A stretch of 64,000 bases of DNA, from positions 5,726 through 69,725 of the IMG/VR virus record IMGVR_UViG_3300032456_000002; one strand, given 5' to 3'. This stretch comes from a virus. This document shows positions 1 to 64,000 of the stretch, piece after piece. Both the position numbers and the translations under genes were made by a program. Position 1 is the first letter of the stretch. Every line of letters begins with the position of its first letter. The notes under the pieces were generated by a model. It was not told the origin of the DNA and made no database searches. It saw only the letters and a program-made list of their open reading frames with translations.

Positions 1-8
1 AGCCGCCC

Positions 9-782
9 TTGAATGTGGTGGGTCGGAGTATGGTGGGTCTTTTGCCTGTTGATAGGAAGCCCGTCAATGAGGAGCCTTGTGGAGACCGTTTGCGCGATCG
101 CCTTAGGTTTGTGGCAGGTAAGGATTACAGAGTTTCTGCTAGTGGGCATTCCTCAGTTGCCTACAATTTTAATCAAGGCTATTACGAAGATGAATACAAA
201 AGCCCAGCCGGAAAAGTTTTATACATTGCTCAAAATGAAATGAGCGATGAGGATCTACTGGCAGTGGGGCTAGATCCTAGCCAGGTTGTTGATGGAAACT
301 TTGGCGATCCTGAAAGCATTGACGCTATTGCTGACTACCTTGGTTTAATTAAAAATGCTTTTCTTGACGGATTGCACCGCATTTGCCGCAACAGGATTGC
401 TACAGAAAAAGGGTATCTTGCCGACCAAATGGAGACGGTAGCCATATTGCGGTCAATGCAGCAAAAGCGATTAAACAGACGTATTGGGTTTGTGCGTGGC
501 GTAGATTTTATTTGCGAGGACGAAGACCTAGACAATCCGTTGCGCTGGATATTGCCAATGCCAAGCAGAAGTAGTCCTCTAGTCGGATCGGGGAAGGTCG
601 TGGCATTTTTAGAAGCATGGAAGCCAGATCTAGAGTGGAATCAAGTCGCTGCTTCCAATTTCTTCAGATTGGTTGCTGGAGAATATAAAGATCAAATAGC
701 CGAATGGAATGGGCGATCGCCAACAAGCCTTGACTGGCACAAAGTTTCAGCACTTCACGATCAGGCTGCAAGCCTTGGTTAA
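9..782 (+). CDS. hypothetical phage protein
   Basis: 257-aa ORF followed by a terminator; no family recognised; start uncertain. Confidence 0.6.
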   Translation: MNVVGRSMVGLLPVDRKPVNEEPCGDRLRDRLRFVAGKDYRVSASGHSSVAYNFNQGYYEDEYKSPAGKVLYIAQNEMSDEDLLAVGLDPSQVVDGNFGDPESIDAIADYLGLIKNAFLDGLHRICRNRIATEKGYLADQMETVAILRSMQQKRLNRRIGFVRGVDFICEDEDLDNPLRWILPMPSRSSPLVGSGKVVAFLEAWKPDLEWNQVAASNFFRLVAGEYKDQIAEWNGRSPTSLDWHKVSALHDQAASLG

Positions 783-805
783 ACAAAGTTAAAAGCAAAA
801 CCTAC

Positions 806-832
806 ATGCCGTCTAGAAATAGGCGGCTTTTT
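806..832 (+). terminator. Rho-independent terminator; identical inverted copy at 1143..1169 serves the portal gene
   Basis: GCCGTCTA-GAAA-TAGGCGGC-TTTTT; exact 27-bp reverse complement at 1143..1169. Confidence 0.8.
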
Positions 833-843
833 AGTGCCCATTC

Positions 844-1130
844 CCAAGTGTCAATACGACAGCAGCATAACTATTGACACATTCAAAACTATACACAGTC
901 AGTCTTTCACCATCTGTCGGAAGTGTCAGTAACCTCTAGAGTGTTAACTCTATTCTGGGGAATCCATTGAAGTCTATTTTGGGGAGTCCACTGAAGCTTA
1001 ATTTGGAGCTAGACAGCTAAATTCTTAGCCACTAGTCAAAAACCTATCGACAGGACTGACAGTATTGACACATCACGCCCCATAAAGGTTCTAGCTGTCA
1101 ATAGTTACCGTGCTGTCGTATTGACACTTG
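844..1130. repeat. non-coding inverted iteron-like element, miniature of the repeats inside the primase gene
   Basis: 844..931 aligns with 39746..39833 and 1041..1130 aligns with 41343..41432; internal 24-bp tandem repeat at 950..997. Confidence 0.85.
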
Positions 1131-1190
1131 GGGAAAAGCACAAAAAAGCCGCCTATTTCTAGACGGCATCCTTCCAGCCCTAACTCAAAC

Positions 1191-2825
1191 TCATACCGAC
1201 TTCATCGCCTCATCTATTTCTTCTTCCCCGACACTGGCGATCGCATCCCATTCTTCATTACTCAATTCCTCATCCAATCCCTCATCCAACCCCACATCTA
1301 ATTCCTCATCCCCTCTCACTGGCTCTAGCAGCTTTGGGTCTTGCCCTGCTACCTGTGGCGGTTCTAGTGGTTCTAGCTGTGCCTGGATTAGTTCTGGGGG
1401 ATTATCTACCAGTTCATTCATGCGATCGCTAATCCTGTCATCTAGGCTCAGGTTGTAATTAGCTTCGTCTCCAGCGAATGCTTGCCTCACTTCCACCGGG
1501 TCAAGGATTTTATTTGCAATGAGAATACTGACACTCTCAGCAAAAGTCTTCAGATTGGCTAGTTTATCGGTCTCAGAGCGCTTCAAGCCGCTGGGTATCT
1601 CTACGCCTAAGCCTTTAGGTAATCTGCCTCCTGTGGGGCTATCTTGGGCAAGGCAGGCTAGTTTACCAAGATAGAGATAATGGTCAGCCCAGTGGCGAGA
1701 CTTCCAGGCAATCTTTTGATCGTCCCACTGCCGCTCCTCTACTCCTTCCTTGCCTTGGTTGCCTAAGCCCTTTTGATTGGATGTACCGAACAGGACATGA
1801 CGGGGAATATCGGTGTAAAAGCAGATTGAATCAGTGAGGCGATCGATCGCATCCCCTACCCCACCAAAGTTTCGGCTGACTGTCGACATGGATTCCTTTT
1901 CAGAATCTCGAATGAAGATCCGCAGCGCTGACAGAGCAAACATGACGCTTTGCATCCGTTTGGCGATCGCTTCTTCGTCCTCGCTGTCTCTGATGTCAGA
2001 AAAGCCATCTAGCCCATAGTCAAACACTGATGCCGTCTGAATGTAATAGTTGAGGGCATCAAGGCTCTGTGAGGCTCTAGAGAGTGCCCTGAACACGCCA
2101 TCAATGATGCTGTAATCTTCCTCTGTCTCTAAGGAATGCAGATATCTTGGCTTGGCTTTGCCAGAGAACTTGATAATCCTAGAACGATGGATAGTGCCAT
2201 CAAACGGCATCTCCCTGGTATCAGAGCGGGCACGGGATAGTCTGTAGGCTCCGCGCTTATCTGGGTAGAGGTCAGTGTGATAGAGCGGTTCTAAATATTC
2301 GATGCTGCGAATGTTTTTAGAATCAATCGGTTCCCTGAAATCTCTGCCATCGTCTGCCCCAATGAGAATATAGGCTGTCCTAAAAACGTTCGCATTCTTG
2401 CTCTGCTCTCGAAAGAGCGATCGCACTGACGACAGAGATAGCTCTGGGTCAAGGTCTGAAGGCTCCACGCAGTTATCTAGATAGTCCTCTAGTTGGGAGC
2501 CGTCTACCCCGTAGCCACGATAGGAAGTTTGGCGGGTGAATGTGTATTTCATCCAAGTGTCAGAGCATTCCACTGGATAAGCATCTACTATTTTCTGAAC
2601 TATTCCATCTTGGTACAGGTCTGCTAGTTCGCGATCGGTAAGCCGTGCAGGGCGATTCACCACTACATGGGTAGTCGGATCGCGCCCAGTGCCAAAGCCC
2701 ATGGAGGGATTAGCAAAAGCACTAGCGCTAGGATTCCCCGCACTCATGGCGATCCGCATTCCCGCGCCGTCGTCTTGCCTGCTGTCTGGTGTTCTGTCTG
2801 GTGTGGTGTTTGTAGGTTCAGTCAT
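1191..2825 (-). CDS. phage portal protein (DUF1073-like)
   Basis: LYQDGIVQKIVD, IHRSRII and DIPRHVLFG motifs; size; near terminase. Confidence 0.85.
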   Translation of the reverse strand: MTEPTNTTPDRTPDSRQDDGAGMRIAMSAGNPSASAFANPSMGFGTGRDPTTHVVVNRPARLTDRELADLYQDGIVQKIVDAYPVECSDTWMKYTFTRQTSYRGYGVDGSQLEDYLDNCVEPSDLDPELSLSSVRSLFREQSKNANVFRTAYILIGADDGRDFREPIDSKNIRSIEYLEPLYHTDLYPDKRGAYRLSRARSDTREMPFDGTIHRSRIIKFSGKAKPRYLHSLETEEDYSIIDGVFRALSRASQSLDALNYYIQTASVFDYGLDGFSDIRDSEDEEAIAKRMQSVMFALSALRIFIRDSEKESMSTVSRNFGGVGDAIDRLTDSICFYTDIPRHVLFGTSNQKGLGNQGKEGVEERQWDDQKIAWKSRHWADHYLYLGKLACLAQDSPTGGRLPKGLGVEIPSGLKRSETDKLANLKTFAESVSILIANKILDPVEVRQAFAGDEANYNLSLDDRISDRMNELVDNPPELIQAQLEPLEPPQVAGQDPKLLEPVRGDEELDVGLDEGLDEELSNEEWDAIASVGEEEIDEAMKSV

Positions 2826-2923
2826 GGATTTGTATGTTTAATTTTCTTTTAATTATGACCTATGACACTTGGGGCGATCGACATCTACAGGGTTGGCAAA
2901 ATAAACGCTAAAAAGCCACCTAT

Positions 2924-3330
2924 AAGGCTTCGCGTGAGAACCCCGGTCTTTTAAGCCGGGGATGAAACGCAGCAGCAGCCTTGAGGTTGCGAGTACTCTG
3001 GGTTACAATTGAATGGTGCAGAACAAGTAGGCGTATCAACTACGCGATGAATCGTCCTAGCACGGTGAAATACCAGCCAGTAAGACACTGCCAGCAATCA
3101 AATTGACTGAGTAAGACTAAGGCACAGGCAAGCAATGGCAGGATGATGAGCGTACCGAACTGGCTAGTGTTGAAAAGTGCGAACGAAAGCATAAAGTAAA
3201 AAAGTAGACGTAATGTTCACGGCGTAAGTCAGTGGATTTGAACGTGTAGCGGCGGTTTGACAGCGCCTTTAAGAACAATCGCAAGGCTGTTTCTTAAGAA
3301 TCTCCGTTCCTTTAGGTCGGAGAGTGTCAA
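2924..3330 (+). mobile_element. non-autonomous IS200/IS605-family element (PATE-like) with structured non-coding interior
   Basis: left hairpin CCCCGG-TCTTTTAAG-CCGGGG; right end GAATCTCCG-TTCCTTTAGGT-CGGAGAGTGTCAA ending in TCAA; no ORF; left boundary approximate. Confidence 0.7.
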
Positions 3331-3348
3331 CTCTAAGTGGCGATCGCG

Positions 3349-3556
3349 CTAATTTTCAGGGGCAATGTTTTTTGATCGTTGCTTTCGTTTTCTTTCAGCC
3401 GCGCTCATTGCGGTTCCTTCGATTGGTCTTACTCCTCTTTTCTTAGGGCTGTCTACAAACCGCCTGCCACAGATCGAACATTTGTAGGTTTGTTCTCCTG
3501 TTTTGCTCTTTCCATTTTTGATTGACGATGCGTCACAGTGCTTGGGGTTAGTCATG
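3349..3556 (-). CDS. small zinc-ribbon DNA-binding protein (InsA-like ribbon plus basic tail)
   Basis: KNGKSKTGEQTYKCSICGRRF and AMSAAERKRKQR; start taken at MTNPKHC. Confidence 0.6.
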
Positions 3557-3611
3557 ATTCTTTTTTTTTTATTCCCTCCCCGACTCACATAGTCGGGGAG
3601 GCTTAATCAAT

Positions 3612-3923
3612 TTACCGAGATAGGAATACTTCTTTAACGCCTTTCAAGTTATGAGCTTCCCAGCCAGCCTTGGGAGAGTTGCATTTTCTGTCGTAGTCTG
3701 TGAGGCTCTGAATCTCTGAATCTATAGCCTTTACGATTTCTTCTACGGTTGCGAACTTGCAGATGATGTGAGTTCTAGAATGTCCCACCTTTGCCCATTT
3801 TCTAGCTTGTCTTTGAGCGCCTTCTTTCGAATCGAATATACACGTGATGCAATTATGCATCCCTGCAACTGCGTATTTTTCTTGGTTCGATTCTTGCATT
3901 AGGACGGTGGTTTGAACGTACAT
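3612..3923 (-). CDS. hypothetical small protein with its own promoter
   Basis: 103-aa ORF; upstream TTGACG-17-CATGCT at about 3956..3984. Confidence 0.6.
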   Translation of the reverse strand: MYVQTTVLMQESNQEKYAVAGMHNCITCIFDSKEGAQRQARKWAKVGHSRTHIICKFATVEEIVKAIDSEIQSLTDYDRKCNSPKAGWEAHNLKGVKEVFLSR

Positions 3924-3992
3924 GTCGGGTTCCTGTGTTTGCTCTACTTCTATAGCATGTCACAAATTAAACGTGGCGTCAACACGATCGCT

Positions 3993-5303
3993 TTACTCCC
4001 TCCGCATCCAACTAAGATCCCTTTTCCTCAACGTCTTCAATTCTTCGATCGCCTCTCCAATCATGGCGAACCCGACAGCCCAACTCATGACGGCATCATC
4101 CTTCTCGCCATCGATTGCCTGCCTCTGCACACGGCTAAACTTTTTCATCTGAGGAATGCCATGCCAGTCAGCAGGGTAGACAACATCGCCATCGCTAAGG
4201 GCTAGGGTGATGCGATCGGTATTGATGAGTTTGGATGTGGCAGATGTGTTGACAATTTCTACCCGCAATTTAGGACGCGCCTCGATAAAGTTTTCAGCTT
4301 GGCTTAGTCCACCATTATTTTTCTCAATAACCAACATCACCACCTTGCCAGTGCGATCGTATTGATCCAAAGTCTTCAGACATTCGGCACGACAATAGCT
4401 AGGCAGTCGATTGTTCTCATGCCACGATGCCACTAGCTGCAATGGATGGCTGGTGATATCCCAAATCTGAAAGTCCCAGTCATCAGCACCTCCCTGGTTA
4501 GGGTCAATCATGGCAAGGTAGAAATGTTTGCGCTCTGGCTTAGTCCATTGCCCTGTAGCTTGTCTATCTATTGCTGCAATGTTGAATAAAGAATTTTTCT
4601 CGCTGGCAGGTTTGCAGAATAGTTCCTCGTCTGCATCGTCGCCATATTCTAGGATGATTTGCGATCGCCACAGGTCTTGTTTTTCCTGACTCCATTCTTC
4701 CCCATTGACCAGGCAGATGCGTTGATAAAGTCCATCGGCTAGGGCGTCATCAAAGGTGATGGTATGCAGACTGTAGCCGCGCTGTGGGGCTATCTTGTAG
4801 CAGAGTTCTTCAAAGTGGCTGCATAGACTATTGACGGATGAGATAATGTCAATCCTTGCACCCCAGATTAGCAGAGCGATCGCGGCTTTTAATAGTTCTT
4901 CCGGCTTGTCATGAAATGCGTATTCATCTAGAATGACCCTGCCTTTTCTACTCCTTAAGTTCCTAGGATTAGATGACAAAGCAGTGATATTGAAGCCACT
5001 GGCAAAGCGAATTCTGAAGGCAAGGATATCCTCGTCCTCATTTTTTATAACGAGTTCTTCGATGTCAGTGGCGACTAAGCTATAAGCCCGAGCCCAACTT
5101 GCAGCGTCAGAGATGAACTGCAAAGCCATCTCTTTTGAGTACCCCAAATAAGTGGTAGATATTCCGTTGATTCGACTAGCCTCTAAAGCACAATCCCCAG
5201 CGATGCTCCAGCTAATCCCGACGCGTCTACTCTTGCGGAATATCCGCACCCTCGCTGAGTCTTCCAGCCCGATCGCTTGATATGGGAGTAGAACTTTGGG
5301 CAT
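3993..5303 (-). CDS. terL: terminase large subunit (Mu gp28-like ATPase)
   Basis: LLPYQ, KSRRVGISW Walker A, VILDEYAF Walker B, C-terminal KDDAVMS; start moved to ATG 5303 (GGGAG RBS). Confidence 0.9.
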   Translation of the reverse strand: MPKVLLPYQAIGLEDSARVRIFRKSRRVGISWSIAGDCALEASRINGISTTYLGYSKEMALQFISDAASWARAYSLVATDIEELVIKNEDEDILAFRIRFASGFNITALSSNPRNLRSRKGRVILDEYAFHDKPEELLKAAIALLIWGARIDIISSVNSLCSHFEELCYKIAPQRGYSLHTITFDDALADGLYQRICLVNGEEWSQEKQDLWRSQIILEYGDDADEELFCKPASEKNSLFNIAAIDRQATGQWTKPERKHFYLAMIDPNQGGADDWDFQIWDITSHPLQLVASWHENNRLPSYCRAECLKTLDQYDRTGKVVMLVIEKNNGGLSQAENFIEARPKLRVEIVNTSATSKLINTDRITLALSDGDVVYPADWHGIPQMKKFSRVQRQAIDGEKDDAVMSWAVGFAMIGEAIEELKTLRKRDLSWMRRE

Positions 5304-6033
5304 TGACTCCCATGATTTCCGCTCGGATTCTTCCAAACGTTTCTTCTGAGAGTCCCCCAGAGTGTTCCCTCTCTTGGCTAAGTTGGTAGAGGAGCGGTTC
5401 TGGGAGTTCTCCTTGCAATAGCGCTGTAACTTCTTCTGTGGCGCGGTTATAAATTTTGTTGGCACAGTCAGCTACCCAAGATGGAACAATGTTCATATCA
5501 GTCATTTTATCCAACACATCCCCTTCGGTCACTGACTCCTCTTTCGGATAAAGCTTTAATTTCTTAATGAGTTTCTCCAGTGCTGCAAGTTTGTCATGCA
5601 ACGTCACCTCCCATTCAATCGTTACATCTACCTCTTGCACTTCTCCTATGGTTCGTGTCGTAGTCTTCTTTTTGCACTTGACAGTTTTAATGGCACTCTT
5701 GCCTCGATGGGTCAGCCTGCTGCTAGGTATGACCTCAACGCCTTCCTCATCCCACGCCATAGCATCGGTGATGTTGGCAAATGCGATCGCCACGGTCTCA
5801 TGAATCACCGATACCTCTGTCAGGTTCAAAACTTCGCCCAAATAGGCGCTTACCTTAGGATTCCCTAGGAGCTGAGAAGACGATACCCATGCAACTTTAT
5901 CATTTTTGCATAAGTACCCAGCATCCTTATAAGACTGTGTAGCATTAAGCGATCGCGCATAATGCTGACAAAATCTAAACTGCTGATCTGTCAGTCCGTG
6001 CGGGTTTTGATGCTTGGGTACAGTCTTTGCCAT
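5227..6033 (-). CDS. terS: terminase small subunit
   Basis: LTDQQFRFCQHY..NATQSYKDAGY, IAFANITD, LHDKLAALEKL. Confidence 0.9.
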   Translation of the reverse strand: MAKTVPKHQNPHGLTDQQFRFCQHYARSLNATQSYKDAGYLCKNDKVAWVSSSQLLGNPKVSAYLGEVLNLTEVSVIHETVAIAFANITDAMAWDEEGVEVIPSSRLTHRGKSAIKTVKCKKKTTTRTIGEVQEVDVTIEWEVTLHDKLAALEKLIKKLKLYPKEESVTEGDVLDKMTDMNIVPSWVADCANKIYNRATEEVTALLQGELPEPLLYQLSQEREHSGGLSEETFGRIRAEIMGVNAQSSTPISSDRAGRLSEGADIPQE

Positions 6034-6149
6034 TTCGATATTCTAGCCAACATTCATTGACAGTGAATCTTTACACAATGTACTATCCCTGTACTTTCGC
6101 ATTCTCGCTAAAAATGCGATAATTAGCATATACACGAAACGAGAGAGTC

Positions 6150-6320
6150 ATGGAAGCCACCGTCACCGTTCAAGCCTTTTCCAACAGAGAGCAAGTGAAT
6201 AAGCAATTTACTTTAACGTTGCCATTGGCGATCGCAAACTGCATGGCTGGAGAGGCTCAGGCGAAGCGGATTCGGAAGGCTGTGGGTGGTGATTGGACTG
6301 TGATTCATTTCTTGGGTTAA
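6150..6320 (+). CDS. small hypothetical protein (56 aa)
   Basis: ATG with purine-rich RBS downstream of a promoter-like motif at about 6095..6125; below ORF-track cutoff. Confidence 0.5.
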   Translation: MEATVTVQAFSNREQVNKQFTLTLPLAIANCMAGEAQAKRIRKAVGGDWTVIHFLG

Positions 6321-6416
6321 TCAACTTTAGGAGGGGTGCAATTCCCCGCGATCGCGTTCCTTGTCGGTGGGATTAATGGTTAAACCGTCCTGAATAATTG
6401 CAATGGAGAATAAGTC

Positions 6417-7805
6417 ATGCCTATTTGCGGATTAACAAACCGAGCTGCCGAAGGTCGGATGACAACGATCGGTATTTTGCGTAAAGGTGCACCCCGTCCG
6501 GCAAACGGTAAGTTGCCTGGGGTGGAGTTACCCTATTTTCGTTTTGACACAAAAGACGATCGCGCGGCTGCTGTATTCCTTGAGTCTTATGGTGCGGAGC
6601 CTCAAGAGATTCGAGTTTTAATGCCATACAAAACAACCGACCAATGTTTTCCAACTGCCAAAGAATCCTATGTTGCATCAGGGCTAAGGAGCCGTTGTGA
6701 TGGTGAGTTTGTATCTGCTATGCGGTTAGAGAACGGCAAAATTCAGCGTCAATTCATTTCGCCCGCAGCTTGCCCCGGTGCGAAGTTCTGCGAGTCCTGC
6801 AAGCCCGTTGGTCGCCTTCAATGCATTATTCCAGAATTGAATCGTTTTGCATTGGTAAACGCAGAGACTCACTCGATTCATGACATCGTGAACCTAGATG
6901 AGCAGCTAAGAGCGATCGAAGCTACGTTTGGACGGCTTGACTCTATTCCTCTGGTATTGCGGAAGACCCAAAAGAAAATCTCTATTCCAAGGGATAACGG
7001 CGATCGCCAACGGGTTAACAAGTGGTTACTCAGCATCGAAGTCAACCCGGAATGGGCAGCGCTACAACTAGCGGCAGCGCGATCGGCTCAACTTGCCGCT
7101 GCAACCGTTTATTCAATTGGGGGGAATGTCCCTAATGTAATGCCACGGCTACCCGCATCCAATGCAATGCGATCGGCTCAAACCCCGAACCATCGGGATA
7201 CGAATGAATGGGTTTGGTTCGAGGGCGAACTAGCTAAGGCAATTCAATCGGGAGAGATGGGGCAAATAGAGCAGGTGGTGAGCAACGCCTACGAATGGGC
7301 GCGGATGGCTCCTCAGTTCACTGGCTTACATCAGGCGATCGCCAATGAACACGATCGCGCCATTAGTGCCTCGTCTGCTGTTGCAGTGGAAGTCATGCCG
7401 ATGGCAGATGTAGAGATTCCCGAAGTTTCATCTACCGTCAACTTCGATCGCATTGCTGCACTGCTCAAGCTTTTAGGCACAGCGCTACCGCAAGCCAAGC
7501 TTATTCGTCAAGGACTGCTCGGTAAAAAGCAACCCAAAGACTACAGCCAAGATGAGATGAGCCAACTACAGGATGCCTTGTTGATTGATTGGGCAACTCA
7601 GTTCCCTTGTTGGCAGCATGACTCCCACCGTGTGAACAGCTACCACAAATTTGTCGAAGGGCTTGATGGAGTCCCCACAGATGAAGAGCTATTCACTTTA
7701 TGGAAAGAGGAGTGTGAGATTCGGGTAGAAGGTGAAACTACTGTAGAGGTTGACAGTCAGGTTGATAGTCAGGACGAGGGCTTCCCTGATGTAGAAGCGG
7801 GTTAG
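6417..7805 (+). CDS. Gp3-like / recombination directionality factor-like protein
   Basis: IGILRKG..YFRF, RCDGE, CKPVGRL, ETHS..DI N-terminal domain; acidic tail. Confidence 0.6.
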   Translation: MPICGLTNRAAEGRMTTIGILRKGAPRPANGKLPGVELPYFRFDTKDDRAAAVFLESYGAEPQEIRVLMPYKTTDQCFPTAKESYVASGLRSRCDGEFVSAMRLENGKIQRQFISPAACPGAKFCESCKPVGRLQCIIPELNRFALVNAETHSIHDIVNLDEQLRAIEATFGRLDSIPLVLRKTQKKISIPRDNGDRQRVNKWLLSIEVNPEWAALQLAAARSAQLAAATVYSIGGNVPNVMPRLPASNAMRSAQTPNHRDTNEWVWFEGELAKAIQSGEMGQIEQVVSNAYEWARMAPQFTGLHQAIANEHDRAISASSAVAVEVMPMADVEIPEVSSTVNFDRIAALLKLLGTALPQAKLIRQGLLGKKQPKDYSQDEMSQLQDALLIDWATQFPCWQHDSHRVNSYHKFVEGLDGVPTDEELFTLWKEECEIRVEGETTVEVDSQVDSQDEGFPDVEAG

Positions 7806-7917
7806 GTAGTCCCAGCCCTGGGCATGGCTTAAACTGCCCAACTCTTGACAAGAATAAAGCGCAGCTCCGGCAAGGAAACTGCGCTTCGTACCCAACATCA
7901 ACCATAGGTAAACCATC

Positions 7918-8220
7918 ATGCCAGTTTTTAAGATTTTGTCAATAACGTCCGTTCTTTTAGTGACCATCCTCTCTCCTGGTGCGATCGCGCATCACATTTG
8001 TTTTGTCAACACCACGGGTTCACAATGCGAAGTCCATCAGGAAGATATACAGCCCGATCGCAAAGCGAGCGAGAATCCCAACATGGAAGGTCGTGAGGGT
8101 GTCCCCCCTAGCGCTGCTACTGGGTCACGCGCAATAGATAGCGCAAAACGTTGGTGCAAGTGGGGAGAAGATCCCAAAACGGCAGGGTGCGACAATCTGG
8201 GCAGTGGGGTCGGTGGTTAA
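7918..8220 (+). CDS. small secreted Cys-containing protein
   Basis: signal-peptide-like N-terminus (..PGAIA/), 4 Cys. Confidence 0.5.
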   Translation: MPVFKILSITSVLLVTILSPGAIAHHICFVNTTGSQCEVHQEDIQPDRKASENPNMEGREGVPPSAATGSRAIDSAKRWCKWGEDPKTAGCDNLGSGVGG

Positions 8221-8504
8221 CTTACCGAAAGCCCATACATCCATTCAACTTGCAACTCTGCTGCCACTTCGCCGAATGGGCGCTGATAGCTACCGATAGA
8301 GGGTTTCACATTGGCAGGATATCGATCGCTTCCTTCTATGTTTGTTTTGTCAGACTGCAGCAAAAGCCAATGGAAGGTTCCAGACAAGCCAGGGCGAACG
8401 GCTAAAATATCGGATAAAAAATACCATCCTTTCATGGGGATTCTCCTAAAACTTCATTCTGACATTCTCACAGAACTGAAGCAACACTAATATTCTGAGA
8501 ATAC

Positions 8505-8538
8505 TCTGATATAGATAATTCAGGTTATCTATATCAGA
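8505..8538. promoter_or_regulatory. perfect 14-6-14 dyad (operator or recombinase site)
   Basis: TCTGATATAGATAA-TTCAGG-TTATCTATATCAGA. Confidence 0.55.
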
Positions 8539-8570
8539 AAAGGAGCCGATCCTTGCGATCGGCTCCTTTT
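8538..8570. terminator. bidirectional terminator
   Basis: AAAAGGAGCCGATC-CTTGC-GATCGGCTCCTTTT. Confidence 0.8.
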
Positions 8571-8582
8571 GTTTGGGTGAAT

Positions 8583-9407
8583 CTATTCCCCGATCAGCTT
8601 TTGGCGATCGCCAAATCGTTGCGCGAACTTTTGTTTTAGCGTTGCCATCGCAGAACGATCAATCTTTGCTGTCTCCAGAGCAGTAAACTCTTTTTGCCAA
8701 TGTCCAGACTCTTTTCCATAGCCAATAGATTCTAGCCAGTCCCACGCAGACTTCGTTGTTTTGAACCCGAATTGTTTCTGCAAAGCTGTAATACCAAAAC
8801 CGTCTAGCTGAGAAACTACTCGACCATTGCGATCGATGATGACGGTTCGATCAACGTGCTCCACTTTTTCGATCACTGTTATCCCTGGCAGCATAATTGC
8901 TTCTACTACAGCAGGTGCGGTGATTGACATCATCCCTGCAATAGATAGTGTTTTTTGGGTGGACTCCTGAACTTTTAGCTGCAACTCCATATTTTTGTTT
9001 TGCAACTCTAGTTTGCGGATTTCTTCCGACATTGCGGGAATAACGGTTTCAGCTTCTCTGGTTTTGACTGCGAAGTAGTGCTTGGCTTGCTTTACCATCG
9101 GCTTGCCTCGGCTGTCGCAAGCCAAAACCGTGTGATAGCAAGCCAAACGAGTCAAGCGATAATCAACAGCAGGTCTGCCATTACTTTTTATCTCTACGGG
9201 TAAGAAGTGACTGGAAGTGCTGGGAATAGAGACTTCTAGGTTCTCTTGTGCAATGTCAATGACATCCTTGAACTTTTGCCATTTCACATAAGTCAGCAAT
9301 TCCATCAAATCTCTAGCGCTCCAAAATTCCACCCCGGTTCCATCAATCTGTCTGATTGAATCAAATGGGCTTGCTTGGGCTGTGGATTCAAAAGGTACAA
9401 TACTCAT
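8583..9407 (-). CDS. BRO/DinD-like antirepressor-family protein
   Basis: SPFDSIRQ..EFWSARDLM..Y.KWQKF..DYRLTRLACY..D..KP..AKHYFAVKTREAE. Confidence 0.8.
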   Translation of the reverse strand: MSIVPFESTAQASPFDSIRQIDGTGVEFWSARDLMELLTYVKWQKFKDVIDIAQENLEVSIPSTSSHFLPVEIKSNGRPAVDYRLTRLACYHTVLACDSRGKPMVKQAKHYFAVKTREAETVIPAMSEEIRKLELQNKNMELQLKVQESTQKTLSIAGMMSITAPAVVEAIMLPGITVIEKVEHVDRTVIIDRNGRVVSQLDGFGITALQKQFGFKTTKSAWDWLESIGYGKESGHWQKEFTALETAKIDRSAMATLKQKFAQRFGDRQKLIGE

Positions 9408-9532
9408 AGCCGATTCCTAGAATAGTAGGTCTGTGGTCAGCGATCGCCAAACCTCTGATAAAGGATGCGATCGCGCTCCCATAATTCTACCGCACGTTCT
9501 CGCCAAAATAGTCTGTATTCGCATTGACAGGA

Positions 9533-10728
9533 TTAAAGCTGCCAACGTCTGTTAGCCCCTGTATCCAAATGGGAGATACCGTTGGCATAAAATCCCAGCC
9601 CTCCGTCCCATATAGGATCTAGCAGTCGATAAGCCTCAACACTGGATAGCGGATCAACCCAGAAGTCGATCGCCCCTCCAGACAAGTGAGTGGAATTAGA
9701 TACGCCGCCTGCATAGCTATTCCAAGGTTCAGGGCGATACCATGACGTGATCTGGATTTGCTGTTTAGTGCGCTTCTGTAACAGTGGCTTAACTTCTTGC
9801 TCAAACCGTCTTGCAATCTCCATGATGTTGCCAACATGACTACCGCCTGGAATGCGAGTGCCGTTGTGCGTTGCCATCCCCCATGTGAGGAAACCGCCAC
9901 TACCCATGATGGGAATGATAAGGGTGTCAGTTGTGACTTTGCCGATGCGAGGGATAAATACTTCCTTGCCAGTGACAGCCCCCACCGAATCTACTGGATT
10001 ATTGGCGTAGAGCTTACCGCCCTTGGATATCTCCACGTCTTTGCCAAACACCCACAAAGTATTCCTGCCCAAGTATTCCAGTTGCTTACCATTGACTTGA
10101 CCTAGGGTAATCAAGTGATGACCTGCTTCTTTTTCTAGGGCGATCGCCGCGATATTCAGGATTGCACCTTTGCTGAATGCAATCATTTCTGCTGCTGATA
10201 AATCTTTTGAGGATGCAGGGCGTGACTTGAGGAAGCTTGAAAACTTGAACGTGAGGGTAAAGTTTGCGGTTGTCGTCATGGGGTTTGCTCGTTTTAGGAA
10301 TAAATCTCTTTCGGCTGCACGTCGCCTTTCCAACCCTGGCAAGATTTTGTCATCGCCACGCACCCACATCAAAAAAGCGGTACTAGCGGCAGCGCGATTG
10401 CCTGCGATCAATTCATTGGCAACAGTAGAACCCGCAAATGCACCCATCCCAATATTGAAGGCGAGGGAAACCAATGCAGCAAATTCATTTTCATTCAGCG
10501 ATACGCTCATACTCATAGCCCAAAAAGCGATCGCATCCTCAAAATACTTCAAGTCTTTTTGCAGCAAGGAATAGGCTTCAGCTTGGGTGATACGTTGCCC
10601 CAGCATTACTCCGTTGGTATGCCCATAGCCAATGGTGGGCACTCCTACCGGATCTGTGTAGGCAATCAGCAGACACCCTTCAAAGTGTTTTATTAACTCT
10701 AGTCCGGCTTGATTGATTTGAATTGCCA
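9533..10728 (-). CDS. endolysin: GH24 lysozyme plus C-terminal peptidase M15
   Basis: IKHFEG..AYTDPVGVPTIGYGH..GLERRRAAE; ITSWYR..N..GG..S.H..G.AID..HLD; start at MAIQINQAG. Confidence 0.9.
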
Positions 10729-10814
10729 TAGCTTCACACAAATAGGAATGCTTATATTTTTAGCGAGGGTATGATTGAATTGTAGGTTCTATTTTTCGCC
10801 ATTGGTCTTTTCTC

Positions 10815-11420
10815 ATGCCTGAAGCCACAGATCAACCCATAGATAAACAGCTTGATAACATCGAAGGCTTATCCAAAAAGATTGACTTCAGCACCGCAGA
10901 CCTCAAACCTTATATTGACGATTTCCACAGCAGGCTAGACCAACAGGCTCAGTCGCTTGCAGATCTGTCTTTAAGGCAAATCGAAACCTCAAGGCAAATT
11001 GCGACCCTTTACGAACAGTCGAATCGAATGCAATCGGTATCAGACAATAGCCAACAGGCGATCGATAATGTGGCGGCAATTCGGCTACATCTTGAAAGCA
11101 CTGATGAAGCTGTGGCGAATACCCTGCCTGAGATTGGCAAGAAGGTCGAACGGAATGCCCGCTTGGTTGACCTGTTGAATGATAGGAATATCAATTTGTT
11201 TAAGTGGCTAGGGGGAATTGTCGTCGTCTCTTTTGTATCAAGTATCCTATGGCAATCCCTCCCCCAAGAAGATCGAACGGATTTAGCTAGACGTTTTTTT
11301 GTTCCTTTGGCGACGGTCGCTGGGGGTAGCCTGGTTGGTTATTATTTCCTGAACAGCGGCTCTACGAATAACAATTCTTTGGAAGATTCCAATACTGGGA
11401 AATCAGATGACACAAAGTAG
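10815..11420 (+). CDS. coiled-coil protein with two C-terminal TM helices (holin candidate)
   Basis: two hydrophobic segments; divergent from endolysin. Confidence 0.45.
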   Translation: MPEATDQPIDKQLDNIEGLSKKIDFSTADLKPYIDDFHSRLDQQAQSLADLSLRQIETSRQIATLYEQSNRMQSVSDNSQQAIDNVAAIRLHLESTDEAVANTLPEIGKKVERNARLVDLLNDRNINLFKWLGGIVVVSFVSSILWQSLPQEDRTDLARRFFVPLATVAGGSLVGYYFLNSGSTNNNSLEDSNTGKSDDTK

Positions 11421-11976
11421 GACAGGTAAGGCGGTGGCGATCGCCCTATTAGGTTCCACGGTCATCAGTGGCGGTAGCTATGTCACGGGCAGCAACGTAG
11501 GCACAACTGATCAAGCCGCCCAGAACTGGCAAGGGACAGACCAAATCGTTATCCCCACTGACATTGACGCGATCGCGAAAAGGCTTCTAACCAATCGAAA
11601 AGCCCACAAGCTAATAATTTACGCCTATGACTATCGCGTTCCCTTCCTCCAGGGCGTTGTAGCTTACGAAGCGTCACCCAACAAGGATGTGACAACGCCA
11701 GTAAAATCAATCCCTCCTAGGCTTTTCGTTTCAGTAATCGCTGATCCGTGGAACAATGATCTACGTCAAAAAGTTACGGTCGAAGTTAGGAAGGATGAAG
11801 ACGACCCAGAGAAAATATACACCACCATCTCTGCACCAATTGAGATTGATTCCTTGATACTCCCAGCCGGACGTGTGGTGATCGTTTTCGACCGTGGGCA
11901 TCTGAGTGACTACGAAGTAACGGATATTTCAGATCAAATTAGAGGCTTTGCAAGATTCCTTAAGAAAATCGATTGA
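11407..11976 (+). CDS. membrane-anchored or secreted hypothetical protein
   Basis: N-terminal hydrophobic segment; overlaps previous gene. Confidence 0.5.
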   Translation: MTQSRTGKAVAIALLGSTVISGGSYVTGSNVGTTDQAAQNWQGTDQIVIPTDIDAIAKRLLTNRKAHKLIIYAYDYRVPFLQGVVAYEASPNKDVTTPVKSIPPRLFVSVIADPWNNDLRQKVTVEVRKDEDDPEKIYTTISAPIEIDSLILPAGRVVIVFDRGHLSDYEVTDISDQIRGFARFLKKID

Positions 11977-12478
11977 AGCGATATAGCATTTTGTTTTAAC
12001 CAAATTCAAATTCAAAGCCCTTGCAGATAAACCAATTTCTACCACGGGCGATCGCGCTCAATCTGGCACAAACTAAAGTGGGACGGGCGATCGATAGGAT
12101 GATTCCAGCTTCCTTAATGCTGGCAAATTTTTGATTAGTATCAAGACACAAAAGTGCTATTTTGGGGTTGCTCATCTTGAATAAGTCCCGGTAGTTGGAT
12201 TGTCCAGTAGCCTGTTGTTGAGACGACTACAATCCATCCTGCCACGGCTGAAGCTTGATAGAGTCGATTTGCGAGAGGCGCAGTGGTACGTTTGTCTTTC
12301 ATACCCCGATCGTCACTTTCTTTTAAGCATAAAAACTCAGGCAGGGGGTTGGGTTCCCCCACCCATTTGTGTAAACCGATGGGCTGGAGTGCTTTGTCCT
12401 ATGGGTGTGTGGTATGCATACAAAAACCCCACAGAGTAGCGAGGCGTTACTCTGTGGGGTTGGGTAGAGAGTTTGTCT

Positions 12479-13243
12479 CTAGTCGAATTCAAAACCCATT
12501 TGACCTGGGCTAGATTGATCTCGTTTGCCTGTTCTGCAATTTTGCCGCATCCGTTGGTATCGGAAGTACTCCACAGACTCTACCTTGATTATCTCTGGGC
12601 ACAGCTCAACCTTTGCTCCACTAGCAGATCTAAAGCTGAGAATCAAAATTGAGAATGCAGCCAGTGTCATCCATAGTTGATCGTCGTCATCCTTCACCCA
12701 GTGCTCAAACTCGTTAAAGTTTCTCAGCAGTGCCTCTCTGACCTGAGATTTTTTGACGATGCCGGATGCCTCGTGCAAATAGTTCAGAGGAATTTGAAAG
12801 TGAGAAGCAGGGCGATCGCCTTCTTTGGGTTCGGGCTTGGCTCCAAACTTGGCTTGATAGTCGGCAGCTAGGAGGGCAGCAGATGAACGGCGTAATTCCT
12901 GCGAGAATCGACTGCGACCCATGTAAGCCAAATAAATCAATCCAGCCATCCCGCTTGAAGGGGTTTCCTGAAAACCGTCCCTCCCATCTACACGGGTATA
13001 CTTCGTTACTTCCGTAAAACGGAGGATACCAGAATCAACTTCTATCAAGTCTTTCCAGGTTTGGGTGGTGTTTTTATTTCCAAAGAACATCTTCAAGAAA
13101 TCATAGACAGAATGCTTCCCGTCTTGACTTCTAATACTGCCATCCGCGATCGCATCTTCAATTTGCCCAATCAGCTGCTTCAGAACTGCTTGATGCAGTG
13201 AAACGCCAAACTCTTGAACTTGTGAGAAAATAGTTTCAGCCAC
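12479..13243 (-). CDS. antirepressor-like DNA-binding protein
   Basis: SVYDFL..TWK.L N-terminal domain; shared leader upstream; ends QMGFEFD. Confidence 0.55.
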   Translation of the reverse strand: MAETIFSQVQEFGVSLHQAVLKQLIGQIEDAIADGSIRSQDGKHSVYDFLKMFFGNKNTTQTWKDLIEVDSGILRFTEVTKYTRVDGRDGFQETPSSGMAGLIYLAYMGRSRFSQELRRSSAALLAADYQAKFGAKPEPKEGDRPASHFQIPLNYLHEASGIVKKSQVREALLRNFNEFEHWVKDDDDQLWMTLAAFSILILSFRSASGAKVELCPEIIKVESVEYFRYQRMRQNCRTGKRDQSSPGQMGFEFD

Positions 13244-13308
13244 TTCATTACCTGCGTAGTGATTTTGGTCAGCAGTCGTCTGAGGAGTAAACTCGTTCGG
13301 CTGCGTCT

Positions 13309-16300
13309 TTGTGCTATTTTACAATGTTTTCCTCACTAAAACCTACTGCAATCGCAAGAATATTAACGCCTTCAACGAAACGGTTTAGAATAGCGATGTT
13401 GATGTTTTTGCGAGATACACACATGGAAAGCCGCCAATTATCTGAAGATCTACAATCCTTGGGTGTGAATATTACCGAGGATGAGATCAAAGAATTAGCG
13501 GCTTTCCATTTCTATCTAAAAACTCAGAACCAATCACGCCTTGCAGAAACCCCGATCGCCTTTGACCCCGACGACATTGAGGGCGGCAAAACATTAGGCA
13601 GCATCATTGGTGGTGTAATTGGTATCGGCTTATCATTTGTTTTGCCAGGGATAGGACTAGCAGCGGGTTTGGCGATCGGTAGTGCGATCGGGGGATTAGC
13701 TGGGGCTGCATTTGCCAAGCCACCCAAAGGGGCAGAGCCGGACGATCAATCAGCCAATCGACGCAGCGCCAAAAGCTATGGCATCACGGCATCTAAGGGA
13801 TTAGTAGAGGTAGGGAATCCTGTCCCTTTTATTTTCTGCAACCGCGATCGCAATGTAAATGGTGGGGTGCGATTCAGCGGGCAGCTAATAGCATCTTGGA
13901 TTGATACCCTCAAGGGTGTGCAGCATCTTCACGAACTATATGTGGCGTGTCTAGGCAAGGTGGGTGGGATTAGCTCGGCAGAGACGTTGTTGGACGGGCA
14001 AGCCTTAGATAATTTTCTTTTTAATGAGGTCGTGATTGACCAGCGGTTGGGCACTGCCGCGCAGACCGCGATGGCGAACTTTCCGTTTTATACGCAGGTT
14101 GTATCGCCATCGCTGAAGAATCAGCTCGGGTTGGACATGCGATCGATTGTTGCCGAAGTGAAGGTGAAGCGGAAGGAAACTATCGCAGATAAGCTTGTGT
14201 CGAGAAGCATGATTGTGACTCGCACCCCAGATAATTGTCGGGTAAAAAAGTCGGGAGCAGCAAACGCATCGTTCATAAGTAAGGACAGGATTAGACCAAA
14301 TAAAGACGGCTTTGTTCAGGCGCAAATTCTTAGGGGTAGCTGGCTGCAATATATTGGCATCACTAACGACATTGTGGCGAGTGCATTTCCTCAAGCCTAT
14401 CCGTTTGTATTCCAGTTTGTGAATGCTCAGTTTGCCTGTCGTGTCAATAATGTTGCCGTCACCACCGCCGCAGCCTATATCAAAGAAGATATCTTTACCA
14501 TTGAATACATCAGTGGTGTCGTGGTGTTTAGGCGCAACAGAGCGATCGTTCATACTTCTTTTGCTGCGAGAGTGTACCCAGCAAGGTTGGCAGTACATAT
14601 TCTTGATAATGCCAATGATGCCGATGGGGTAGAAATTAATGATTTGCGAGTGGGCAATAATATCAGTTTCTCTAAGGGCGGCACGAAGCCTGGAATTGGC
14701 ACGGTGTTAGAGCTGCAAGCACCAGAGTTTGACGAAGAAGAAGATCTTACCGAGGCTGAATTATTAGAATCAGCCCGCAACGAAACCGATCAATTCAGCC
14801 CTGCTGAAGTATATTTTGCGGCAGGGCAACAGTTTAGGGTTATCGCTAAAAATTACAACGCTGCAACCATTCAAGCCGATACAGTGCTAAATCTTGGGGA
14901 AGGTGACAAAATCTATGCCCAATGGACTCCTACTTACGAAACCACAAAAAAAGTTACTGAGATTCATGTAAACCTTGTCTGTCGCCTGTTTGCCAGAGAT
15001 GAAAAGAATAGACTTATTAAGCATGGCGTTTTATTCGACTGCTACATTCGCTCTTCTACAATCGGCTGGACGTTTGCCTTCAGAGGGCTTATCTCTAACT
15101 CCAGCGAGGGAGAAGTCAGACGATATTTTAAGCTTAAGAATCTGCCCTATTCCCGCTACAAGATTGAACTTAGACCGCTTAGAGTCGCGAACGCGCAAGC
15201 CGTGATCTGGCGATTTAATGACACTGGTGCGAGGGATACCCGCGACACATCGGCTATTGTAGGCGGCAAAGTAATCCGGTTCGAGACGCAGATTGATGGG
15301 CAATCTACCGTAGCAGATGCTAACAAGATTATTCTTTATGATGAAGCCCTGAAGCCCGCTGTCTCCACTCAACAAGGGGCACCGATCGCCATTACCTCTA
15401 TCAATGAAGTTGTCACAACTGCAACGCCTCCCACATATCCAGACTTTGCATTAACCGGAATTAGCTACTTGGCATCAGAGCGAATCCAAACAGCACCTAC
15501 TCCTAATTTCCTGATGCAGCTAGGTGGTGAGACGAGGGCACATATCTCGGCTGGGGTGATTACAAGCGTTAGTGCCTTGGATTATGGGGTTAGTGCTCCA
15601 CCGATGGGGACAGCCGATCCCGTTCGGTATTTCGATGTCTTCAGGAACCTAGACAAGCACGTTGAATCAGCAGTCTCTGCCACCAACTCAACTCAGATCT
15701 CTACGTTTGTCACAGTGCAGGCAGAAGTAGGCGATCGCTACCTTGTCTATCGCATCGAATCTATCAACTATCTTCCCGATGCTTATGCTTATGTGTTGGG
15801 CGATCCTGATGGTGGTTTAGGGGCAAGGATAGACCGTGATGAATGGCTAGATTATCCGAGCATTGTTAATTCGCGGCAGTATTGCATTGCTAATGCTAAC
15901 TACTGGGATGGTGTGATTGCAACGCTCACTAATTGGCGGCAATGGGCAGCACAAGAGGCGATCGGCTCTAGGGTTTTGCCTTGTCGCATTGATGGCAGAT
16001 TTGGGATGATTCCCGAAACCGAGACCCCTGTCACATTCCTCTTCAACGCTTCCAACGTCTTCAATTACAAAGAAGAATTCCTTGATTGGAGCATGAGCCG
16101 TTGCAATAGTTTGATTGTCAGCTACACCGATGGCAGAGACGAATATAAGACGAAGACCGTCCGCATCCAATCACCTGAAGCCGCGAATGGATTAGAGCCG
16201 TTGGAAGAAAAGGCATTACAGTTGCCCGCTGTCACTAATCGAGGTCAAGCGATTTGGGCGGGTGCATTAGTTTTCAAATCGCCCAGAATTCAAACGCGAT

Positions 16301-19300
16301 CGGTTAGCTTCACGACTGGGCAGATGGCGTGCTATATGAAACCTGGTGATTTAATCCAAGGGCAACACGTCACGACAGAATGGCAGTTTGAGAAATCTGG
16401 CACTGTAATTCAAAGCCTATCTTTTGTCGGTGGAACTCAAACCGTAAGGCTATCTGTCCCAATAACTACCACCGTTACTGCTGCGAATCTAAGAGCCGCT
16501 ATTCAATATAAAGATAATGGGGAAACTAGAACAAACCTTTTAAGTTCTATGGCATCTAGCAATCAAGTGGCGATCGCCGGACTCGCCCGACCATTAGCCC
16601 TTGGCGATACTGTCATCATTGGAACCGAGCTAGAAGATCGTCGCACCTATCGGGTTTCTTCTGTGCGACCGACAGAAGAAGGGGCGATCGATGTTGTCGC
16701 AATCTACTGGAATAGATCGATGTTGACCCTTGATGGGCTAGTGATTGATGGGGAATGCAGCAGCGCCACCCCGACTTATACTTTTGATAAAAATGAATTA
16801 CTGACCTGGCTAAGTGGTTCTGATTCGTTCTTAACGACTTACACCAGAAACACTATGCCCATGCTGGCAAACAGCGACTTCTTGCTCGTCAATGCATTCC
16901 AGGATGTCTTGGGTAGAGGTGGGTATTTCCCCTCGCAAGCTGGAACCAGCGAAGGGCAATTTATCATGTCCAAAGCCAGCTCTCTAGCTTTTGAAGCCAC
17001 TGGGAATGCGAGTTGGCTAAACCGCGCTACCAACTTTGGACAAGCTGCACTAAATTTTCTGTACCGGGGTCAAGCCGTCCCGGTAAACCCTAATACCCCA
17101 TTCGCTCCACACTGGCTCTTCATCGTCAAAGCTACATCTAAGTCAAAGGGACTAACAAACGCAGACCCATTAGCTTATGGTCACTTTGATGTTTCTGTCT
17201 CGTTTGCCAGTGGTGTGGGGACAATCTCCAACGGCAATAGCGGCAACCTTCTAGCAGATTTATACAGCGCTCGACTGCCTAGCTCTAGACTTCTGTGGCG
17301 GAACGTCTACAGCCCGGTCATCCCTACTTCGTCTAATCTGACTATTAATTATTGGGTCGCCCAGATTGGTGGCGTGGGTGGAAACTTCAGGATCTTCCCG
17401 ACTACCGCAGCTTCTAATGGCACACCCCCGGTTGCTACGGGTGAACCTGTTGGTAGAGTGGTTTTGACCAACACTGGGTATAACGGCAACGCGCTTTTAA
17501 CTTACTCTTCTTACACCGGGCCCGACTTACTTAAGAACGCCATGTTTGAGGCTTACCCAATGTGGCGGGCATTGCTCAATACTGAAGTCAACTGCGCGAC
17601 AGATTCACTTCCTTGGGCTTATGAAACCTACGATCGCCTATTCGCCCTGACTGGGAATGTGCAATGGCAACGGGCTAGGGATGCCAGCGGATTCACAGCG
17701 GGGTTGGCTGCCACGATTGAGAATCTTAGCCACTTCTGGAAGAAAAGCACGGCTTCAGATCCATTAGCCTATCCTGGCTCCCAGATTGTGCAAGTCAACA
17801 ACACGGCAGGGTTTACCCTAAGTCGAGTTACGACAGCAGGGGACAAACAAAATTGGGTAAGGCTAATTGTCAATAATGGGGCTGAAGCATTCCCTTCGAT
17901 TGAGTTCCAAAACTATGCCGTCCAAACTTTGTTCAATGATAATAATGTCGATCTTTTTGTAGAGTTTGCCGCATCGGTATCAAGTCAATTGATGGAAATG
18001 TATGTTTCCACAACTGCCGATCCGTTTGATGACTCAGCTATCTATCGAGCCTTCTTCCTAGCCCCCGCCACAGCACAGCAGAATTCATCCAAAACATTAA
18101 ACTCTAGGGACTTAATTCGATGGAATACCACTAAGAGTGCCCTAGGTCATTTCCTGTGGCATCCTGCTGTTGTGGATAGCCCAATGTATACCTACAGCGG
18201 CAGCGGTGGGACGGCTACTGTCACCCGGATCGATACCGTGATTGGGCAGTTCTCCCCAATGGTATGGCGGGTAGTTCTTACTAAGGGTGCGGGCTTTGCT
18301 GGGGCTGGCTTCGTCATCAGTGAAGGAGCCACAACATCCAACCCTCCATCTATCTATTTCAAGTGTTCTGGCAATGTGACCTATAGAGTGCAGGATGCCT
18401 CTAATGCATGGTTTTCAATCACCTTGCCTCAAACAGATGGCAAATGGCAACGGTTTAGCCCTGACTGGGCTGACTTGTCTGGTGTGGGAACTCCCAACGC
18501 AGCGGGCAATATTACCAACGTAGACTTGGAAGCCGTGGGGACTGCCACCATTGATGTTTTCTACTTGGCAGTCAATGACACAGTGGAGCCGGAAAGATTG
18601 CCACTACCTTCTATTGGCTTCAAGAGTGCTGTTGTTTGTCGCAACACAGGAGCATTCACAATCTGGCTTGGCACTTTTAGACCGCGCAATAATCCGCTTG
18701 ATGAAATCCCCTATGATGGGGCGTTCGTCTTCACCTACAACCAACTAAACGGGCTGCCCTTGGCATGGAAAGGCTTGTTTTATATGGGCTATCAATCGCC
18801 TTTGATTTGGCTGATTCTAAGCGATCGCACTCGTGCTAATAATGTGTTGCAAATGCTGCGAGATTCGATGGATGATTACGCCCTAACTCATTCAGATGGC
18901 GGCATGACTCCAACGTTTGCCCCACCTGTATGGGATTCTGGCGATTATCTATCAGCCAATCGACCTATCAATACTTTTGGATGGCAGGGCCCAGATCCAA
19001 ATACAGGCTGGGGCGGCTATTATGTGCGACCCTTACTGGAGACCGCAAAGCTATTACAGCTAGAACCACAAAACCCTTACGCCATTGGCATCCTAACCCG
19101 TGCCTTTGTCTTCCTCAAAACATTCTACGAAGTCAATGGCAGATTTCCAACTAACTTTCAACAGGTCGGGGAAGCTACTGCCACTTATCACGAACCACAC
19201 GTAGCATCAATCATCATGGAGTCTGCTATCTATGCCAATATTGCCGGGCTTGACCCTGACGTTTCGTTCCCATTGATTCGATATGGCTATGAATATCTAA

Positions 19301-19464
19301 GAAGTCAGTATGTTTCGACCGGGGCAATGGCGGGAAGTTTTACCAGTGGGCAGCCTGTATTCAATACTACCTTCAGAGAAAACTTTGGGTTCTGGGTAGC
19401 GAATGAAGTGGAAGCGATCGCCACTTTGGTCAAATACCTAGATCTGTTGAGATACCCTTGCTAG
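13309..19464 (+). CDS. tail tip / host-specificity (J-like) protein fused to a GH8-like domain
   Basis: VGNPVPFIF, LFNASNV, VSYTD..Y, V.F.T....MKPGDLI; C-terminal TSEGQ and NCATD motifs; true start probably 13423. Confidence 0.75.
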   Translation: MCYFTMFSSLKPTAIARILTPSTKRFRIAMLMFLRDTHMESRQLSEDLQSLGVNITEDEIKELAAFHFYLKTQNQSRLAETPIAFDPDDIEGGKTLGSIIGGVIGIGLSFVLPGIGLAAGLAIGSAIGGLAGAAFAKPPKGAEPDDQSANRRSAKSYGITASKGLVEVGNPVPFIFCNRDRNVNGGVRFSGQLIASWIDTLKGVQHLHELYVACLGKVGGISSAETLLDGQALDNFLFNEVVIDQRLGTAAQTAMANFPFYTQVVSPSLKNQLGLDMRSIVAEVKVKRKETIADKLVSRSMIVTRTPDNCRVKKSGAANASFISKDRIRPNKDGFVQAQILRGSWLQYIGITNDIVASAFPQAYPFVFQFVNAQFACRVNNVAVTTAAAYIKEDIFTIEYISGVVVFRRNRAIVHTSFAARVYPARLAVHILDNANDADGVEINDLRVGNNISFSKGGTKPGIGTVLELQAPEFDEEEDLTEAELLESARNETDQFSPAEVYFAAGQQFRVIAKNYNAATIQADTVLNLGEGDKIYAQWTPTYETTKKVTEIHVNLVCRLFARDEKNRLIKHGVLFDCYIRSSTIGWTFAFRGLISNSSEGEVRRYFKLKNLPYSRYKIELRPLRVANAQAVIWRFNDTGARDTRDTSAIVGGKVIRFETQIDGQSTVADANKIILYDEALKPAVSTQQGAPIAITSINEVVTTATPPTYPDFALTGISYLASERIQTAPTPNFLMQLGGETRAHISAGVITSVSALDYGVSAPPMGTADPVRYFDVFRNLDKHVESAVSATNSTQISTFVTVQAEVGDRYLVYRIESINYLPDAYAYVLGDPDGGLGARIDRDEWLDYPSIVNSRQYCIANANYWDGVIATLTNWRQWAAQEAIGSRVLPCRIDGRFGMIPETETPVTFLFNASNVFNYKEEFLDWSMSRCNSLIVSYTDGRDEYKTKTVRIQSPEAANGLEPLEEKALQLPAVTNRGQAIWAGALVFKSPRIQTRSVSFTTGQMACYMKPGDLIQGQHVTTEWQFEKSGTVIQSLSFVGGTQTVRLSVPITTTVTAANLRAAIQYKDNGETRTNLLSSMASSNQVAIAGLARPLALGDTVIIGTELEDRRTYRVSSVRPTEEGAIDVVAIYWNRSMLTLDGLVIDGECSSATPTYTFDKNELLTWLSGSDSFLTTYTRNTMPMLANSDFLLVNAFQDVLGRGGYFPSQAGTSEGQFIMSKASSLAFEATGNASWLNRATNFGQAALNFLYRGQAVPVNPNTPFAPHWLFIVKATSKSKGLTNADPLAYGHFDVSVSFASGVGTISNGNSGNLLADLYSARLPSSRLLWRNVYSPVIPTSSNLTINYWVAQIGGVGGNFRIFPTTAASNGTPPVATGEPVGRVVLTNTGYNGNALLTYSSYTGPDLLKNAMFEAYPMWRALLNTEVNCATDSLPWAYETYDRLFALTGNVQWQRARDASGFTAGLAATIENLSHFWKKSTASDPLAYPGSQIVQVNNTAGFTLSRVTTAGDKQNWVRLIVNNGAEAFPSIEFQNYAVQTLFNDNNVDLFVEFAASVSSQLMEMYVSTTADPFDDSAIYRAFFLAPATAQQNSSKTLNSRDLIRWNTTKSALGHFLWHPAVVDSPMYTYSGSGGTATVTRIDTVIGQFSPMVWRVVLTKGAGFAGAGFVISEGATTSNPPSIYFKCSGNVTYRVQDASNAWFSITLPQTDGKWQRFSPDWADLSGVGTPNAAGNITNVDLEAVGTATIDVFYLAVNDTVEPERLPLPSIGFKSAVVCRNTGAFTIWLGTFRPRNNPLDEIPYDGAFVFTYNQLNGLPLAWKGLFYMGYQSPLIWLILSDRTRANNVLQMLRDSMDDYALTHSDGGMTPTFAPPVWDSGDYLSANRPINTFGWQGPDPNTGWGGYYVRPLLETAKLLQLEPQNPYAIGILTRAFVFLKTFYEVNGRFPTNFQQVGEATATYHEPHVASIIMESAIYANIAGLDPDVSFPLIRYGYEYLRSQYVSTGAMAGSFTSGQPVFNTTFRENFGFWVANEVEAIATLVKYLDLLRYPC

Positions 19465-19491
19465 ATCTTTCAAATCTCCAAGGTGGAGCTA

Positions 19492-20331
19492 TCAAAGGTA
19501 AAAACCTGTTTGATTCGATTCGATCTCTGTAAGTCTAGCTGCTGTCGGGACTGAATTAAAGCTTATTAGTTCTTGCCAGAAGCCCACCATTTTTCTTTCG
19601 GGGTCGATAACCCTATCTCTGGCAATCGTATTAAAAAAAGCAGTTCCATTCATAGCAAGATTAACTACTGTAGTCACGTTAACTTGCCTAGCTACCCCTG
19701 TGGTAGCACTAGTAGTACCATTTACTCTTAAAATCCCAGTAGCTACTGAAGCTAACGCAAATTCCGGGTGAAACCAACCCTGAACCATATTTGAATGGGG
19801 TATAAAACTAGGGCTGACTGAATCCGCCAAAATAAGACCAGCAAAACCGGTTGCGGCAGTATTATCTCTCCTTAGTACCATCAGGATATTGGTTACAGCA
19901 GTTTGTCTTGTCAGACTAAAAAACGCCTCAACATCGCCTCCGGCTATGACATTAGTTTGAGCAATAGCCGCTTTACCGTTGTTTGTAACTAAAGTTCCGC
20001 TGCTAATTAATATCGATCTATTAGCCGTGGAATTAGTAGCGTTGACACCATTACCATTTTGGCTATACATAATTGTGACAAATCCGCTACCTGAACCGAT
20101 AAACGTCACAGCCTCCGCAACGGAATTACAATCTTGTGTCGAACCGCCAGCGTTAGCAATCCTAAACAAAAAGCCTGAATACCCACCCGATCGCCTCAAA
20201 GAATAGGCTACCCCAGACCCTGTAGCAAAATCAAAAGCTGTGGAAATAATAGGTCTTGCGGTTAGCCCTGACAACCCTCTTAAACCAGACAATCCCGATA
20301 ATCCTCCCATTAAACTAACCCCGCATCCCAA
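19492..20331 (-). CDS. putative receptor-binding / lectin-like tail protein
   Basis: AYSLRR..GYSG..R, GFV..MY.Q.GNG, QELI.F..IE.NQ..Y pattern; start probably 20310. Confidence 0.55.
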   Translation of the reverse strand: MGCGVSLMGGLSGLSGLRGLSGLTARPIISTAFDFATGSGVAYSLRRSGGYSGFLFRIANAGGSTQDCNSVAEAVTFIGSGSGFVTIMYSQNGNGVNATNSTANRSILISSGTLVTNNGKAAIAQTNVIAGGDVEAFFSLTRQTAVTNILMVLRRDNTAATGFAGLILADSVSPSFIPHSNMVQGWFHPEFALASVATGILRVNGTTSATTGVARQVNVTTVVNLAMNGTAFFNTIARDRVIDPERKMVGFWQELISFNSVPTAARLTEIESNQTGFYL

Positions 20332-20918
20332 GCTTGTTTAAGATCGAATGCTAGTTTTTCTGCATCCGTAGCTAATGCAGCATATTGAGCTAAAATCTGA
20401 CCTCGCAACCTTTCAGTTTGAGTTAGAAAATAAATATGATTCATCTGTTGCGATCGCAAACTCTGACAAACTTCCCTACATTCTGCCAAAGTAATTTCAT
20501 TGAACGCTTTGCCAGTTTGAGCAGATAGATACCCAACGATATTAGGGAGATGTACTAACTGAATCGCGTCCTGTTTGTCAGCTTCAATTCTCATATCATT
20601 CCCCAATCGATCCCAGAGTTCATCCACAGAAGCTTGACCCCATTGGCTTTTATAATCCTGGATAGCTTGCGATCGATAGCTGTCTACTTCACTCATTACC
20701 TGCTGAGACGTTTTAGGTTCTGGCGTGGGAGGTGGTGTGATTACGGGGGATGGTGTCGCATTGGGATCGGTAAAGTCTACCCCATCAAATTCCCATCCAG
20801 TCGAAACTTCAAAGTTATTCAGTGTCTCAAATTGATAATCAAAAGATTCTTGCAGGGCGATTAAATTGCCCTCAAAGATATCAACTACAACTCCATCTTT
20901 TATAGCAGCGTATCTCAT
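20310..20918 (-). CDS. tail fibre assembly chaperone-like protein
   Basis: MRYAAIKDGVVVDI..GW.FDG..F..P. Confidence 0.55.
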   Translation of the reverse strand: MRYAAIKDGVVVDIFEGNLIALQESFDYQFETLNNFEVSTGWEFDGVDFTDPNATPSPVITPPPTPEPKTSQQVMSEVDSYRSQAIQDYKSQWGQASVDELWDRLGNDMRIEADKQDAIQLVHLPNIVGYLSAQTGKAFNEITLAECREVCQSLRSQQMNHIYFLTQTERLRGQILAQYAALATDAEKLAFDLKQAWDAGLV

Positions 20919-21695
20919 TTATAAAATCCTCGAAACACAAGAAACAGATCCACGATATCCAGCAACAGCACTTAAGGTTAACACCACAGCTTTATTAAGA
21001 CCGCACAAAATTGGAGCAATGAATGGGGCTGCACCGTTGCTAGTTACATACGAATGATGCAACACTGTTGCGCCTGCATCTGTGGTAATTGTGAACGAGC
21101 CATTGATAGCTGTGGCAGCGCTGGCATCATAGGAGAATGACACACCACTGAGGACAGTTTGAAGGCTTGCCCCTGGTGATGCGATCGTGATTGTAGCTGC
21201 CGTGTTTACAGGAGCGGGTACGTTCGTGGCTGCTATTCCGTTCATTTCTAGCCTGTTTTGTAGTGCTGTGTCATTAGAGAAGAAAACCGACCATCGACTA
21301 ACGCCATCGCTGACACAATACACAGCACCGTTGGGGAACGTGATTGCATCCAGGGAAGTAACCCCATTAATTAAATCAGAACCCGATCGCGCCAAAATGA
21401 TTTTATTGGTGGGACTAGACGTTCCAGACTCACCGACAATATCAATCCTAAAGCCTGATGTTTTAGAATTCGCTAGTGGTAACGTAACCGTCCTAGGAGC
21501 GGTTAAAGTGCCAGTCTGAGCTAGTTGAGTGGTAGTGGCGCCTACCGTTACATTAACATTGCTGAATGTCTGCCGTGAAAGTATGTCAACATCCAGGGCG
21601 ATCGCGCCGCTTTTGTCGGGCAGTGTAATAATTCTGTCGCCAGTGAACACCCCAGATCTAAGTTGTGTTGCAAAGCTATTGAATCTAAATCTCAT
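20919..21695 (-). CDS. tail fibre module protein
   Basis: TVTLP.A..DLING..SDG..W fibre repeat; N-terminus shared with 22556..22960. Confidence 0.65.
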   Translation of the reverse strand: MRFRFNSFATQLRSGVFTGDRIITLPDKSGAIALDVDILSRQTFSNVNVTVGATTTQLAQTGTLTAPRTVTLPLANSKTSGFRIDIVGESGTSSPTNKIILARSGSDLINGVTSLDAITFPNGAVYCVSDGVSRWSVFFSNDTALQNRLEMNGIAATNVPAPVNTAATITIASPGASLQTVLSGVSFSYDASAATAINGSFTITTDAGATVLHHSYVTSNGAAPFIAPILCGLNKAVVLTLSAVAGYRGSVSCVSRIL

Positions 21696-21709
21696 TAATA
21701 AGCTCCTTG

Positions 21710-22555
21710 CTAGACTTGCCGACCGAGGGCTGTTTGTAGTGTTTGCACTCTGGCATAGTGCAAAGCTTCTTCTGACGCTGTTAGGCTAGAACCGACATAA
21801 ATGTAAGAAGTCACAGACCGAGAGTAAAAGGAAAAATCAGAGACGAAACACCCAATGAGGTTGATGGTGCTATTAGGTACGCCCTGATCTGATGCACCTG
21901 AGTGGCTAATTACTAAAGCCCCATTGCGGTAGAGAGCCTGTCCACTAGCGGATCTAGCCCCTGTGATGAAGCCCGTGTTGCCACTCAGGGTTGCACCAAT
22001 TCTGCCCGCATCGGTAATAAACGTAAAAGCGTCAAACTCGGTAACGCCGTTTTCCCACGGAGCATGAAACTGGAGACGATTAAACACATCCGTGCCATTG
22101 ATTGTGTTTACAACAGCATCCCTAGCAACCCTATGGACTCTCCGATAAATAGAACAATGACAGCTAGTTGCAGTAAAAATACTCTGGGCATTGATGTTGG
22201 TAGTAATCCGTTTTGGATCGTTATTTGCGCTGCCCGGATCGATGCCTGCTGCTAATGAGTAATCAGCAGCAGTTAATAATGTAGCTGTGAAGGTTGCTCC
22301 ATTGGGGGCGATGAGCGGAACTAAAGCCCCGTCCCAATTATTAGAAGCAAACGGCATGATCAAGCCGCTACTCATCTTTGAGAAGATGCCATCAGATTTT
22401 ATGCCTTTTACATAAGCATCGATCGCGTTTCGAGTTGCTGTTGCTACAGATCCGCCCGCCGTAACGGTGCGCGATACCCAATCAGTTACGATCGCATCTT
22501 CACCTGATGCGATCGTAACTGTTGATAACCAAGCTAACGAGCCGCCTATGCCCAT
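21710..22555 (-). CDS. putative receptor-binding tail protein (LamG-like)
   Basis: beta-rich; ends VQTLQTALGRQV. Confidence 0.55.
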   Translation of the reverse strand: MGIGGSLAWLSTVTIASGEDAIVTDWVSRTVTAGGSVATATRNAIDAYVKGIKSDGIFSKMSSGLIMPFASNNWDGALVPLIAPNGATFTATLLTAADYSLAAGIDPGSANNDPKRITTNINAQSIFTATSCHCSIYRRVHRVARDAVVNTINGTDVFNRLQFHAPWENGVTEFDAFTFITDAGRIGATLSGNTGFITGARSASGQALYRNGALVISHSGASDQGVPNSTINLIGCFVSDFSFYSRSVTSYIYVGSSLTASEEALHYARVQTLQTALGRQV

Positions 22556-22960
22556 TTAGACTCCTCCGTACCAACGAATTGCAGAACTATTGCGAAATTT
22601 CAAGTACCCACCGCGCCCCGCTGCTACCACAACCGAAGTAGCAGCTCCATTTATGGTGACTCCAGCGCCAGCCGCGATCGTCACTGTGCCCGTAGAATCT
22701 GACGCTACTTCCACCTCGTCGTCAAGAGTAAAAGTAGCAGCTTGAATAGTCAGAGTGAGGTTAGAGCCTGATGTTGAGTAAAGCTGTCTTAGGTTGTCTG
22801 TGGCTACCAGGTTTCGAGAGGTTGTAATCAATAAAGATTCTCGTTTTAACTGAGAAGCCACAGCTAAAGAACCGCTAATGTCAGGCAGTGTAATTGTCCT
22901 GTTGCCTGTTAAAGCGCCAGATCTAAATTGTGTTACGAATTCATTAAATCTAAATCGCAC
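22556..22960 (-). CDS. short tail fibre module protein
   Basis: GTVTIAAGAGVTING motif; MRFRFN N-terminus. Confidence 0.6.
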   Translation of the reverse strand: MRFRFNEFVTQFRSGALTGNRTITLPDISGSLAVASQLKRESLLITTSRNLVATDNLRQLYSTSGSNLTLTIQAATFTLDDEVEVASDSTGTVTIAAGAGVTINGAATSVVVAAGRGGYLKFRNSSAIRWYGGV

Positions 22961-22977
22961 TTTATGACCTCTACAGC

Positions 22978-24360
22978 CTAGCCCGTCACAACGCAGTTAA
23001 AAGTAGATGGGATATTCCCAAAGCTTGTTAGATCAACAGTAAGCGCTGAGCTTGTAGTTAGAGTGATGTCGTCGGGGTGGATCATCTTGTTTACTTCGTC
23101 GTAGACCTGAACATTCACAATCAGAGATCCGAGGTTATGAGTGACGGTCAGAATCCCTGCGGTCAGACTCGCATTGGTGAAACTTTGCCTAAAGACCCCA
23201 GCGGCAACTAAAGCGGCTCTAGCTGCTGCTGGGGTTGCCGAACCTGTTCCACCATTGGAAACCGGAATAGGAGTGCCGTTCCAAACTCCAGTTCCGATCG
23301 TGCCTACTGTGGTAATGGTTGCCTGACCTACGTAGCTCGGAGAAATATCAATACTGTCGGCTGCAACTGCGATCCGGTTTGTTGTGCCAATGACATCAAT
23401 GGAGTTGCCAGTTTTTGTCAGACCTGTCCCAGCTAAAACCTGCCCAGCGCCACTGGTCTGCGTGAAGACTAAAGCAGTAGTCCCCAAGGTGATTGGATCG
23501 TTAGTCGTCAGCGTAAATCCGTTGTCTGAGTTGGCAGTACCCTCTGTGACAAAGACGAACATTCCCGATCGCACTTCAGCCGATGTATCAGCATTAGTTG
23601 CGCGGGTCATTGCAACCGCAGCCCCGTTCCAAACATACAAGCCGTTCTGAGATCCGGTTGTTTGATCTTTGAGTAAAACTAATTCGCCAGCGGATAGGGT
23701 TACGCCATCGATCACCCCACCTGGAGAAGCGATCGTGACGTTAGCTGTTGATGCAACTCGCGCCGTCCCTTTATTACCATCTCCAGCGGCGATCGCATCA
23801 ACGTATTGCTTCGTCGCTGCATCCTGCGAACCAGTGGGATCTAATAGCCCAATGATGCGCTGGGAGTTGAGACTCAGCGTTGCAGTCGGAGCCGCCATTT
23901 GATCAAGACGACTAACCCTGACCTGCGTATCAAAATCAGATATCCTTGCAGCCAATAGGGTGGGAATATCAAGCGCAGCTAATGCCCGGTAAGATGGTGC
24001 GCCATTGGCACCATTAGGAGCGCCCAGAAAAGTGTTGGCAGTTTGCGAGGTTCGAGCTAAGGTGATCGTTCCCGACGTGGTGATTGGACTTCCTGCCACG
24101 GACAAATCGGCAGGAGTAGCGATCGCCACACTGGTGACACTGCCGCCGCCCGACGCTGGGGTTCTGCCTAGTTGCCCAGTGTTGCTAATGGTCACGATCT
24201 CCGTACCACTGGCGGGTAGAGACGCGGGCATGGTCAGAATGACGTTACCCGATAGGGTTGCTGGCGATCGCAGTTCTACATAATTGGCGGCACCAGCATC
24301 AGGGCGTAATCGAATGCCCCGTAGCGCTGCTGCCATTACCTCAATTAATCCAAACTTCAT
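22978..24360 (-). CDS. tail fibre protein
   Basis: DAATKQYVD, VLLKDQT..QNGLY, FVTEGT, GTGLTKTGN, GTW.GT.I.V.NGGTG, THNLG. Confidence 0.8.
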   Translation of the reverse strand: MKFGLIEVMAAALRGIRLRPDAGAANYVELRSPATLSGNVILTMPASLPASGTEIVTISNTGQLGRTPASGGGSVTSVAIATPADLSVAGSPITTSGTITLARTSQTANTFLGAPNGANGAPSYRALAALDIPTLLAARISDFDTQVRVSRLDQMAAPTATLSLNSQRIIGLLDPTGSQDAATKQYVDAIAAGDGNKGTARVASTANVTIASPGGVIDGVTLSAGELVLLKDQTTGSQNGLYVWNGAAVAMTRATNADTSAEVRSGMFVFVTEGTANSDNGFTLTTNDPITLGTTALVFTQTSGAGQVLAGTGLTKTGNSIDVIGTTNRIAVAADSIDISPSYVGQATITTVGTIGTGVWNGTPIPVSNGGTGSATPAAARAALVAAGVFRQSFTNASLTAGILTVTHNLGSLIVNVQVYDEVNKMIHPDDITLTTSSALTVDLTSFGNIPSTFNCVVTG

Positions 24361-24388
24361 AGCTCACTCCTCAGATAATAAACTTTGC

Positions 24389-25153
24389 TTATGCCGTGAT
24401 AGAGAGAATCCATGTCCCAGTTATCGGGGCGTAACTCTCTAGTCCTATTTCCAAAGAGTTCAAGGTCAAGGCTCTCCAATGGTCGGGCGTGATTTGGTTC
24501 CCAGTCTCGTCATAGATGGCGATCGCGCTCGGATAAACTCCTAGTCCGTGATTAGGGACTGGCAAAATACTGGCAACCGTCAAACTGGCTTGCGTGAAAC
24601 TAATGTCAGGAGTAGCCCCAGATCCACCGCCTCCACCCCCTAATCCAGGGGCAAGCTTAGCCAGTGTGACCGCGCCATCCAGGATCAACGCAGTGCTAAT
24701 GCCTGCCAGTGGAATATGAGCGCCCAGCCCATAGTTGTCAGCATGGTTAGCTATCCTTACGTCCACCTCGGTCAAGAGATCGCCATAGTCAGGCGTTCCA
24801 ACAGGCTCTCCGAATTCGCCCGAAATTCCCTCAACGATATAAAACTCGTTAGCCTCTAGTGCCGTAACTTCCGCACCATCGGTAACAGTGCCACTCCACA
24901 GAAACCGCCCCACCCTATTCGCCGTTTGAGCGGATGTGAGTCTTAGCCTGATTTGCCCTGGTGTGGGTAAAATATCGGCTGTAAAGGAAGCTACAAAATA
25001 ATCAAGGCGCGTTCTAACGACAAAGCTAGCTACTGCTGACAACGAAAATAGGTAAGGACTCCCATTGCGATTTAGTAAGGTAAAAATGCGATCGAATGTT
25101 GATCCTTCAGTATGTTCAACTCTGGGTAATTGATTGGTATCGCAGGTCTGCAT
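24389..25153 (-). CDS. virion structural / fibre attachment protein
   Basis: N-terminal BppU-like beta domain; C-terminal NHGLG..P domain resembling the C-terminus of the adjacent fibre. Confidence 0.5.
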   Translation of the reverse strand: MQTCDTNQLPRVEHTEGSTFDRIFTLLNRNGSPYLFSLSAVASFVVRTRLDYFVASFTADILPTPGQIRLRLTSAQTANRVGRFLWSGTVTDGAEVTALEANEFYIVEGISGEFGEPVGTPDYGDLLTEVDVRIANHADNYGLGAHIPLAGISTALILDGAVTLAKLAPGLGGGGGGSGATPDISFTQASLTVASILPVPNHGLGVYPSAIAIYDETGNQITPDHWRALTLNSLEIGLESYAPITGTWILSITA

Positions 25154-25161
25154 TAATCCCC

Positions 25162-25596
25162 CTAAACAATCATCAAACTGATCAAAGCCCGACCCTTAAT
25201 CCCTTCATCCTCACAGCCATCGCCACCATAGCTAGGAGGGATTAAGAACTCAATCTGCCCAGACTCAATCAACTTATCAATCTCTGCCCACGCTTGCTCC
25301 CCAGCCTTTTGTACTCCCTCACGATAGCCATAGCCCTCATCTAGATAATCCCTAGCAATATCGCAGCACCATTCCTCAAAAGCAGGATGATAGCTACTCA
25401 GTTGAGCGGGGATTGAGGGAGGGACGATCGCCACTCTGCCGCAAATGCGATTGGTGGCTTTCACCAAATTGGCTTGTAATTTATCAGGACGCACTGTCAT
25501 CCTGCCCGGATCGTCAAGGTCGCTAAGTTGAACGACCTCCATATCTGGGTAACGACTATAGAACAATTCCCGATCGGCAAAAGGGACTGTAGGCAT
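25162..25596 (-). CDS. head-tail adaptor (Mu gp36/DUF1320-like)
   Basis: QLSD, A...I, WCCDIAR..L; position after capsid. Confidence 0.65.
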   Translation of the reverse strand: MPTVPFADRELFYSRYPDMEVVQLSDLDDPGRMTVRPDKLQANLVKATNRICGRVAIVPPSIPAQLSSYHPAFEEWCCDIARDYLDEGYGYREGVQKAGEQAWAEIDKLIESGQIEFLIPPSYGGDGCEDEGIKGRALISLMIV

Positions 25597-25826
25597 TAGC
25601 TTGAAGGCGAAACGACAGGAGCTTTGGTGGTGACTGCCTTGGCTTTTTTGGCATGCTCTTGAGGAATCAAAACGCGCTCCTCAACTAGATTCTCAATGGT
25701 GGGATGATCTGCAATTTCATCCCAATCGTCGTCAGACATCTCCCCAGCGCCAGGGGTCAATGTCACTCGCACAGTGGGGGATGCGAGAATGGTTAGATTA
25801 TTTCGTAGATTACTTGTGTAAAGCAT
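25596..25826 (-). CDS. small virion-associated protein
   Basis: L.PG..E....W....HP pattern typical downstream of a major capsid gene. Confidence 0.5.
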   Translation of the reverse strand: MLYTSNLRNNLTILASPTVRVTLTPGAGEMSDDDWDEIADHPTIENLVEERVLIPQEHAKKAKAVTTKAPVVSPSS

Positions 25827-25883
25827 GATGATTAATTCCTCAAGATATACAGAAGGGCGCGGCGTGCTTGTATAAAACACACC

Positions 25884-26912
25884 TTAGACCTTCCGTAGAA
25901 TGTACAAACGAGCGCGGAATGGTTGGGTGAAGATTACTTCAGATGTGGCGGTGATGCCGATCTGGCGATAGGTCATGCCGTCATCTAGCATGAATGGTGC
26001 CATCGTTTCAATGTCAGCAAAGTTGCGTTTGATAGAAGATGCTGCGGAGTTCTCGGAGAACAGCATCAAGTCGAATGCGCTTGCCCCACCAGCCGTGCCG
26101 GGAAGTGTGACACCGCTGATAGTAGTGAGATTCCCGACATCGGGATTCCGCACGTCAGCCCCATCAAACTCGTTCACTTCAATGACATCTGAGACGATTG
26201 GGGAATTACCTTCTGCCAATAGGGAGTAAGGCGTACCATCACCGCCCACATCTGTAAAACGAGCATTCAGGCTTGTTCGCACATCAACCGAGGTCAAGAC
26301 TCCAATCATGCCGCTGGTGAGTCTGGAAACTTTCTTGAAAGAGCTAGTCTCAGTCAAGAACCAGTTATAGCGATCGCCTGCTGTCGGTGTACCCGTTCCA
26401 GTGAATGGGTTCGCAGCGGCGGCAACATCAATCACTTCCACGAAAGGATTAGTAATTAGTCCAGTGAAGGCAACAGTACCATCGCCAAAAATGGTGCGAT
26501 AGTGCATCCATTCTCTTAGACCTCGTTCCATCGCTTCACGGTAAGAGGCGACAATATTGACGGCAGGTTGATAGGGATTCGCGACCGCCGCTTCTTCAGT
26601 TCGCAATTCTTCCCAAGTCCAATCTGCTGCAAGAATCCCTTTTAGATTCTTGTACCGATCCATCGTGATACCGAAGTTCGCCAGCGGCAACGTGGTAGCC
26701 TTGCCGCCATAATTGACAGCCTTACCTGTAAAATCACGCCGCGCTGTCGTCAACCCTTGGGAGCCAAAGGCTAGACCTGCCTTGGCTTCGTGGTATTTTC
26801 CTTCGTATGCCCAATATTCGGGATAGATAGTATCGATTAGTTCGGGTTCATATTGGGTCAAAGATTCACTGAGGAACTTTTGAGCCAAGACCATTTCTTG
26901 TGCAATGGGCAT
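25884..26912 (-). CDS. major capsid protein (DUF2184/encapsulin-like)
   Basis: YPEY..,G.A,..W...EL, FGD....GL..NP; position after protease and decoration genes. Confidence 0.8.
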   Translation of the reverse strand: MPIAQEMVLAQKFLSESLTQYEPELIDTIYPEYWAYEGKYHEAKAGLAFGSQGLTTARRDFTGKAVNYGGKATTLPLANFGITMDRYKNLKGILAADWTWEELRTEEAAVANPYQPAVNIVASYREAMERGLREWMHYRTIFGDGTVAFTGLITNPFVEVIDVAAAANPFTGTGTPTAGDRYNWFLTETSSFKKVSRLTSGMIGVLTSVDVRTSLNARFTDVGGDGTPYSLLAEGNSPIVSDVIEVNEFDGADVRNPDVGNLTTISGVTLPGTAGGASAFDLMLFSENSAASSIKRNFADIETMAPFMLDDGMTYRQIGITATSEVIFTQPFRARLYILRKV

Positions 26913-26976
26913 TTGTTTTTATCTCCAGAGTTACAGGTTAATTACAGACTCGTTCGCAGACTCGCTTAGAGGCTGA

Positions 26977-27507
26977 TTAGAGACTTACGGAAGTCATGAT
27001 GCGAACTGCAATCAAGCCTGCACCCGCTTTTGTTTCGGCAAATCTGATAGTTGTGGCGGTGGCTGTGTTGACACCATCGGCAGCATTCCGAACGCGACCG
27101 ACTTTGTTATTGGGAGCCGTGCCAGCCGTGATCCGATAATGAACCGCGCCATTAAGCTGACCACCATTCTCTGACCACATCACCATGTCGCCCTCTGTGA
27201 TGTATTCCACCATCGAGCCTGTGGGATATCCCAAGTCAGGGGCAACAGCGGCAAACGCATCAGTCATCGTCATGCCATAGCGATCAACCATGATGGGGAC
27301 AATCAAAATTGAACCCGCAGCAGGGGCACCGCTTAAAGCTGTGACTACATTGGTGAGAGGATTTAGAACGGCAACCCGACCATAGGCAATAAAGCCACTA
27401 GCGATCGCCTCTTCCACCGCGCCATCTACCGACCGAGCGCGGGTAGTGGCGTACTGCCCTTCGCCCAACCACTGGGGCTGACGGTTACTTACTGTTGTTT
27501 GTGGCAT
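26977..27507 (-). CDS. head decoration / cement protein
   Basis: IAYGR.., G.MV....EG.MV pattern; synteny. Confidence 0.65.
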   Translation of the reverse strand: MPQTTVSNRQPQWLGEGQYATTRARSVDGAVEEAIASGFIAYGRVAVLNPLTNVVTALSGAPAAGSILIVPIMVDRYGMTMTDAFAAVAPDLGYPTGSMVEYITEGDMVMWSENGGQLNGAVHYRITAGTAPNNKVGRVRNAADGVNTATATTIRFAETKAGAGLIAVRIMTSVSL

Positions 27508-27522
27508 TATTTTGTTCCTTTA

Positions 27523-28851
27523 TTACTTCTTGTTAGCAGTAGCGATTCTGTCAGCCCGTCTTTTACGAGCTTCCTCTAAATCCTTCTCTGCCTGCATTTC
27601 GCCCTTGCCATAAGAACTCTTGGCAAAAGGATTCTTGGTCGCAGCATCAAGCCGACTACTGCGGATCGTTTCTAGCAACGAATCGGCATTAGCTCGGGTG
27701 ACAGACTTAGTAGAAAATTGCTTGGCATTCAGCCCCGCATACAAACCCTTAACAAAGCCAGAATTCTCAGAGTCAGCTAGATCCAAGCCATCAAGGTGAT
27801 CCTTCAATTCAGGATTAGCGACCTTGACCGCCTCCGCCATGATCTCTAGTGGCGACAAAGTGTAATCAGGTTCAAAATCAGGCGAATCACTGCGGATGAA
27901 TGGTAGGACTTCAGACCAAAGTTTCATGCGATCGCCAATCAAGGAGGAAATCGCCTCGCCATCCATTGCTTCAGACTTAGTAGTTTCGGCAGTGGCGATC
28001 GCTTCATCAAGGGCTGTCTTTTGGGTAACAACCGTGGCTTTGATTGTTCCAAGTTCGCTCTTAGCTTCATCTAGTGCCACTGTTTTAGAGTCAAGCTTCT
28101 CAGTTAGGGATGCAGAGTCAGAGCGCAATTTGCCTAGCTCCTTTTCGATTCCCTTGACGTGCTTGGCTTCATCCATTGTGGGGAACTCAAGTTCAATCCC
28201 ATCTAGTGTTGCCTTGAATGGCATAATTATCTCCTTTGTTATTTCTGTAACTTTTTGCGCGGGTGTTGATTTTATGGCATCCGCTATCTCGCTTTCGCTC
28301 AACTCAGCGCCAATTGAATCTAGAGAAAATAAGGTTCCATCCTCCAGCCCGTCAAGCTTGAACTCAGCACCTTCCGCCCTCGCTTTTCTAACAGGGGATA
28401 AATGATTGTGATAGCGAGAGATTTGGTCAAAACCCTGACCATCTGCACGAGCCATCGTCTCAACCCCATACCCCAAAGACAACTCATAGGTTTCCCCAGC
28501 CTCAATTGAATCAATAGTTTTCCCGTCAAAGACAGCCCCATTAATCCAAAGCCAATCCGAATTCATCCAAGTCGTATTGCCCGTACTACCAGCAATGTGA
28601 GGTTGAACAGAATCCCGATCTAGAAGCGTTGCAGGATGACCCGGTGTCGTCACGGGTTTGATTTTTAATGATTTGGCGCTATCTTTCAATACTTTTTCGG
28701 AAACATACTCACGGCGAATAGTTCCGTCTGCATTGGCATAGCGCAGCCAACCAACTTTACCCACAGGGGCTGTGAACTGAAGAAAGCCTTCCGGTGTCTT
28801 CTCCCAATGCTTAATAGTGGCGCGATCGCATCTAAAATCTTGCATTGACAC
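27523..28851 (-). CDS. prohead protease / scaffold (DUF2213)
   Basis: TPEGFL, G.L.Y, P.T..HP, ELSLGY, NHL..V..ARA; coiled-coil C-terminus. Confidence 0.9.
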   Translation of the reverse strand: MSMQDFRCDRATIKHWEKTPEGFLQFTAPVGKVGWLRYANADGTIRREYVSEKVLKDSAKSLKIKPVTTPGHPATLLDRDSVQPHIAGSTGNTTWMNSDWLWINGAVFDGKTIDSIEAGETYELSLGYGVETMARADGQGFDQISRYHNHLSPVRKARAEGAEFKLDGLEDGTLFSLDSIGAELSESEIADAIKSTPAQKVTEITKEIIMPFKATLDGIELEFPTMDEAKHVKGIEKELGKLRSDSASLTEKLDSKTVALDEAKSELGTIKATVVTQKTALDEAIATAETTKSEAMDGEAISSLIGDRMKLWSEVLPFIRSDSPDFEPDYTLSPLEIMAEAVKVANPELKDHLDGLDLADSENSGFVKGLYAGLNAKQFSTKSVTRANADSLLETIRSSRLDAATKNPFAKSSYGKGEMQAEKDLEEARKRRADRIATANKK

Positions 28852-28919
28852 AATCTAGCTAAACTACAATTGAATGCAGCACTTATGCCCCTATTAATCC
28901 CACCCTCAAAGCACATGCC

Positions 28920-29141
28920 ATGCAGCAACGTCCCCTTCACCCACTCCTTAAAAAAACATTTGGGCAAAAACTTACAGCATTAAGGAACGCACGAAACTAC
29001 ACCCAACAGCAAGTAGGCGATCGGATTCATGTCTCCAGGTCGCTAATCAGCAAATGGGAAATAGACGAACAATCACCAAACGTTCGCTATGTGCAGGCGT
29101 TGGCAAAGTTGTTTGATGTGTCTTTGAGCTATTGGGATTAG
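28920..29141 (+). CDS. XRE-family HTH regulator
   Basis: LRNARNYTQQQVGDRIHVSRSLISKWE. Confidence 0.85.
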   Translation: MQQRPLHPLLKKTFGQKLTALRNARNYTQQQVGDRIHVSRSLISKWEIDEQSPNVRYVQALAKLFDVSLSYWD

Positions 29142-29211
29142 TTCTGTGTCTGCACAAACAAAAAACCGCTGGGGTGGGATGCCCTAGCGGTTTTTGTTTT
29201 ATGGATTGGGG

Positions 29212-30018
29212 TTAAGCTGCGGTTTCGTAATCAAAATCAAAATCCATTTGATCGAAACCTTCGTATCGGTTGATAGAGTCCTCCCATTCAGTTAGCGATC
29301 GCGCTTGCTTCATCAAGACAAACATCGCCTGCACATTTTTCTGCATCCGCTCTTTTGCTTCAGCCGATAGAAACTGATGCAGCTTATATTTCCTTCTGCC
29401 ATTGGGTTGAACTGGATTGTCGATATCCATTTGAACTCTCTCAGATGGCTTGACCCAGCGATAAAAGAATTTCCAGTAGAGTTTTCCATTGCGAATATCA
29501 AGCTTGTGCAGTCCTGACAGACGCTCTAGATGAAACTCCAATTCCTTATCAAACATTTCAGACCACGGCTCAGGAATAGACAGGAACCGATAATCACGCT
29601 CCTGCCTAGCTTCCTTGCTTCTGCTTTCGCCCCAAGCCTGATCACAGCGATCGGCTAGGGAGTCTTGCATCAGTAGTTTGGTGTATTGCGCAGCGGTGGC
29701 ATTACCCCATACTGTTTCACAGAACCAAAGAATTGCAACATCTGACAACGAAAGGGTCAAGGCTGTTCTGTATTGCTTCCCATCATGGAATTTGACGGGG
29801 ACTGTAACCCAGGTAAAGCCGTTGTCTGTAAGGGTTTGAGCCTTGTCGGGAGTCCTGGACTTCATCGCAGATAACTGGCTTCGGTGTTTCCCAATCAGAT
29901 CCAACGCTTGCGACTGCGAGAACCGATACTCTTTCGACTCTTTCAATCTAATCGAGTCAAGATTCAGCCCGCCCAATGGCATCTTCGTACTCGTTCCAAG
30001 TAAAATATCTACAGCCAT
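29212..30018 (-). CDS. P63C-like domain antirepressor-family protein
   Basis: PW..MF; RRKYKLHQFL; paralogue of 45976..46779. Confidence 0.75.
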   Translation of the reverse strand: MAVDILLGTSTKMPLGGLNLDSIRLKESKEYRFSQSQALDLIGKHRSQLSAMKSRTPDKAQTLTDNGFTWVTVPVKFHDGKQYRTALTLSLSDVAILWFCETVWGNATAAQYTKLLMQDSLADRCDQAWGESRSKEARQERDYRFLSIPEPWSEMFDKELEFHLERLSGLHKLDIRNGKLYWKFFYRWVKPSERVQMDIDNPVQPNGRRKYKLHQFLSAEAKERMQKNVQAMFVLMKQARSLTEWEDSINRYEGFDQMDFDFDYETAA

Positions 30019-30131
30019 GAGTCTAAGTCCTGTTTAGGTTTGTGGTCAGCGATCGCTCTTCCTGGAAGAATTGTGATCGCGCCCCTAAATATTATCACGC
30101 TCTCACTAAAGCATTCAGTTTTTGCCTAAGC

Positions 30132-30326
30132 ATGGAAACACTCGCCCCCATCATTGCCACACTACTAAAAGATGACCTAATCACCACGACGGATCAGCTT
30201 GATCTTAAGTCTGCACTGATGCCCCTACAGCCCCCAATGGATTTACTGCTATGGGTGATGTGTCGCAATCGTCGGAAGATGTCGGGGCGATCGTTTGTTG
30301 TGGAGTTGTGTCAAAGGCTGGGCTAA
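30132..30326 (+). CDS. small hypothetical protein
   Basis: ATG 30132 downstream of the CTCACTAAA motif. Confidence 0.4.
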   Translation: METLAPIIATLLKDDLITTTDQLDLKSALMPLQPPMDLLLWVMCRNRRKMSGRSFVVELCQRLG

Positions 30327-30625
30327 TCAAAAGACATTCTCTCTGTCGGGTTTTGCCATGTTTCATCTTGGCGAAGGTCTTCAAGGATTCCAGGATCAAT
30401 GCGACTTGCCTTCACCCTGGTCTGAAGTTTGACTATCTCGCATTGTGCTCTAGACAGTCGATGCTCTAAATCTGCCAAGCGCCCCAACAGCGGACTAATG
30501 GGCTGCACACCCTCCTCTTCCCAGGCTGCACCAATCTTGTGTTCAATCTGCGTCAAGACATATTCTGCTGCTGCCAGTCTGACTTCTAATTCCCGGCATA
30601 TCTTTTGAATTTGGCTTGATTCCAT
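30323..30625 (-). CDS. hypothetical coiled-coil protein
   Basis: 100-aa ORF with GAGG RBS. Confidence 0.5.
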   Translation of the reverse strand: MESSQIQKICRELEVRLAAAEYVLTQIEHKIGAAWEEEGVQPISPLLGRLADLEHRLSRAQCEIVKLQTRVKASRIDPGILEDLRQDETWQNPTERMSFD

Positions 30626-30684
30626 AGAGCCTCGATTGTATATTTGCTACTCAAAATACCATTGGCAGATTAGGGCTTTCGAGC

Positions 30685-31491
30685 CTAACGTCTCATGAAT
30701 TTATATTTTTTAATCTTGCGATCGTAAATTTTCTCCTGTGTCTGGCTTTCGCTTACAGGATAGTTTTGAATACTGTTCATTGGGTTTATTCGGCAACCTA
30801 TTTTATTTGTTCCATTATGGCGCGCTTTTATCCTGAGAGATGCGAATCTAATGTATTTCTTGACCAATGACATCTCATGATGTTCATCAATATATTCTCC
30901 AATAGAACGCCTATAAATGATTGTGAATGCTGCCCTCATCATGCGATCCATTTTTTCGTCTTCAATATCGGCTCTATTGTTTTTATGATCGGTTGATATT
31001 AGATGAATGTATTTTGAAACGATGGCGAACGCTTCAGCAGGATAAGGATCTGCATTGGGTGGATACTTAGGCTTTGTTCCTAGCCTCTTTGTTAGCCCTC
31101 GCCTACGCGCGCAGCCACAAGAAATAATGCCCCTAGTCTTCTCAACATCGTACCTCTGTCTTTCAATCACGTTGCCGCAACTGCAAAGCAGTATCCAAAG
31201 CGTACCGTGATCAGCCTTTTTGAGCGATCGCTTAATTACTGTGAGTTGTCCAAACACTTCACCATTGCGATCGGGTAGTCGCTTTTTATAGGTGTTCCCG
31301 AACTTGGCGCAACCACAGGACGCAATTAATGACCTGACGAAACCAGAACGCGATCGCTCTATTTCTTTGCCACAATCACAAAGACATTTGTAAAGCTGCT
31401 TAGAGGTTTTGCCGTCAGGTAATCTGCCTGCTTTCGACAGCACGGTAAGCCTTCCAAACCTTTGTCCGATAGGGCATGGCTTAGCTTTCAT
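30685..31491 (-). CDS. homing-endonuclease-associated protein with two G.RFGRLTV..C.CG..SCGC repeats
   Basis: duplicated Cys module typical of phage HNH/AP2 proteins; AT-rich; no clear HNH motif. Confidence 0.65.
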   Translation of the reverse strand: MKAKPCPIGQRFGRLTVLSKAGRLPDGKTSKQLYKCLCDCGKEIERSRSGFVRSLIASCGCAKFGNTYKKRLPDRNGEVFGQLTVIKRSLKKADHGTLWILLCSCGNVIERQRYDVEKTRGIISCGCARRRGLTKRLGTKPKYPPNADPYPAEAFAIVSKYIHLISTDHKNNRADIEDEKMDRMMRAAFTIIYRRSIGEYIDEHHEMSLVKKYIRFASLRIKARHNGTNKIGCRINPMNSIQNYPVSESQTQEKIYDRKIKKYKFMRR

Positions 31492-31810
31492 CTATTGCAA
31501 AATATCCTGGAATAGTTGAATCAAAACGCAATCCAAACAAACGGCAGCCACAAGGAAAGAAACTCAGCAATGCTATAACTTTCCTGAATACTAAAATGCC
31601 TTCTATCGATTTAGGATACAGAAGCCATTCGTCGGCACGACACAAAACATTCAATGGTCGCAAGTCGTCTTTGTCGTCGTTAACATCCTGAGTTAGCCAG
31701 TCGAAATCCTGCTGATTCAGCCCACCCCTCGCAGCGATCGCCTCAATCTCTGCGGGAACACTAGACCTCAAAAAGCCGACGATCGCTGGGGATTCAAGTA
31801 TTTCCATCAA
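31481..31810 (-). CDS. hypothetical protein
   Basis: 109-aa ORF coupled to its neighbours. Confidence 0.55.
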   Translation of the reverse strand: MMEILESPAIVGFLRSSVPAEIEAIAARGGLNQQDFDWLTQDVNDDKDDLRPLNVLCRADEWLLYPKSIEGILVFRKVIALLSFFPCGCRLFGLRFDSTIPGYFAIDES

Positions 31811-32777
31811 AATACCATTGGCAGATTAGAAACCGCATAAAAACTATCCATCTTTTTCCGTAACTCCTCTTGTGTGGGCAGATTCACTTTGCGCTTAACC
31901 CTAGCGTCCTCATAGCCCGCCCGCTTCTTGGTTTCACTCAGATACTCTTTACGAGAATCCTTATCACCCCAAGACCCCACAGAAATGACCTGGTAGAGTT
32001 CAAGCATTTGCCGTGATTGATACTTGGATGCAAACCCTACCTTTGCCTTAAATTCCCATGACGGCAGGGCTAAAGCTGCTTTGCTACTTAGCCCATACAC
32101 TATGCCCAGTAGCGGCACATCTTCTAGGATGCAGCGACGGATGTACGCTTCAGCCCTTTCGAGTTCCGATCCACTGCCGTTTCCTCTGTCACTGGCAGCA
32201 TGGGCACTATTATCGCCGGATTGTTGCTGAGGTTGCGGCGGTTCGACTTCACATTCTCCGTAATCGCTTCCTGGAAGTTTTTTTCCTGATCATCCAATGC
32301 TGTGCGGATTAGTTGCGAGGTTCGAGCTACCAAAATGGCAATGATAGAATCCTTGCGATCGCCCTCAGCTCTGCCATCCAAAGCCCGCTCAATCATCTCG
32401 ACTAGCTTGCCCTTCTCAAGTTGCGCCATCGCCTCTATGTATTGCACATTGGCATCTAGCAAAGCCCTTGATGCTCCTATCAACTTCATGGCAATGTTCA
32501 CGGCTGACTCTGAAGCTTCAGACTGATAAGCCGCCCGTTGGGTAGTGGAGAGCGTTTCGTCGTCTAGCTTGGCGGTAATGCTTTCCTGTTCTCGCAAAAC
32601 GGCAGAATAATAATCTTGCAATTCAGCCTGCGCTCTTGCTAGTTTTAATCTGAAATGTTGCGGCAATGATTCAGCCTCGCAGACACTCAAAGTTTCACCC
32701 GCAAACTCTAACTCAATCACATTTTGGGTACGCTCTTCAATCAAGCCGAGCAATTTGTCTAAACTAAAATGAGTCAT
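31807..32777 (-). CDS. tail assembly chaperone G (32124..32777) and G-T via -1 frameshift
   Basis: slippery A AAA AAC at 32283..32277; -1 frame is stop-free and continuous with ORF 31807..32118. Confidence 0.7.
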
Positions 32778-32809
32778 TATTATTCCCTAAGATTCCTTCC
32801 CGTACAATT

Positions 32810-33151
32810 ATGGCAAAATTTAGCTTGAACAAGACAGGCTACAACGAACTTAAGAAAACCCTACTAGATAAGCTTGTTGTGGCAGTGGTAAGGCATGGCG
32901 TTCCTGAAGCCCAATCTCATACCCCAATTTGGTCGGAACGGCTCCACAATTCAGCTAGGGCAGAGAATCCAGAGATAGGCAGCAATAGAGTATCGGTGGA
33001 TCTAGTCTTTGGTGGTGTGGCATTACCAGGGGAACTAAAAGAGGTTGGGATTATCAAGGATGTGGATTATGCCTTGACACAGGAAGTGGAGAAGGGATTT
33101 TTGACTAATAATATTGGGGCGATCGGGATGGCTATTGTGGGTGGGCTGTAA
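32810..33151 (+). CDS. tail completion protein (HK97 gp10-like)
   Basis: AQ..TP..S.RL.NS, V.YA..QE. Confidence 0.65.
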   Translation: MAKFSLNKTGYNELKKTLLDKLVVAVVRHGVPEAQSHTPIWSERLHNSARAENPEIGSNRVSVDLVFGGVALPGELKEVGIIKDVDYALTQEVEKGFLTNNIGAIGMAIVGGL

Positions 33152-33480
33152 TGAGCGCGTGAAAAATCCCTCAATATTCATAACTGAGGGATTTTTATAT
33201 TGCCCCTTGCTGCCAAAGCCAGGACTCGCCCATTGTAATACTCCTCTTGCCAAAATGAAAACTTCCATCACCCAATGCTTCGATCGCAATCAATCCATCC
33301 TCACTGATGCAGACTGTTGGGAACGAGATCTAGTTGTCGTCGAAGCACCGCATGACTTCAGGCTGCTGAAATGCTCTGGCTCTGGAGACGATATCGAATG
33401 GCTAATGCAAGTTCAGTTGAGCGATCGCCCTGGTGATGTGGCATTCCAATGGACTCGCAGAGACAGGATTTGACTCCCCA

Positions 33481-33517
33481 AAACAAAACCCCGATCGCGC
33501 GATCGGGGTTTTGTTTT
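33481..33517. terminator. bidirectional terminator built on HIP1-like arms
   Basis: AAACAAAACCCCGATCGCGCGATCGGGGTTTTGTTT. Confidence 0.75.
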
Positions 33518-33563
33518 CTAGCGCCACCGCCCTAGTCCGCAGCCGCGCTAATTCATAATAGCT

Positions 33564-34037
33564 CTAACCTTCCACCACAGCGGCTTCAGCTTCAGCTTCA
33601 GTCAAAGGATTCGCAGGGGAATCTACCACTTCCTCAACCACGCTCTCAACGGCTGGGGGGATCACTACCGGGGTAGTAACAATTTCAGACACGCTCACAG
33701 CGGCAGCGGCGATCGCATCACTCAAGGCTGTAATCTGTGCCAAGTTCTCAGGGGTAGGCTGAAATCCCGCTGTCACTAAAGCTTGAAGCTCAGCAATCTT
33801 TGCATCCAAAGTAGCAACAGCCGACATAACTTCAGCCTTCTCCTGAGCGATCGCAGAAACCAAACCAGCCACACCAGCTTCTAGGGTCGAGAGATTCAAC
33901 ATGACTAACTCCTTTAATGTTTGTACTTGACGTTCCAACCGACCAAACCGACGCTCTAACGTTGCCTCGATTGTATTCAGTAGCACCTTAGCCACTTCCT
34001 CTGAAATGATAGCGATAATCTTGTCAATAATACCCAC
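33564..34037 (-). CDS. Ala-rich coiled-coil protein
   Basis: ORF; possible internal start at 33903 with GGAG RBS. Confidence 0.5.
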   Translation of the reverse strand: MGIIDKIIAIISEEVAKVLLNTIEATLERRFGRLERQVQTLKELVMLNLSTLEAGVAGLVSAIAQEKAEVMSAVATLDAKIAELQALVTAGFQPTPENLAQITALSDAIAAAAVSVSEIVTTPVVIPPAVESVVEEVVDSPANPLTEAEAEAAVVEG

Positions 34038-34248
34038 GGTTTTCGCTCCAGCATTACAAATAGTCTAACGTCATCACACCCCTACTAATAAAATAAATCG
34101 TTAGTTCCTGCTTTTGAAAACCATGCCTCGCACTTGCACAAAAAGCCCATGACTTCATATCTTCACAGAAGTCAAATTGATCGATGAATCGATTAAGGTA
34201 GGATCTAAAGACTTTCCTGTTGATGTCACTAAATGAGTTGTTTGTTTT

Positions 34249-34560
34249 ATGCCTATATCAACCCCAGATTCCTTTCCAGCCCATCGCTATAAATGGGTAT
34301 TATCAGCATGCATACGGATAGATGAGGACGTATTGCATGTATATTATGAGACTATTGCAAGCTGCAAAGAAGCGTTAGAGAATCCCTACGAATTAGCGCA
34401 ACGTGCCAACAATGAAGGCTGTAAAGAAATGTTTTTGTATGTAGTGGGATGTGAGAAACCGCACATCAAACTGGTGACTGCCAACATTATAACTTTAGGC
34501 AGGAAGCTAGGCTTCATTGGGCATCCAAGCAGTCACACCAGCAATCGGAAGGCGGGATAA
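34249..34560 (+). CDS. hypothetical protein
   Basis: 103-aa ORF. Confidence 0.4.
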   Translation: MPISTPDSFPAHRYKWVLSACIRIDEDVLHVYYETIASCKEALENPYELAQRANNEGCKEMFLYVVGCEKPHIKLVTANIITLGRKLGFIGHPSSHTSNRKAG

Positions 34561-34911
34561 TGGAACACAGTGAGCATGTGCTGTGCCCATCAAAACGCAC
34601 CATAGACTGCTGTTGGTATTGATGTTAATAGCGATCGCCGTTCCCAGACAAAACTCTTCACCTTCTGATTCAATTAATACAATGCTAAAAGGAATAATGC
34701 CTTGCTGTTGAATCCCTATCTTTGGGACGATTGACAGCAAGGCATTCTTATGAAAGGAATCCTGAGTGGGATGTAAATCGTACACCCATTGGGCATTGAT
34801 GGTAGGTAGGTTGTACTCTGCCCTAATCCAATTGACTAGCGTGAAACAGTCCCATGATTGCCATTGGAAGGGGGTAGTGGGGAGCGGTTTAGCGAGGATG
34901 TGATTAAACAC
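34507..34911 (-). CDS. NlpC/P60-like tail assembly protein
   Basis: PF.W..WDCFTLV..R. Confidence 0.6.
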   Translation of the reverse strand: MFNHILAKPLPTTPFQWQSWDCFTLVNWIRAEYNLPTINAQWVYDLHPTQDSFHKNALLSIVPKIGIQQQGIIPFSIVLIESEGEEFCLGTAIAININTNSSLWCVLMGTAHAHCVPLSRLPIAGVTAWMPNEA

Positions 34912-34994
34912 TGTTTTAGTGCGAGAGTGGTAAGATTGTGGGAGCGGATCGGTTGACAGCCGATCCTGATCAAAACTCTAAAAGGACTAGAATC

Positions 34995-35774
34995 TTGACT
35001 ACCACTATTAAAGCAGTTCGAGGATTGGTTGCGTTGGGCGATATTCCACTGAATGTCTATATGTTGCCCAATGGAGAATATAAATTGGCAGGGCGCAATG
35101 TAACGGATGCGATCAAAGAGCACGCCATGAGCCTATCACGCCTAATGGGTGTTAAAAGCCTGAAAGACTTGCCCCATGCAGATTTAAGCCTGTCACAAAT
35201 TAAGGCAAAAACAGGAGAAACGTTCATCCCTGTTTCGCTATTAGACGCTTCTGAGTATTGGCTTAGGGCTGCGATTGAAGGCAATCCAATGGCAAAGGCT
35301 ATTTCGATGGCTTGCATGGTGGAATCAATCGAAAGGAGAGCCGATGCATTCTTTGGTGTGAATCGAAGTGAAGGCGATCGCAACCGTCGCGTCAAGACTC
35401 TAATCGATTCAATCCTTTCAGATCCAAAACCTTGGACAATGCACTTTAACCCAAGATGGCAGAGAGAGGCTTGCAGAGTGACTGGGTATCGGTGGGAAGC
35501 CTCTAGACCAATGGCGCAATTCATCAGCACCTACATCTACAAAGCTCTCCCATCTGATGTCTACGAAAAGCTAATGGAGATCAACGCCGAACGAAAGCAA
35601 CGCCATCACCAGTTTTTTGATGAACTAGCAGACGAGATTATTCTGAAGGAACATATCCAACAGGTTGGCGGGCTGCTGAGAGTCTCCAAAAATAAGCCAC
35701 ATTTTAAGCAATTATTCTCCGATGCTTTTAGCGATGGGATTCAATGTGATTTCGACTTTGAGCAAACAGCTTAA
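34995..35774 (+). CDS. P63C-like domain antirepressor-family protein
   Basis: V.MLPNGEY, RAD.FFG, PW..HF, RHHQF; start moved to TTG after the shared leader. Confidence 0.7.
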   Translation: MTTTIKAVRGLVALGDIPLNVYMLPNGEYKLAGRNVTDAIKEHAMSLSRLMGVKSLKDLPHADLSLSQIKAKTGETFIPVSLLDASEYWLRAAIEGNPMAKAISMACMVESIERRADAFFGVNRSEGDRNRRVKTLIDSILSDPKPWTMHFNPRWQREACRVTGYRWEASRPMAQFISTYIYKALPSDVYEKLMEINAERKQRHHQFFDELADEIILKEHIQQVGGLLRVSKNKPHFKQLFSDAFSDGIQCDFDFEQTA

Positions 35775-35857
35775 GCCCTAACTCCACCCAAAAAAACAAA
35801 GCCCGATCGCCATAAGGTGGTCGGGCTTTGTGGAAGGAATAGAAGGGACAAGAGATA

Positions 35858-36763
35858 TTAAGTGATCGTGGTCGTGACGGTTGTGCCTGCTCCTAGGGTT
35901 GCATTGGTTGGAGTGCCCAAGGTGATGATAATCGTTTCGCCTGGATCTGCGACTCCATCTGCAACCGACGTAATCACGATTGGTGCTGTCGTTTGTCCAG
36001 CCGCGATGGTAATAGGTGAAGCCGTGATTGTAAAGTCGGTCGTCGGGGTTGCCGTTCCTGTCAGCGTGTAAGGAACAGAAACCGCAAGGGTGTGAACCTG
36101 TGACAACGTAACTTGAACAGTTCGAGTCCCGCCAGCCTCGGCAATAGATAGACCCGTTGTTGGTGATAGGTTGACGGTTCTCACCAATGGAAGGATCGCG
36201 CTAATGTCGCCTCTGAGTGCCTTGTACGGGAAGAATTGACTTGAAGGTTCAGGGTCAAACGCAGATAGGGTGACGGTGTAGCTGGTTTGGTCGCTATTCG
36301 AGAATGAGAAGCTAGTGTCACTGGTGAAGAGCGCGGCAGAGGGCAGATAGAACCAATCTAGCGGGTCTATTGATTCGCCCTCGCAGCTTGCCAGCTTAAT
36401 CATGGTGGGGCGTTTAACCACAGGGCAACCAGGTCGTGAGGCAATCCCTGTAAGTTCCTTAAGCGTTCCACCTGAGCCAGTGTTGAGGACATCGGAACCT
36501 TGAAAGATTGAGTTGAACAATGCCAGGTTTCCAACGTCAGCGATCGAAATACTAGCCTCAACGTTGAAGCCAGACACCACAGCATCAGCTCGACTCTGGG
36601 AGGCTTGACTCATCTGGTCACTGAACATTTCGGTAAAGGTCAAAGTCATAGCATCCATCTGATCGGCTGGCGTAATCAGGATTTCGCCAGGGTCGGAACC
36701 CGATGGAGCAGCGCCAAAGTTAAAGCGGATATAAGCCGGAGCCGTTACATATTTACGAGGCAT
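35858..36763 (-). CDS. major tail tube protein with C-terminal Calx-beta/Ig-like domain
   Basis: beta-rich tube domain; V.V.Y...GTAT...DF...IAAGQT..D...E.II.TL..P.NA.LG. Confidence 0.75.
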   Translation of the reverse strand: MPRKYVTAPAYIRFNFGAAPSGSDPGEILITPADQMDAMTLTFTEMFSDQMSQASQSRADAVVSGFNVEASISIADVGNLALFNSIFQGSDVLNTGSGGTLKELTGIASRPGCPVVKRPTMIKLASCEGESIDPLDWFYLPSAALFTSDTSFSFSNSDQTSYTVTLSAFDPEPSSQFFPYKALRGDISAILPLVRTVNLSPTTGLSIAEAGGTRTVQVTLSQVHTLAVSVPYTLTGTATPTTDFTITASPITIAAGQTTAPIVITSVADGVADPGETIIITLGTPTNATLGAGTTVTTTIT

Positions 36764-36858
36764 AAGGGGTTTACTTTGTTACGTTCGCCCCATCATGGAA
36801 CTTACTCGTAATCACGGCTACGCTAAAATCATCAGTAAATGCCAAAGTAAGAATAAAA

Positions 36859-37191
36859 ATGGAAGAAGAGACCGCAATAGTACGGGCACAATCCGCAAAA
36901 TCTTTAGAGCAAAGGCGGCAAATCTTTGATGCGATTCGATATGAAGGGCTAACTCGAAAGCAAATTATGAGGAAGTTGGGGGTCTCTCGTCAAACGGTGG
37001 ACTATCATCTCCAATTTAGAAACCCTAAAAAGTGGGAAGATTGGTCAGAGCTAACCCAACTGCAAAACGACTTCGCAGATGCCCTCACCCGCGAAAAGTT
37101 TCATTTAGATTTAATTGGCAGATTGTCTAGACGGCTCCTTTGGAAAAGTGAGCTGAGGCTACCTTCTCCAGTGGTAAGGAGCAAGCCTTAA
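36859..37191 (+). CDS. HTH DNA-binding protein
   Basis: EGLTRKQIMRKLGVSRQTVDYHL. Confidence 0.7.
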   Translation: MEEETAIVRAQSAKSLEQRRQIFDAIRYEGLTRKQIMRKLGVSRQTVDYHLQFRNPKKWEDWSELTQLQNDFADALTREKFHLDLIGRLSRRLLWKSELRLPSPVVRSKP

Positions 37192-37505
37192 TCTCTGCTC
37201 TTGTCTGGTATGTGGGTTCCCAAAGTGCCTTCAGCCTTTCGTCGGTTACTGCGACTTTCAAGGGCTTCAATGGCAATCGTCAAGTGCTCACGGGCGATCG
37301 CATTTTCTTTGGAAGCAAAAATGCTTTCCTGATAGTAATTCAATTGAATTAGGCAAGAATGCAAAACTTCAAGCAAGAAGGCTCCGTTGCGCCCCTCGGT
37401 TATTAATGCCCCGCGCTGCCATGCGATCGTATAGCCGATGCCAGTGCTGATACCTCCATCACGTCTGCCTCTGTCGTTTGTCCAGTCCCTGTTGATTGGC
37501 TCCAT
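37188..37505 (-). CDS. tad1: Tad1-family anti-defence (signal sponge) protein
   Basis: I.WQRG..NG..L..YQ..F.SKENA.A..HL..A...L..R...R...G.LGT matches the Tad1 pattern I.FQ.G..G..L..FQ.GPF.SRENA.AL.H.EEA...M..R..R..R.VLGT. Confidence 0.75.
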   Translation of the reverse strand: MEPINRDWTNDRGRRDGGISTGIGYTIAWQRGALITEGRNGAFLLEVLHSCLIQLNYYQESIFASKENAIAREHLTIAIEALESRSNRRKAEGTLGTHIPDKSRD

Positions 37506-38297
37506 TTATTTCCTTTTGACTTCCTTCAAATAGCTCTTGATCAAACTTTTATCCATCAATGGAGCAAAGAATTCACAGCTTCGGGTTTTGCCGTCAAGGT
37601 CTTGTATCTTGTCCGCTAATTGGATCAGCAGGCGGCTATCAGATTTTGCTCTAACTTCTTCCCAATGTCCAGCAATGATCGCCTTAATCCATTCCACAGG
37701 AACATCGGCAGAGTCAGCTAAAACGTTAAGACTACCACCGCGACTCTCAACCGACTCCCTCACTAATTCTTGAATCACCTCAAGGTCGTCAGTCATATTG
37801 ACAAACTTGGTGTCACGGGCGATCGCCCCAAGCATTCCATGCATTGCCGCGATGCGATCATTCCACGACAATGCCTCGTAGACAGCGATCGCATATTCAG
37901 GAGTGGGGGATATGTCTACCTTCTGAGGTTTGACTGAAATGGCGCGATCGGTTGGGTCAATTGAATCAGCATCCGAACCGAGCTTCTCCATCCACATTGA
38001 ATAGTATCCGTCCGCAGCCGCCAATAGCGGATCATAAACACCAATATCAGCCCCAGAACGTTCAAGCAGAATGCCTGCTAATACAGCCATCTGAACGCTC
38101 GGTGCGCGTTGCCCATTCTGCCATTGATAGAGTGCGTTTTGTTCCAAGAGTCCCAGCCCAAACTTTTCGCACCACTGAATAGGGTTAGTCCCCTTGTATC
38201 CTGGAATCCCATGATCCAACATGTCCTTAATGAAAGTCGCGAATGCCCTCATTTCCGGTAAAAACTTTTTTGACCCCAACCTAGCCCCACTTACCAT
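37506..38297 (-). CDS. repressor-like protein with HTH domains
   Basis: QNALYQWQNGQRAPS; LADSADVPVEWIKAI; start at MVSG with GGAGAGG RBS. Confidence 0.55.
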   Translation of the reverse strand: MVSGARLGSKKFLPEMRAFATFIKDMLDHGIPGYKGTNPIQWCEKFGLGLLEQNALYQWQNGQRAPSVQMAVLAGILLERSGADIGVYDPLLAAADGYYSMWMEKLGSDADSIDPTDRAISVKPQKVDISPTPEYAIAVYEALSWNDRIAAMHGMLGAIARDTKFVNMTDDLEVIQELVRESVESRGGSLNVLADSADVPVEWIKAIIAGHWEEVRAKSDSRLLIQLADKIQDLDGKTRSCEFFAPLMDKSLIKSYLKEVKRK

Positions 38298-38406
38298 ATA
38301 GACCTCTCCCGTAATTAAATCGAAATATAGCAGCTTGTGCCACACAACGAAATGATGCAAATCCCTACGTAGTATCGTAGCGGAAAAGGGCAGTTTTTGC
38401 GTGTCA

Positions 38407-38901
38407 TTACTGATGACTTTGGCTAGGTAATTCTTCATCGTCCACTCGGAAGCCGCGACTCATTAGCCCCAAGAACCAAGTCAGAACCGCGATTCGGTCA
38501 TTCGCGGGCAGCCCTGAAAGCTGTTTCTTAATCCATGACACATTAGTAGATGCGTCGACTGGCTTTTCCTCTGGGAACTTGGGGAACGCTTTGTAGCGCC
38601 CATTTACCAAAACCAGCAAGAAGTAATCTGCGGGCATAGTCCTTTTGTCCTCATCCCTGCCTACCGTCACACCGTAAGCTCTAAATATTTGAGCCAGATT
38701 TAGTAAGGAATCAACCGTCCAACGCTGCCCAACAGTCGAAAACCATCTATTCAGGTCTGGGGCTTTATATCCATCAGCCCTAACCAACGTTTGCCACTGA
38801 AGAATATTGGTCTCGCCCTTTTCTGCGATTCCCGCCGATCGCCCATGCTGCTGGATAGCCTTCCAAACCGCAGCCTTTAATTCCTTCTCGTAAACGTCCA
38901 T
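38407..38901 (-). CDS. repressor-like paralogue
   Basis: shares L..NDRIA....LG...R with 37506..38297; divergent from primase. Confidence 0.5.
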   Translation of the reverse strand: MDVYEKELKAAVWKAIQQHGRSAGIAEKGETNILQWQTLVRADGYKAPDLNRWFSTVGQRWTVDSLLNLAQIFRAYGVTVGRDEDKRTMPADYFLLVLVNGRYKAFPKFPEEKPVDASTNVSWIKKQLSGLPANDRIAVLTWFLGLMSRGFRVDDEELPSQSHQ

Positions 38902-39181
38902 AAATATTCCTCAAACAATAAGCAAAGTCTAACCCTCTTTTCGTATTCATGCAAATATTAGGCTAATATGTATTTGCATTAGTCGTTCTCTTACTTCAAA
39001 TTGCCACTTTAGCGCGGTTGTGATTTTGGGGCGCAGGTCGCACAATGGGAAAACGACTATTTTGGAAGCGCCATGAAAAGGATAGAAGAATCAAGGCAAA
39101 AAAATAAAGACCCCGTGCCCGCAAAGCAGAAGTCTTTATCTGTCCAGAGTTCCAGCAACGAAACTACAAGGGAAACAAATT

Positions 39182-41665
39182 ATGTCTCAGTATAACGGAA
39201 ACGGTACGGGTTCGTCTAGTCTCACAGAGAATAAGTTCCCTCCATTCTCGGAGTTGATTGAGGAATACTGCGATCGCAACCCCAAGGAGCGGACTAAGTT
39301 TATCTGCCCAGAGTGCGGCGGCGGCAACCTGTCAGTGAATATGAAGACGGGTAAGTGGGATTGCATGAGTGAGCAGTCTGCGGATCATCGTCAAGCGATT
39401 TGTAATGCTCTCAATGGACTATATAAGGCTGAACATCCCGAATTGTCCAATGGAAGCAACGGGCGGAATGGCGGCGGCAAGCCTAAGACTGCAAGACAAG
39501 AGTTTGCGGCTAAGGCTAAGGCGGCTGACTTTGATGCAGAGATGGGGCGGTCTGCGGTTGAAATGAAGGTGGAAGAGTTGTCGCATCAGTTTGACCCATC
39601 AACCAAGCGCGGCACATTGGCAGCCCTAACGGTTGAGATTGCAGCATGGGCTAAGGCTGGTGGGCATGATGTCTTTGCCACCAAGATGATGCTGAAAGAG
39701 GCGATCGAGAGGGTTGTTGGCGATGGGGTTTTGGCTATCAAAAAGCCAAGTGTCAATACGACAGGACAGGAAGTATTGACACATTCAAACGATGACATGG
39801 TAAGCGTTTCGGCATCTGTCGAAAGTGTCAGTAGGATCTTAAGTGATAAGCTTGCTGCTTTTATGGAACAGCATGAACTAGAACTGCTCCAATCTAGATC
39901 GGAGATGACAAAGGGCGGCTTTTGGTCGCTAGTGTCAGAGCTTCGAGGTAAAGACGAAGTAGAAGATGAAATTGAGATAGAAAACCTGGTCAAGTTTGCA
40001 GAGTGGAAAGCTGCCGTTTTTGACCTTAAGGATGTTTTACCTGGCGGGTTGGCTCGGTCGATGATTAGCGATGCAAAGTCGTTAGGCATTGAGCCAATGA
40101 TGCTCTGGCAGTATTTGTTTGTAGCAGTGTTGTCGCTACTCCCCAAAGATGCAGGCTTGATGATGCACAGCCATCTCACCCCAGCGATCGCTTACACCGC
40201 AATCATTGCTGAGACGGGAGCAGGTAAGACACGGGCAGAGAATTTAATAATGAAACCATTAGTCAAGCTGCAAATTGAAGCGTCTGCACTGCGAAAGTCT
40301 CAGGTGGATCAATACAACCGGGATGTTAAGGCAGCAACGAAAAATCAAGAGGATGCCGAAGAGATCCCCAAGCCTCCATCGGAAGAGAAGTATGTCCTTA
40401 CAGTGGCAACCATTCAGGCTGTATGGAGCAAGCTGTCAGAACAAACAGAGCACGGCACGGTGTGGACTAGAGACGAGCTTGCTGGATTGTTTAAATCCTT
40501 TGGTCAGTTCTCCAAAGGTGGTGACAACGAATCACTAGAGTTAATCCTTCAGAGTTGGGATGGAGCCACTCAGTTTATTGATCGTATGGATGAGGCTAGA
40601 TCCTTTGTTCTGGAGAATCCAAGGCTGTTGATCGCTGGAGGATTACAGCCTGCGGTCTATCGCCAAATCTTCAAAGACCCTGAGGACTCGCAAGGGTTAG
40701 CCGCTCGGTTCTGCATGTTCCACGGCAAACCCACACCAGTCAAAGACATTGGGCGCAAAACTCAACTAAGCGAATCCCTACCATCTATCTATCAGGCGAT
40801 CCAAGATCTAAAACTGGGAATTGTCGAACCAACAGAAGAAACCTATAAGCTTTGGAACGACGAGAGATATACCGCAGAGATGGAAGCAAAGGATCATCCT
40901 ATTGCCTCTGTTAAGGCTTGGCTACGCAAGTTCTCTGGGCACGTTAGCCGCATCGCCCTAGCTCTTCATGCGATCGAGTGTATTTACGACACAAAAAAAG
41001 ATAAGGCAGTTCTGACAGAAGAGACGATGACCAAGGCGTTAAAGTTTGCCCACTTCTATCGCCAACAGTTTGAAATCATTCAAGCTCAATCGGTAGAGCC
41101 ATCTAATCTCAGTGGTTACCTTATCAAGATTTGGGACATGGCAAACAATAAAAACAACGGAGTCACATGCCGAGATGTCCTAAGAAACTTTCCAGCCTTA
41201 AACAAAACCGCCAAAGATGCAAAGCGTAAGTCATCAGACATAGTACTAGATTTATTTGCTCAACTCAGCGAACGAGGGAAAGGACGGGTAGAAGAAACTG
41301 GGAAAACTCGTAAATTCTTCTCTTCCTTCGGCATTACCCCAGAACCTATCGACAGGTTCGACACTTCCGACACTTCTACCCCAGTAACGGTTCTAGCTGT
41401 CAATACTTCCTGTCCTGTCGTATTGACACTTGATAAAACAGAGCAAAATGACACCCCCATCAAAGTAGGTGACACAGTAGAAATCCTTGACGGCTCCCTT
41501 AAAGGTCAACAACCAACTGTCACTGCCATCAAAGAAGTAGACGGAGAGACTACCTATATCCTCTCAGGACGTCACACAAGCAAGATTAAGGGGTCTATCA
41601 ACTTTGACAATCACGAACTCCCTGCCAGCCGAATTAGGCTTCTCTCATCCAACGGCAAATCCTGA
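39182..41665 (+). CDS. primase/helicase-like replication protein (Zn finger + DUF3987 + KOW)
   Basis: CPECGG..W.C; AETGAGKT; RDELAGLF; LQSWDG; GGLQP; GLAARF. Confidence 0.85.
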   Translation: MSQYNGNGTGSSSLTENKFPPFSELIEEYCDRNPKERTKFICPECGGGNLSVNMKTGKWDCMSEQSADHRQAICNALNGLYKAEHPELSNGSNGRNGGGKPKTARQEFAAKAKAADFDAEMGRSAVEMKVEELSHQFDPSTKRGTLAALTVEIAAWAKAGGHDVFATKMMLKEAIERVVGDGVLAIKKPSVNTTGQEVLTHSNDDMVSVSASVESVSRILSDKLAAFMEQHELELLQSRSEMTKGGFWSLVSELRGKDEVEDEIEIENLVKFAEWKAAVFDLKDVLPGGLARSMISDAKSLGIEPMMLWQYLFVAVLSLLPKDAGLMMHSHLTPAIAYTAIIAETGAGKTRAENLIMKPLVKLQIEASALRKSQVDQYNRDVKAATKNQEDAEEIPKPPSEEKYVLTVATIQAVWSKLSEQTEHGTVWTRDELAGLFKSFGQFSKGGDNESLELILQSWDGATQFIDRMDEARSFVLENPRLLIAGGLQPAVYRQIFKDPEDSQGLAARFCMFHGKPTPVKDIGRKTQLSESLPSIYQAIQDLKLGIVEPTEETYKLWNDERYTAEMEAKDHPIASVKAWLRKFSGHVSRIALALHAIECIYDTKKDKAVLTEETMTKALKFAHFYRQQFEIIQAQSVEPSNLSGYLIKIWDMANNKNNGVTCRDVLRNFPALNKTAKDAKRKSSDIVLDLFAQLSERGKGRVEETGKTRKFFSSFGITPEPIDRFDTSDTSTPVTVLAVNTSCPVVLTLDKTEQNDTPIKVGDTVEILDGSLKGQQPTVTAIKEVDGETTYILSGRHTSKIKGSINFDNHELPASRIRLLSSNGKS
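39747..41432. repeat. perfect 35-bp inverted repeat (39747..39781 / 41398..41432) inside the primase gene
   Basis: CAAGTGTCAATACGACAGGACAGGAAGTATTGACA and its exact reverse complement. Confidence 0.9.
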
Positions 41666-41769
41666 AGATAGCGATATCGCCATTCTTATTGCTAGGCAGT
41701 CTGGCAATAAGAATGATTTGTGTTCTCGCTAAAAATGCTATAATTTGCATATACGCTAATAGGAGGGCT

Positions 41770-41988
41770 GTGAATAGTTGTTTTGTTATTGAGCTTAGGT
41801 TTGGCGATTGTAGTGAGTTCCTATGCGTTCGATCTGACTTGAGTGAGGCGATCGAATGGTGCGAGGCTTTTGATATATCCAAAGAGGATACGGAATGGGA
41901 GTCAATTGCCATCTTGAATGTTTTCTTGAATCCCGATCAAGACTCAGTTAATACCGCATCTCGGATCATCTGGAAAAAGGAATATTAG
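41770..41988 (+). CDS. small acidic hypothetical protein
   Basis: GTG after AGGAGG, downstream of a TATAAT promoter. Confidence 0.55.
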   Translation: MNSCFVIELRFGDCSEFLCVRSDLSEAIEWCEAFDISKEDTEWESIAILNVFLNPDQDSVNTASRIIWKKEY

Positions 41989-41997
41989 GGAGAAATT

Positions 41998-42327
41998 ATG
42001 GCACCTAAGAAACATTGGGAGAAGCGTGTCTCTAGCAAGGATGCGGCGATCGCCCTAATTGAGGAACGCTTTGCCGCTATGGATAATAGCAGTCTGACTA
42101 TTGATTCCAGGGTGAAGATTAAAAAGTCTCCTAAGTTATTCGTCGTTCCACTAATACCAGAGCAAGCCCTTGAAGTGGGGATGCTTGTAGCGGTGCATCA
42201 TAACCCCGCTAATGCTGCCAAAGTGATCGTCATTGATGGAGACAGCATCACGGTACAACGAGGGCATCAAGAGCCTGTCACAGTGGACAGAGCAAGGCTT
42301 AAACCATTGGTTCCCTTAGCGGTTTGA
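41998..42327 (+). CDS. hypothetical protein (SH3-like C-terminus)
   Basis: ORF with GGAG RBS. Confidence 0.5.
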   Translation: MAPKKHWEKRVSSKDAAIALIEERFAAMDNSSLTIDSRVKIKKSPKLFVVPLIPEQALEVGMLVAVHHNPANAAKVIVIDGDSITVQRGHQEPVTVDRARLKPLVPLAV

Positions 42328-42361
42328 TTTTCGCATTCTCGCTAAAAGTGTAGTATTATGT

Positions 42362-42640
42362 ATGAACGAGAAACTTATAAGGGCAGCGATGAAATTCAAC
42401 TCAAGATATGAAGAGGCAAGCAGGAAAAGAGACGAGACGCTGCCTTTCGACTGGGAAGTTTACGCAGTGGAGTGTCTACCGCGAGTGGCTAGTGTGGCAA
42501 CTCATTTGAGGGTAGTTGGTGCGGTTCCGAGGCTCCTTAAGACTGGGAAGAACAAGGGGCGCAAAACATGGCGAGAAGGGGTGTTCAGGCGAGAGTTTGT
42601 TTTTGACGTTAAAGAATTTGAGAAGAGCGAAGTCGGATGA
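42362..42640 (+). CDS. hypothetical protein
   Basis: ORF directly after a promoter motif. Confidence 0.5.
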   Translation: MNEKLIRAAMKFNSRYEEASRKRDETLPFDWEVYAVECLPRVASVATHLRVVGAVPRLLKTGKNKGRKTWREGVFRREFVFDVKEFEKSEVG

Positions 42641-43041
42641 GAACGATAAGCAAGTGGGATCAAAGCTTTGGATTTGCGGATGGTTTGATCGCTTACGAAT
42701 GCGATCAAACCATTGTTGATGAGGTTGTATTCACCAGTGGCGTTAGGTTTGGGATTGTGTCTCAGACTCGTAGTGTTGTTACTGGTGATGGTGCGAGTGG
42801 GTTCTTTTTGAGTCGTTTGGTTGGGGCTAATGCCATTGATGATTCTCTTCAGTTGACCGATCGCAATTTAGGCGAACTTAACTTCAGGTGCAGGGTCGTT
42901 AGTTTTGCTGAGTTGGGGACTGTGAGGGTCTTGGTTGGGTATGGCTTGGCAAGGTTTGAGCGGCGTAGTCGGGGTAGTTCATTGGCATTTCTGCAAAGGT
43001 TTGGTCGGGAGATTGGGGTAGATCTGGAGAGGGGAGAATGA
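42637..43041 (+). CDS. hypothetical protein (possibly head closure)
   Basis: ATGA-coupled on both sides; beta-rich. Confidence 0.4.
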   Translation: MRTISKWDQSFGFADGLIAYECDQTIVDEVVFTSGVRFGIVSQTRSVVTGDGASGFFLSRLVGANAIDDSLQLTDRNLGELNFRCRVVSFAELGTVRVLVGYGLARFERRSRGSSLAFLQRFGREIGVDLERGE

Positions 43042-43955
43042 TGATCACTGCAACTAAGAAGCTCAGTCCTCTATTGCGTTGGGCTGGCGGGAAGTACAAC
43101 CAGCCAAAGATAATCAAGCGGCTTCTCGAACTTTATGAGCCGTACCGAGACAGTCATGTTTGGGTCGAACCGTTCTGCGGTGCTTTAGGGGCAACATTTC
43201 GAGTGATGCCATACCGCGCCATCCTCTCCGATAGCAACAAATGGTTGATTCGATTCTATGAAACGATTAAAGATGGGAACAACCTCAACCCTGAGTATTT
43301 TGATAAAGACTATTACGATCTTCGGAAAATCCTTCGGGGTGAAATGGCGCGGGATGGATATGGCGACTGCCTTTCTCGACCTGACTTCGCGTCTGTTTTC
43401 TACGCTGTCAATCGCAAGGGCTTCAATGGCGTGTGGCGTGTGAATGCCAGCGGAGAGTACAACGTTCCTGCGGGGAAGGATTCTCAAGGTCGCCTCTTAA
43501 CTTGCAAGATGCCTTCTGATTACGATCAATATTTTGCCGCGATGGATAAGTGGAGCTTTGACGCACAGCCCTGGCAGATGCAGCTAACACTGAAGTCGAA
43601 CTTGATGGGATTCAACCGATCGCCCAAGTTCATCTATATCGATCCACCCTATGACAATGGCTTCGTAGGCTATCAAGCTGGCGGCTTCACTTGGGACGAT
43701 CAAAAGGAATTGGCAGAGTGGGCGGCGTTGTCTCCTCATCCCGTTGTGATGTCGAATCTAGCAACGCCTAGAATTATGGAACTCTACTCTAGCCTTGGCT
43801 TCGACGTCGAAGAAGTGTCAGCCCGTCGCTCGGTCAGTCGCAATGGGGATCGGGAGAAGGTTGTTGAAATTTTGGCAACAAAAAACGTTATGACTGCCGC
43901 TAAGTTTGTTGAACGTGAATTGGGCGGCATGGTTATGGAGGTGCGATCGCGATGA
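43038..43955 (+). CDS. dam: DNA adenine methyltransferase (D12/Dam family)
   Basis: LRWAGGK, VEPFCG, FNG.WR.N..G.YNVP.G, YIDPPY. Confidence 0.92.
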   Translation: MMITATKKLSPLLRWAGGKYNQPKIIKRLLELYEPYRDSHVWVEPFCGALGATFRVMPYRAILSDSNKWLIRFYETIKDGNNLNPEYFDKDYYDLRKILRGEMARDGYGDCLSRPDFASVFYAVNRKGFNGVWRVNASGEYNVPAGKDSQGRLLTCKMPSDYDQYFAAMDKWSFDAQPWQMQLTLKSNLMGFNRSPKFIYIDPPYDNGFVGYQAGGFTWDDQKELAEWAALSPHPVVMSNLATPRIMELYSSLGFDVEEVSARRSVSRNGDREKVVEILATKNVMTAAKFVERELGGMVMEVRSR

Positions 43956-45859
43956 GCCAGCTTACTTTATTGACCACACCACAAGCGATCGCCATTCCCA
44001 CACATCCAAGGGCAAAAGATTCTGCCGATTTTCTACCCAAGTCAGCAGGCAGGAAGCAAGAGCTATTCTCGTTTCAATCCAAAATGGTGCGAGAAACATA
44101 CGACCTGATTCGTGCTAATGAGAAGCGCATCCTGTGGGTAGCAGCGCCATCTGCGGGAAAGACGCGAATCTCTGGACAAGTGATGATTGACGCTACCCAG
44201 CGGGCTAAGAAGCCGATGCGGTGTGCGTTTGTAGTGGAGATGGATGTATTGGGGCAGCAGACCTTAGAGACTTACGAAAAGTTAGGGTTAAACGCCACTC
44301 TTTATAAGGCTGACAAAAAGTTTGATATGTCTGCCCAAGTGGTAGTGATTAGCTCCCAAACCCTAGAGCAGAGGGTAAAGAAGGGGCAAAGCGTCACTGA
44401 ACTATTGGGCAACTTTGGGCTGATATTGGGCGATGAGATTCATACTCTTTCTCAGCGGGTAGGCTGGCGGCTGCTGAATGAAGCTTATGCTCCATCCTCC
44501 ACAATATTCATTGGGATGACGGGCACCCCTTGGAATGAGGGCGATCGCTCTTTATTCCATTGGTTCGACAAGGCTGTATGTGCTCCACAACCCCCAGAGT
44601 TAGTAAAGCTAGGACGGCTTGTGATTGTGCGAGGATTTAGCCCTGATGATATTTTTGCCGCCACTGACTTGAAGTGGAGTGCCAAGGATGGCGATTTTGA
44701 TTTGACGGCTCAAGAGGATGCTGCAATAAGCGATCAGAAATTACAGTTGGTAGTTGAGAAATATTTAGAGCGGGGCGAAGGAAGGACAGCGATCGCTTAT
44801 TGCTCTGGGATTCTTCATGCCAAAATGCTAACCCGCACATTCCTAGCAGCAGGGGTAGCAGCAGAATATCAGACTGGTGACACCCCTGCTGGATGGACAA
44901 AAAACAAAGATGGGCGAAACGACCAACACGACCGAATGGAGTCAGGCGAAACTAAAGTACTGTGCAGTATTGGCACTTGCACTAAAGGCTATGATGCCCC
45001 ATTTGTGAGTTGCATAATTCTGGCTAGGGCAGTGGGCAATAAGAATTTGTATCATCAGATGTCGTGCCGTGGCAACCGCGCCCATGCTTACCCTGATGGC
45101 AATATCAAAGGGGACTGTCTGCTGATAGATTTGGGTGGAAACTGCGATCGCTTTGGGCATCTACCCACTGACTATCAGGATTACTCTGCCGCATTGATGC
45201 CGCCAAAGCGCAAACAGGAAAAGACCGACGACTATTACAAGACTTGCCCAGAGTGTGGGATGGAAAAGATTCTATCGTTTGCTAAGCTCTGCCCTGGTTG
45301 TGGCTATGAATTTGGCAAGGGCAAAGACGATGAAGACACTCTATTCAATTTGGCAGACTTCCAACTCAAGGAATATTTCACTCCACTGGGCAGTCAGCAA
45401 GTCCAATTTGTTCGGAGTCATAAGGCTCGGTACTTTGCCGAGAATATTAATCCTGATAATGTGGCGAAAGAGTTTGCCGCCGAGTTTGGTTTTCAACCGC
45501 CATTGGACTGGCATCTCTGGGCAGTGTTTGGACGCAGATCTAGTAAGGAGCAAAAGGCTAGATATCATACCTACCTTCAAGGATTCGCCCCGCATGATTA
45601 CTGGCTTGATAGACACATGCGGCTAGAGTTTGGGGGTGAGGCTAAGAAGATTCCTGAGTTCCTGGCTAAGTGGCGAGATAAATGGTGGGACATTTTGGGG
45701 ATAGATAAGACTGCAACAATGGAGCAGGTCAAGTTGGCATACTTGGCTGGGGCAAAGCATTGGCACCCTGATGTTTGCAGTGACTTAAAGCATGGGACAG
45801 AGCAAATGCAGATGTTGAACGTGGCGTATGAGGAAGCTAAAAAGCTGCTTTGTGTTTAG
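43952..45859 (+). CDS. SF2 DEAD/DEAH helicase with Zn finger and C-terminal DnaJ domain
   Basis: APSAGKT, DEIH, TGTP, GYD.P, QM..RG.R; CPEC/CPGC; W..LG..WHPD..MQ.LN.AY. Confidence 0.9.
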   Translation: MSQLTLLTTPQAIAIPTHPRAKDSADFLPKSAGRKQELFSFQSKMVRETYDLIRANEKRILWVAAPSAGKTRISGQVMIDATQRAKKPMRCAFVVEMDVLGQQTLETYEKLGLNATLYKADKKFDMSAQVVVISSQTLEQRVKKGQSVTELLGNFGLILGDEIHTLSQRVGWRLLNEAYAPSSTIFIGMTGTPWNEGDRSLFHWFDKAVCAPQPPELVKLGRLVIVRGFSPDDIFAATDLKWSAKDGDFDLTAQEDAAISDQKLQLVVEKYLERGEGRTAIAYCSGILHAKMLTRTFLAAGVAAEYQTGDTPAGWTKNKDGRNDQHDRMESGETKVLCSIGTCTKGYDAPFVSCIILARAVGNKNLYHQMSCRGNRAHAYPDGNIKGDCLLIDLGGNCDRFGHLPTDYQDYSAALMPPKRKQEKTDDYYKTCPECGMEKILSFAKLCPGCGYEFGKGKDDEDTLFNLADFQLKEYFTPLGSQQVQFVRSHKARYFAENINPDNVAKEFAAEFGFQPPLDWHLWAVFGRRSSKEQKARYHTYLQGFAPHDYWLDRHMRLEFGGEAKKIPEFLAKWRDKWWDILGIDKTATMEQVKLAYLAGAKHWHPDVCSDLKHGTEQMQMLNVAYEEAKKLLCV

Positions 45860-45975
45860 CGTTCTTGCGGAAATTGAAAGCTTTAGCTTGAACGATGATA
45901 AGATTTAGGAGCGCGATCGCAGTTCTTGGGAGAGAAGAGCGATCGCTGACCACAGTACTTTAGAGAACAAAGCAA

Positions 45976-46779
45976 GTGACTAACGAAATTTTAACCGGAA
46001 CTAGCGTCAAACTGCGGTTCCTTGATATGGAGCTTGATTCTATTCGGTTGACAGAATCAAAGGAGTACCGCTTTTCTAAATCGCAAACGTTGGCGGCAAT
46101 TGGGAGAAACAGAGACTATCTAGCCGTGTTGGCGAAAAAATCCCCTAACAAGGTTCAAACCCTTACCAGCAAAGGCTTTACCTGGGTTGGCGTTAAGGTG
46201 AAATTCCATGACGGACTCCAGTATCGTCATGCTGAAACCCTTTCGCTTGCTGACGTTCGCATCTTTTGGCGTTGTGAAGATCGGTGGGGCAATCCGACCG
46301 CAGCAGATCTAATCGATATTCTTTCAGAAGATTCGTTATCCGATCGCTGCGATCAGGTATGGGGCGAAACCCGAAGTGAAGAGTCTCGGCATGAGCGCGA
46401 TCGTCGGATGTTTGACACGCCAGAAGTTTGGAGCCTGATGTTTGACCGTGAAGTTGAGTATCATCTTGCTCGGCTGTCTGGGCTTCACAAGAGAGACATT
46501 CGCAACGGGAAAATATATTGGCAATTCTTCTATCGTTGGATGACTCCCGACGAACGAGTTCAAATGGATATAGACAATCCCGTTTTATCCTGCGGACGGC
46601 GTAAATACAAGATCCATCAGTTCTTAACCCCTGAGACAAAAGCCAGGATGCAAGTTCACATTCGTGCAGTCTTTACCTTGATGAAAACCGCTAGGGATAT
46701 GACCGACTGGCGACGGTTGATGATGTGCTACGAAGGTTTTGATCAAGGCGATTTTGATTTTGAATACGAAGCCGTTTAA
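45976..46779 (+). CDS. P63C-like domain antirepressor-family protein
   Basis: close paralogue of 29212..30018. Confidence 0.75.
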   Translation: MTNEILTGTSVKLRFLDMELDSIRLTESKEYRFSKSQTLAAIGRNRDYLAVLAKKSPNKVQTLTSKGFTWVGVKVKFHDGLQYRHAETLSLADVRIFWRCEDRWGNPTAADLIDILSEDSLSDRCDQVWGETRSEESRHERDRRMFDTPEVWSLMFDREVEYHLARLSGLHKRDIRNGKIYWQFFYRWMTPDERVQMDIDNPVLSCGRRKYKIHQFLTPETKARMQVHIRAVFTLMKTARDMTDWRRLMMCYEGFDQGDFDFEYEAV

Positions 46780-46787
46780 CTAACAAC

Positions 46788-47228
46788 ATGGCGCTGTCAC
46801 TTTCGGCAGCGCCTTTCCCTTCCACCCCTTCACCAATCATGCAATCCACCCAAACTAAAACCATATCAATCTGCTTCTGGGGAAATGTACCATCCAAAAA
46901 GAATAATAAGCGCATCCTGAAGCGCGGCAAACGAACAACAATCCTGCCCAGCTTGGCTTATTGCAATTGGGAAAAGTGCGAAGTAGCAAGGCTTAAGGCT
47001 GTCTATGGATGCCCAAAACTTGTAGGCTACTCCCTTGAACTTTCCATCTACTACCCCGACAACAGGGTTAGGGATGAAGACAATACCCTAACCTCTATCA
47101 AAGACTGCCTCAAGACCGCAGGCATCACCAAAGACGACAACTGGCAAGGGCAATCCATACCACCCGTCCTTAAGTTCGTGGGCATCGATCGCCTCAACCC
47201 ACGGGTAGAAGTCCAGATTAGCTATTGA
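46788..47228 (+). CDS. rusA: RusA-like Holliday junction resolvase
   Basis: VPSKKN, RDEDN..S.KD.L..AG..KDDN, PRVEV. Confidence 0.85.
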   Translation: MALSLSAAPFPSTPSPIMQSTQTKTISICFWGNVPSKKNNKRILKRGKRTTILPSLAYCNWEKCEVARLKAVYGCPKLVGYSLELSIYYPDNRVRDEDNTLTSIKDCLKTAGITKDDNWQGQSIPPVLKFVGIDRLNPRVEVQISY

Positions 47229-47253
47229 CGTATACACGCTAAAAGTGTAGAAT
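47225..47253 (+). promoter_or_regulatory. sigma70-type promoter containing the CGCTAAAA motif
   Basis: TTGACG-17-TAGAAT. Confidence 0.7.
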
Positions 47254-47280
47254 TTTGCATAGATGCGTTAGAGAGAATTT

Positions 47281-48289
47281 ATGTTGCAAGAATATTTTAT
47301 ATCTTATGAAATGAGGACTTTCCTTGACGGCAGTGTTATGGGTACTGGTTCTTGCCTTTTTTCTTTTGAGGATGGCTGTTCTGTCCATGATTCAATAAAT
47401 CAGAAGTTAGAAGCATTAACAGATAGGGTAAACGAAGCATCCACAGTCAAGCTGGTTGTACATATTGTAGTTTTTACAAAACTTTAGGAGTTGTTTCATG
47501 TTACCCACCGAGTTGTTAGAGAGATTAAAGACAGGCGATCACCCCAGCTACAAGAGGAAAGTTAATCTCAAAGCTTTATTGAATGCTGCTAAGTGTTACG
47601 GCTATGCCCCAAAGGGGTTGCGGGGTTTTGGTAATGACGTGAACATTCGAGAGAAGACGATTGACAGGCTTGACGTAGAACATCCTGGCTGGAGAGGCTA
47701 CCCTGTGCCAGAGACAGAGGGTAAGTGCCATGCTCACTGATACAGAGTTTTCACTGCTTTTGGGACAGGAGAAGGAAGCGCTGGTGTCGCTGGTGATTCA
47801 ATTGGTGTCTAGGGTTGAGGCGTTGGAGAAGCCCCTAAGCTTACCTGAACTGCCGCCCGCTGGGCAGTATGTAATTCGGGATTCTAGTGGTGCGGTGCGG
47901 TTGATGGGGGACGAAAATAAGTTTTTGATTCGACAGGTGGAAGCGATCGCAATTCTGTTGTCATTAAGCGATCGATATGTGACGATTCAATTTTACTTGA
48001 ACAATCAAAGTCGATTGATGAGTGAGTGGAGCCGTGGGAAGATGGTAGTGAGATGCTAAAAACTCCTCAAGCGCTCTACCGACAAATGAAGCCTGACATC
48101 TTAAAGGCACTGGAAACCCATAGCGGCATCGCTGAGATACAGGAATGTGTTGGCTATGGCACAAAGAAACGTGTGACGATGGCGTTAGTGGAACTGGAGT
48201 GGGAAGGGAAGGTTTATAGCAGTGGTAGACGGAATCAACCGTCTGTTTGGAAATTGGTGGAAATAGTGGAGAGAGGGGCGATCGGCTAA
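47281..48289 (+). CDS. cluster of four small genes (47281..47487, 47498..47740, 47730..48059, 48054..48289; last is wHTH-like)
   Basis: closely spaced or overlapping ORFs after the promoter. Confidence 0.55.
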
Positions 48290-48306
48290 ACTGAAAAGAA
48301 ACCACC

Positions 48307-48774
48307 ATGCCTCCCCAGCTATCCCCACCATGCGGCTTCCATCCTAAAGTTTCTACCCTAGCCCTAGCCCTTGAGAAATACCTCACGACGCAGCCTACCA
48401 TCCGCAAGGCTGCGTTTTATGTGGCATCAGATAAGCCGGGGCAAGAGCAACGCCATGATCATAATCCTTTGGGTTGGTGGACGATGCAAGTCGTCAATGG
48501 GGATACAAAGTCAGGGTTTGATTACATTTCTAATCAGTTTGTCGATGTGCAGTTTAGATTCACTGCCAATAATGTGAACCCCATTAAGGCTCTGGCATTA
48601 CTGGAGACGATTGATGAGGCGCTGCTGACAATGAGTTGCGAATGCTTGGCTTGTGATGGGCAATATGTGACGGCAATAAGGCGATCGAGTATTACCTTGC
48701 CGGTGGTGTTCCGTCCGCAGATTCAAAGGAATAGCGCGGTGGCGTTCTATGAGTTTGCGTTGAAGCGGGGTTAG
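48307..48774 (+). CDS. putative tail terminator protein
   Basis: size and beta pattern (V.VQFRF, A..L..I..AL); weak. Confidence 0.4.
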   Translation: MPPQLSPPCGFHPKVSTLALALEKYLTTQPTIRKAAFYVASDKPGQEQRHDHNPLGWWTMQVVNGDTKSGFDYISNQFVDVQFRFTANNVNPIKALALLETIDEALLTMSCECLACDGQYVTAIRRSSITLPVVFRPQIQRNSAVAFYEFALKRG

Positions 48775-48799
48775 TGGGAAGCTGGTTTTGGTGGTGGTG

Positions 48800-49058
48800 G
48801 TGCCACTTCGCTTTATATCTCAGACCTTCTGCAACTTTTAAGAAGGAGTTGACTACGAGCGACCATCTGCCTCGCAGTGCCACTTAACTTTACATCTCCT
48901 GACTTCTGCAACCATCTTATCTTGAAAGTCGGGGAAAGAAATATTAGGGTGCCACTTAACTTTACATCTCCTACCTTCTGCAACCAAAAAGCTCGATAGC
49001 CTTGCGAACGATCTCACCCTGGGTGCCACTTCGATCAGAGCCTCCGACCTTCTGCAAC
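48800..49058 (-). CRISPR. mini CRISPR array: four 36-bp repeats and three spacers (41, 36, 38 nt), plus a degenerate repeat end at about 49084..49093 with a 25-nt spacer
   Basis: repeats at 48800..48835, 48877..48912, 48949..48984, 49023..49058; minus-strand consensus GTTGCAGAAGGTCGGAGATGTAAAGYKAAGTGGCAC with conserved ends. Confidence 0.9.
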
Positions 49059-49099
49059 CGCATGAGCCTGATGGTAGACCGGGGTGCTACATCTCAACA

Positions 49100-49271
49100 C
49101 GAAGGTTCAATCGCTTTGTGGTAGCTAGAATAAGTACTCTAAGGTTTGCGAGGTTCGGAGGATGAAAAAGAAGTAGAGAGGCAACGCCCCTAAGCCATGA
49201 CTGCTGCATTCCCGAAGGTGCGACGCTATCGTTATCCTGCTCGGCTCACAAAAGCAGTTGTCAACATTGTA
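49100..49271 (-). ncRNA. putative tracrRNA
   Basis: anti-repeat at 49144..49178 (+ strand GTTTGCGAGGTTCGGAGGATGAAAAAGAAGTAGAG resembles the minus-sense repeat); lies between effector and array; ends approximate. Confidence 0.65.
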
Positions 49272-50597
49272 TCAAGGTTCTGCCAAAATGCGATCGCCAT
49301 CCGCAGCTTTTTGTTTGAGCAATGCCCTCAATCTACCAGTCCTCAACCTTGTTACTTTTTTGTTGAATCTGGCAACCCTTTCGGCTCCATTGGGTGCATA
49401 AACAGCAGGCTCAACATCAATAGGTATCGGTTCTGGCTTGGGGATGGGCTTAGTTTTGGCGGGTTGCAGTTCAATTTCTCCATAGGTGCGAACGATGAAT
49501 GTAGATAACTTGTGAGCGTGTTGGTCTGCACCTTTCGCAATTTTCCATTCAACACGTTTGATTTGTTTTCGTAACTCTAGTTCATTCTTTGACTGCGGAA
49601 TGTGCAACCCTAATTTATTGGAACGATTCTGTCTAACGCTTTGCTTCTCCGCTAGTTTTAGTTGCAGTTTCTCCAATTGCTTCGAGAGCTTCAAATTTTC
49701 AAAGGGCTTCACCTCTTTACCTTTGTCATCCCGATAAAGCAGATTCTCAACCCTTGGAAACTCTAAAGAACATTTACGATCGCTTGGTTTGAGTTCAACT
49801 TTAGGCAATTCCCCGGTTAGCTGAAGTTGCCAAAAACCAGGAAGGTTACAAACTTTCAAAACGCAGATCTCTACGTCTGTCCAAACTTTTGCCGACTCAG
49901 GCATGACAATCAGTCCCAGACCAGGAACCCTGATTTGTCCATCTTTGACTTTAATACTTTTAGCGTCGTTACTGACTAGCGTAGACAGTCCGTTACGAAT
50001 GCCCTTAAATCTGGGTTCTCCCATTCGCCCCGACTTATGTTCCTTCCATGCGATCGCCAATGATGCCAGCGTTCCCCGGACGAAAACACTGGGTACTTTC
50101 TGTAGTTCCGCCCACTCTGGGTTCGCCTTTTGGGAGAACATCGCAGACAGGCTAAACGCTGAAGGTCTATCTAAGCGCGGCTCAACGTATGGCAGCGGCA
50201 ACGGACAGCAAGGGCGATAAGGGCGGCGGTAACTATCGAATGATGTGCATGGAGTATATGGAACGGGCACCCATTTAATTTTTGCGGCTGGCTCCACTGG
50301 CTCAAGAGGTTTATCAGTTTTCTTCTTCGCCTTTTTGCTTTTCGTTGCGCCGTTGGCAGGAATGAAACGATACTTCCAAGGAGCAATCACTATACCATCC
50401 TTATCAACCCCTCCAAAAATCGGCATTGATGGATATCTAGTTTTGTCGTACTTGTTCCAAGTGGAATAGCGATCGCACTCTAGAATAAGTTCTAGAGCCT
50501 GATTCCAAACTCTACGCAGCGCCTCAAACCATTGTTCTGTAAGTGCTAACTGAGCAGGATCTAATTTGATTGTGTAAGTTATAGTTTTCATATCCAT
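49272..50597 (-). CDS. TnpB-derived type V (C2c8/V-U2-like) effector, predicted nuclease-dead and truncated
   Basis: MKT..Y.I..Q..W..LR.VWN, PRFK, VPGLG, HKLSTF.VRTY, Y.PNGA; RuvC-I GID is SLE, RuvC-II E is Q; no Zn finger or RuvC-III. Confidence 0.85.
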   Translation of the reverse strand: MDMKTITYTIKLDPAQLALTEQWFEALRRVWNQALELILECDRYSTWNKYDKTRYPSMPIFGGVDKDGIVIAPWKYRFIPANGATKSKKAKKKTDKPLEPVEPAAKIKWVPVPYTPCTSFDSYRRPYRPCCPLPLPYVEPRLDRPSAFSLSAMFSQKANPEWAELQKVPSVFVRGTLASLAIAWKEHKSGRMGEPRFKGIRNGLSTLVSNDAKSIKVKDGQIRVPGLGLIVMPESAKVWTDVEICVLKVCNLPGFWQLQLTGELPKVELKPSDRKCSLEFPRVENLLYRDDKGKEVKPFENLKLSKQLEKLQLKLAEKQSVRQNRSNKLGLHIPQSKNELELRKQIKRVEWKIAKGADQHAHKLSTFIVRTYGEIELQPAKTKPIPKPEPIPIDVEPAVYAPNGAERVARFNKKVTRLRTGRLRALLKQKAADGDRILAEP

Positions 50598-50689
50598 CGC
50601 CTAGTAATAATAGGTTAGTGGTTAGCATAGCTGAGTAGATTGAAGTCTATCAGCTATGCGTTTGAGATTCACTGCGAAATGGGCTGGAT

Positions 50690-50800
50690 CTATTCTCCGA
50701 TCAGCTTTTGGCGATCGCCATTGGTCAATAATCGATAGGCTTCATCTAGGAATTCTTTGGGGACATATTCAGCCGTTACGGTTCGAGGCGTTTGAGCGAT
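50690..50800 (-). pseudogene. orphan antirepressor C-terminus (..NGDRQKLIGE*)
   Basis: same terminal peptide and near-identical DNA as the end of 8583..9407; out of frame with the upstream gene. Confidence 0.7.
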
Positions 50801-51393
50801 TAAGTCGCCACATAATGAGTCATCTTGATATGAAGAGGTTTGCAGTGCTTTTCGATCAAGAGAAGAGAATCACTATGACAATCACCAAAAAGATGAATTC
50901 TTTTCTTATGGCTGGGGTAATACAGGGAATAAACCAAAACCTGTCCAATTGCGGCTTTCCATGAGTCAATACGCTTTACCTCTATCACCTCTGTTGATGT
51001 AAGCAGGTCTATGTTTCCAGCGGGTGTCAAAACTTCCCTTTGTCCTCCCACCTCTCTCTTCAGTTCGTTTGTCACGACTGATTCAGTTAGCCTACCCTTT
51101 GGGCGATCGCCTTTGTGTCGAGAGACGGAGGTAAGATAGTCTACCTGCTCCTGTGTGAGTAAGACAAAAGTCGTCTCATTGACCGCCCCTACTGAGTTTG
51201 TGACAGTTCCGATATTAAATCTTAGGTTCCCAAACCTTTGCTCTACTCGCTCTCGATGCTTGCGAATCGTTTTAATAAAGGACTCGTGCTGAATCCCTAA
51301 GCGATCGGCAATTAGCCTGGAGTCTACAAGCAGAGTCCCATCTTGTTCAACAATGGATAGAGCGGTCGAACTTGGTACAATGTTAGAAGTCAT
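50800..51393 (-). CDS. Rha-like N-terminal domain fused to PD-(D/E)XK-like nuclease domain
   Basis: VDSRLIA..LGIQH; G.IDLLT..EVIEVK...WK.AIGQ.LVY. Confidence 0.75.
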   Translation of the reverse strand: MTSNIVPSSTALSIVEQDGTLLVDSRLIADRLGIQHESFIKTIRKHRERVEQRFGNLRFNIGTVTNSVGAVNETTFVLLTQEQVDYLTSVSRHKGDRPKGRLTESVVTNELKREVGGQREVLTPAGNIDLLTSTEVIEVKRIDSWKAAIGQVLVYSLYYPSHKKRIHLFGDCHSDSLLLIEKHCKPLHIKMTHYVAT

Positions 51394-51490
51394 GATTCTA
51401 GTTCTCTTAGATTTGTGGTTAGCCCCAGGTTCCCGCCTGGGCACTCCAGTAATATTAACGCAAATACCCACAGCAAAAGCACGAACAAGA

Positions 51491-51898
51491 ATGCCCACCT
51501 TCCCCGCCATCAAACCCGACTATTTCTCAGATATCCAGATGCCCGAATACAAGGGCAAGGATTTGGAATTTGATGATGGCGGGGTGCAGACAGTGCAGAC
51601 GCAGTTCCGACCATCAAGGATTTCCTTCTCACTGAAGTATGATTACTTGGTTGTGGCTGAAGTGGAAAGCCTAATGAGTTTCTGGCGATCGGTCTTTGGC
51701 ACCAATGGACGGTTTGACTTGCCTGACATTGTGTTGAGAATGCCATCGCCCATCGTTACGCAATTCAACCTAAGCAATGCTGGGGGCAATGTGTGGCGGT
51801 TCTCCAGTGCTTATACTTTTACTCCAGTGGTAGCAGATAGGGGTAATGAATGCAGTCGGTATAGCACGATGATTAATATCAGAGGGGAGTTGAGTTGA
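51491..51898 (+). CDS. distal / minor tail protein
   Basis: P.FP.I.P, F.DG.., L.Y..L...E...L..F.....G....F.LP, WRF. Confidence 0.65.
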   Translation: MPTFPAIKPDYFSDIQMPEYKGKDLEFDDGGVQTVQTQFRPSRISFSLKYDYLVVAEVESLMSFWRSVFGTNGRFDLPDIVLRMPSPIVTQFNLSNAGGNVWRFSSAYTFTPVVADRGNECSRYSTMINIRGELS

Positions 51899-52161
51899 TG
51901 GCACTAGAATTTACGATGATTGATCTGAATCTAGAGATATCGGAAAAGGACAATGCAGGGTTAGCAGAAATTTTGAACGAGGCGCAAAACAAAAACCTTT
52001 TACCCACAAGGAATCTTATAGGGTTCTGTTGTCGCAGGGTTGGATGGTATGGTCTTTCGGAAGGATATGGAGATTGGAACTATCCTCACTGTCTTACCAC
52101 GAAAGGTGGGGTGATTCCCTATTCTTTTCGCGGTTTGATCAATGCACTGAAGGGGAGTTGA
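51895..52161 (+). CDS. small hypothetical protein
   Basis: ORF between two tail genes. Confidence 0.45.
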   Translation: MMALEFTMIDLNLEISEKDNAGLAEILNEAQNKNLLPTRNLIGFCCRRVGWYGLSEGYGDWNYPHCLTTKGGVIPYSFRGLINALKGS

Positions 52162-52165
52162 TCTA

Positions 52166-52636
52166 ATGTCTATCAACCAATCCTCTCTAGTCAAAATAGG
52201 CTTGCGCATCGAGCTAAGATTCCCATCTGGCTCCAAACTTTACTACCAGAATTACAACCCCACAGCCTTACTCATTGGTGGCAAAACCCATCAACCGCTA
52301 TCAATGGACTATGCTGGGGTGCCAAACTTTTTAGAGCTAGACAATACAGGTATCACCGCCACACTGCCTAACTCTCCAATAATTCGAGACTTATTCCAAT
52401 CTAATAATGGACTCAGGAAAACTATCGTCATCTTGACCCAAATATTCATTGACCAACCGGGGGCTGTCCCTATCCGTAGCCTGCTACAAGTGCGGGCTTC
52501 GAGTGTGGACTATCCTAGTATCTCGCTGGAACTGGAGAGTCCTTTGGATGCGATCGGTGGGCAGATTCCGAATAAATACTTTGTAGAGAAAGACTTCCCA
52601 GAGTTGCCGACTAGAGTGGATGCGAATATCCGCTAA
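52166..52636 (+). CDS. minor tail / hub protein (gpL-like)
   Basis: L.SPLDA....IP...F....FP.LP. Confidence 0.65.
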   Translation: MSINQSSLVKIGLRIELRFPSGSKLYYQNYNPTALLIGGKTHQPLSMDYAGVPNFLELDNTGITATLPNSPIIRDLFQSNNGLRKTIVILTQIFIDQPGAVPIRSLLQVRASSVDYPSISLELESPLDAIGGQIPNKYFVEKDFPELPTRVDANIR

Positions 52637-53313
52637 TCCTCAAACTCAATCACACAAAGGCAATTCCCACGGCAGCTACAAGCCACCCCAATGGGAATAA
52701 TATCACTCAGGTTCACCACGCCCCGGGATGCATAAGTGACGCACTCACTGCAATGATCTCCACCGATCGCCAATACCCTTTTTCCCCGCCTCACCCCGCG
52801 CTTTTTGGCTTCATTCAATTCGGCAGTGGAATACGAAATCACTCCGCTTTGGGCATAAAGTCCTAGCCTAGCTTTTAGTTGCGCTGGAGACACTTTACCT
52901 GCCTTCCATTCGGCTGCTAGATGTTTGATGCCGAATGGTTTGCCATCTTCACCCCGACCTTTGTAGAGTTGCCGCTTGATAGTTTCCTGCACTTTATCCC
53001 AATCGCTCTGGGTCATTTTATCGCGCCCACCCTTACCCAACACTGCACTCGCAATATGGATACGCCTCAAATTATTGCCCGCTTCCCTTTGGAACTCTGG
53101 CAGGGTAATAGAGCGAGTAGAAAGGCGATCGCCCAATGTCCCTAACTCTACCTTTTGGCGATCGAGGTAAAGGCGAGTTTGATTCAGTACCGCAGCTCTG
53201 GAAATGAAAGAACCTTTGCCCGCACCAGTGGCTACTCGGAAGCGCCCTGATTTTGGGTCAAAAGAGAAGTCGTCGGTGTCGAGGTGGAGAGTGTTGGGGA
53301 GGGTGGTGAGCAT
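52633..53313 (-). CDS. minor head morphogenesis protein (Mu gpF-like)
   Basis: HCSEC...P.G..CSC..NC.C C-terminus. Confidence 0.7.
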   Translation of the reverse strand: MLTTLPNTLHLDTDDFSFDPKSGRFRVATGAGKGSFISRAAVLNQTRLYLDRQKVELGTLGDRLSTRSITLPEFQREAGNNLRRIHIASAVLGKGGRDKMTQSDWDKVQETIKRQLYKGRGEDGKPFGIKHLAAEWKAGKVSPAQLKARLGLYAQSGVISYSTAELNEAKKRGVRRGKRVLAIGGDHCSECVTYASRGVVNLSDIIPIGVACSCRGNCLCVIEFED

Positions 53314-53437
53314 GTTTGACGTTAACGCAAAAAATGAGTGTTTTAGCGAGGGAGTGGTAAGATTTAAGGGCGCGATCGCCATTCCTTAGAAGAAGAGCGA
53401 TCGCTGACCACAGACCTATTATTGCTAGGAATTGGCT

Positions 53438-54190
53438 ATGAGTATTGTACCTTTTGATTTCAATGGTTTTGAGCTTCGGACTTTAGGAACATGGGATGCA
53501 CCGCTTTTTGTGGCTGCGGATGTTTGTAAGATTCTGGAGATTAAGAATGTTTCGATGGCTTGTGAGTGCTTGGATGAAGATGAAAAGGGCATCTATAGCG
53601 TCAAGACTCATGGAGGGGGGCAAGACGCGCTCTGTGTTACAGAGCCTGGGCTGTACCGCCTTGTATTTAAATCTCGCAAGCCGATAGCAAAGGTTTTCCA
53701 AAAATGGGTGTTCTCCAAATTGCTGCCATCTATTAGAACCCAATCTCTTTCGGGTGATTGGGTCATCAAAAAGCTCAACGAGATACAAGAGTCGCAGTCT
53801 GAATTAATAGAGATTGCATCAGCCTCAATGGAGTCAGTGTACAGAGACCGTTTAGCCGATCTACTAGCCGGAGCTACTGAGGTGCAATCGTATATCAGCG
53901 CTTTTGCCACGCTAGAAGAGAGTGATGTTGCTGTTGCTGTCTTCGCTGACGTCGTGACGGACGTTGCAGTGATTGAAGTGAAATCGTTTGCCTTGTGGAA
54001 ACAAGCACTAGGACAAGCCCTGGTTTACAAGAAATGCATCAAGTTTTCGGAGAAAGAACCGGGGGTATATTTATTTAACTGCCCCAAAGACAATCGGTTG
54101 CGAGACGTGTTTTCTATTTTTGATGAGTATGAAATCGAGTTTTGCTATTACACGTTCACTGGAGAATCTGAAATCAGAAGGATGCTATAA
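53438..54190 (+). CDS. BRO-N domain fused to PD-(D/E)XK-like domain
   Basis: PLFVAADVC.IL, EPGLYRLVFKSRKP.AK.FQKW; DVVTD..VIEVK...WKQALGQ. Confidence 0.85.
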   Translation: MSIVPFDFNGFELRTLGTWDAPLFVAADVCKILEIKNVSMACECLDEDEKGIYSVKTHGGGQDALCVTEPGLYRLVFKSRKPIAKVFQKWVFSKLLPSIRTQSLSGDWVIKKLNEIQESQSELIEIASASMESVYRDRLADLLAGATEVQSYISAFATLEESDVAVAVFADVVTDVAVIEVKSFALWKQALGQALVYKKCIKFSEKEPGVYLFNCPKDNRLRDVFSIFDEYEIEFCYYTFTGESEIRRML

Positions 54191-54191
54191 G

Positions 54192-54287
54192 ATGTACCGC
54201 GATCGCTATGACAAAGAACCCGTAAATGATCCGCGATGGGGCACAGTCAACACTTACCCCGATTCGATATTGATGGAGGTTGTTTAG
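54192..54287 (+). pseudogene. orphan antirepressor C-terminus
   Basis: MYRDRYDKEPVNDPRWGTVNTYPDSILMEVV*. Confidence 0.6.
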
Positions 54288-54317
54288 TATGGCTTGATAG
54301 TCCCTAGCCCTCACCAT

Positions 54318-54357
54318 TAAAACAGAACCCTCAGAGCATTTTGAGGGTTCTGTTTTT
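54318..54357. terminator. bidirectional terminator
   Basis: AAAACAGAACCCTCAGAG..TTTGAGGGTTCTGTTTT. Confidence 0.8.
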
Positions 54358-54360
54358 GGG

Positions 54361-57300
54361 CTAAATCCCTATTCCTCCTCGGTAGCTGGGGCTGTTGCGC
54401 ATGGAACGATTCATGCGCTTTTCTGTTTCTTGCGATGTCGCAGTAAGTGATCGACGTAGCTGCTCTTCTGTTACGAAATTTTGCTCGTTGATCCGAGTCA
54501 CCTCGTACTCAACCTTGATAGGTTCCCGACTGCCGCCGCTCTCTGACTTGCTGGAGTAGTCCTTATATGTGGCGCGATCGCTGCCAACCATTCCACCCTT
54601 ATCGAATGACCCCATATTGATTGAACGCATCGTTGCAGATCCGTATTTTTGAACGGACGATCGCTGCATAATGTACTCTCCGGGATTGACCCTAGCAATA
54701 TGCTGATCGGGCTTTCCACTGAACCTACCTGGAATCATTCCGCCGTTGTCGAAACCTCCAAGGGAACCAAACAATGAAACCCCAGTGGAAAGAATAGATC
54801 CAATAGTATCGCCACCGCTTCTGCCAGTCCCTCCACCTAAGATGGCTTCCATAATTCCACCGCCGCCGCTTCTCCCCGATCCTTGGAATGAACTGAAAAG
54901 CTCACTGGATGCCCACTGAAGCCCCATATTCACAAGCTGATTAATGACGGTAGATGAGAAGCTATCAAACGCATCCTCTAGGCTTCCTGTGCCCATGACT
55001 AGAGAAGATATGGAGCTACCCAAGCCTTGAAAAGCTTGGAAGGCGGTGTCATTGATAGTTTGCGCTAAGTCGGGGAACTGCTGGGCTAGGTTCTGGAAAC
55101 TCACCTCAGACAAGGATATGGCTTCTTCTCTCATCTTGGTAAAGACGCTTGGATCAAAGCCAGCGGTACCCAACTGCTGCTGCTCTAGTTGATTGATGCT
55201 AGTGAGTCTAGTTTGCAGTTCACTAACGAGTTCAAGCTTACCTTGAAGGAACTGCAACTGATTCGCTCCAAAGACATCGCCCTGAGTATTCAGGCTCTCC
55301 AGTTGCGCCCCCGTCAAAGCTTGCTCTGACTCTTTATTAAATTGCCTTAGTAGTTCAATCTGTTCAACGTCAATCAGTTGCAGTTTGAGATCTCGATTGA
55401 CAGACAAAGCATCAAGCCTGTCTTTGAGATTATCGAGTTGCCCAGTCGCCACTTCCAATTGCAGTGGATCTATCACCGAGCCAGCCGCCAGAGCTTCAGA
55501 CTTCAGCCTTTCAATACCTCCAGAGATTTTAGCTATCTCACTAACGATCGCTCCTGACTCACTCTCGAAGGAACGGCTCACTTCCATCCGTTGCGATCGC
55601 CCTTGCAACATTGCCGCCAACTGTGGATCTTTGACTAGTCCAGCTTGTTGCTGAATCTGCAAATCTTCAGTCTGCTGACTAAGTGCTTTTAGTTGTTCTC
55701 TACCAGTGGCTTCTAAGTTTTCAATAATGGCATTGCGGCGATCGCTTAGGATGCGTTGTTCTCTATCTCTTGCCACTCCAATTTGATCGATCTGAGATTC
55801 GTATTGAGCGATCGCTGCATCCATGCCAGGGACAAGTTCTTTCAATGGAGCAAGGCTAGGATCATCAAGGATTGTTTGTCTAGTTGCCTTCAAGTTATCC
55901 AGACTATTAGTGGCATCATTGATTGTCAGACTCATTGCTCTGGTGGTAGATTCAACGTCTCTTGAATCTGTGGTGAGTTGTTGAAGTGCGGACGCGATCG
56001 GGCTATCTCCAAACGCCGCTAGGATTGAATCTTGATAGCGTTCGTTGTACTGCCGAGTTTCATCAATCAAAGTCCTTTGAGCTTCTTCTAACTTTTGACG
56101 GCTGGCTTGCATCCTTTGACGCAAGGCGATCGTGCTGCCCTCGTTCTGAGCCTCCATTCGACTCATGATTGAATCGGTTTGCTGGGCAATGGCAGCACCA
56201 TATTGAGTTAAGGCTGGATCGATGGCGCTAGTGTTTGCCCCTGGCGTATTGATAGCCGTTCCGCCTGCACCACCACCGCTAAGCCTACCCGCTAATTCAG
56301 CACTCATTCCTTCCCACTTAGCATAAGCGTCAGGATGCCCCGATCGCTGCGTAGCTTGGGCTGCTTGAGTTACTGACATTGAGCCTCTATTCTGAATATC
56401 AAGTAATCCTGGGTTAGTGCCCGCCCCTTGGAAGAATGACCTGGCAGAATGTTCAGGATTCATGATTTGGGCATTGGTGCCCCAATCCATTGAGGAGCGC
56501 TGTTGGAATAACCCAACAGAATCGCGATCGCCCCCAGTCAGATTTACTAGGCTGGATTCTTGCATTGCTGTGGCGATCGCAATTTGAATATCCCGTGGCG
56601 ATACTCCTAAATCCCGTCCTACTTTGGCAATGATGGCAGCGTTGCGCACTTGTTCTTCATTCAGCGTCACACCGCCATAGTTTCCGGCACCGATAGCTGC
56701 GGAGGAAGCACTCATGGATGTGGCGGGTGGTGTTGATGCATTGCCCACATTTCCACCCGCTGCCGCAAAAGCATTAGGTCGAACAGCGACGAACCCAGTC
56801 ATGTCAAAAGTGTCTAGCGGTCGATGGCGAACTGGGGCGCTTGAAGTAGAACGATCTATCATCATGCCGTTGCCCGTATAGATGCCAGTGTGGGTGATGG
56901 CATCAGCGCCCCAATCGCCTTGATAGGTATTGCGGAATCCAACGATGTCACCCGCCACTAACTTCAACGGGTCTGTAATGATCTCCCCAATGTCTCGTCC
57001 GAATAGGCTATTAGCAAAGCCTGCACTTGTGGCAATCCCATCAACAGGAGCATTCGTCACCCCTAATTCAATTCCCGCCTGACTAAACACATCTCTAACA
57101 AAATTGGCACACTGGGCGGCTACTCCTTCCCTAAATTCTGTACCTTCCCGACCTAGAGCTAATTCTGCAACACTGCCACCCAACGCACTACCACCCATCC
57201 CCGGCACAAAACCATTCCCACCGCTGGCACTATTCCGAATCAGGTCAGACCCTTGCCTACCCGTCTGGGCAAGCTGTTGATTCATTCCCGCGATCGTGCC

Positions 57301-60300
57301 TTTCGCTTCAGTCATTCTCCGCAACGGTTCATGGATGAGGTCAATCATTTCATCCAAACCGCCAATGAAATCTCCAAAGAATCTATCAGAGAATCCTGAT
57401 AGATTGCGTTGAATATCATTCTTAGTATTTTGTATCTGCGTATCTAGATCTTGAGCCTCAATAGTTCTGCCAATCTCAGCTATGCTCTCCCCAATCCCTT
57501 TGACAAAATCACTAATCTCTCTAGTGGTTTGCTTGATAGATTCTTGCGCTTGCTGCTGTGACTCTGCCAATTGCGTAGAGGCTTGAGCCGATTGGGTTTG
57601 TAATTGCTCTAGCTGTGCCTTTTGGGTCTGAGCCTGCTGCAGAATCTTAAATTCTTCTGAATCGCGATCGCCCGAAAAGTCTGCAATGTATTGTCCAATC
57701 TCACTGGAGTTTGAACCACTCGATAAGCCTGATATTCCGAATGCTCTAGATGTGGCGGGACTTTGCAGCAGATTGTTGAGTTGCAGCATTGTGGCATTGA
57801 GCGTTTCAATGCTTTGAATCTGTGTGGCTTGGTCGCTAAGGTTTGACGCGGATTGAGCTTGCCCTGGTGTGAGTTGTCCATTGGTTTGGGCAATGGCGAT
57901 CGCCCCTTGCCTTTGGGCAGAACCTAATGCGTTTTGATTGGAGCGAAACTCTGAAGTGGTATTGATGGCTTGCAGTTGCGACTCTAATCTTGCCGCACCA
58001 GAGATAGCCGTGTTGATGGCTTTGGCGTAACCCTGTAGCCCCTTCTCTCCTTCTGCAATTTTGGCGTTGTTGATATTGAGTTGCGACTGTAATTGCTTTA
58101 AATCAGAAGGGTTAAGGTTCCCCTGACTCATGAGCGCTTCTATTTGCTTATTAGAAGCTTTGTAGCCTTCCACCGCTCTTTTGATTTGAGCAGGCAACGC
58201 ATTGACTTCAGCCGCCAATTGTTCCCGCTCCTTAGTCATGGCTTGGTATTGCTTGTCAATTTCAGCTCTACCCGCATCATCTCCAGACCCCAACATTCCG
58301 CGCTTGGCTTGCAAGTCACGCATCTGAACATCGGCAGCCCGCATTTCTTGAAGCTTGCCACCGCCTTGACTAAACTCCTTCAGGGCTTTCGTCATATCTG
58401 CCATGATGCGATCGTTGGCAGGTGCAGCCGCTTTACTCTGGGCTAAGATATCTCGCCCTTCCTTCTGTTGCCTGGTAACGAAGTTTGGATTACTCGCGTC
58501 GGCGCCTTCGTTATTCCAGAACGATCGATCAAACGGAGAACCTTGAAACTTAGTGCTTCTACCCTGAAGCACTTCAGCTTCACGAAGATACTTAGTTCCC
58601 GCATCACCAAACATCCCAGTAATCGCCCCACCGATCATTGTGTCTTCCGCATAACTCTTAGGTAGACTTTCGACTGATTGTTTGAGCAGGTCTGTCTTAT
58701 CTGTTGCCTCTCCAATGATTCTTAGATATTCTTTTAGCCCGTCTACTGATGATTTGGCGAAGTCTTTGGTGGCTCCCTCGGTTTCGCTAAACTGCATCGA
58801 CAGCATTTTTAAGCCATCCGCGATCGCCACAAAGATTAAAGCTTGGGCAGCCAATGGAGCAAATGCTACAGCCGCCTTCAGCATCGTTCCCGGCAACATC
58901 AAAAGCCCTTTGCTTAATGCTCCAATCCCTACCCCGGCGGTGATGGCATTAATCCCCATCCCCAATAACGCCTTAGTTCCAAACCCGATCGCCGCTGCTG
59001 CGACTACTGGCAATATCACTCCCAACGCCTGCAACGCGACAGTCAAAGCCCCCAACCCGAAACTCTGCACAGGCAACAACGCCTTACCAAAGCTGACCTG
59101 CATGGCATAGATTTCATTATTAAATCTATTCATCGAAGCTTGGGCAGAGTTCGCCGCGCCAGCTACCCCGGTCGAAGTTTCAGATTTTAACTGTGATGCA
59201 AACTTAACCATCGCATCCGTTCCAACCTCACCCCGCTGCAACATGTCATCTAATTGCGTAGACGTGACACCAATAGACCGTGCAAATATCTGGAATGCCC
59301 CTGGCAATACGTCTCCAAGCTGCTGCCGCAATTCTTCTGCCGAAACTTTACCCTTACTTGCCATTTGAGCTAAGGCTCTATTGACGCGATCGGCTTCCTC
59401 TACGTTTAGCCCAAAGACTGCTGACGCTTGTCTTGCCGCACTGCCGATTTGGTCGGTTGCCGCTCCTTCCAATGATGTGCCTTTGGTGGCGGCAGCTAGT
59501 TGCGCTTGACCCGCGATCGCACTCTTAAAGTTGCCACCTAATGCCTTGGCTTCAGCGCTTAATCCTTTCAATGTGTCTTGAGTTTTGGAGGCGCTGCCAG
59601 TGACAAAATTTAGTTGTCGTTCAAACTTTTCAAACTCTAGCCCCGCCATTAAAGCTTGTTGACCTGCATTCGTAATGCCAGTCACGATGCCCTCTAACGC
59701 CTGTATTCCAAAGAATGCAGAGCTTAGTTTTAAGGCTCCAGAAAGCTTGGCGAAACTCCCTTGAGCCGCACCAAATTTCTTCTCTGCATTCTTCAGAAAC
59801 TCATCAATAAAATCATCTGCATCACTGAAGCCATGCAGACCTAACTCGAATCCCTTGCTAACTAGCTGCCCGAACCCTTGGAATACGCGAGATGGCGATC
59901 GAATCCCTAGCTTTTTCTTGGTCGATTTGATTACGACGTCAGCCATGAATCCCGACGCTTGAGCTACAGAAGAGCTACCCGATTTAATGCCATCAATCAA
60001 CCCATCGCTGATAGCCCTACCTGCACTTTTCGCCCCTGCAACATTTGAGCGAGAAGCGCCACCACTCACAGCCCCAATACGAATATTGCCTAAACTCTTT
60101 AACTCCTTCGCCTCCACTACTAACGATCGAATCTTGGACGTTGTGGCATCCAATGTTTTATTAAGCGCAGTTAAGGCGCGATCGTCTACCAACGGACGGA
60201 TCACATTGGACTTAAATAACTGCACTGTCTCTTTGAGATGCTTGCCTAGGTCGGTAAGTTGGCGATCGTCTACCGTGGCTTTAATCTTGATTGCTGTGTT

Positions 60301-60387
60301 TGCCTGACTGCTACCAAACCTCTTAAGGTCTCGCATTACCCCGCTGAGGTCTAAGCCAGTGCCAATCGAAATAGAAGCAATTTCCAT
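54361..60387 (-). CDS. tail tape measure protein with CHAP/NlpC-like and lysozyme-like domains
   Basis: LGI.SPSRVF; QMASKGKV.AEELRQQLG; QCANFV..HTGI; A.QESSL..GDRDSVGLFQQR; GEY.M. Confidence 0.92.
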   Translation of the reverse strand: MEIASISIGTGLDLSGVMRDLKRFGSSQANTAIKIKATVDDRQLTDLGKHLKETVQLFKSNVIRPLVDDRALTALNKTLDATTSKIRSLVVEAKELKSLGNIRIGAVSGGASRSNVAGAKSAGRAISDGLIDGIKSGSSSVAQASGFMADVVIKSTKKKLGIRSPSRVFQGFGQLVSKGFELGLHGFSDADDFIDEFLKNAEKKFGAAQGSFAKLSGALKLSSAFFGIQALEGIVTGITNAGQQALMAGLEFEKFERQLNFVTGSASKTQDTLKGLSAEAKALGGNFKSAIAGQAQLAAATKGTSLEGAATDQIGSAARQASAVFGLNVEEADRVNRALAQMASKGKVSAEELRQQLGDVLPGAFQIFARSIGVTSTQLDDMLQRGEVGTDAMVKFASQLKSETSTGVAGAANSAQASMNRFNNEIYAMQVSFGKALLPVQSFGLGALTVALQALGVILPVVAAAAIGFGTKALLGMGINAITAGVGIGALSKGLLMLPGTMLKAAVAFAPLAAQALIFVAIADGLKMLSMQFSETEGATKDFAKSSVDGLKEYLRIIGEATDKTDLLKQSVESLPKSYAEDTMIGGAITGMFGDAGTKYLREAEVLQGRSTKFQGSPFDRSFWNNEGADASNPNFVTRQQKEGRDILAQSKAAAPANDRIMADMTKALKEFSQGGGKLQEMRAADVQMRDLQAKRGMLGSGDDAGRAEIDKQYQAMTKEREQLAAEVNALPAQIKRAVEGYKASNKQIEALMSQGNLNPSDLKQLQSQLNINNAKIAEGEKGLQGYAKAINTAISGAARLESQLQAINTTSEFRSNQNALGSAQRQGAIAIAQTNGQLTPGQAQSASNLSDQATQIQSIETLNATMLQLNNLLQSPATSRAFGISGLSSGSNSSEIGQYIADFSGDRDSEEFKILQQAQTQKAQLEQLQTQSAQASTQLAESQQQAQESIKQTTREISDFVKGIGESIAEIGRTIEAQDLDTQIQNTKNDIQRNLSGFSDRFFGDFIGGLDEMIDLIHEPLRRMTEAKGTIAGMNQQLAQTGRQGSDLIRNSASGGNGFVPGMGGSALGGSVAELALGREGTEFREGVAAQCANFVRDVFSQAGIELGVTNAPVDGIATSAGFANSLFGRDIGEIITDPLKLVAGDIVGFRNTYQGDWGADAITHTGIYTGNGMMIDRSTSSAPVRHRPLDTFDMTGFVAVRPNAFAAAGGNVGNASTPPATSMSASSAAIGAGNYGGVTLNEEQVRNAAIIAKVGRDLGVSPRDIQIAIATAMQESSLVNLTGGDRDSVGLFQQRSSMDWGTNAQIMNPEHSARSFFQGAGTNPGLLDIQNRGSMSVTQAAQATQRSGHPDAYAKWEGMSAELAGRLSGGGAGGTAINTPGANTSAIDPALTQYGAAIAQQTDSIMSRMEAQNEGSTIALRQRMQASRQKLEEAQRTLIDETRQYNERYQDSILAAFGDSPIASALQQLTTDSRDVESTTRAMSLTINDATNSLDNLKATRQTILDDPSLAPLKELVPGMDAAIAQYESQIDQIGVARDREQRILSDRRNAIIENLEATGREQLKALSQQTEDLQIQQQAGLVKDPQLAAMLQGRSQRMEVSRSFESESGAIVSEIAKISGGIERLKSEALAAGSVIDPLQLEVATGQLDNLKDRLDALSVNRDLKLQLIDVEQIELLRQFNKESEQALTGAQLESLNTQGDVFGANQLQFLQGKLELVSELQTRLTSINQLEQQQLGTAGFDPSVFTKMREEAISLSEVSFQNLAQQFPDLAQTINDTAFQAFQGLGSSISSLVMGTGSLEDAFDSFSSTVINQLVNMGLQWASSELFSSFQGSGRSGGGGIMEAILGGGTGRSGGDTIGSILSTGVSLFGSLGGFDNGGMIPGRFSGKPDQHIARVNPGEYIMQRSSVQKYGSATMRSINMGSFDKGGMVGSDRATYKDYSSKSESGGSREPIKVEYEVTRINEQNFVTEEQLRRSLTATSQETEKRMNRSMRNSPSYRGGIGI

Positions 60388-60539
60388 GAGTCAGCGTCTA
60401 AACGTCCTGAACTTAGTGTAGTTCACGCGCTTAGGAATACTGAGTGTTTTAGCGAGGTGGTGATAAGATTTGAGGGCGCGATCGCATCCTTTGTAGAGGA
60501 AGGCGATCGCTGACCACAGTACTTTAATGAGCAAAGCAA

Positions 60540-61557
60540 ATGGCTAATGCGATTGTAAGCTTCTTCGATCAGTTCCCGACATACGAAGGGCATCAGGTTG
60601 AGATCCGAGGGAAGGACGGCTATTTTTGTGCTACGGATATGAGCGATATTCTTGAGAAGCGCTTTACCGATTGGCGTAAGACTCAGTTTGAATTCTGAAA
60701 CTGGCTTGTAGTAAGTGTTACAATAGAAGAGCGCGGGCAGCTAGACGTCGAAAGTCTGACCACCCGCTAAACACAAAATCTAATGAGGTTAGATTTCATG
60801 GATAGACTAATGATACAGTTTCTTGTTAACTTTCCTGAGTATCAAGATCTGTGCCTTGAAGATTTGCCGTATAACGAACGCAAAGAATGTGCATTCAAAA
60901 TGCTTGCATTTTCGGTTGATGCGGCAAAAGCAAAAGTTTTTGACTTAGAATTTCTTTGGGTTGCTGCCGAGTTAGGGCGGAATCTAGATCCGATGGATGC
61001 CTACGTTTTGAAAATGCTGTGGTCAGCTTCTCATCAATGGTGCTTTAATTTGTTTGCACATGATGCAACGGCTCGCGGATCACTTGTCCAACAGGTTTAT
61101 TTTGCAGGGAGGGGTAACACCGTTAAGATCGGTATTTCTGTAGATCCAAAAGCTAGAATCAAGAGCCTACAGGTATCGTCGCCACACCCCATCGTCCTAT
61201 TGGCAACTCAAGATGGTGGTAGGAAGGTAGAGCAAGAGCTACATCAACAATTCAAAGACGATCATATTTTGGGAGAGTGGTTTAATCTGTCTCAACCAGT
61301 CAAGCATCACATTGACTCCCTGCAAGACCCCGCTCGTAGACTACGTTAGAGGTGATGGGCAAAAGATGTGGATTCATCCAGCCCTCGCAATGTCTTACGC
61401 CATGTCTAACCCAGAGTTCCAAGCAGACATTAACGTTTGGATCTACGAACTCATGACAATCGGCACAGTCAATCCACACGTCCTTAAGTGGTCTGCTGAA
61501 GAATACCAGCGGGGCTTAGAATTCAACCGCGATGACATTAAGGACATGTACGGCTAG
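60540..61557 (+). pseudogene. KilA-N gene split by an inserted cassette (5' part 60540..60698, 3' part about 61327..61557)
   Basis: IR.KDGYFCATDM...KRF.DW then stop; resumes ..VRG.GQ..WIHP.LA..YA..NPEF. Confidence 0.75.
60798..61349 (+). CDS. GIY-YIG / T5orf172-domain protein
   Basis: VYF...VKIG.S.DP..R...LQ, E..LH..F....GEWF. Confidence 0.85.
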   Translation: MDRLMIQFLVNFPEYQDLCLEDLPYNERKECAFKMLAFSVDAAKAKVFDLEFLWVAAELGRNLDPMDAYVLKMLWSASHQWCFNLFAHDATARGSLVQQVYFAGRGNTVKIGISVDPKARIKSLQVSSPHPIVLLATQDGGRKVEQELHQQFKDDHILGEWFNLSQPVKHHIDSLQDPARRLR

Positions 61558-61599
61558 GGTCTCGATCGCATCCCCCAGATTTATCTGGGGGATCTTGAT

Positions 61600-61752
61600 C
61601 TATTCGCCGTCCTCCTGTAGGTAGGGGCGATCGGCAACCAATTTGTCGAATTCATCAAAAATATCTTCGACCGTCTCCTCCTGTAGATAGGGGCGATCGG
61701 CAACCAATTTATCGAATTCGCCAAAAATATCTTCAAAAGTATCTAAATACAT
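61600..61752 (-). CDS. tiny acidic protein built on a 66-bp tandem duplication
   Basis: EDIF.EFDKLVADRPYLQE twice; ATG at 61752 with AGGAGG RBS. Confidence 0.55.
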   Translation of the reverse strand: MYLDTFEDIFGEFDKLVADRPYLQEETVEDIFDEFDKLVADRPYLQEDGE

Positions 61753-62337
61753 GGAATTATCCTCCTGGGATAGTAATTGTTTCCGCCATCCCATCGGACG
61801 ACCAATTACACCCGGTCACATCCCAGCGGTCTGACGGGGTACTCGCCCGTGGCGGGGGATTTGACCCCTTCAATCGGTTGTCTCCCCGATTGGTATGTCC
61901 CCAATTTAATATGAGGATGGATGGCTGTCAATGGGTGTTTACATCGATTCACATAATAAATACAATTAATATGAGTTTTATAAAGTTTGTGTAAATTACG
62001 CGCAAATCGTTGTAAACACCGATAGGACGTGTTATATTGTATATATGGGATGCAGAGGAGCGGAAATGCCATATAACCACCCGATAAAAAGGGTGGGGCG
62101 AGGCGAAAAGTCTAGCCCGCCTCTGCCATCAGAATGGTCTCATTATCGGACGCATACGACCGATATAAAATAAGCCGTAAGGGGTCTGGGTGCCCTCACA
62201 ACCGTCTCGGTAAATCGATAATACGCCGTATCCCCTAGGGGAATTTATTCGCACCCTGCCACCCGTCACGCGACACGGGGATCGAAACCGTCTTAGGGCG
62301 GTTTTTTGGTATCTATGTACTATTTGGAGCGATCGCA

Positions 62338-62526
62338 ATGGCAAATGTAAAGGGTACGCGCAGGGAGAATGTAGTCAGACCCCCTATTGGTGACAAGCCG
62401 ATGGGGAAGCCGATCAGCGTTCGGTATGAGCAGACTGTTGATGATTATCTGCGCGGCATGAACGGAATACAGGATTGGCTGCGCTGTGCCGCGATAGAGA
62501 AGATCGAGAGGGACGCGCTGCTCTAG
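62338..62526 (+). CDS. ribbon-helix-helix-like small regulator
   Basis: PISVR....D.YLR......WLR.A..EK. Confidence 0.6.
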   Translation: MANVKGTRRENVVRPPIGDKPMGKPISVRYEQTVDDYLRGMNGIQDWLRCAAIEKIERDALL

Positions 62527-62584
62527 CCCAAAAGAATCCCCTTGCGACGACGACACCGCAAGGGGATTTCTTTCTAACATGTAC

Positions 62585-62613
62585 TTGACATATACCCTAA
62601 TAGGGTATATCTT
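62585..62613 (+). promoter_or_regulatory. promoter with palindromic operator between -35 and -10
   Basis: TTGACA-17-TATCTT; TATACCCTA-A-TAGGGTATA. Confidence 0.75.
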
Positions 62614-62668
62614 ATATATAAGAGAGCGAAACAAACCGCCTCTCAACCCCACTACAAAGGAAAAGATT

Positions 62669-62857
62669 ATGACCTACTCACAAGTTTTAGCGTTTGTTTT
62701 TGAAAGTGGTCGCATTACTTCTGGCTTAACAGAAGAAGACCGCATAGCTGAAGTAGAGGCTGAGGTGCATTTTGAAGCCTCCGAAAGAGCGCAAGCTGGA
62801 GAACTCGAAGGTGATGTTGAGGGTTGCGTTCAATATGCTTTGGAGCATGTTGGATGA
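62669..62857 (+). CDS. small acidic protein
   Basis: ATG after AAGGA; Glu-rich. Confidence 0.6.
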   Translation: MTYSQVLAFVFESGRITSGLTEEDRIAEVEAEVHFEASERAQAGELEGDVEGCVQYALEHVG

Positions 62858-63144
62858 AAGACACAACAGCGATCGCGCTTAAAGCGATCGCTCGTGACTT
62901 GATATTGGGCATCGCTCCCAAGCCTTGCCCCGTCATTGCACAACGGGCGATCGCTATTCTCAACGTCTTAGAAGATAGAGAATGGCACACTGCAAACGAG
63001 ATTGCAGAAACTACACAGATTGGCAGCAAGTACGCTCGTGATATTTGCCGCGCCTGTCAATCTGAATGGGGCTTATTGTCTCATCGTCGCAAGGGATGGC
63101 AGATGCCCGTTGATGGGGATGGGAAGTTTGATCATGGAGCATGA
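62854..63144 (+). CDS. winged-HTH protein
   Basis: IL..L....HTANEIAE...I...YAR; ATGA-coupled. Confidence 0.65.
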   Translation: MKDTTAIALKAIARDLILGIAPKPCPVIAQRAIAILNVLEDREWHTANEIAETTQIGSKYARDICRACQSEWGLLSHRRKGWQMPVDGDGKFDHGA

Positions 63145-63637
63145 CTACAAAAAGAGAAGTCGGGGATCTAATTCTATGGCGCAAATCCCTGGCTACATCA
63201 GAGATTTAGCCTATACAAAAACTGCGTTTTGCGATGCAACCATAATATTGGACGGCTACCAACCCGTCGCAGGGACTCTGGCTGCATGGTCGGCGCAAGA
63301 CTTTTCGTTTATCACGGAGTCACTTATATTCCCGTACGACTTCCCAAATGATAAGAAGGCGGGGATTGATGCACTGGAGTTGATGGCAATTCGTTTCTGC
63401 TCTGAAGCGTTCCCCGATCATTTAATCAGAAGTGATTCGATGAATGCTTGTGGAGTGGCGAAATTGATGAGAATTGCCGAACCAGAATGGATTCCTAGGG
63501 AGCTAAATGCCCTAGCCGATTTTATCGCTAAGTCAAAAATCACATCAGGGCATATCGTATTCAATGCTCCAGAACCATGTAGAGGATGGGTCTTCCTTGA
63601 GCCAGCAGGGGCGATCGCATCCCCCAAAGTGCATTAA
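63134..63637 (+). CDS. RNase H-like protein
   Basis: FCDA, ALEL.AI, SDS, WIPRELN.LAD (D-E-D-D set). Confidence 0.75.
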   Translation: MEHDYKKRSRGSNSMAQIPGYIRDLAYTKTAFCDATIILDGYQPVAGTLAAWSAQDFSFITESLIFPYDFPNDKKAGIDALELMAIRFCSEAFPDHLIRSDSMNACGVAKLMRIAEPEWIPRELNALADFIAKSKITSGHIVFNAPEPCRGWVFLEPAGAIASPKVH

Positions 63638-63752
63638 ACTGTGCAAGTTGACTCTGTGTTGGAACTCTTACTACAAAAAAACCCCTTGCGGTCTAGTCGT
63701 CGCAAGGGGATTTCTTTTCTAAAATGTACAGCTTCACCGATCTTTTGATGAT

Positions 63753-63998
63753 TCACCTCAAAAACAAAGCCCACCCTGCCCACACACCACCAATCATTCC
63801 TAGCCACCCAGCGGCATAAAATCCTAGAACTGCACAACCGACAGCAAGGGCAACCTTCCACACTCCAATGCGAGAATATCCTTTTGTCCTCCGTTGATAG
63901 GAATGGATTAACTGGCGCCTGAATCTGTCAGTATTCCGGCTACCCAATACCCGATCGCGCTTTGCGAATGGCACTACCCAATTTTCTTTGGAATGGCA
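63753..63998 (-). CDS. 3' part of a gene running off the window (HNH-like tail plus TM segment)
   Basis: frame open to the window edge; CH..ENW....VLG.RNT. Confidence 0.35.
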   Translation of the reverse strand, partial: CHSKENWVVPFAKRDRVLGSRNTDRFRRQLIHSYQRRTKGYSRIGVWKVALAVGCAVLGFYAAGWLGMIGGVWAGWALFLR

Positions 63999-64000
63999 CT

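Follow-up and report, generated by a model that had tools for sequence, protein, structure and literature searches.

We found that the window, by which we mean the whole 64,000-nt stretch of DNA that was analysed, a portion of a 69.7 kb siphovirus-like cyanophage record with an estimated completeness of 67%, carries one recurring small unit of promoter, hairpin and short motif upstream of each of ten accessory genes. The copies form a repeat family of fixed geometry, with the order at all ten sites being a -10-like hexamer, 7-11 nt, a stem-loop, TRACCAC or a variant one or two letters away from it, 20-26 nt and the start codon. A sequence-only reading had described ten dispersed promoter-hairpin-TRACCAC leaders, the one before a type V effector among them, usually with a -10-like box and about 20-30 nt from motif to start; all ten sites were borne out as described, the hexamer being present at each and ending 7-11 nt 5' of the stem, and the motif-to-start distance measuring 20-26 nt. 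The leaders and their genes are given below, with folding z-scores (z) and scores in bits, R2 being a covariance model built from all ten leaders.

9405-9500, minus strand: leader 1; -10-like hexamer, two-HIP1 hairpin and TRACCAC (9430-9474), start codon; z -2.26; R2 50.6 bits
8583-9407, minus strand: gene of leader 1, DinD/Bro-N
13241-13336, minus strand: leader 2; upstream box, -10-like hexamer, non-HIP1 hairpin with one mismatch and motif variant (13262-13304); z -0.12, the weakest of the ten; 42.2 bits
12479-13243, minus strand: gene of leader 2, 254 aa, no family match
30016-30111, minus strand: leader 3; upstream box, -10, near-HIP1/HIP1 hairpin and TRACCAC (30039-30080); R2 59.5 bits
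29212-30018, minus strand: gene of leader 3, P63C, with a homologue in L129
34902-34997, plus strand: leader 4; two tandem upstream boxes, -10, 7-bp stem of differing sequence and motif variant (34946-34976); 8/8 pairs
34995-35774, plus strand: gene of leader 4, P63C, TTG start
45883-45978, plus strand: leader 5; box-like element, -10, two-HIP1 hairpin and TRACCAC (45913-45956); R2 59.5 bits
45976-46779, plus strand: gene of leader 5, P63C
48799-49271, minus strand: mini CRISPR array of 4 repeats and non-coding stretch, downstream of the effector gene, in cassette 6
50595-50690, minus strand: leader 6; weak -10, 10-bp non-HIP1 stem and TRACCAC (50615-50659); z -5.97; 46.9 bits; 8/8 pairs
49272-50597, minus strand: gene of leader 6, C2c8-type effector
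51391-51486, minus strand: leader 7; -10, bulged 6-bp non-HIP1 stem and TRACCAC (51412-51442); R2 45.3 bits
50800-51393, minus strand: gene of leader 7, Rha-type, ATG at 51393
53345-53440, plus strand: leader 8; upstream box, -10, two-HIP1 hairpin and TRACCAC (53372-53414); R2 70.2 bits
53438-54190, plus strand: gene of leader 8, Bro-N
60447-60542, plus strand: leader 9; upstream box, -10, two-HIP1 hairpin and TRACCAC (60478-60520); 59.3 bits
60540-60698, plus strand: gene of leader 9, 52-aa KilA-N N-terminal fragment (KilA-N, E 2.8e-5)
60705-60800, plus strand: leader 10; sigma-70-like promoter, TG-extended -10, motif variant (60733-60777), 5-bp outer stem around an inner hairpin; z -2.75; 49.2 bits
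60798-61349, plus strand: gene of leader 10, T5orf172/MUG113

The distance from the end of the hexamer to the stem is 7-9 nt in 18 of the 20 leaders listed for the window and its relatives, one of the 20, L078, being without a clear -10 hexamer. A promoter scan for the sigma-70 consensus over an 18 kb stretch picked up just one of six leaders, leader 10, because the -35 is poor. The start codons ATG 51393 and TTG 34995 are favoured by leader position over longer open reading frame calls, and the L122 and L126 homologues have a start site equivalent to these choices. A small hairpin at the ribosome-binding stretch was no better than in 53 control genes.

Exact TRACCAC lies directly 3' of the stem in seven of the ten leaders (minus strand: 9433-9439, 30042-30048, 50618-50624, 51415-51421; plus strand: 45947-45953, 53405-53411, 60511-60517) and the other three have variants, one letter off at 13243 and 60798 and two letters off at 34995, in keeping with the TGACCAC, TAACCAC or close variant proposed earlier. 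Additionally, the 60798 leader contains an exact copy within its stem. TRACCAC alone shows no clear enrichment: 17 matches were counted where 10.6 ± 3.6 are expected, a total that 5 of 100 shuffles also reach. Upon searching for the 15-mer made of stem end and motif with up to 3 mismatches, we observed 8 matches against 1.65 expected, a number reached in none of 100 shuffles, and five of the eight are leaders. The R2 model scores the ten leaders at 38-70 bits and the next matches at 20.3 and 13.7 bits, the first of which is a HIP1 hairpin read on the opposite strand. A second model, R1, built from seven copies with 34995, 51393 and 50597 left out, gave E-values of 0.007 for 34995 and 0.12 for 51393, and 50597 (E 4.6) was not above noise; R1 found no 11th leader copy in the window or in the whole 69.7 kb record.

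Next, we considered the stems. Those at 9407, 30018, 45976, 53438 and 60540 are each made of a pair of octamers, HIP1 or near-HIP1, that lie 25-27 nt apart, confirming the earlier count of five in ten, and the remaining five have other sequences with pairing retained. Folding z-scores are negative for all ten leaders, ranging from -0.12 to -5.97. Compensatory changes are seen in the stems, RNAalifold reporting double-sided changes in five of six predicted pairs, and the earlier claim that pairing is kept despite different sequence is supported by this result as well as by a structure-anchored pair count. In the latter, 94.9% of 136 cells (17 leaders by 8 pair levels) are paired, and for the 8 distinct stems 89.1% are paired against 58.8 ± 6.5% with shuffled partners, 2 of 5000 shuffles reaching the observed value, with stem registers that were picked by eye, which favours pairing. 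When the register is also optimised in the null, 8/8 pairs occur at 2.07% of random positions versus six of the ten leaders, including the two non-HIP1 stems 34995 and 50597; the stems 13243, 51393 and 60798 show just 6/8 pairs, a level reached by 44% of random positions. The five HIP1 stems are non-independent because of shared descent. Furthermore, stem mismatches have no sense-strand G-U bias (3 G-T cells versus 4 A-C/C-A cells), and RNA pairing and DNA-level pairing are therefore not distinguishable.

The sequence-only reading had pointed to P1/P4-type antirepressor genes, which are controlled through structured leaders, and had interpreted the sites as an RNA-level regulon that would also have captured the CRISPR effector; the shared leader, effector included, and the kept pairing stood, and control at the RNA level is putative. 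Under such a regulon, hairpin and TRACCAC would be bound by a single trans-acting factor, be it a small RNA or an RNA-binding protein of phage or host, and this factor would switch the ten accessory genes jointly after transcription, the type V effector among them; we consider such a regulon unlikely. The TRACCAC sequence is kept while the adjoining stems diverge completely yet stay paired, which is the pattern expected of a structure-plus-sequence recognition element, and otherwise dissimilar phages have the same leader before the same gene class. Additionally, an 11-nt perfect complement of stem end and motif lies at 61017-61027 in the T5orf172 mRNA, for which about 0.03 matches are expected by rough arithmetic and a chance origin is possible; upon checking for a trans-acting RNA, this was the only complement of the motif in the 69.7 kb record. 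However, the 15-mer search on both strands yielded the leaders and three matches with 3 mismatches, with no candidate antisense RNA, no RNA-binding protein was recognised among the scanned part of the proteome of this 67% complete record, the loops of the leader hairpins are not conserved, and Rfam has no family for the leader. The data fit this regulon and a cis-only role alike.

The genes behind the leaders span at least six unrelated families, namely Bro-N/DinD, P63C, Rha, KilA-N, T5orf172 and a C2c8-type type V effector. The effector matches NCBIfam V_cas_c2c8 with an E-value of 4.4e-58 and a score below the curated cut-off, and a CRISPR array of 4 repeats lies 3' of its gene, with spacers that have only chance matches of 8-13 nt elsewhere in the record. 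The T5orf172 cassette, with its own leader, is located inside the KilA-N gene, and a strong, terminator-like hairpin with a T-run follows five of the ten genes. Mutual resemblance is limited to the P63C genes, three in number, and to a C-terminal stretch common to 51393 and 53438. Judged by these gene sequences, the leader family is not a simple gene duplication, since the genes are mostly unrelated. One could still suppose that the leaders are functionless leftovers of duplication, upstream DNA having been copied along with genes and homogenised by gene conversion, given that the five HIP1-type leaders are near-identical across 50-80 nt, that 30018 and 45976 are paralogues with 62% identity, and that leader sub-parts occur in mixed combinations, as expected from gene conversion. 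We regard this as very improbable; the majority of the genes are unrelated, diverged copies retain pairing via double changes and also keep motif and spacing, and in the related record L127 the leader core is 100% identical, with flanks at 91% and diverged DNA just upstream of the promoter.

Upon examining metagenomes, nine of 12 pattern matches were leaders, standing before Bro-N, Rha, P63C-like, T5orf172/AntA or unassigned genes, and a single leader copy is present in each of G001 and G002, viral records with no other similarity. The L122 homologue of the 51393 gene has a HIP1-type hairpin in place of the non-HIP1 stem. In related metagenome phages, we observe three slots in which the gene is replaced, with the 5' junction within or at the end of the leader. 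For instance, L127 has flanks 91-95% identical to the window and a leader equal to that of 53438 across promoter, hairpin and motif, the loop ahead of the start codon being the sole difference; behind this leader stands a different 240-aa gene, with identity back about 27 nt after the stop. In L126 a 34995-type gene occupies the 30018 slot, the junction lying directly after TRACCAC, and in contigs of runs X2 and X4 position 45932 is joined to 53391, 23 letters fitting both sides, which places a 53438-type gene in the 45976 slot. Additionally, the block 60458-62581 is missing from L127, its edge being the upstream box of leader 9. This evidence consists of metagenome contigs, some of them short, and assemblers may form chimeras at repeats; L127 (14.5 kb) and L126 are independent records from a source different from runs X2/X4. 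These observations point to the leader as a portable expression module and as a junction for accessory-gene exchange among related phages.

Junctions at the leader would also suit a site that is recognised as DNA, with the inverted repeat and motif serving either as an operator that covers the transcript start or as a nuclease landing pad or cut site; the nuclease would be cassette-encoded or an IS200/IS605-type single-stranded DNA enzyme, and homing, in place of plain homologous recombination, would be what moves the cassettes. Nuclease-type domains in several cassettes (T5orf172/MUG113; the C-terminal stretch of 51393/53438), the T5orf172 cassette with its own leader within the KilA-N gene, and the lack of G-U bias in the stems are in line with this. 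However, stem sequences differ among copies, which makes a single sequence-specific binder of the palindrome unlikely, the fixed distances to the -10 and the start codon suit an expression signal and not a recombination site, no transposase or integrase-type enzyme is linked to the leader sites, and the 3' junctions have no common element. We hold a DNA-level site to be improbable.

The reading that we favour, and find reasonably probable, is that all ten sites hold copies of a single portable promoter and 5'-hairpin leader resembling the promoter-early stem-loop (PeSL), acting as cassette head and recombination junction. Such a module would comprise a host-type promoter whose -10 is often TG-extended and whose -35 is poor, with a 9-nt upstream box in the majority of copies, then a stem-loop that starts close to where transcription is predicted to begin, TRACCAC as a single-stranded motif, and a short purine-rich ribosome-binding stretch with the start codon. 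Each would head a moron-like unit that is complete in itself, with promoter, leader, a single accessory gene and in many cases a terminator, the cargo being DNA-binding or nuclease-type genes (Bro-N/DinD, P63C, Rha, KilA-N, T5orf172) and the C2c8-type effector with its array. Because it is repeated, the module may serve as a homology patch, at which recombination, be it within a phage or between related phages, would exchange cassettes, so that different genes come to stand in one slot behind one leader. Transcript start, promoter activity and the stem in RNA are predictions from the letters; the promoter is expected to fire and to give an mRNA that begins with the stem, whose most plausible effect would be to shield the transcript from decay that RNase E or RNase J initiates in dependence on the 5' end, 5' stem-loops being established stabilisers against such decay. 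TRACCAC may be retained for a sequence-specific role in expression, its strict conservation being left without account by the portable-module reading.

Morons of lambdoid phages are single accessory genes with their own promoter and terminator between conserved backbone genes, and the leader cassettes are likewise single accessory genes with their own promoter/terminator; to our knowledge, morons share no common leader sequence, and a covarying hairpin and motif are not in their definition. In T-even phages, free-standing homing endonuclease genes are dispersed, selfish and regulated, with their own promoters and with hairpins near the ribosome-binding site that sequester it. The KilA-N gene split by the T5orf172 cassette recalls the genes split by insertion in that system, whereas the main leader stem lies 5' of the ribosome-binding site and a small second hairpin is not supported, and the leader cassettes are candidate homing elements at most.

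The PeSLs known from T4-type myoviruses are regulatory cassettes that are mobile (Arbiol et al. 2010, PMC2839356; Comeau et al. 2014, PMC4122927), and in the passages that describe them they show the same portable-module and gene-exchange behaviour (PMC2839356; PMC4122927). According to these passages, they too are small repeated intergenic units of host-type promoter and stem-loop that end in a Shine-Dalgarno sequence and start codon, are placed before non-essential, variable genes, and form the junction of insertions, deletions and replacements between close relatives. In contrast, the leaders here belong to a siphovirus-like cyanophage, have no sequence relation to PeSLs, number about 10 copies versus about 50 per genome in T4-type phages, and hold the stem at a fixed position, as opposed to the five variable positions of PeSLs. 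The cyanobacterial HIP1 palindrome makes up half of the stems here, the strictly kept single-stranded TRACCAC after the stem has no counterpart in the passages on PeSLs, and the genes are mostly of Bro/KilA-N/Rha/P63C/T5orf172 type with one type V effector versus ORFans. Furthermore, no T-run follows the stem here, and a terminator role is therefore unlikely. The stem-loops of PeSLs terminate transcription in a reporter (PMC2839356), and a hairpin that chiefly stops read-through from upstream genes, as proposed for them, could be imagined at the six of ten leaders with a co-directional upstream gene; we find this hardly credible here, as the other four have divergent neighbours and nothing to terminate, none of the ten stems has a sense-strand T-run, TRACCAC coming next instead, and a terminator scan reports no leader stem on the sense strand.

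The start-associated sequences (SAS) and extended SAS (ESAS) of Cluster K mycobacteriophages offer a further comparison (Pope et al. 2011, PMC3203893). As described in the passages concerned (PMC3203893), the SAS 13-mer takes in the ribosome-binding site and is separated from the start codon by 3-8 nt, whereas TRACCAC lies 20-26 nt upstream, the ESAS inverted repeats keep a consensus within a subcluster, whereas the leader stems covary, a promoter is not part of SAS/ESAS, and no exchange-junction role is reported. The likenesses are that the phage is a siphovirus in which a conserved asymmetric motif recurs in 11-19 copies, tied to the sites where translation of some non-structural genes starts, that about half of the SAS copies have imperfect inverted repeats before them, the spacer of these repeats being variable, and that SAS has a suspected role in expression (PMC3203893).

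We found that ten genes in the window are headed by a leader of one common layout, and the observation made in the sequence-only reading, that a promoter, a hairpin and a TRACCAC motif recur in front of ten named starts, is confirmed in the upstream regions (130 nt read for each) and in the scores of R2, a covariance model built from all ten leaders. The leaders and the genes behind them are as follows:

9407 (-), leader 1: DinD/Bro-N gene
13243 (-), leader 2: unknown gene
30018 (-), leader 3: P63C paralogue, 62% identical to that at 45976
34995 (+), leader 4: P63C paralogue, 23-25% identical to the other two
45976 (+), leader 5: P63C paralogue
50597 (-), leader 6: gene of a 441-aa C2c8-type protein (the effector), with a four-repeat array
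51393 (-), leader 7: Rha-type gene, 50800-51393
53438 (+), leader 8: Bro-N gene, 53438-54190, with a C-terminal stretch in common with the Rha gene
60540 (+), leader 9: KilA-N N-terminal fragment, 52 aa
60798 (+), leader 10: T5orf172/MUG113 gene

In all ten, a -10-like hexamer is followed by a short purine-rich run with C as its last letter, which leads to a stem-loop; next come TRACCAC or a near variant and, last, the start codon. The motif lies directly 3' of the last stem pair, being exact in seven copies and one or two letters off in three, and 20-26 nt with a purine-rich ribosome-binding stretch separate it from the start codon. The stem follows the end of the hexamer by 7-11 nt in all ten copies, and by 7-9 nt in 18 of the 20 leaders of the window and its relatives, one related locus (L078) being without a clear hexamer. 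Many copies carry TG two letters 5' of the -10, the -35 is poor, and a scan with the sigma-70 consensus picks one of the six leaders within the stretch scanned. TRACCAC by itself is not convincingly enriched (17 matches vs 10.6 ± 3.6, with 17 reached in 5 of 100 shuffles), unlike the composite of stem end and motif, which is. Relative to the -10 hexamer and the start codon, the elements keep a constant order and spacing, which appears to mark the module as a signal for expression. Compared by eye with consensus sequences, the leaders showed no convincing match to a cyanobacterial LexA box or to any other known operator. Most copies additionally have a 9-nt box seven letters 5' of the hexamer, and the record has 14 sites that fit its degenerate form, where our own arithmetic predicts about 4; several of the sites are without a hairpin:

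6112 (-), 9-nt box without hairpin
10759 (+), 9-nt box without hairpin
34888 (+), 9-nt box without hairpin
39008 (+), 9-nt box without hairpin
41733 (-), 9-nt box without hairpin
42346 (-), 9-nt box without hairpin
47243 (-), 9-nt box without hairpin

The box may serve the phage as an operator or as part of a promoter. One of the hairpin-less boxes precedes an 827-aa helicase-like gene, two boxes stand in tandem before leader 4, and three minus-strand boxes are alike over a wider stretch of about 20 nt.

Building a model and searching with it, a check proposed in the earlier reading, sets the leaders apart: R2 scores the ten at 38-70 bits and the next matches at 20.3 and 13.7 bits. A second model (R1), trained on seven copies, recovers the remaining three with E-values of 0.007, 0.12 and 4.6; of these, the first and second are its best matches apart from the training copies and opposite-strand HIP1 hairpins, and the third, the effector leader, is not above noise. 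The covariance models give no further leader copy in the window or in the 69.7 kb record, and the Rfam search proposed alongside returned no family in the window at gathering score among 4227 models. In viral contigs, a 15-mer pattern has 67 matches, with locus L032 the only leader among them, and a HIP1-type leader pattern has one copy in each of two other viral records, G001 (74.8 kb) and G002 (67.2 kb), whose compared loci are without DNA similarity to the window. On metagenome contigs, true leaders account for 9 of 12 pattern matches, with one further leader found by the model on one such contig. The leaders of the relatives head Bro-N, Rha, P63C-like, T5orf172 with AntA, or unknown genes. 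Among viral contigs, a Bro-N protein query reached six distant loci, and the helicase and effector queries reached no close relatives. A gapped HIP1-type pattern, searched in one genome per prokaryote species, has 29 matches, none leader-like in context; R2 has two weak matches (28.7 and 24.2 bits), not leader-like, in 5 cyanobacterial genomes, and none at E 1e-4 in 151 sampled cyanobacterial genomes under stricter filters with 32 candidates scored per genome.

All ten leaders precede accessory genes and none stands before an identified virion or replication core gene. In a C-terminal stretch of 49 residues, the Rha-type and Bro-N-type proteins are 39% identical, which suggests one domain fused to two different DNA-binding heads. 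Other than this stretch and the P63C trio, the proteins behind the leaders are unrelated, and whole-gene copying therefore fails to explain the common leader. A promoter-like leader is present at all ten genes and a terminator-like hairpin with a T-run follows right after the stop codon at five (9407, 13243, 30018, 34995 and 45976), the remaining five genes being without such a hairpin or followed by the next cassette. A moron is a single gene with a promoter of its own before it and a terminator of its own after it; by sequence, all ten units have a candidate for the first signal and five a candidate for the second. The units resemble self-contained inserts of promoter, gene and terminator set between modules of the backbone. 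Genes of the Bro, KilA-N, Rha, P63C and T5orf172 types are among the most shuffled and least understood of tailed phages.

Comparison with related loci and metagenome contigs places the leader at the junction of replacements and indels in three replaced slots (53438 in L127, 30018 in L126, and 45976 in the metagenome runs X2 and X4) and at one block edge (60458). L127 and the window agree at 91-95% identity in the DNA flanking the 53438 slot on either side; the L127 leader is completely identical over promoter, hairpin and motif, followed by four loop differences before the start codon, at which identity ends, and a different 240-aa gene occupies the slot until identity is back about 27 nt past the stop of the window's gene. 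In L126, a 34995-type gene occupies the 30018 slot, with the 5' switch point just past TRACCAC and the 3' switch point within the conserved last codons. Contigs of X2 and X4, which come from different studies, join 45932 to 53391, with 23 letters that match either side, so that the joint falls within the hairpin; a 53438-type gene here sits between the helicase and RusA genes, in the position of the window's P63C gene 45976, and the X2 contig goes back from 54226 to about 46823-46950. L127 is also without the block 60458-62581, one edge of which is the upstream box of leader 9, and L129 is without the HNH endonuclease gene 30685-31491 and the overlapping small ORF 31481-31810 (window 30674-31805; L129:2960-2983). 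L129 also carries about 940 nt absent from the window, adjoining the leader 3 promoter. Mixed leaders were observed as well: L123 combines the promoter side of leader 1 with the start-proximal side of leader 3, L126 has the promoter and hairpin of leader 3 with a start-proximal part as in leaders 6 and 8, and the Rha homologue of L122 has a HIP1 hairpin in place of the window's different stem. This evidence comes from metagenome assemblies, in which repeats can give chimeras, and the same type of event recurs in independent collections and at different slots. We consider that the repeated module probably provides the homology for cassette swapping, a role better supported than one of the stem in expression. 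Overall, the RNA-level regulon proposed in the sequence-only reading has less support than a portable promoter-hairpin leader at the head of accessory-gene cassettes, which doubles as the junction of their exchange. One short module would then hold the expression signals of accessory genes and mark their exchange points between related phages, and it could serve to mark accessory-gene slots in metagenomic phage genomes.

The record has 69,725 bases, the window covering 5726-69725 of them, is classed as linear and is estimated to be 67% complete. Its genes include those for a portal, large terminase, head protease, major head protein, endolysin, helicases, DNA methyltransferase and RusA-like resolvase, together with a tail protein of 2051 aa with a lambda-J-like part and a tape-measure-like protein of 2008 aa. 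There are 93 copies of the HIP1 octamer where about 1 would be expected, and this abundance and the gene content therefore identify the record as a tailed phage of a HIP1-rich cyanobacterium. A near-identity search of a phage collection with 24 kb of the window gave no DNA match, and no integrase was found among the proteins scanned.

The closest described parallel in function is the promoter-early stem-loop (PeSL) of T4-type phages, which two reports describe as a strong host-type promoter joined to a stem-loop, with a variable gene's ribosome-binding site and start at the end, with about 50 per genome and with PeSL-PeSL recombination explaining many of the differences among close relatives (PMC2839356, PMC4122927). 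The phage leader likewise ends in the ribosome-binding site and start codon of a variable gene and is alike in its stem-loop, its variable genes and its use as an exchange junction, a likeness of functional class and not of homologous family. It differs in phage type, fixed stem position, HIP1 stems, invariant motif, gene classes and the lack of a terminator tail, and the lambda-J-like tail and long tape-measure-like gene do not fit a location in the hyperplastic regions of a T4-type myovirus genome. One paper considers PeSLs in a T4-like cyanomyovirus and finds them unlikely. The start-associated sequences (SAS/ESAS) of Cluster K mycobacteriophages have a similar architecture and are described as of unknown function (PMC3203893). 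Within the literature searched on cyanophage PeSLs and on cyanophage HIP1 stem-loop promoters, no description of a promoter-hairpin-TRACCAC element was found. Under the exchange-junction reading, the "mobile regulatory cassette", an idea known from T4-type myoviruses, would apply to a cyanobacterial siphovirus as well. PeSL stem-loops act as terminators according to one report (PMC2839356), and the same could be proposed for the leader stems; this is unlikely because they have no T-run after them on the sense strand and because four leaders, which face a divergent neighbour, have no upstream transcription to stop, and a terminator scan gives no sense-strand match at the leaders.

Next, we consider the pairing of the stem. 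A stem-loop of 5-10 bp with compensatory changes is found in all ten leaders; five stems consist of two HIP1 or near-HIP1 octamers 25-27 nt apart, and the other five differ in sequence. All ten folding z-scores are negative (-0.12 to -5.97), and RNAalifold on the plain alignment reports double-sided changes at five of six pairs. Since MAFFT and covariance-model alignments kept three stems in a sequence-based register, pairs were counted with our own anchored script, in which the motif anchors the 3' arm and the base of the stem the 5' arm. Across 17 distinct leaders of the window and its relatives, 94.9% of 136 cells pair, and the pair type changes on both sides at levels 2-8; across 8 distinct stems, 89.1% of cells are paired vs 58.8 ± 6.5% with partners shuffled, and 2 of 5000 shuffles attain the observed share. 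Because the registers in this count were picked by eye, a second null was used with the register optimised, in which 8/8 pairs arise at 2.07% of random positions; among 102 further motif-like sites, two have 8/8. Under this treatment six of the ten leaders have 8/8 pairs, including the non-HIP1 stems 34995 and 50597, one has 7/8, and three reach only 6/8, which is common by chance. The earlier claim that pairing is kept despite differing sequence is well borne out by two independent stems and moderately by three more; the five HIP1 stems share descent and are taken as a single case. Stem mismatches show no bias towards sense-strand G-U, and RNA pairing and DNA pairing are therefore not told apart. 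A second small hairpin at the ribosome-binding stretch, which seemed compensatory by eye, was rejected upon comparison with 53 control genes (mean -2.16 vs -2.71 kcal/mol), being neither longer nor more stable.

A transcript usually starts 6-8 nt from the -10 hexamer, a distance that would place the predicted starts 0-3 nt ahead of the stem. When a stem lies within a few nt of the 5' end, bacterial mRNAs are protected against decay that depends on this end, as established for E. coli ompA-type leaders and Gram-positive stabilisers, and cyanobacteria have both RNase E and RNase J. A stem at the predicted 5' end would protect the mRNA in the same manner, and by this analogy we prefer, with modest confidence, 5' protection as the role of the stem. 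TRACCAC is kept while the adjoining stems change completely, which argues for a sequence-specific function of the motif. The covarying stem and its adjoining invariant 7-mer offer a small and clean target for work on the control of phage mRNA stability or translation in cyanobacteria. A search of the record for a complementary trans RNA, as proposed earlier, found only an 11-nt perfect complement of the stem end and TRACCAC of leaders 1, 5, 8 and 9, at 61017-61027 (+) inside the T5orf172 gene, with about 0.03 such matches expected in the record by our own arithmetic. What stands of the proposed regulon is the structured leader held in common, the effector included; control at the RNA level or in trans found no support. 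A more far-reaching reading, which we regard as improbable, takes the hairpin and TRACCAC as a dedicated recognition element, through which one phage or host factor would jointly time or throttle all genes for BRO-type nucleases and antirepressors along with the type V effector, or which would be the landing pad of the cassette nucleases for homing of any leader-headed cassette into any leader-headed slot. If true, tailed phages would have a gene-cassette system with a logic like that of integron cassettes, the structured leader being the common adaptor.

The effector matches the NCBIfam model V_cas_c2c8 over residues 4-437 at E 4.4e-58 and 197.5 bits, the curated cut-off being 350 bits, with weaker matches to TnpB models and to solved Cas12p and TnpB chains, and the only part of it seen by Pfam is the TnpB-family N-terminal HTH. 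Its closest homologue, P0002, is 59% identical and lies on a 5.3 kb contig. Between the effector gene and the array lie about 210 nt without coding sequence (together window 48799-50597, -):

48799-49058 (-), mini CRISPR array, four repeats of about 37 nt with spacers of 35-40 nt

Within the whole record the spacers match only their own positions and 8-13 nt chance matches, so the array does not target the leaders. With portable leaders as the preferred reading, a compact type V CRISPR module would travel as one such cassette. Contig cover over 49068-51351 is low in runs X2-X5, an observation left out of the evidence.

Several further observations concern the record. The window encodes a Gp3-like "recombination directionality factor-like" protein of 462 aa at 6417-7805 (+) and a helix-turn-helix protein of 110 aa with sigma-70 region 4 likeness at 36859-37191 (+), a candidate regulator. 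Near the start of the tape-measure-like gene, L127 has about 3.5 kb (L127:7790-11340) in place of about 0.5 kb of the window (59637-60172). Finally, the KilA-N gene at 60540-61557 (+) is apparently split into the N-terminal fragment, which covers positions 3-41 of the 107 in the Pfam KilA-N profile, and then the T5orf172/MUG113 gene, headed by leader 10; an 81-aa ORF that overlaps the end of the latter gene, and has no Pfam match, could be the remainder of the KilA-N gene.

Follow-up and report, generated by a model that had tools for sequence, protein, structure and literature searches.

A virus record in IMG/VR (IMGVR_UViG_3300032456_000002) was found to carry a nuclease-dead derivative of the type V effector C2c8 next to a short CRISPR array. 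The data support descent of this phage-borne module from type V C2c8. Since the cutting site is lost and a guide array adjoins the gene, the effector would most likely bind chosen DNA without cutting it. By analogy with other inactivated type V effectors, we consider it somewhat probable that the module is a minimal phage-carried type V CRISPR-like system, acting as a putative guided DNA binder or repressor. The window, the whole stretch of DNA analysed, comprised 64,000 nt of this record, and position 1 is its first letter. The phage context was apparent from a tape measure, a tail protein, RusA and Rha/Ant antirepressors encoded on the record. The features of the locus were as follows.

48307–48774, plus strand: flanking phage ORF, conserved, function unknown, context (ORF list, profile scans, contig comparison)
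48772–50681, no strand: whole module with array, gap, effector gene and 84-nt upstream region (metagenome contig comparison)
48772–48799, minus strand: 28 nt between the last repeat and the site of divergence from related phages (sequence, contig comparison)
48800–48835, minus strand: repeat 4 (repeat search)
48836–48876, minus strand: spacer 3, 41 nt, between repeats 3 and 4, no match found
48877–48912, minus strand: repeat 3 (repeat search)
48913–48948, minus strand: spacer 2, 36 nt, between repeats 2 and 3, no match found
48949–48984, minus strand: repeat 2 (repeat search)
48985–49022, minus strand: spacer 1, 38 nt, between repeats 1 and 2, no match found
49023–49058, minus strand: repeat 1, with the most divergent centre (repeat search)
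49059–49271, minus strand: non-coding gap of 213 nt from the stop codon to the first full repeat, candidate scaffold or tracr-like RNA (sequence)
49085–49099, minus strand: putative degenerate remnant of a fifth repeat, GTTGAGATGTAGCAC, not above chance (read from sequence)
49145–49184, minus strand: best candidate anti-repeat, pairing best with the 5' half of the repeat, not above chance (RNAduplex)
49272–50597, minus strand: effector gene, nuclease-dead and C-terminally short C2c8 (type V-U2) derivative of predicted TnpB/Cas12 fold (ORF, NF038192, alignment, AF2, tree)
50598–50681, minus strand: region upstream of the effector gene, with a TATTAT hexamer at 50612–50607 (read from sequence)
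50800–51513, minus strand: flanking Rha-like antirepressor gene outside the module, context (PHROG anti-repressor families; Phage_pRha, E 6.7e-6, under the gathering score)

The effector ORF was intact and encoded 441 amino acids. Since its relatives and a database copy of the protein (P0002, 439 aa) begin at MKT, the true start is probably at 50591, giving 439 aa. In the alignment, the RuvC-I column held Glu in the window protein (SLEFP) and Asp in relatives with an intact site (GIDVG), and the RuvC-II column held Gln (ELQP) in place of Glu (AVED). These substitutions agreed with the motifs CSLEFP and IELQP read in the initial annotation, a model's reading of the bare sequence. The columns of the four Zn-finger cysteines and of RuvC-III were empty and the structural model ended at TnpB residue 321, which confirmed that the protein stops before both elements. 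The protein has thus lost the Zn finger and each of the three RuvC motifs, and with the latter the catalytic D-E-D triad. The TATTAT hexamer lies 10–15 nt ahead of the first ATG and is a candidate promoter element of the effector; a scan for two-hexamer promoters found nothing in 50598–50681. A promoter and terminator scan of 48500–51000 returned one promoter-like and one terminator-like site (49191–49177, minus strand), fewer than in shuffled sequences.

The best family match of the protein was NCBIfam NF038192 (C2c8; E 4.4e-58, 197.5 bits, residues 4–437). Since its score was under the curated cut-off of 350 bits, we regard it as a C2c8 derivative and not as a member of C2c8. The earlier label "C2c8-like" therefore held for best match and descent, but not for formal membership. 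C2c8 was also the best NCBIfam match of all 10 relatives scanned: the seven from the dead clade described below scored 146–286 bits, P0038 scored 332.6 bits, and P0017 (481 bits) and P0043 (374 bits) passed the cut-off. The protein differed from the TnpB of IS200/IS605 elements, scoring 43 bits against a cut-off of 425 with NF038281 (IS200_TnpB), while the Y1_Tnp profile had no match in the record and Rfam gave no match of the omegaRNA type. An AF2 model (pLDDT 75.2; residues 58–147 left unmodelled) had Cas12p, TnpB and Cas12f as its top Foldseek matches. Residues 1–441 aligned to residues 2–321 of ISDra2 TnpB (Z 23.1, rmsd 3.1 Å, 304 residues). Cas12p, Cas12f, dCas12f, Cas12m (Z 12.3–13.1) and Cas12k (Z 10–11.5) all matched at Z > 10. 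As modelled, the fold is that of TnpB/Cas12, with a WED, REC and RuvC core. The HMM and structure comparisons proposed in the initial annotation thus bore out its description of a 441-aa ORF of TnpB fold, with C2c8 as the best family and structural matches to TnpB and Cas12f/k/m.

A tree was constructed from 75 representatives gathered with the window protein. The site was lost in 32 of them, and D/E/D plus four cysteines were kept in the other 43. The window protein was placed in a clade of 26 representatives, all without the site (SH-aLRT 98), with P0003 (63% identity) as its sister. This dead clade branches among D/E/D proteins including P0017 and P0043; its nearest active relatives were C2c8-like, which places its descent in the C2c8 lineage in a tree that holds no outgroup of other type V subtypes. 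To explain the dead state within the C2c8-like family, the tree calls for about three changes. The 26 dead representatives differed from one another by more than 50%, but about 13 alignment columns were invariant and 20 nearly so. The dN/dS between two members (L017 and L018) was about 0.11, and all three listed SNPs of a near-identical variant in metagenome run X2 were synonymous. The dead clade looks to be under purifying selection. Judging from these sequences, the loss of the site is old and common to a diversified clade, and the window effector is not a decaying allele. The search for homologous loci with the same truncation, suggested at the outset, thus succeeded. The same result displaced the proposal that this allele was independently inactivated. 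A decaying gene had been expected to show relaxed selection and close homologues that all retain D-E-D; 26 of 26 clade members lacked the triad and dN/dS was about 0.11.

In the genomes sampled, matches were rare: four of 401 cyanobacterial genomes at E 1e-30 and three of 90 genomes of one order at E 1e-40. All cyanobacterial genome matches that were read had the Zn finger, except the starting genome G001. By tblastn, the window protein had no match among 50,697 phage records at E 1e-3. The effector was the sole part that the flanks of five dead-clade loci had in common.

The array lies 213 nt downstream of the effector on the same strand. It contained four 36-nt repeats with a start-to-start spacing of 77, 72 and 74, and spacers of 38, 36 and 41 nt, consistent with the four 36-bp repeats and 36–41-nt spacers first described. 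The identity of repeats 1–4 to the reference copy was 66, 95, 100 and 76% (38-nt register), and the repeat ends GTTGCAGAAG and AAGTGGCAC were invariant across the array. Repeats that are only 66–95% alike fit a decaying array as well. Arrays were present at three of the four dead-clade loci with readable downstream DNA: the window (4 repeats) and two further viral contigs with dead members, L017 (10) and L018 (14). The repeats of all three had a GCAC end on the strand of the gene and a variable centre. Since invariant ends and irregular centres also occur in the L017 and L018 arrays, the irregularity looks like a family trait. In provirus L002, the 4 kb to either side of a dead homologue contained no array, so members of the clade need not have one. 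No IMG/VR sequence matched the repeat pattern (conserved ends, 17 N). The 28-nt stretch between repeat 4 and the divergence point (48772–48799) could be a putative terminal guide.

Targets of the guides were sought in several sequence sets. With blastn-short, the five spacer-like stretches gave only self-matches beyond 12–13 nt in the window, and the array had a best E of 2 against the 50,697 phage records. A 344-nt query against the 401 cyanobacterial genomes gave a best per-genome E of 0.0019, about chance level over 401 genomes, in a low-complexity stretch after repeat 4. Exact 22-mers of spacers 1–3 had no matches in IMG/VR, and the putative guide of L002 matched only itself in its own provirus record. 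TldR systems have a guide complementary to a host gene promoter; for the guides of the window, no target was found in the window itself, the phage records, the cyanobacterial genomes or the IMG/VR 22-mers.

The gap between gene and array was 213 nt long, not about 180 nt as first estimated. Its best duplex with a repeat (49184–49145 with repeat 2) had an energy of −25.2 kcal/mol; 64 of 300 shuffles did as well, as did 17.5% of 320 other windows of 213 nt. For the best ungapped same-strand complementarity in the gap, 178 of 200 shuffles scored as high. Ungapped complementarity to the repeat did not exceed that of shuffles on either strand of the gap, the 3' end of the gene, the upstream region or the region downstream of the array, and for all four repeats the RNAduplex energies were not lower than those of shuffles or same-length windows. 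The 213-nt RNA folded no more stably than shuffles (z +1.39 on the minus and +0.87 on the plus strand), and Rfam at gathering thresholds had no matches in the window, including the omegaRNA type. The anti-repeat and the tracr-like RNA of the initial annotation were therefore indistinguishable from chance; a bulged or short anti-repeat may be present in the gap. The GTTGAGATGTAGCAC remnant is followed by 25 nt (49059–49083) before repeat 1, and the 9-mer it has in common with the repeat was reached by 26 of 200 shuffles. Downstream of the effectors of L002 and L003, an element formed a conserved hairpin whose pairing was kept through two-sided changes. A search with this element by nhmmer matched only L002 and L003 among five targets, without similarity to the gap, and a by-eye match of GGATAACGATAGCGTC to the element was therefore withdrawn. 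In run X4, a small poly-A RNA library, one contig covered 49026–49059 and contained one repeat with unlike sequence on its flanks. Another X4 contig, on 49088–49259, was a fold-back chimera. Neither was counted as transcription, and no X4 contig lay on the ORF, to which no weight is given.

Comparison with contigs of other metagenome runs placed the module within a part of the phage genome that varies. In two contigs of run X2 and one of run X5, the left flank matched up to 48771 and was then followed by different sequence, with the same consensus in both runs. The left border coincided with the stop codon (48772–48774) of the flanking ORF. One X5 contig joined 48772 to 50681; this joint is weak because its shorter side spans only 28 letters. 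In run X2 the variable region is wider, as the poorly covered part reached about 51450. According to the ORF list and the contig comparison, the variable segment of the window contained no second gene. Profiles of Cas1, the Y1 transposase (TnpA) and TniQ had no match in the whole 69,725-nt record, and scans of 18 flanking ORFs found no transposase families. The earlier statements that adaptation genes are absent and that tnpA and tniQ are not adjacent were thereby upheld; for tnsBC, the finding is that of the 18 ORF scans.

In the mechanism we propose, the effector is a descendant of C2c8-like (V-U2) nucleases that no longer has the Zn finger, RuvC-III or either of the other two catalytic acids. 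Gene and array would be transcribed on the minus strand, and the conserved 3' end of the repeat (..GTGGCAC) would stay on the following spacer, as in TnpB-derived systems. The protein and a guide, possibly with an RNA from the 213-nt gap, would bind complementary dsDNA beside a PAM without cutting, and thereby block transcription or replication of the target, be it a host sequence or part of a competing phage or plasmid. The few spacers and irregular repeats make it probable that the guides do not change or change only slowly, and that they were not gained by adaptation. Silencing of host or competitor genes by the module is conjectural. Tentatively, and as a possibility we rate below probable, the clade may represent a CRISPR system becoming a phage-owned regulator. 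Such a C2c8-descended clade, mostly on cyanophage or prophage DNA, would have shed the nuclease half of RuvC and the clamp-handle tail, with arrays now ranging from 14 repeats through the irregular four of the window to none, and the 439-aa protein would be a natural multi-guide CRISPRi against genes of the host or of rival phages.

The irregular repeats (66–95% alike), the presence of only three spacers, none matched in the searched sets, the lack of support for a tracrRNA and the absence or replacement of the module in related phages might instead indicate a V-U2 system of the phage, once active, in which both effector and array are eroding and no longer have a function. We consider such a remnant distinctly unlikely: the ORF is intact, the same losses recur in 26 representatives whose sequences, although more than 50% different, still agree fully at about 13 columns and nearly so at 20, dN/dS between two members is 0.11, three of three listed SNPs are synonymous, and L017 and L018, with arrays of 10 and 14 repeats, show the same invariant ends and irregular centres. 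A somewhat less remote, still unlikely, explanation is that the effector is an RNA-guided recruiter and not a mere roadblock. It would bring a partner, such as a sigma factor, nuclease, recombinase or other phage or host protein, as Cas12k does for Tn7 and dCas12f homologues do for sigma-E. In L002, the array-less dead homologue lies in convergent orientation to a sigma-70 family gene and to a dnaN-like one, the dCas12f structure matched the AF2 model at Z 15.5–15.6, and the excerpts cited describe inactivated, sigma-associated Cas12f descendants with RuvC-III lost and the array minimised (PMC10691335, PMC13472631). However, a sigma gene was a neighbour in one case only, and there on the opposite strand, the variable segment of the window has no second gene, the flanks of five dead-clade loci have only the effector in common and TniQ was not found in the record.

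The dead effector could also act as an anti-CRISPR decoy, soaking up the crRNA or scaffold RNA of an active C2c8-type host system or occupying the phage targets of that system. Active C2c8-like systems with arrays do occur in cyanobacterial genomes (L014–L016), and a phage-encoded Cas9 whose RuvC domain is inactivated was proposed to act likewise, according to the part of the report cited (PMC11656645). We judge this very improbable for the window module, which carries its own array. Its repeats, like those of the dead clade, have GCAC at the end; in the active relatives seen, the repeats finish with GAAAG, GAAAC or GCAAG, so common RNA recognition is not evident.

The preferred reading, guided binding without cutting, has precedents. 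In the text drawn on, such binding is described as demonstrated for Cas12m and Cas12c, and as a prediction for further type V subtypes that are inactivated (PMC12669027, PMC11013384). Cas12m (V-M), Cas12c (V-C) and Cas12k (V-K) bind dsDNA under guidance without cutting and occur on mobile elements, the likeness that we propose for the window protein. They belong to other lineages, have about 600 aa or more and carry only point changes in RuvC, whereas the Zn finger and RuvC-III segment are deleted from the window protein. Cas12k works with TnsB/TnsC/TniQ, in contrast to the window record without TniQ. C-terminal truncation also occurs in the fliC-associated clade of TldR proteins. Like the window protein, TldRs are miniature, nuclease-dead proteins of TnpB fold, in one clade encoded by (pro)phages, and their RNA-guided binding is thought or shown to repress transcription, as described in the cited excerpts (PMC10705468 and later preprints). 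They differ in having one fixed guide RNA and no CRISPR arrays, according to the portion cited (10.1101/2025.08.27.672191), where the window has four repeats; the array-less L002 would fit this feature and the window would not. TldRs are further described, in the relevant extract, as having arisen directly from mobile TnpBs (PMC10691335), whereas the window protein comes from a CRISPR-associated lineage and has kept an array. For 'Sigma-TnpB'/dCas12f (PDB 9n9c, 9n9m), the same extract reports loss of catalysis and RuvC-III followed by minimisation of the array towards a single guide (PMC10691335). The window with its mini-array and L002 with none look like stages of a parallel path. As characterised there, those proteins are from Bacteroidetes, derive from Cas12f1 and are linked to RpoE, whereas the window module has no nearby sigma gene.

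The closest solved protein by sequence (E 1.8e-6) and top Foldseek match (E 5.3e-16) was Cas12p ('Cas12 hacker'; PDB 9jfs), which, like the window protein, is phage-encoded, miniature and close to TnpB. It differs, as far as the cited excerpt describes it, as an active nuclease of 500–700 aa with a tracrRNA, a GTN PAM and a host thioredoxin (bioRxiv 10.1101/2025.01.20.633832), and has 18–23% identity to the window protein.

If guided binding is true, the module would represent another independent route, the fourth or fifth, from a cutting Cas12 or TnpB protein to one that only targets, following Cas12k, Cas12m/c, TldR and dCas12f-sigma. This route would lie within the V-U2 lineage and be carried by cyanophages, and relatives with a large array, a mini-array or none would form a natural series from CRISPR effector to fixed-guide regulator. 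A binder of about 439 aa without nuclease parts would also provide a compact starting point for building CRISPRi tools and base or epigenome editors. As a regulator, it would be among the smallest natural CRISPR-associated programmable DNA binders, and the ecological question raised is what a temperate-looking cyanophage silences.

Canonical V-U2 members (C2c8; NF038192), including that of the Aphanizomenon cyanophage vB_AphaS-CL131 (PMC6293099), have the same N-terminal HTH/WED-REC-RuvC core and 'Y.PNGA ... GQF' segment as the window protein. The cyanobacterial and cyanophage setting is likewise common to both, as is the order of gene, gap and array of 36-nt repeats on one strand without adaptation genes. 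In contrast to the window protein, P0017, P0043 and CL131 gp061 keep D/E/D and the CxxC..CxxC Zn finger. Since this known cyanophage effector keeps them, the window module is a variation on an already known system. The CL131 array has 10 spacers and nearly uniform repeats in the account excerpted (PMC6293099), compared with three spacers and irregular repeats in the window. In CL131, an antirepressor gene adjoins the effector, as it does in the window phage.

Two features made up the module in the window:

50597 to 49272, minus strand: effector ORF, 441 aa
49058..49023, 48984..48949, 48912..48877 and 48835..48800, minus strand: four 36-nt repeats, after a gap of 213 non-coding bases that starts at the effector stop codon

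The true start of the effector is probably at 50591, as MKT is the N-terminus of its database copy and of every relative. The sole Pfam match of the window protein was the N-terminal HTH_OrfB_IS605 domain (E 5.9e-5), and its top NCBIfam match was V_cas_c2c8 (NF038192; E 4.4e-58), the C2c8 effector family of type V-U2 CRISPR. The latter alignment covered residues 4–437 against profile positions 1–434 of 457, with a score of 197.5 bits, below the cut-off of 350. This cut-off was passed by relatives with the intact catalytic triad (D/E/D; P0017: 481 bits, P0043: 374 bits); the seven scanned proteins of the dead clade described below scored 146–286 bits. An AlphaFold2 model, for which 16 clade members served as input, had a mean pLDDT of 75.2, with residues 58–147 unmodelled. 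Its top Foldseek match was the phage effector Cas12p (E 5.3e-16), followed by TnpBs and Cas12f. Alignment with ISDra2 TnpB using VIA-align gave a Z of 23.1 and an rmsd of 3.1 Å over 304 residues. The whole model (1–441) corresponded to residues 2–321 of the TnpB chain, and we take residue 321 to lie ahead of the Zn finger and the third catalytic Asp in that structure. In alignments with intact-site relatives, the RuvC-I Asp was replaced by E (SLEFP vs GIDVG) and the RuvC-II Glu by Q (ELQP vs AVED), while the four Zn-finger cysteine columns and the RuvC-III column were empty. The initial annotation, which had read RuvC-I, RuvC-II, the Zn finger and RuvC-III as lost, was therefore correct at the residue level. 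Judging from the sequence and the model, the effector is very probably nuclease-dead.

HMMER was run in full against 1.84 billion representatives; 177 relatives reached E 1e-3, and 24 of these also reached 1e-30. The 75 best representatives with a length of 340 aa or more were sorted into residue classes and used for a maximum-likelihood tree (quick search in IQ-TREE, 469 columns). D/E/D and the four cysteines were present in 43 of the 75; the other 32 had neither the RuvC-I Asp nor the Zn finger. The window protein was placed inside a clade of 26 rows, all dead (SH-aLRT 98), with P0003 (63% identity) as its sister; 21 rows formed an inner clade (SH-aLRT 98). Since five further dead rows form a clade elsewhere and another dead row stands by itself, the dead state amounts to three changes on this tree, two of which are forced by starred branches. 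The dead members at loci L017 and L018, 68% identical, had a dN of 0.258 and a dS of 2.35 (ratio 0.11), with dS near saturation; the substitution comparison of L002 (a provirus) with L003 (a Stenomitos MAG) was saturated. For a near-identical variant in metagenome run X2, all three SNPs listed within the ORF were synonymous. On these limited data, selection on the dead clade looks purifying. With 26/26 clade rows dead, this ratio and these SNPs, the picture is thus not that of a decaying allele among close homologues that retain D-E-D, which the initial annotation had named as its refutation. Sequence, tree and dN/dS together make a functional gene under selection likely.

The mini array of four 36-bp repeats proposed next to the effector was indeed read in the window, and the occurrence of four copies with CRISPR-like spacing far exceeds chance expectation. 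The spacers between the repeats were 38, 36 and 41 nt long. The repeat ends were invariant (GTTGCAGAAG and AAGTGGCAC) and the centres variable, with 66–95% identity to the reference copy in a 38-nt register. No second tandem family of this kind was found in the window, and no further exact-end copy of the repeat family in IMG/VR. A 151-nt contig from the RNA library X4 contained a 34-nt copy of repeat 1 (window 49026–49059) with one difference and with both flanks unlike the window; repeats of this type may be part of a further array elsewhere.

Arrays were compared among the five dead-clade loci with readable DNA (the window, L017, L018, L002 and L003). The effector was the only element that the window shared with the flanks of the others. 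In two viral contigs, the stop codon of the effector gene was where the array began:

L017, 4598–5310: 10 repeats
L018, 4553–5560: 14 repeats

Their repeats had invariant ends (GTGAA ... GTTGCAC) and irregular centres, and one L017 spacer was present twice. Within 4 kb on either side of the dead homologue in L002 there was no array, and a 236-nt gap separated this homologue from the next gene; the L003 sequence stops 89 nt past the stop codon. Every dead-clade repeat, like a motif in the L002 gap, ended in GCAC on the strand of the gene. These ends argue for a common reading direction of gene and array, with the spacer 3' of its repeat. Ordinary downstream arrays accompanied intact-site relatives (L014: 15 repeats, L015: at least 2, L016: 13) and also gp061 of the Aphanizomenon phage CL131. 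In the provirus (IMGVR_UViG_3300039308_000034, L002:5614–7856), the array-less homologue faces a sigma-70 family gene (Pfam regions 2, 3 and 4) in convergent orientation, and next comes a dnaN-like beta-clamp gene. This single case resembles sigma-linked dead Cas12f systems.

The anti-repeat and the structured tracr-like RNA claimed for the gap were not borne out. Ungapped same-strand complementarity between repeat and gap was equalled in 178/200 shuffles, and the best duplex (49184..49145, −25.2 kcal/mol) by 64/300 shuffles and in 17.5% of the 320 other windows compared. Folding of the gap was no more stable than that of shuffles on either strand, and Rfam had no match in the window. A 15-nt stretch (49099..49085) considered as a collapsed repeat, followed by 25 nt, was likewise within chance (26/200). 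A scaffold RNA may well exist; its place in L017 and L018 would necessarily be within the 3' end of the gene. Downstream of the dead homologues in L002 and L003 lies a common conserved element of about 90 nt (L002:5378–5480, L003:5762–5850), undetectable in the window, L017 and L018, whose hairpin pairing is maintained despite changes on both sides. It is a candidate guide-scaffold RNA of that sub-clade.

The source record is a linear IMG/VR virus of 69,725 nt with a CheckV completeness of 67, of which the window spans bases 5726–69725. The window encodes a tape-measure protein (2,008 aa), a tail protein (2,051 aa), helicases, a RusA-like resolvase and several Ant/Rha-type antirepressors, with 50800–51513 and 53432–54190 matching Rha/Ant families. 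As proposed, adaptation and transposition genes were absent near the module: profiles of Cas1, Y1 transposase and TniQ had no match across the whole record, and positive controls were detected in the Cas1 and Y1 searches. Contigs from two other metagenomes tracked the left flank to 48771, the last base ahead of the stop codon of ORF 48307–48774, and then continued in a different sequence common to both. One contig joined 48772 to 50681, its shorter side being only 28 letters. From this divergence and joint, the module is placed at a position that varies within this phage group, with the conserved ORF on one side and a gene for a Rha-like antirepressor on the other. In run X2, a near-identical phage with the module was present but rarer. 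The abundant related phages there had depths of 50–150 in the flanks and of only 0–13 at 48870–51335; the variable region in this run (window 48772–51450) seems to take in the Rha-like antirepressor gene too.

We favour, by a modest degree, the explanation that RNAs from the adjacent array would guide the dead effector to block a target. The guidance by these RNAs is itself fairly probable, and the odds are about even that the effector keeps a target of the host or of a rival element from being transcribed or replicated. Spacer targets were found neither in the window, nor among 50,697 phage records, nor in 401 cyanobacterial genomes, and exact 22-mers of the spacers were absent from IMG/VR. 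Recruitment of a partner to the guided site by the dead effector is unlikely, an inert remnant is rather improbable, and we give little credence to a decoy against host C2c8 systems.

The action of a guided, target-blocking effector would by analogy be most like that of Cas12m or TldR; the window effector descends from C2c8 and by defining features is a member of neither. According to the 2025 classification, inactivated type V effectors of V-C and V-M block transcription, as is predicted for V-O and V-P (PMC12669027). TldRs are said to be without CRISPR arrays (10.1101/2025.08.27.672191). PMC10691335 notes inactivated branches in Cas12f and several V-U variants, and a Bacteroidetes sigma-linked lineage in which Cas12f catalysis and RuvC-III were lost and the array was then reduced to a single guide. 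The literature searches turned up no account of a dead C2c8 derivative without a Zn finger, although the supplements of PMC10691335 might list the clade. A cyanophage V-U2 locus, that of CL131, was published in 2018 (PMC6293099). Its gp061 effector retains the D/E/D triad along with the Zn finger, all of which the window protein lacks, and its repeats are nearly uniform, whereas those of the window are irregular in the centre. The window protein had no tblastn match to gp061 at E 1e-3.

A C-terminal motif of the type QL[SDT]L[FW], after a long disordered tail, occurred in 13/43 D/E/D representatives and 0/32 dead ones. Its carriers, all relatives outside the window, were:

P0014, P0016, P0019, P0024, P0025, P0026, P0029, P0031, P0037, P0041, P0051, P0057, P0059

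This motif presumably resembles the consensus of the beta-sliding-clamp binding motif. About 230 nt past the annotated gp061 stop in CL131 (L026; MG209611.1, 63069–64469 and downstream), another frame ends in ..QLTLW before a stop, which matches the C-terminal motif of other active relatives. A frameshift or an error in sequencing may have cost the annotated gp061 a tail.

Follow-up and report, generated by a model that had tools for sequence, protein, structure and literature searches.

The window analysed here (the whole stretch of DNA, 64,000 nucleotides in length) encodes on its minus strand a TnpB-sized protein, a putative tracrRNA and a short CRISPR array. The best reading of this locus, and one that is probably correct, is that it serves in dual-RNA-guided DNA binding and silencing by a nuclease-dead effector. 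The locus would represent a phage-borne, adaptation-less V-U2-like CRISPR system, the effector of which has been stripped of its RuvC nuclease. A tracrRNA derived from just past the effector gene, comprising a three-stem scaffold followed by an anti-repeat, would pair in trans with each repeat of the short, drifting array, and the resulting crRNA:tracrRNA-effector complexes would bind matching DNA uncut, blocking the transcription or replication of what are likely genes of the host or of a rival mobile element. A damaged unit ahead of the array (R0 and S0) would be an old repeat-spacer unit crippled by a 10-nt deletion, and not a dedicated cis guide. Blocks of transcription or replication through RNA-guided binding are described, in the accessible parts of the literature, for Cas12m, TldR and dCas12f, and the combination of a conserved dead nuclease, a tracrRNA, a non-growing array and real targets fits such a block.

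Genomic setting and layout of the locus

The 64-kb window forms part of a 69,725-base IMG/VR virus record with a CheckV completeness of 67%. Its genes encode portal, terminase, head protease, major head, tail, tape-measure and endolysin proteins, as well as helicases, a methyltransferase and RusA, a set of structural and replication genes that identifies the source as a tailed phage. A cyanobacterial host is suggested by the relatives retrieved and by the many occurrences of the GCGATCGC motif. The tape-measure protein (2008 aa; 54361-60387, minus strand) contains an internal endolysin-like segment at residues ~1226-1386, on the basis of PHROG matches.

The locus is situated between the replication genes and the tail genes, amid Rha- and Bro/Ant-like regulator genes, and the neighbours of the effector gene encode these regulators and proteins of unknown family. 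The first-pass annotation had described a gene stop, a hairpin-rich RNA, an anti-repeat, a linker, a 10-mer, a 25-nt short spacer and full repeats in succession on the minus strand, and every one of these parts was found in its place. The 441-aa ORF (stop at 49272) is followed by the structured stretch, the anti-repeat, a linker of ~50 nt, GATGTAGCAC, the 25-nt S0 and repeats R1 to R4, as listed below; L002 and L007 are loci of relatives, and X2 and X3 contigs are considered with the spacers.

49272..50597, minus strand: effector gene, 441 aa (P0001), a divergent type V-U2/C2c8-like TnpB relative, predicted to be nuclease-dead
49176..49262, minus strand: three-stem RNA scaffold, putatively the 5′ module of the tracrRNA (aligned to L002 4373-4459 and L007 3265-3350)
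49191..49177, minus strand: third scaffold stem, a hairpin at the same site as a terminator-like match
49144..49178, minus strand: anti-repeat, predicted to form a collinear duplex with R1
49096..49143, minus strand: linker from the anti-repeat to R0 (to 49094 if counted up to GATGTAGCAC), with no significant likeness to the repeats
49084..49095, minus strand: R0, decayed repeat remnant GAGATGTAGCAC, containing GATGTAGCAC (49093..49084)
49059..49083, minus strand: S0, 25-nt spacer-like stretch after R0, read from the sequence
49023..49058, minus strand: repeat R1, 36-nt unit
48985..49022, minus strand: spacer S1, 38 nt, matched by X3 and X2 contigs
48949..48984, minus strand: repeat R2, 36-nt unit
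48913..48948, minus strand: spacer S2, 36 nt, of which 35 nt are matched by an X2 contig
48877..48912, minus strand: repeat R3, 36-nt unit
48836..48876, minus strand: spacer S3, 41 nt, read from the sequence
48800..48835, minus strand: repeat R4, 36-nt unit, the most diverged full copy

The true repeat unit is 36 nt in length (GTTGCAG...GTGGCAC) and is present in four full copies sharing 66-95% identity, with common ends (GTTGCAG... and ...GTGGCAC) and differing middles. Neither Cas1 nor Cas2 was found in the 69.7-kb record (~67% complete), which together with the drifted repeats suggests an array that no longer grows. A TnpB-sized effector adjoining a CRISPR array without adaptation genes, here with the four repeats directly downstream, is a trait of type V-U2. 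No Rfam matches were obtained over 44000..56000, and no sigma-70-like promoter was detected in 48600..50800, the linker included, where the third stem of the scaffold represents the sole terminator-like match. Just past the array, a 69-nt stretch (48703-48771) lies at the 3′ end of a plus-strand ORF (48307..48774; 155 aa; no Pfam or PHROG family). This stretch recurs in X5 and in X2, flanked by other sequences on both sides, and its depth in X2 is high (~143, where the phage has 8-13). Conservation of a gene end, or a small element that is mobile or repeated, may account for it.

The effector protein and its relatives

The best NCBIfam family for P0001 is NF038192 (V_cas_c2c8; 197.5 bits), with residues 4-437 aligned to positions 1-434 of the 457-position profile. 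This score falls short of the curated cut-off of 350 bits, while canonical C2c8 relatives attain 380-573 bits among the 25 of 150 listed matches that were scanned; the guided_TnpB model covers the protein only at profile positions 58-290 of 389. As such, the window locus belongs to V-U2 only in a loose sense. An exhaustive profile search retrieved 177 relatives at E <= 0.001, including 24 at <= 1e-30, and the closest of them (P0003) shares 59-64% identity with P0001. When P0001 was aligned with 16 relatives (alignment A1), the RuvC-I aspartate was found to be lost and the RuvC-II glutamate column to be occupied by Q, while the protein ends ahead of both the zinc finger and RuvC-III, which are therefore absent. 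Canonical members retain GxDxG, E, CxxC...CxxC and RDxNAAxNI in this alignment; the intact RuvC triad and zinc finger that typify canonical C2c8 are lacking in P0001.

These losses were further surveyed in a 76-row table comprising P0001, the L002 protein, P0003-P0074 (without P0040 and P0052, which are <350 aa) and four locus proteins; P0075-P0152 were left out. The triad and zinc finger are kept in 36/76 rows, while 26/76, P0001 included, possess none of the four features. P0001 groups with P0003 (support 100) in a FastTree phylogeny, within a 26-row clade made up of inactive proteins only (support 91; inner node 97); the tree is rooted at the midpoint only and gives no ground for nesting this clade inside active C2c8. 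The conservation of the inactive clade argues for a function and against decay.

An AlphaFold2 model of P0001 (mean pLDDT 80; pTM 0.69) was used in a fold search, in which the best match was Cas12p (9jfs; E 2e-16; TM-score 0.58; identity 17%) and the TnpB structures 8iaz and 8exa were also retrieved. A sequence-profile search of structures likewise returned 9jfs (E 7e-44), as well as 8bf8 (E 7.8e-37). The loss of the RuvC residues and the retention of the TnpB/Cas12 fold predict binding without cutting, and on the basis of the alignment and the model P0001 is very probably a TnpB/Cas12-fold protein that binds but cannot cut. RuvC loss or C-terminal truncation with the remaining fold kept, as seen in P0001, is the feature by which TldR and dCas12f are recognised.

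Relatives with accompanying DNA were absent from a single-protein scan of IMG/VR, a tblastn search of the phage collection and two metagenome scans. Among 401 sampled cyanobacterial genomes, 62 contain a match at E <= 1e-15 and only two places fit the profile end to end; one locus, L007, was obtained by genome scanning from a Stenomitos MAG, in which the contig ends 89 nt past the gene. The remaining locus of this subclade, L002 (IMG/VR provirus record G402), is the nearest relative for which DNA was available and encodes a nuclease-dead protein with 37% identity to P0001 and the same RNA scaffold, and no CRISPR-like array could be found in 80,000 of the 80,751 bases of its record. The L002 gene (4614-5795, minus strand) and a gene of the sigma-70 family (Pfam regions 2, 3 and 4) are arranged tail-to-tail, with a DNA polymerase III beta-clamp gene following the latter. 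This arrangement recalls the published pairing of dCas12f and sigmaE and provides a lead. A candidate cis partner for the stretch after the L002 scaffold (-36.5 kcal/mol; 3/300 shuffles) was rejected, since the extremes of 7,994 windows taken from the same record are at least as good, and no targets were found for three candidate L002 guides.

A putative tracrRNA downstream of the effector gene

The first ~86 nt past the effector stop codon align across the window, L002 and L007 and fold into three stems. Twelve of the 21 predicted pairs show compensatory double changes in these three loci, providing the covariation among homologues for which the first-pass annotation had proposed to look. Conservation of the scaffold extends to one subclade and 3 loci only, and a covariance model recovered just its three training sequences and one weak match (E 0.53) in 112,891 bases, with nothing in the V-U2 loci L003-L005. 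The stability of the 217-nt stretch as a whole is not out of the ordinary (z = +1.46; 190/200 shuffles fold at least as well). A long-range GGGG...CCCC stem to the degenerate repeat, obtained by single-sequence folding, was rejected, as it competes with the local hairpin at 49191..49177 that covaries in the three loci.

The anti-repeat pairs collinearly with the entire repeat. Co-folding with each repeat, a further proposed check, yielded duplexes with all four full copies, ranging from about -28.9 to -29.8 kcal/mol for R1 to -22.3, -20.8 and -19.7 kcal/mol for R2, R3 and R4, respectively, and the R1 duplex (-28.9 kcal/mol) lies far beyond the shuffles (mean -16.8, sd 3.0; 500 shuffles). The same arrangement, with other sequences, is observed in 3/3 other V-U2 arrays examined: L003 and L004, with inactive effectors, and L005, with an active one, each harbor, 50-140 nt ahead of the first repeat, an inverted version of the repeat of that locus, the sequence of which is quite different. 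The duplexes with the own repeat reach -29.8 (window), -33.7 (L003), -25.4 (L004) and -23.1 kcal/mol (L005), and every row of a 4 x 4 matrix of anti-repeats and repeats has its lowest energy at the matched pair, with cross pairs at -11.9 to -23.2 kcal/mol, indicating co-variation at the level of the whole duplex. An anti-repeat complementary to the repeat and encoded beside the effector and array, the hallmark of dual-guide type V systems, is thus found in the window and likewise in L003, L004 and L005.

Together, the scaffold covariation and the own-repeat-specific anti-repeats lend good support, at the sequence level, to a tracrRNA at the window locus, and the tracrRNA-like RNA with an anti-repeat beside a repeat array that the first-pass annotation described is borne out by the duplexes and the covariation. 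A tracrRNA furthermore looks like a trait of the V-U2 family. In L003 (2989-4629), L004 (2944-4584) and L005 (2989-4644), the reading frame extends for ~140 codons beyond the homologous part, crossing the anti-repeat region, and terminates in the first CRISPR repeat, such that the tracrRNA would overlap the 3′ end of the gene. TnpB omegaRNAs overlap the 3′ end of their gene. In the subclade of the window, the frame ends earlier and the RNA is located in the 3′ untranslated region. The accessible text on cyanophage vB_AphaS-CL131 (PMC6293099) reports that no tracrRNA was found at its V-U2 locus, and the accessible part of a 2024 review table enters none for V-U2. Our literature search retrieved no description of a tracrRNA for C2c8, V-U2 or type V-U, where supplementary material may contain V-U2 RNAs or inactive branches.

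Related sequences were also identified in an RNA-seq library of a freshwater metagenome (X4), which was searched as contigs. One X4 contig covers 49088..49259, that is, the scaffold, anti-repeat, linker and R0, while a second contains an R1-like repeat between other spacers. These contigs come from an RNA library but possibly reflect DNA carry-over, and strand and ends are not readable from them. In the first contig, 49088..49198 continues into 49194..49259 in the opposite orientation, a snap-back joint (window 49197-49259) that could be due to cDNA synthesis folding back on the structured scaffold or to an assembly artefact.

The decayed first repeat-spacer unit

Taken alone in the window, the 10-mer GATGTAGCAC is near chance. 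There are 65 matches to 10-mers within <=2 mismatches of GAAGTGGCAC in 139,450 record positions, corresponding to ~0.04 expected in the 85-nt linker, and local alignment of the linker to R2 and R3 recovers only the 8-mer GAGATGTA, a result reached by 109 and 92 of 2000 shuffles. The 8-mer corresponds to the middle of R2/R3, and GCAC to the repeat end. The related X4 contig follows the window over 49088..49198, apart from two differences, and diverges thereafter. Here, in the reverse complement of the loose end, the common GAGATGTA is followed by ten extra letters and then by GTAGCAC, and the repeat half so formed is alike at 20/23 positions (by eye) to the 3′ two-thirds of R4, with a different spacer next. 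This fuller repeat half identifies R0 as a genuine repeat with a deletion. The window R0 reads as GAGATGTA plus GCAC, 10 nt having been deleted internally from between two GTA triplets, and R0 with S0 is, from this comparison, a real but damaged repeat-spacer unit. The degenerate first repeat before a short spacer that the first-pass annotation had noted is accordingly a genuine remnant on the strength of the X4 contig, though the 10-mer alone is near chance.

It had further been proposed that this first unit could act as a natural single guide in cis, while the array supplies guides in trans. The tracrRNA would then be co-transcribed with R0 and S0 as an omegaRNA-like molecule and the locus would be a living intermediate, which we consider unlikely. 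The parts, namely scaffold, anti-repeat, linker, repeat end and spacer, follow one another as in an omegaRNA or single guide, the interval from the anti-repeat to R0 is free of terminator-like sites, and the RNA-library contig bridges the scaffold to R0 and beyond in a relative. Array-less forms exist in the clade, as L002, with its shared scaffold, shows, and the collapse of crRNA and tracrRNA into a single guide has been proposed for dCas12f in the accessible parts of PMC10691335 and PMC13472631. However, pairing in cis between the anti-repeat and the 81-nt linker plus S0 amounts to only -12.7 kcal/mol (-12.1 kcal/mol with the R0 remnant alone) and is matched by 42/300 dinucleotide shuffles, and the ten letters that the window R0 has lost and the X4 relative has kept made up most of the part with which the fuller copy would pair. 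S0 has no match, and hence no target, elsewhere in the record, and the sequence at its position differs in the X4 relative, so that there is no conserved private guide; L002 has yielded no guide or target either. No comparable unit is present between the anti-repeat and first repeat of L003, L004 or L005 (0/3), where 1236, 1457 and 1029 of 2000 shuffles, respectively, score as well. No contig of four sequencing runs spans S0 or S3, which does not imply their absence.

Of the suggested omegaRNA-to-tracr/crRNA intermediate, the tracrRNA-like RNA, the repeat remnant and the single-guide order of parts can be retained, while the working cis guide is not supported. Should the locus represent an intermediate, the change would seem to lead from an array, by decay, to a single guide rather than from an omegaRNA to a CRISPR system, since the locus sits in an all-inactive clade of a CRISPR-associated family. 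The idea is not new in principle, the same route having been proposed for dCas12f in the accessible text of two studies, one with an array cut down to a half repeat beside the tracrRNA and subsequent fusion into a new omegaRNA (PMC10691335), the other with a split-and-collapse scenario in which crRNA and tracrRNA give rise to a single guide (PMC13472631).

Spacers, targets and the coding strand of the guides

Natural protospacers exist for two of the spacers. S1 is matched at 38/38 nt, with 0 differences, in an X3 contig (record 9; 269 nt) and in an X2 contig, with unrelated flanks on both sides, while S2 is matched at 35/36 nt (48913-48947) in an X2 contig that extends for 255 letters of unrelated sequence in either direction, the first S2 position being the mismatched one. 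Both X2 and X3 also contain near-identical pieces of the window phage. The target contigs have a depth of ~10 in X2, where the phage pieces have 8-13, and of 10 in X3, where the phage has 3. Targets were absent from the record, IMG/VR, the phage collection and the 401 sampled cyanobacterial genomes, and none was found for S3 in the record. The targets of S1 and S2 could possibly belong to the host, a rival element or the missing third of the phage.

The S2 site (30-nt flanks, by eye) begins 1-2 nt after an ATG, with GGAGG 7 nt upstream of the ATG and an in-frame TGA two codons upstream, features that place it at a translation start. The site matched by S1 is internal to an open frame and reads in frame as QGEIVRKAIELF, which may resemble a helix of the ribbon-helix-helix type. 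No PAM-like motif is common to the flanks of the S1 and S2 protospacers. Both sites have the sense orientation, such that a crRNA would pair with the template strand, but two sites alone carry no statistical weight. By eye, S3 (48836-48876, minus strand) contains GAGG, three letters and ATG, and S0 (49059-49083, minus strand) ends in AGG, three letters and ATG; these stretches might be further translation-start regions like the S2 target.

We infer that the tracrRNA and array are transcribed from the gene strand. The reverse arrangement, with both transcribed from the plus strand and the spacer RNAs acting at the RNA level, by translation block or RNA binding, as antisense to the 5′ parts of target mRNAs, is decidedly improbable. 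Duplexes between the anti-repeat and repeats are as stable or more so on the opposite strand of the window (R1 -31.9 vs -29.8, R3 -29.2 vs -23.7 and R4 -25.3 vs -20.6 kcal/mol), and duplex energies therefore cannot fix the strand. Both spacer matches start at the first spacer letter as read on the plus strand, with the lone S2 mismatch at the far end, and the S2 site spans codons 2-13 of an ORF (by eye). Scaffold pairing speaks against this arrangement, with 57/60 cells paired on the gene strand (9 of them G-U, which become C-A) compared to 49/60 on the other, a count favoring the gene strand in that the structure was predicted on it. Folding energies of the scaffold favor the gene strand in 3/3 loci, and the spacer-side repeat end (GCAC) is the conserved end in the window, L003 and L004. 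In TnpB and Cas12 systems, the guide RNA has the same sense as the gene and the guide follows the repeat on its 3′ side, which runs counter to plus-strand transcription.

Proposed function and significance

Binding by a dead effector could serve recruitment instead of a roadblock, with the effector bringing in a sigma factor for activation, as in dCas12f-sigmaE, or some other enzyme. The sigma-70-family gene beside array-less L002 and the published RNA-guided transcription by dCas12f with sigmaE (PMC13472631, accessible part) give this some appeal, but neither a sigma factor nor another conserved partner lies beside the gene in the window and both known target sites lie within ORFs in the sense orientation and not upstream of genes (by eye), which makes it very improbable. 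Least probable of all is that the locus is a decaying relic with no present function: the drifted repeats, deleted R0, lack of adaptation genes and short array are outweighed by the intact 441-aa frame, the age and diversity of the 26-row inactive clade, the compensatory changes that keep the scaffold stems, the continued match of anti-repeat and repeats and the perfect or near-perfect matches of two spacers to natural DNA.

We suggest that RNA-guided binding without cleavage, with silencing as its outcome, remains the preferred function of the locus. A bolder and doubtful extension is that the nuclease-dead cyanophage V-U2 clade consists of programmable silencers aimed at gene starts of the host or rival phages, the design of which is collapsing to an omegaRNA-like single guide, with the window and L002 as successive stages in a second independent replay of the dCas12f route. 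The decayed first unit and the array-less sister L002 in any event provide material on the interconversion of dual and single guides.

V-U2 is the one early V-U group that is, in the accessible literature, still listed as uncharacterised and without a tracrRNA. New here are a phage-borne V-U2 lineage, a putative tracrRNA, an inactive clade and natural protospacers. V-U2 loci would, on this evidence, encode an anti-repeat RNA, a sizeable branch of the family, for the most part from viruses and metagenomes, is conserved in spite of being catalytically dead by sequence, and the spacers have real natural targets. If the silencing reading is true, cyanobacterial phages possess natural devices of the CRISPRi kind that are compact (441 aa), which would bear on phage-host and phage-phage conflict and could be a source of small programmable DNA binders.

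Comparison with known systems

The closest counterparts are the V-U2 (C2c8) systems, such as that in cyanophage vB_AphaS-CL131, which likewise combine a TnpB-sized effector next to an array with a lack of adaptation genes and occur in cyanobacteria and their phages (PMC6293099, accessible text). The window effector differs in its score (197.5 against the cut-off of 350) and in the loss of the RuvC residues and zinc finger that canonical members keep. Furthermore, the window possesses only four drifted repeats and a putative tracrRNA, whereas none is reported in the accessible text on CL131.

Cas12p, or 'Cas12 hacker' (type V-P; PDB 9jfs; bioRxiv 10.1101/2025.01.20.633832), is the closest solved structure by both profile and fold, and is, according to the accessible text, phage-associated, miniature and tracrRNA-dependent, the last of which is predicted for the window effector. 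The same text presents Cas12p as a 500-700-aa nuclease that is active and acts together with thioredoxin, while P0001 comprises 441 aa and is catalytically dead by sequence.

TldR and dCas12f (PMC13622181, PMC13472631 and PMC10691335, each in its accessible part) share the C-terminal truncation that removes RuvC-III and the expectation of binding instead of cutting. One dCas12f cluster linked to a CRISPR array, with guides matching promoters, is mentioned there, and a half repeat next to a tracrRNA is described as a step to a re-fused single guide (PMC10691335). The window lineage nevertheless belongs to V-U2 instead of Cas12f or IS-type TnpB and is carried by a phage of cyanobacteria. It also retains an anti-repeat along with its array, as expected of a dual-RNA design, whereas single guides are employed by TldR and dCas12f-sigmaE, for which no tracrRNA was found in the accessible text.

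The truncated repeat-spacer units of Cas12k, a nuclease-dead type V effector of cyanobacteria, resemble R0 and S0 in combining a repeat 3′ end with a shorter spacer (bioRxiv 10.1101/2021.02.06.429022, accessible text). According to this source, the Cas12k units are found where the array ends on its 3′ side, or farther out, and match a tRNA attachment site, unlike R0 and S0, which lie 5′ of the array, carry a deletion, pair at chance level and have no target found. Finally, the TnpB omegaRNA shares with the window a structured scaffold right after the gene and a TnpB-like protein fold, but the window guides would not be fused to the scaffold and would come instead from a repeat array that pairs with the anti-repeat.
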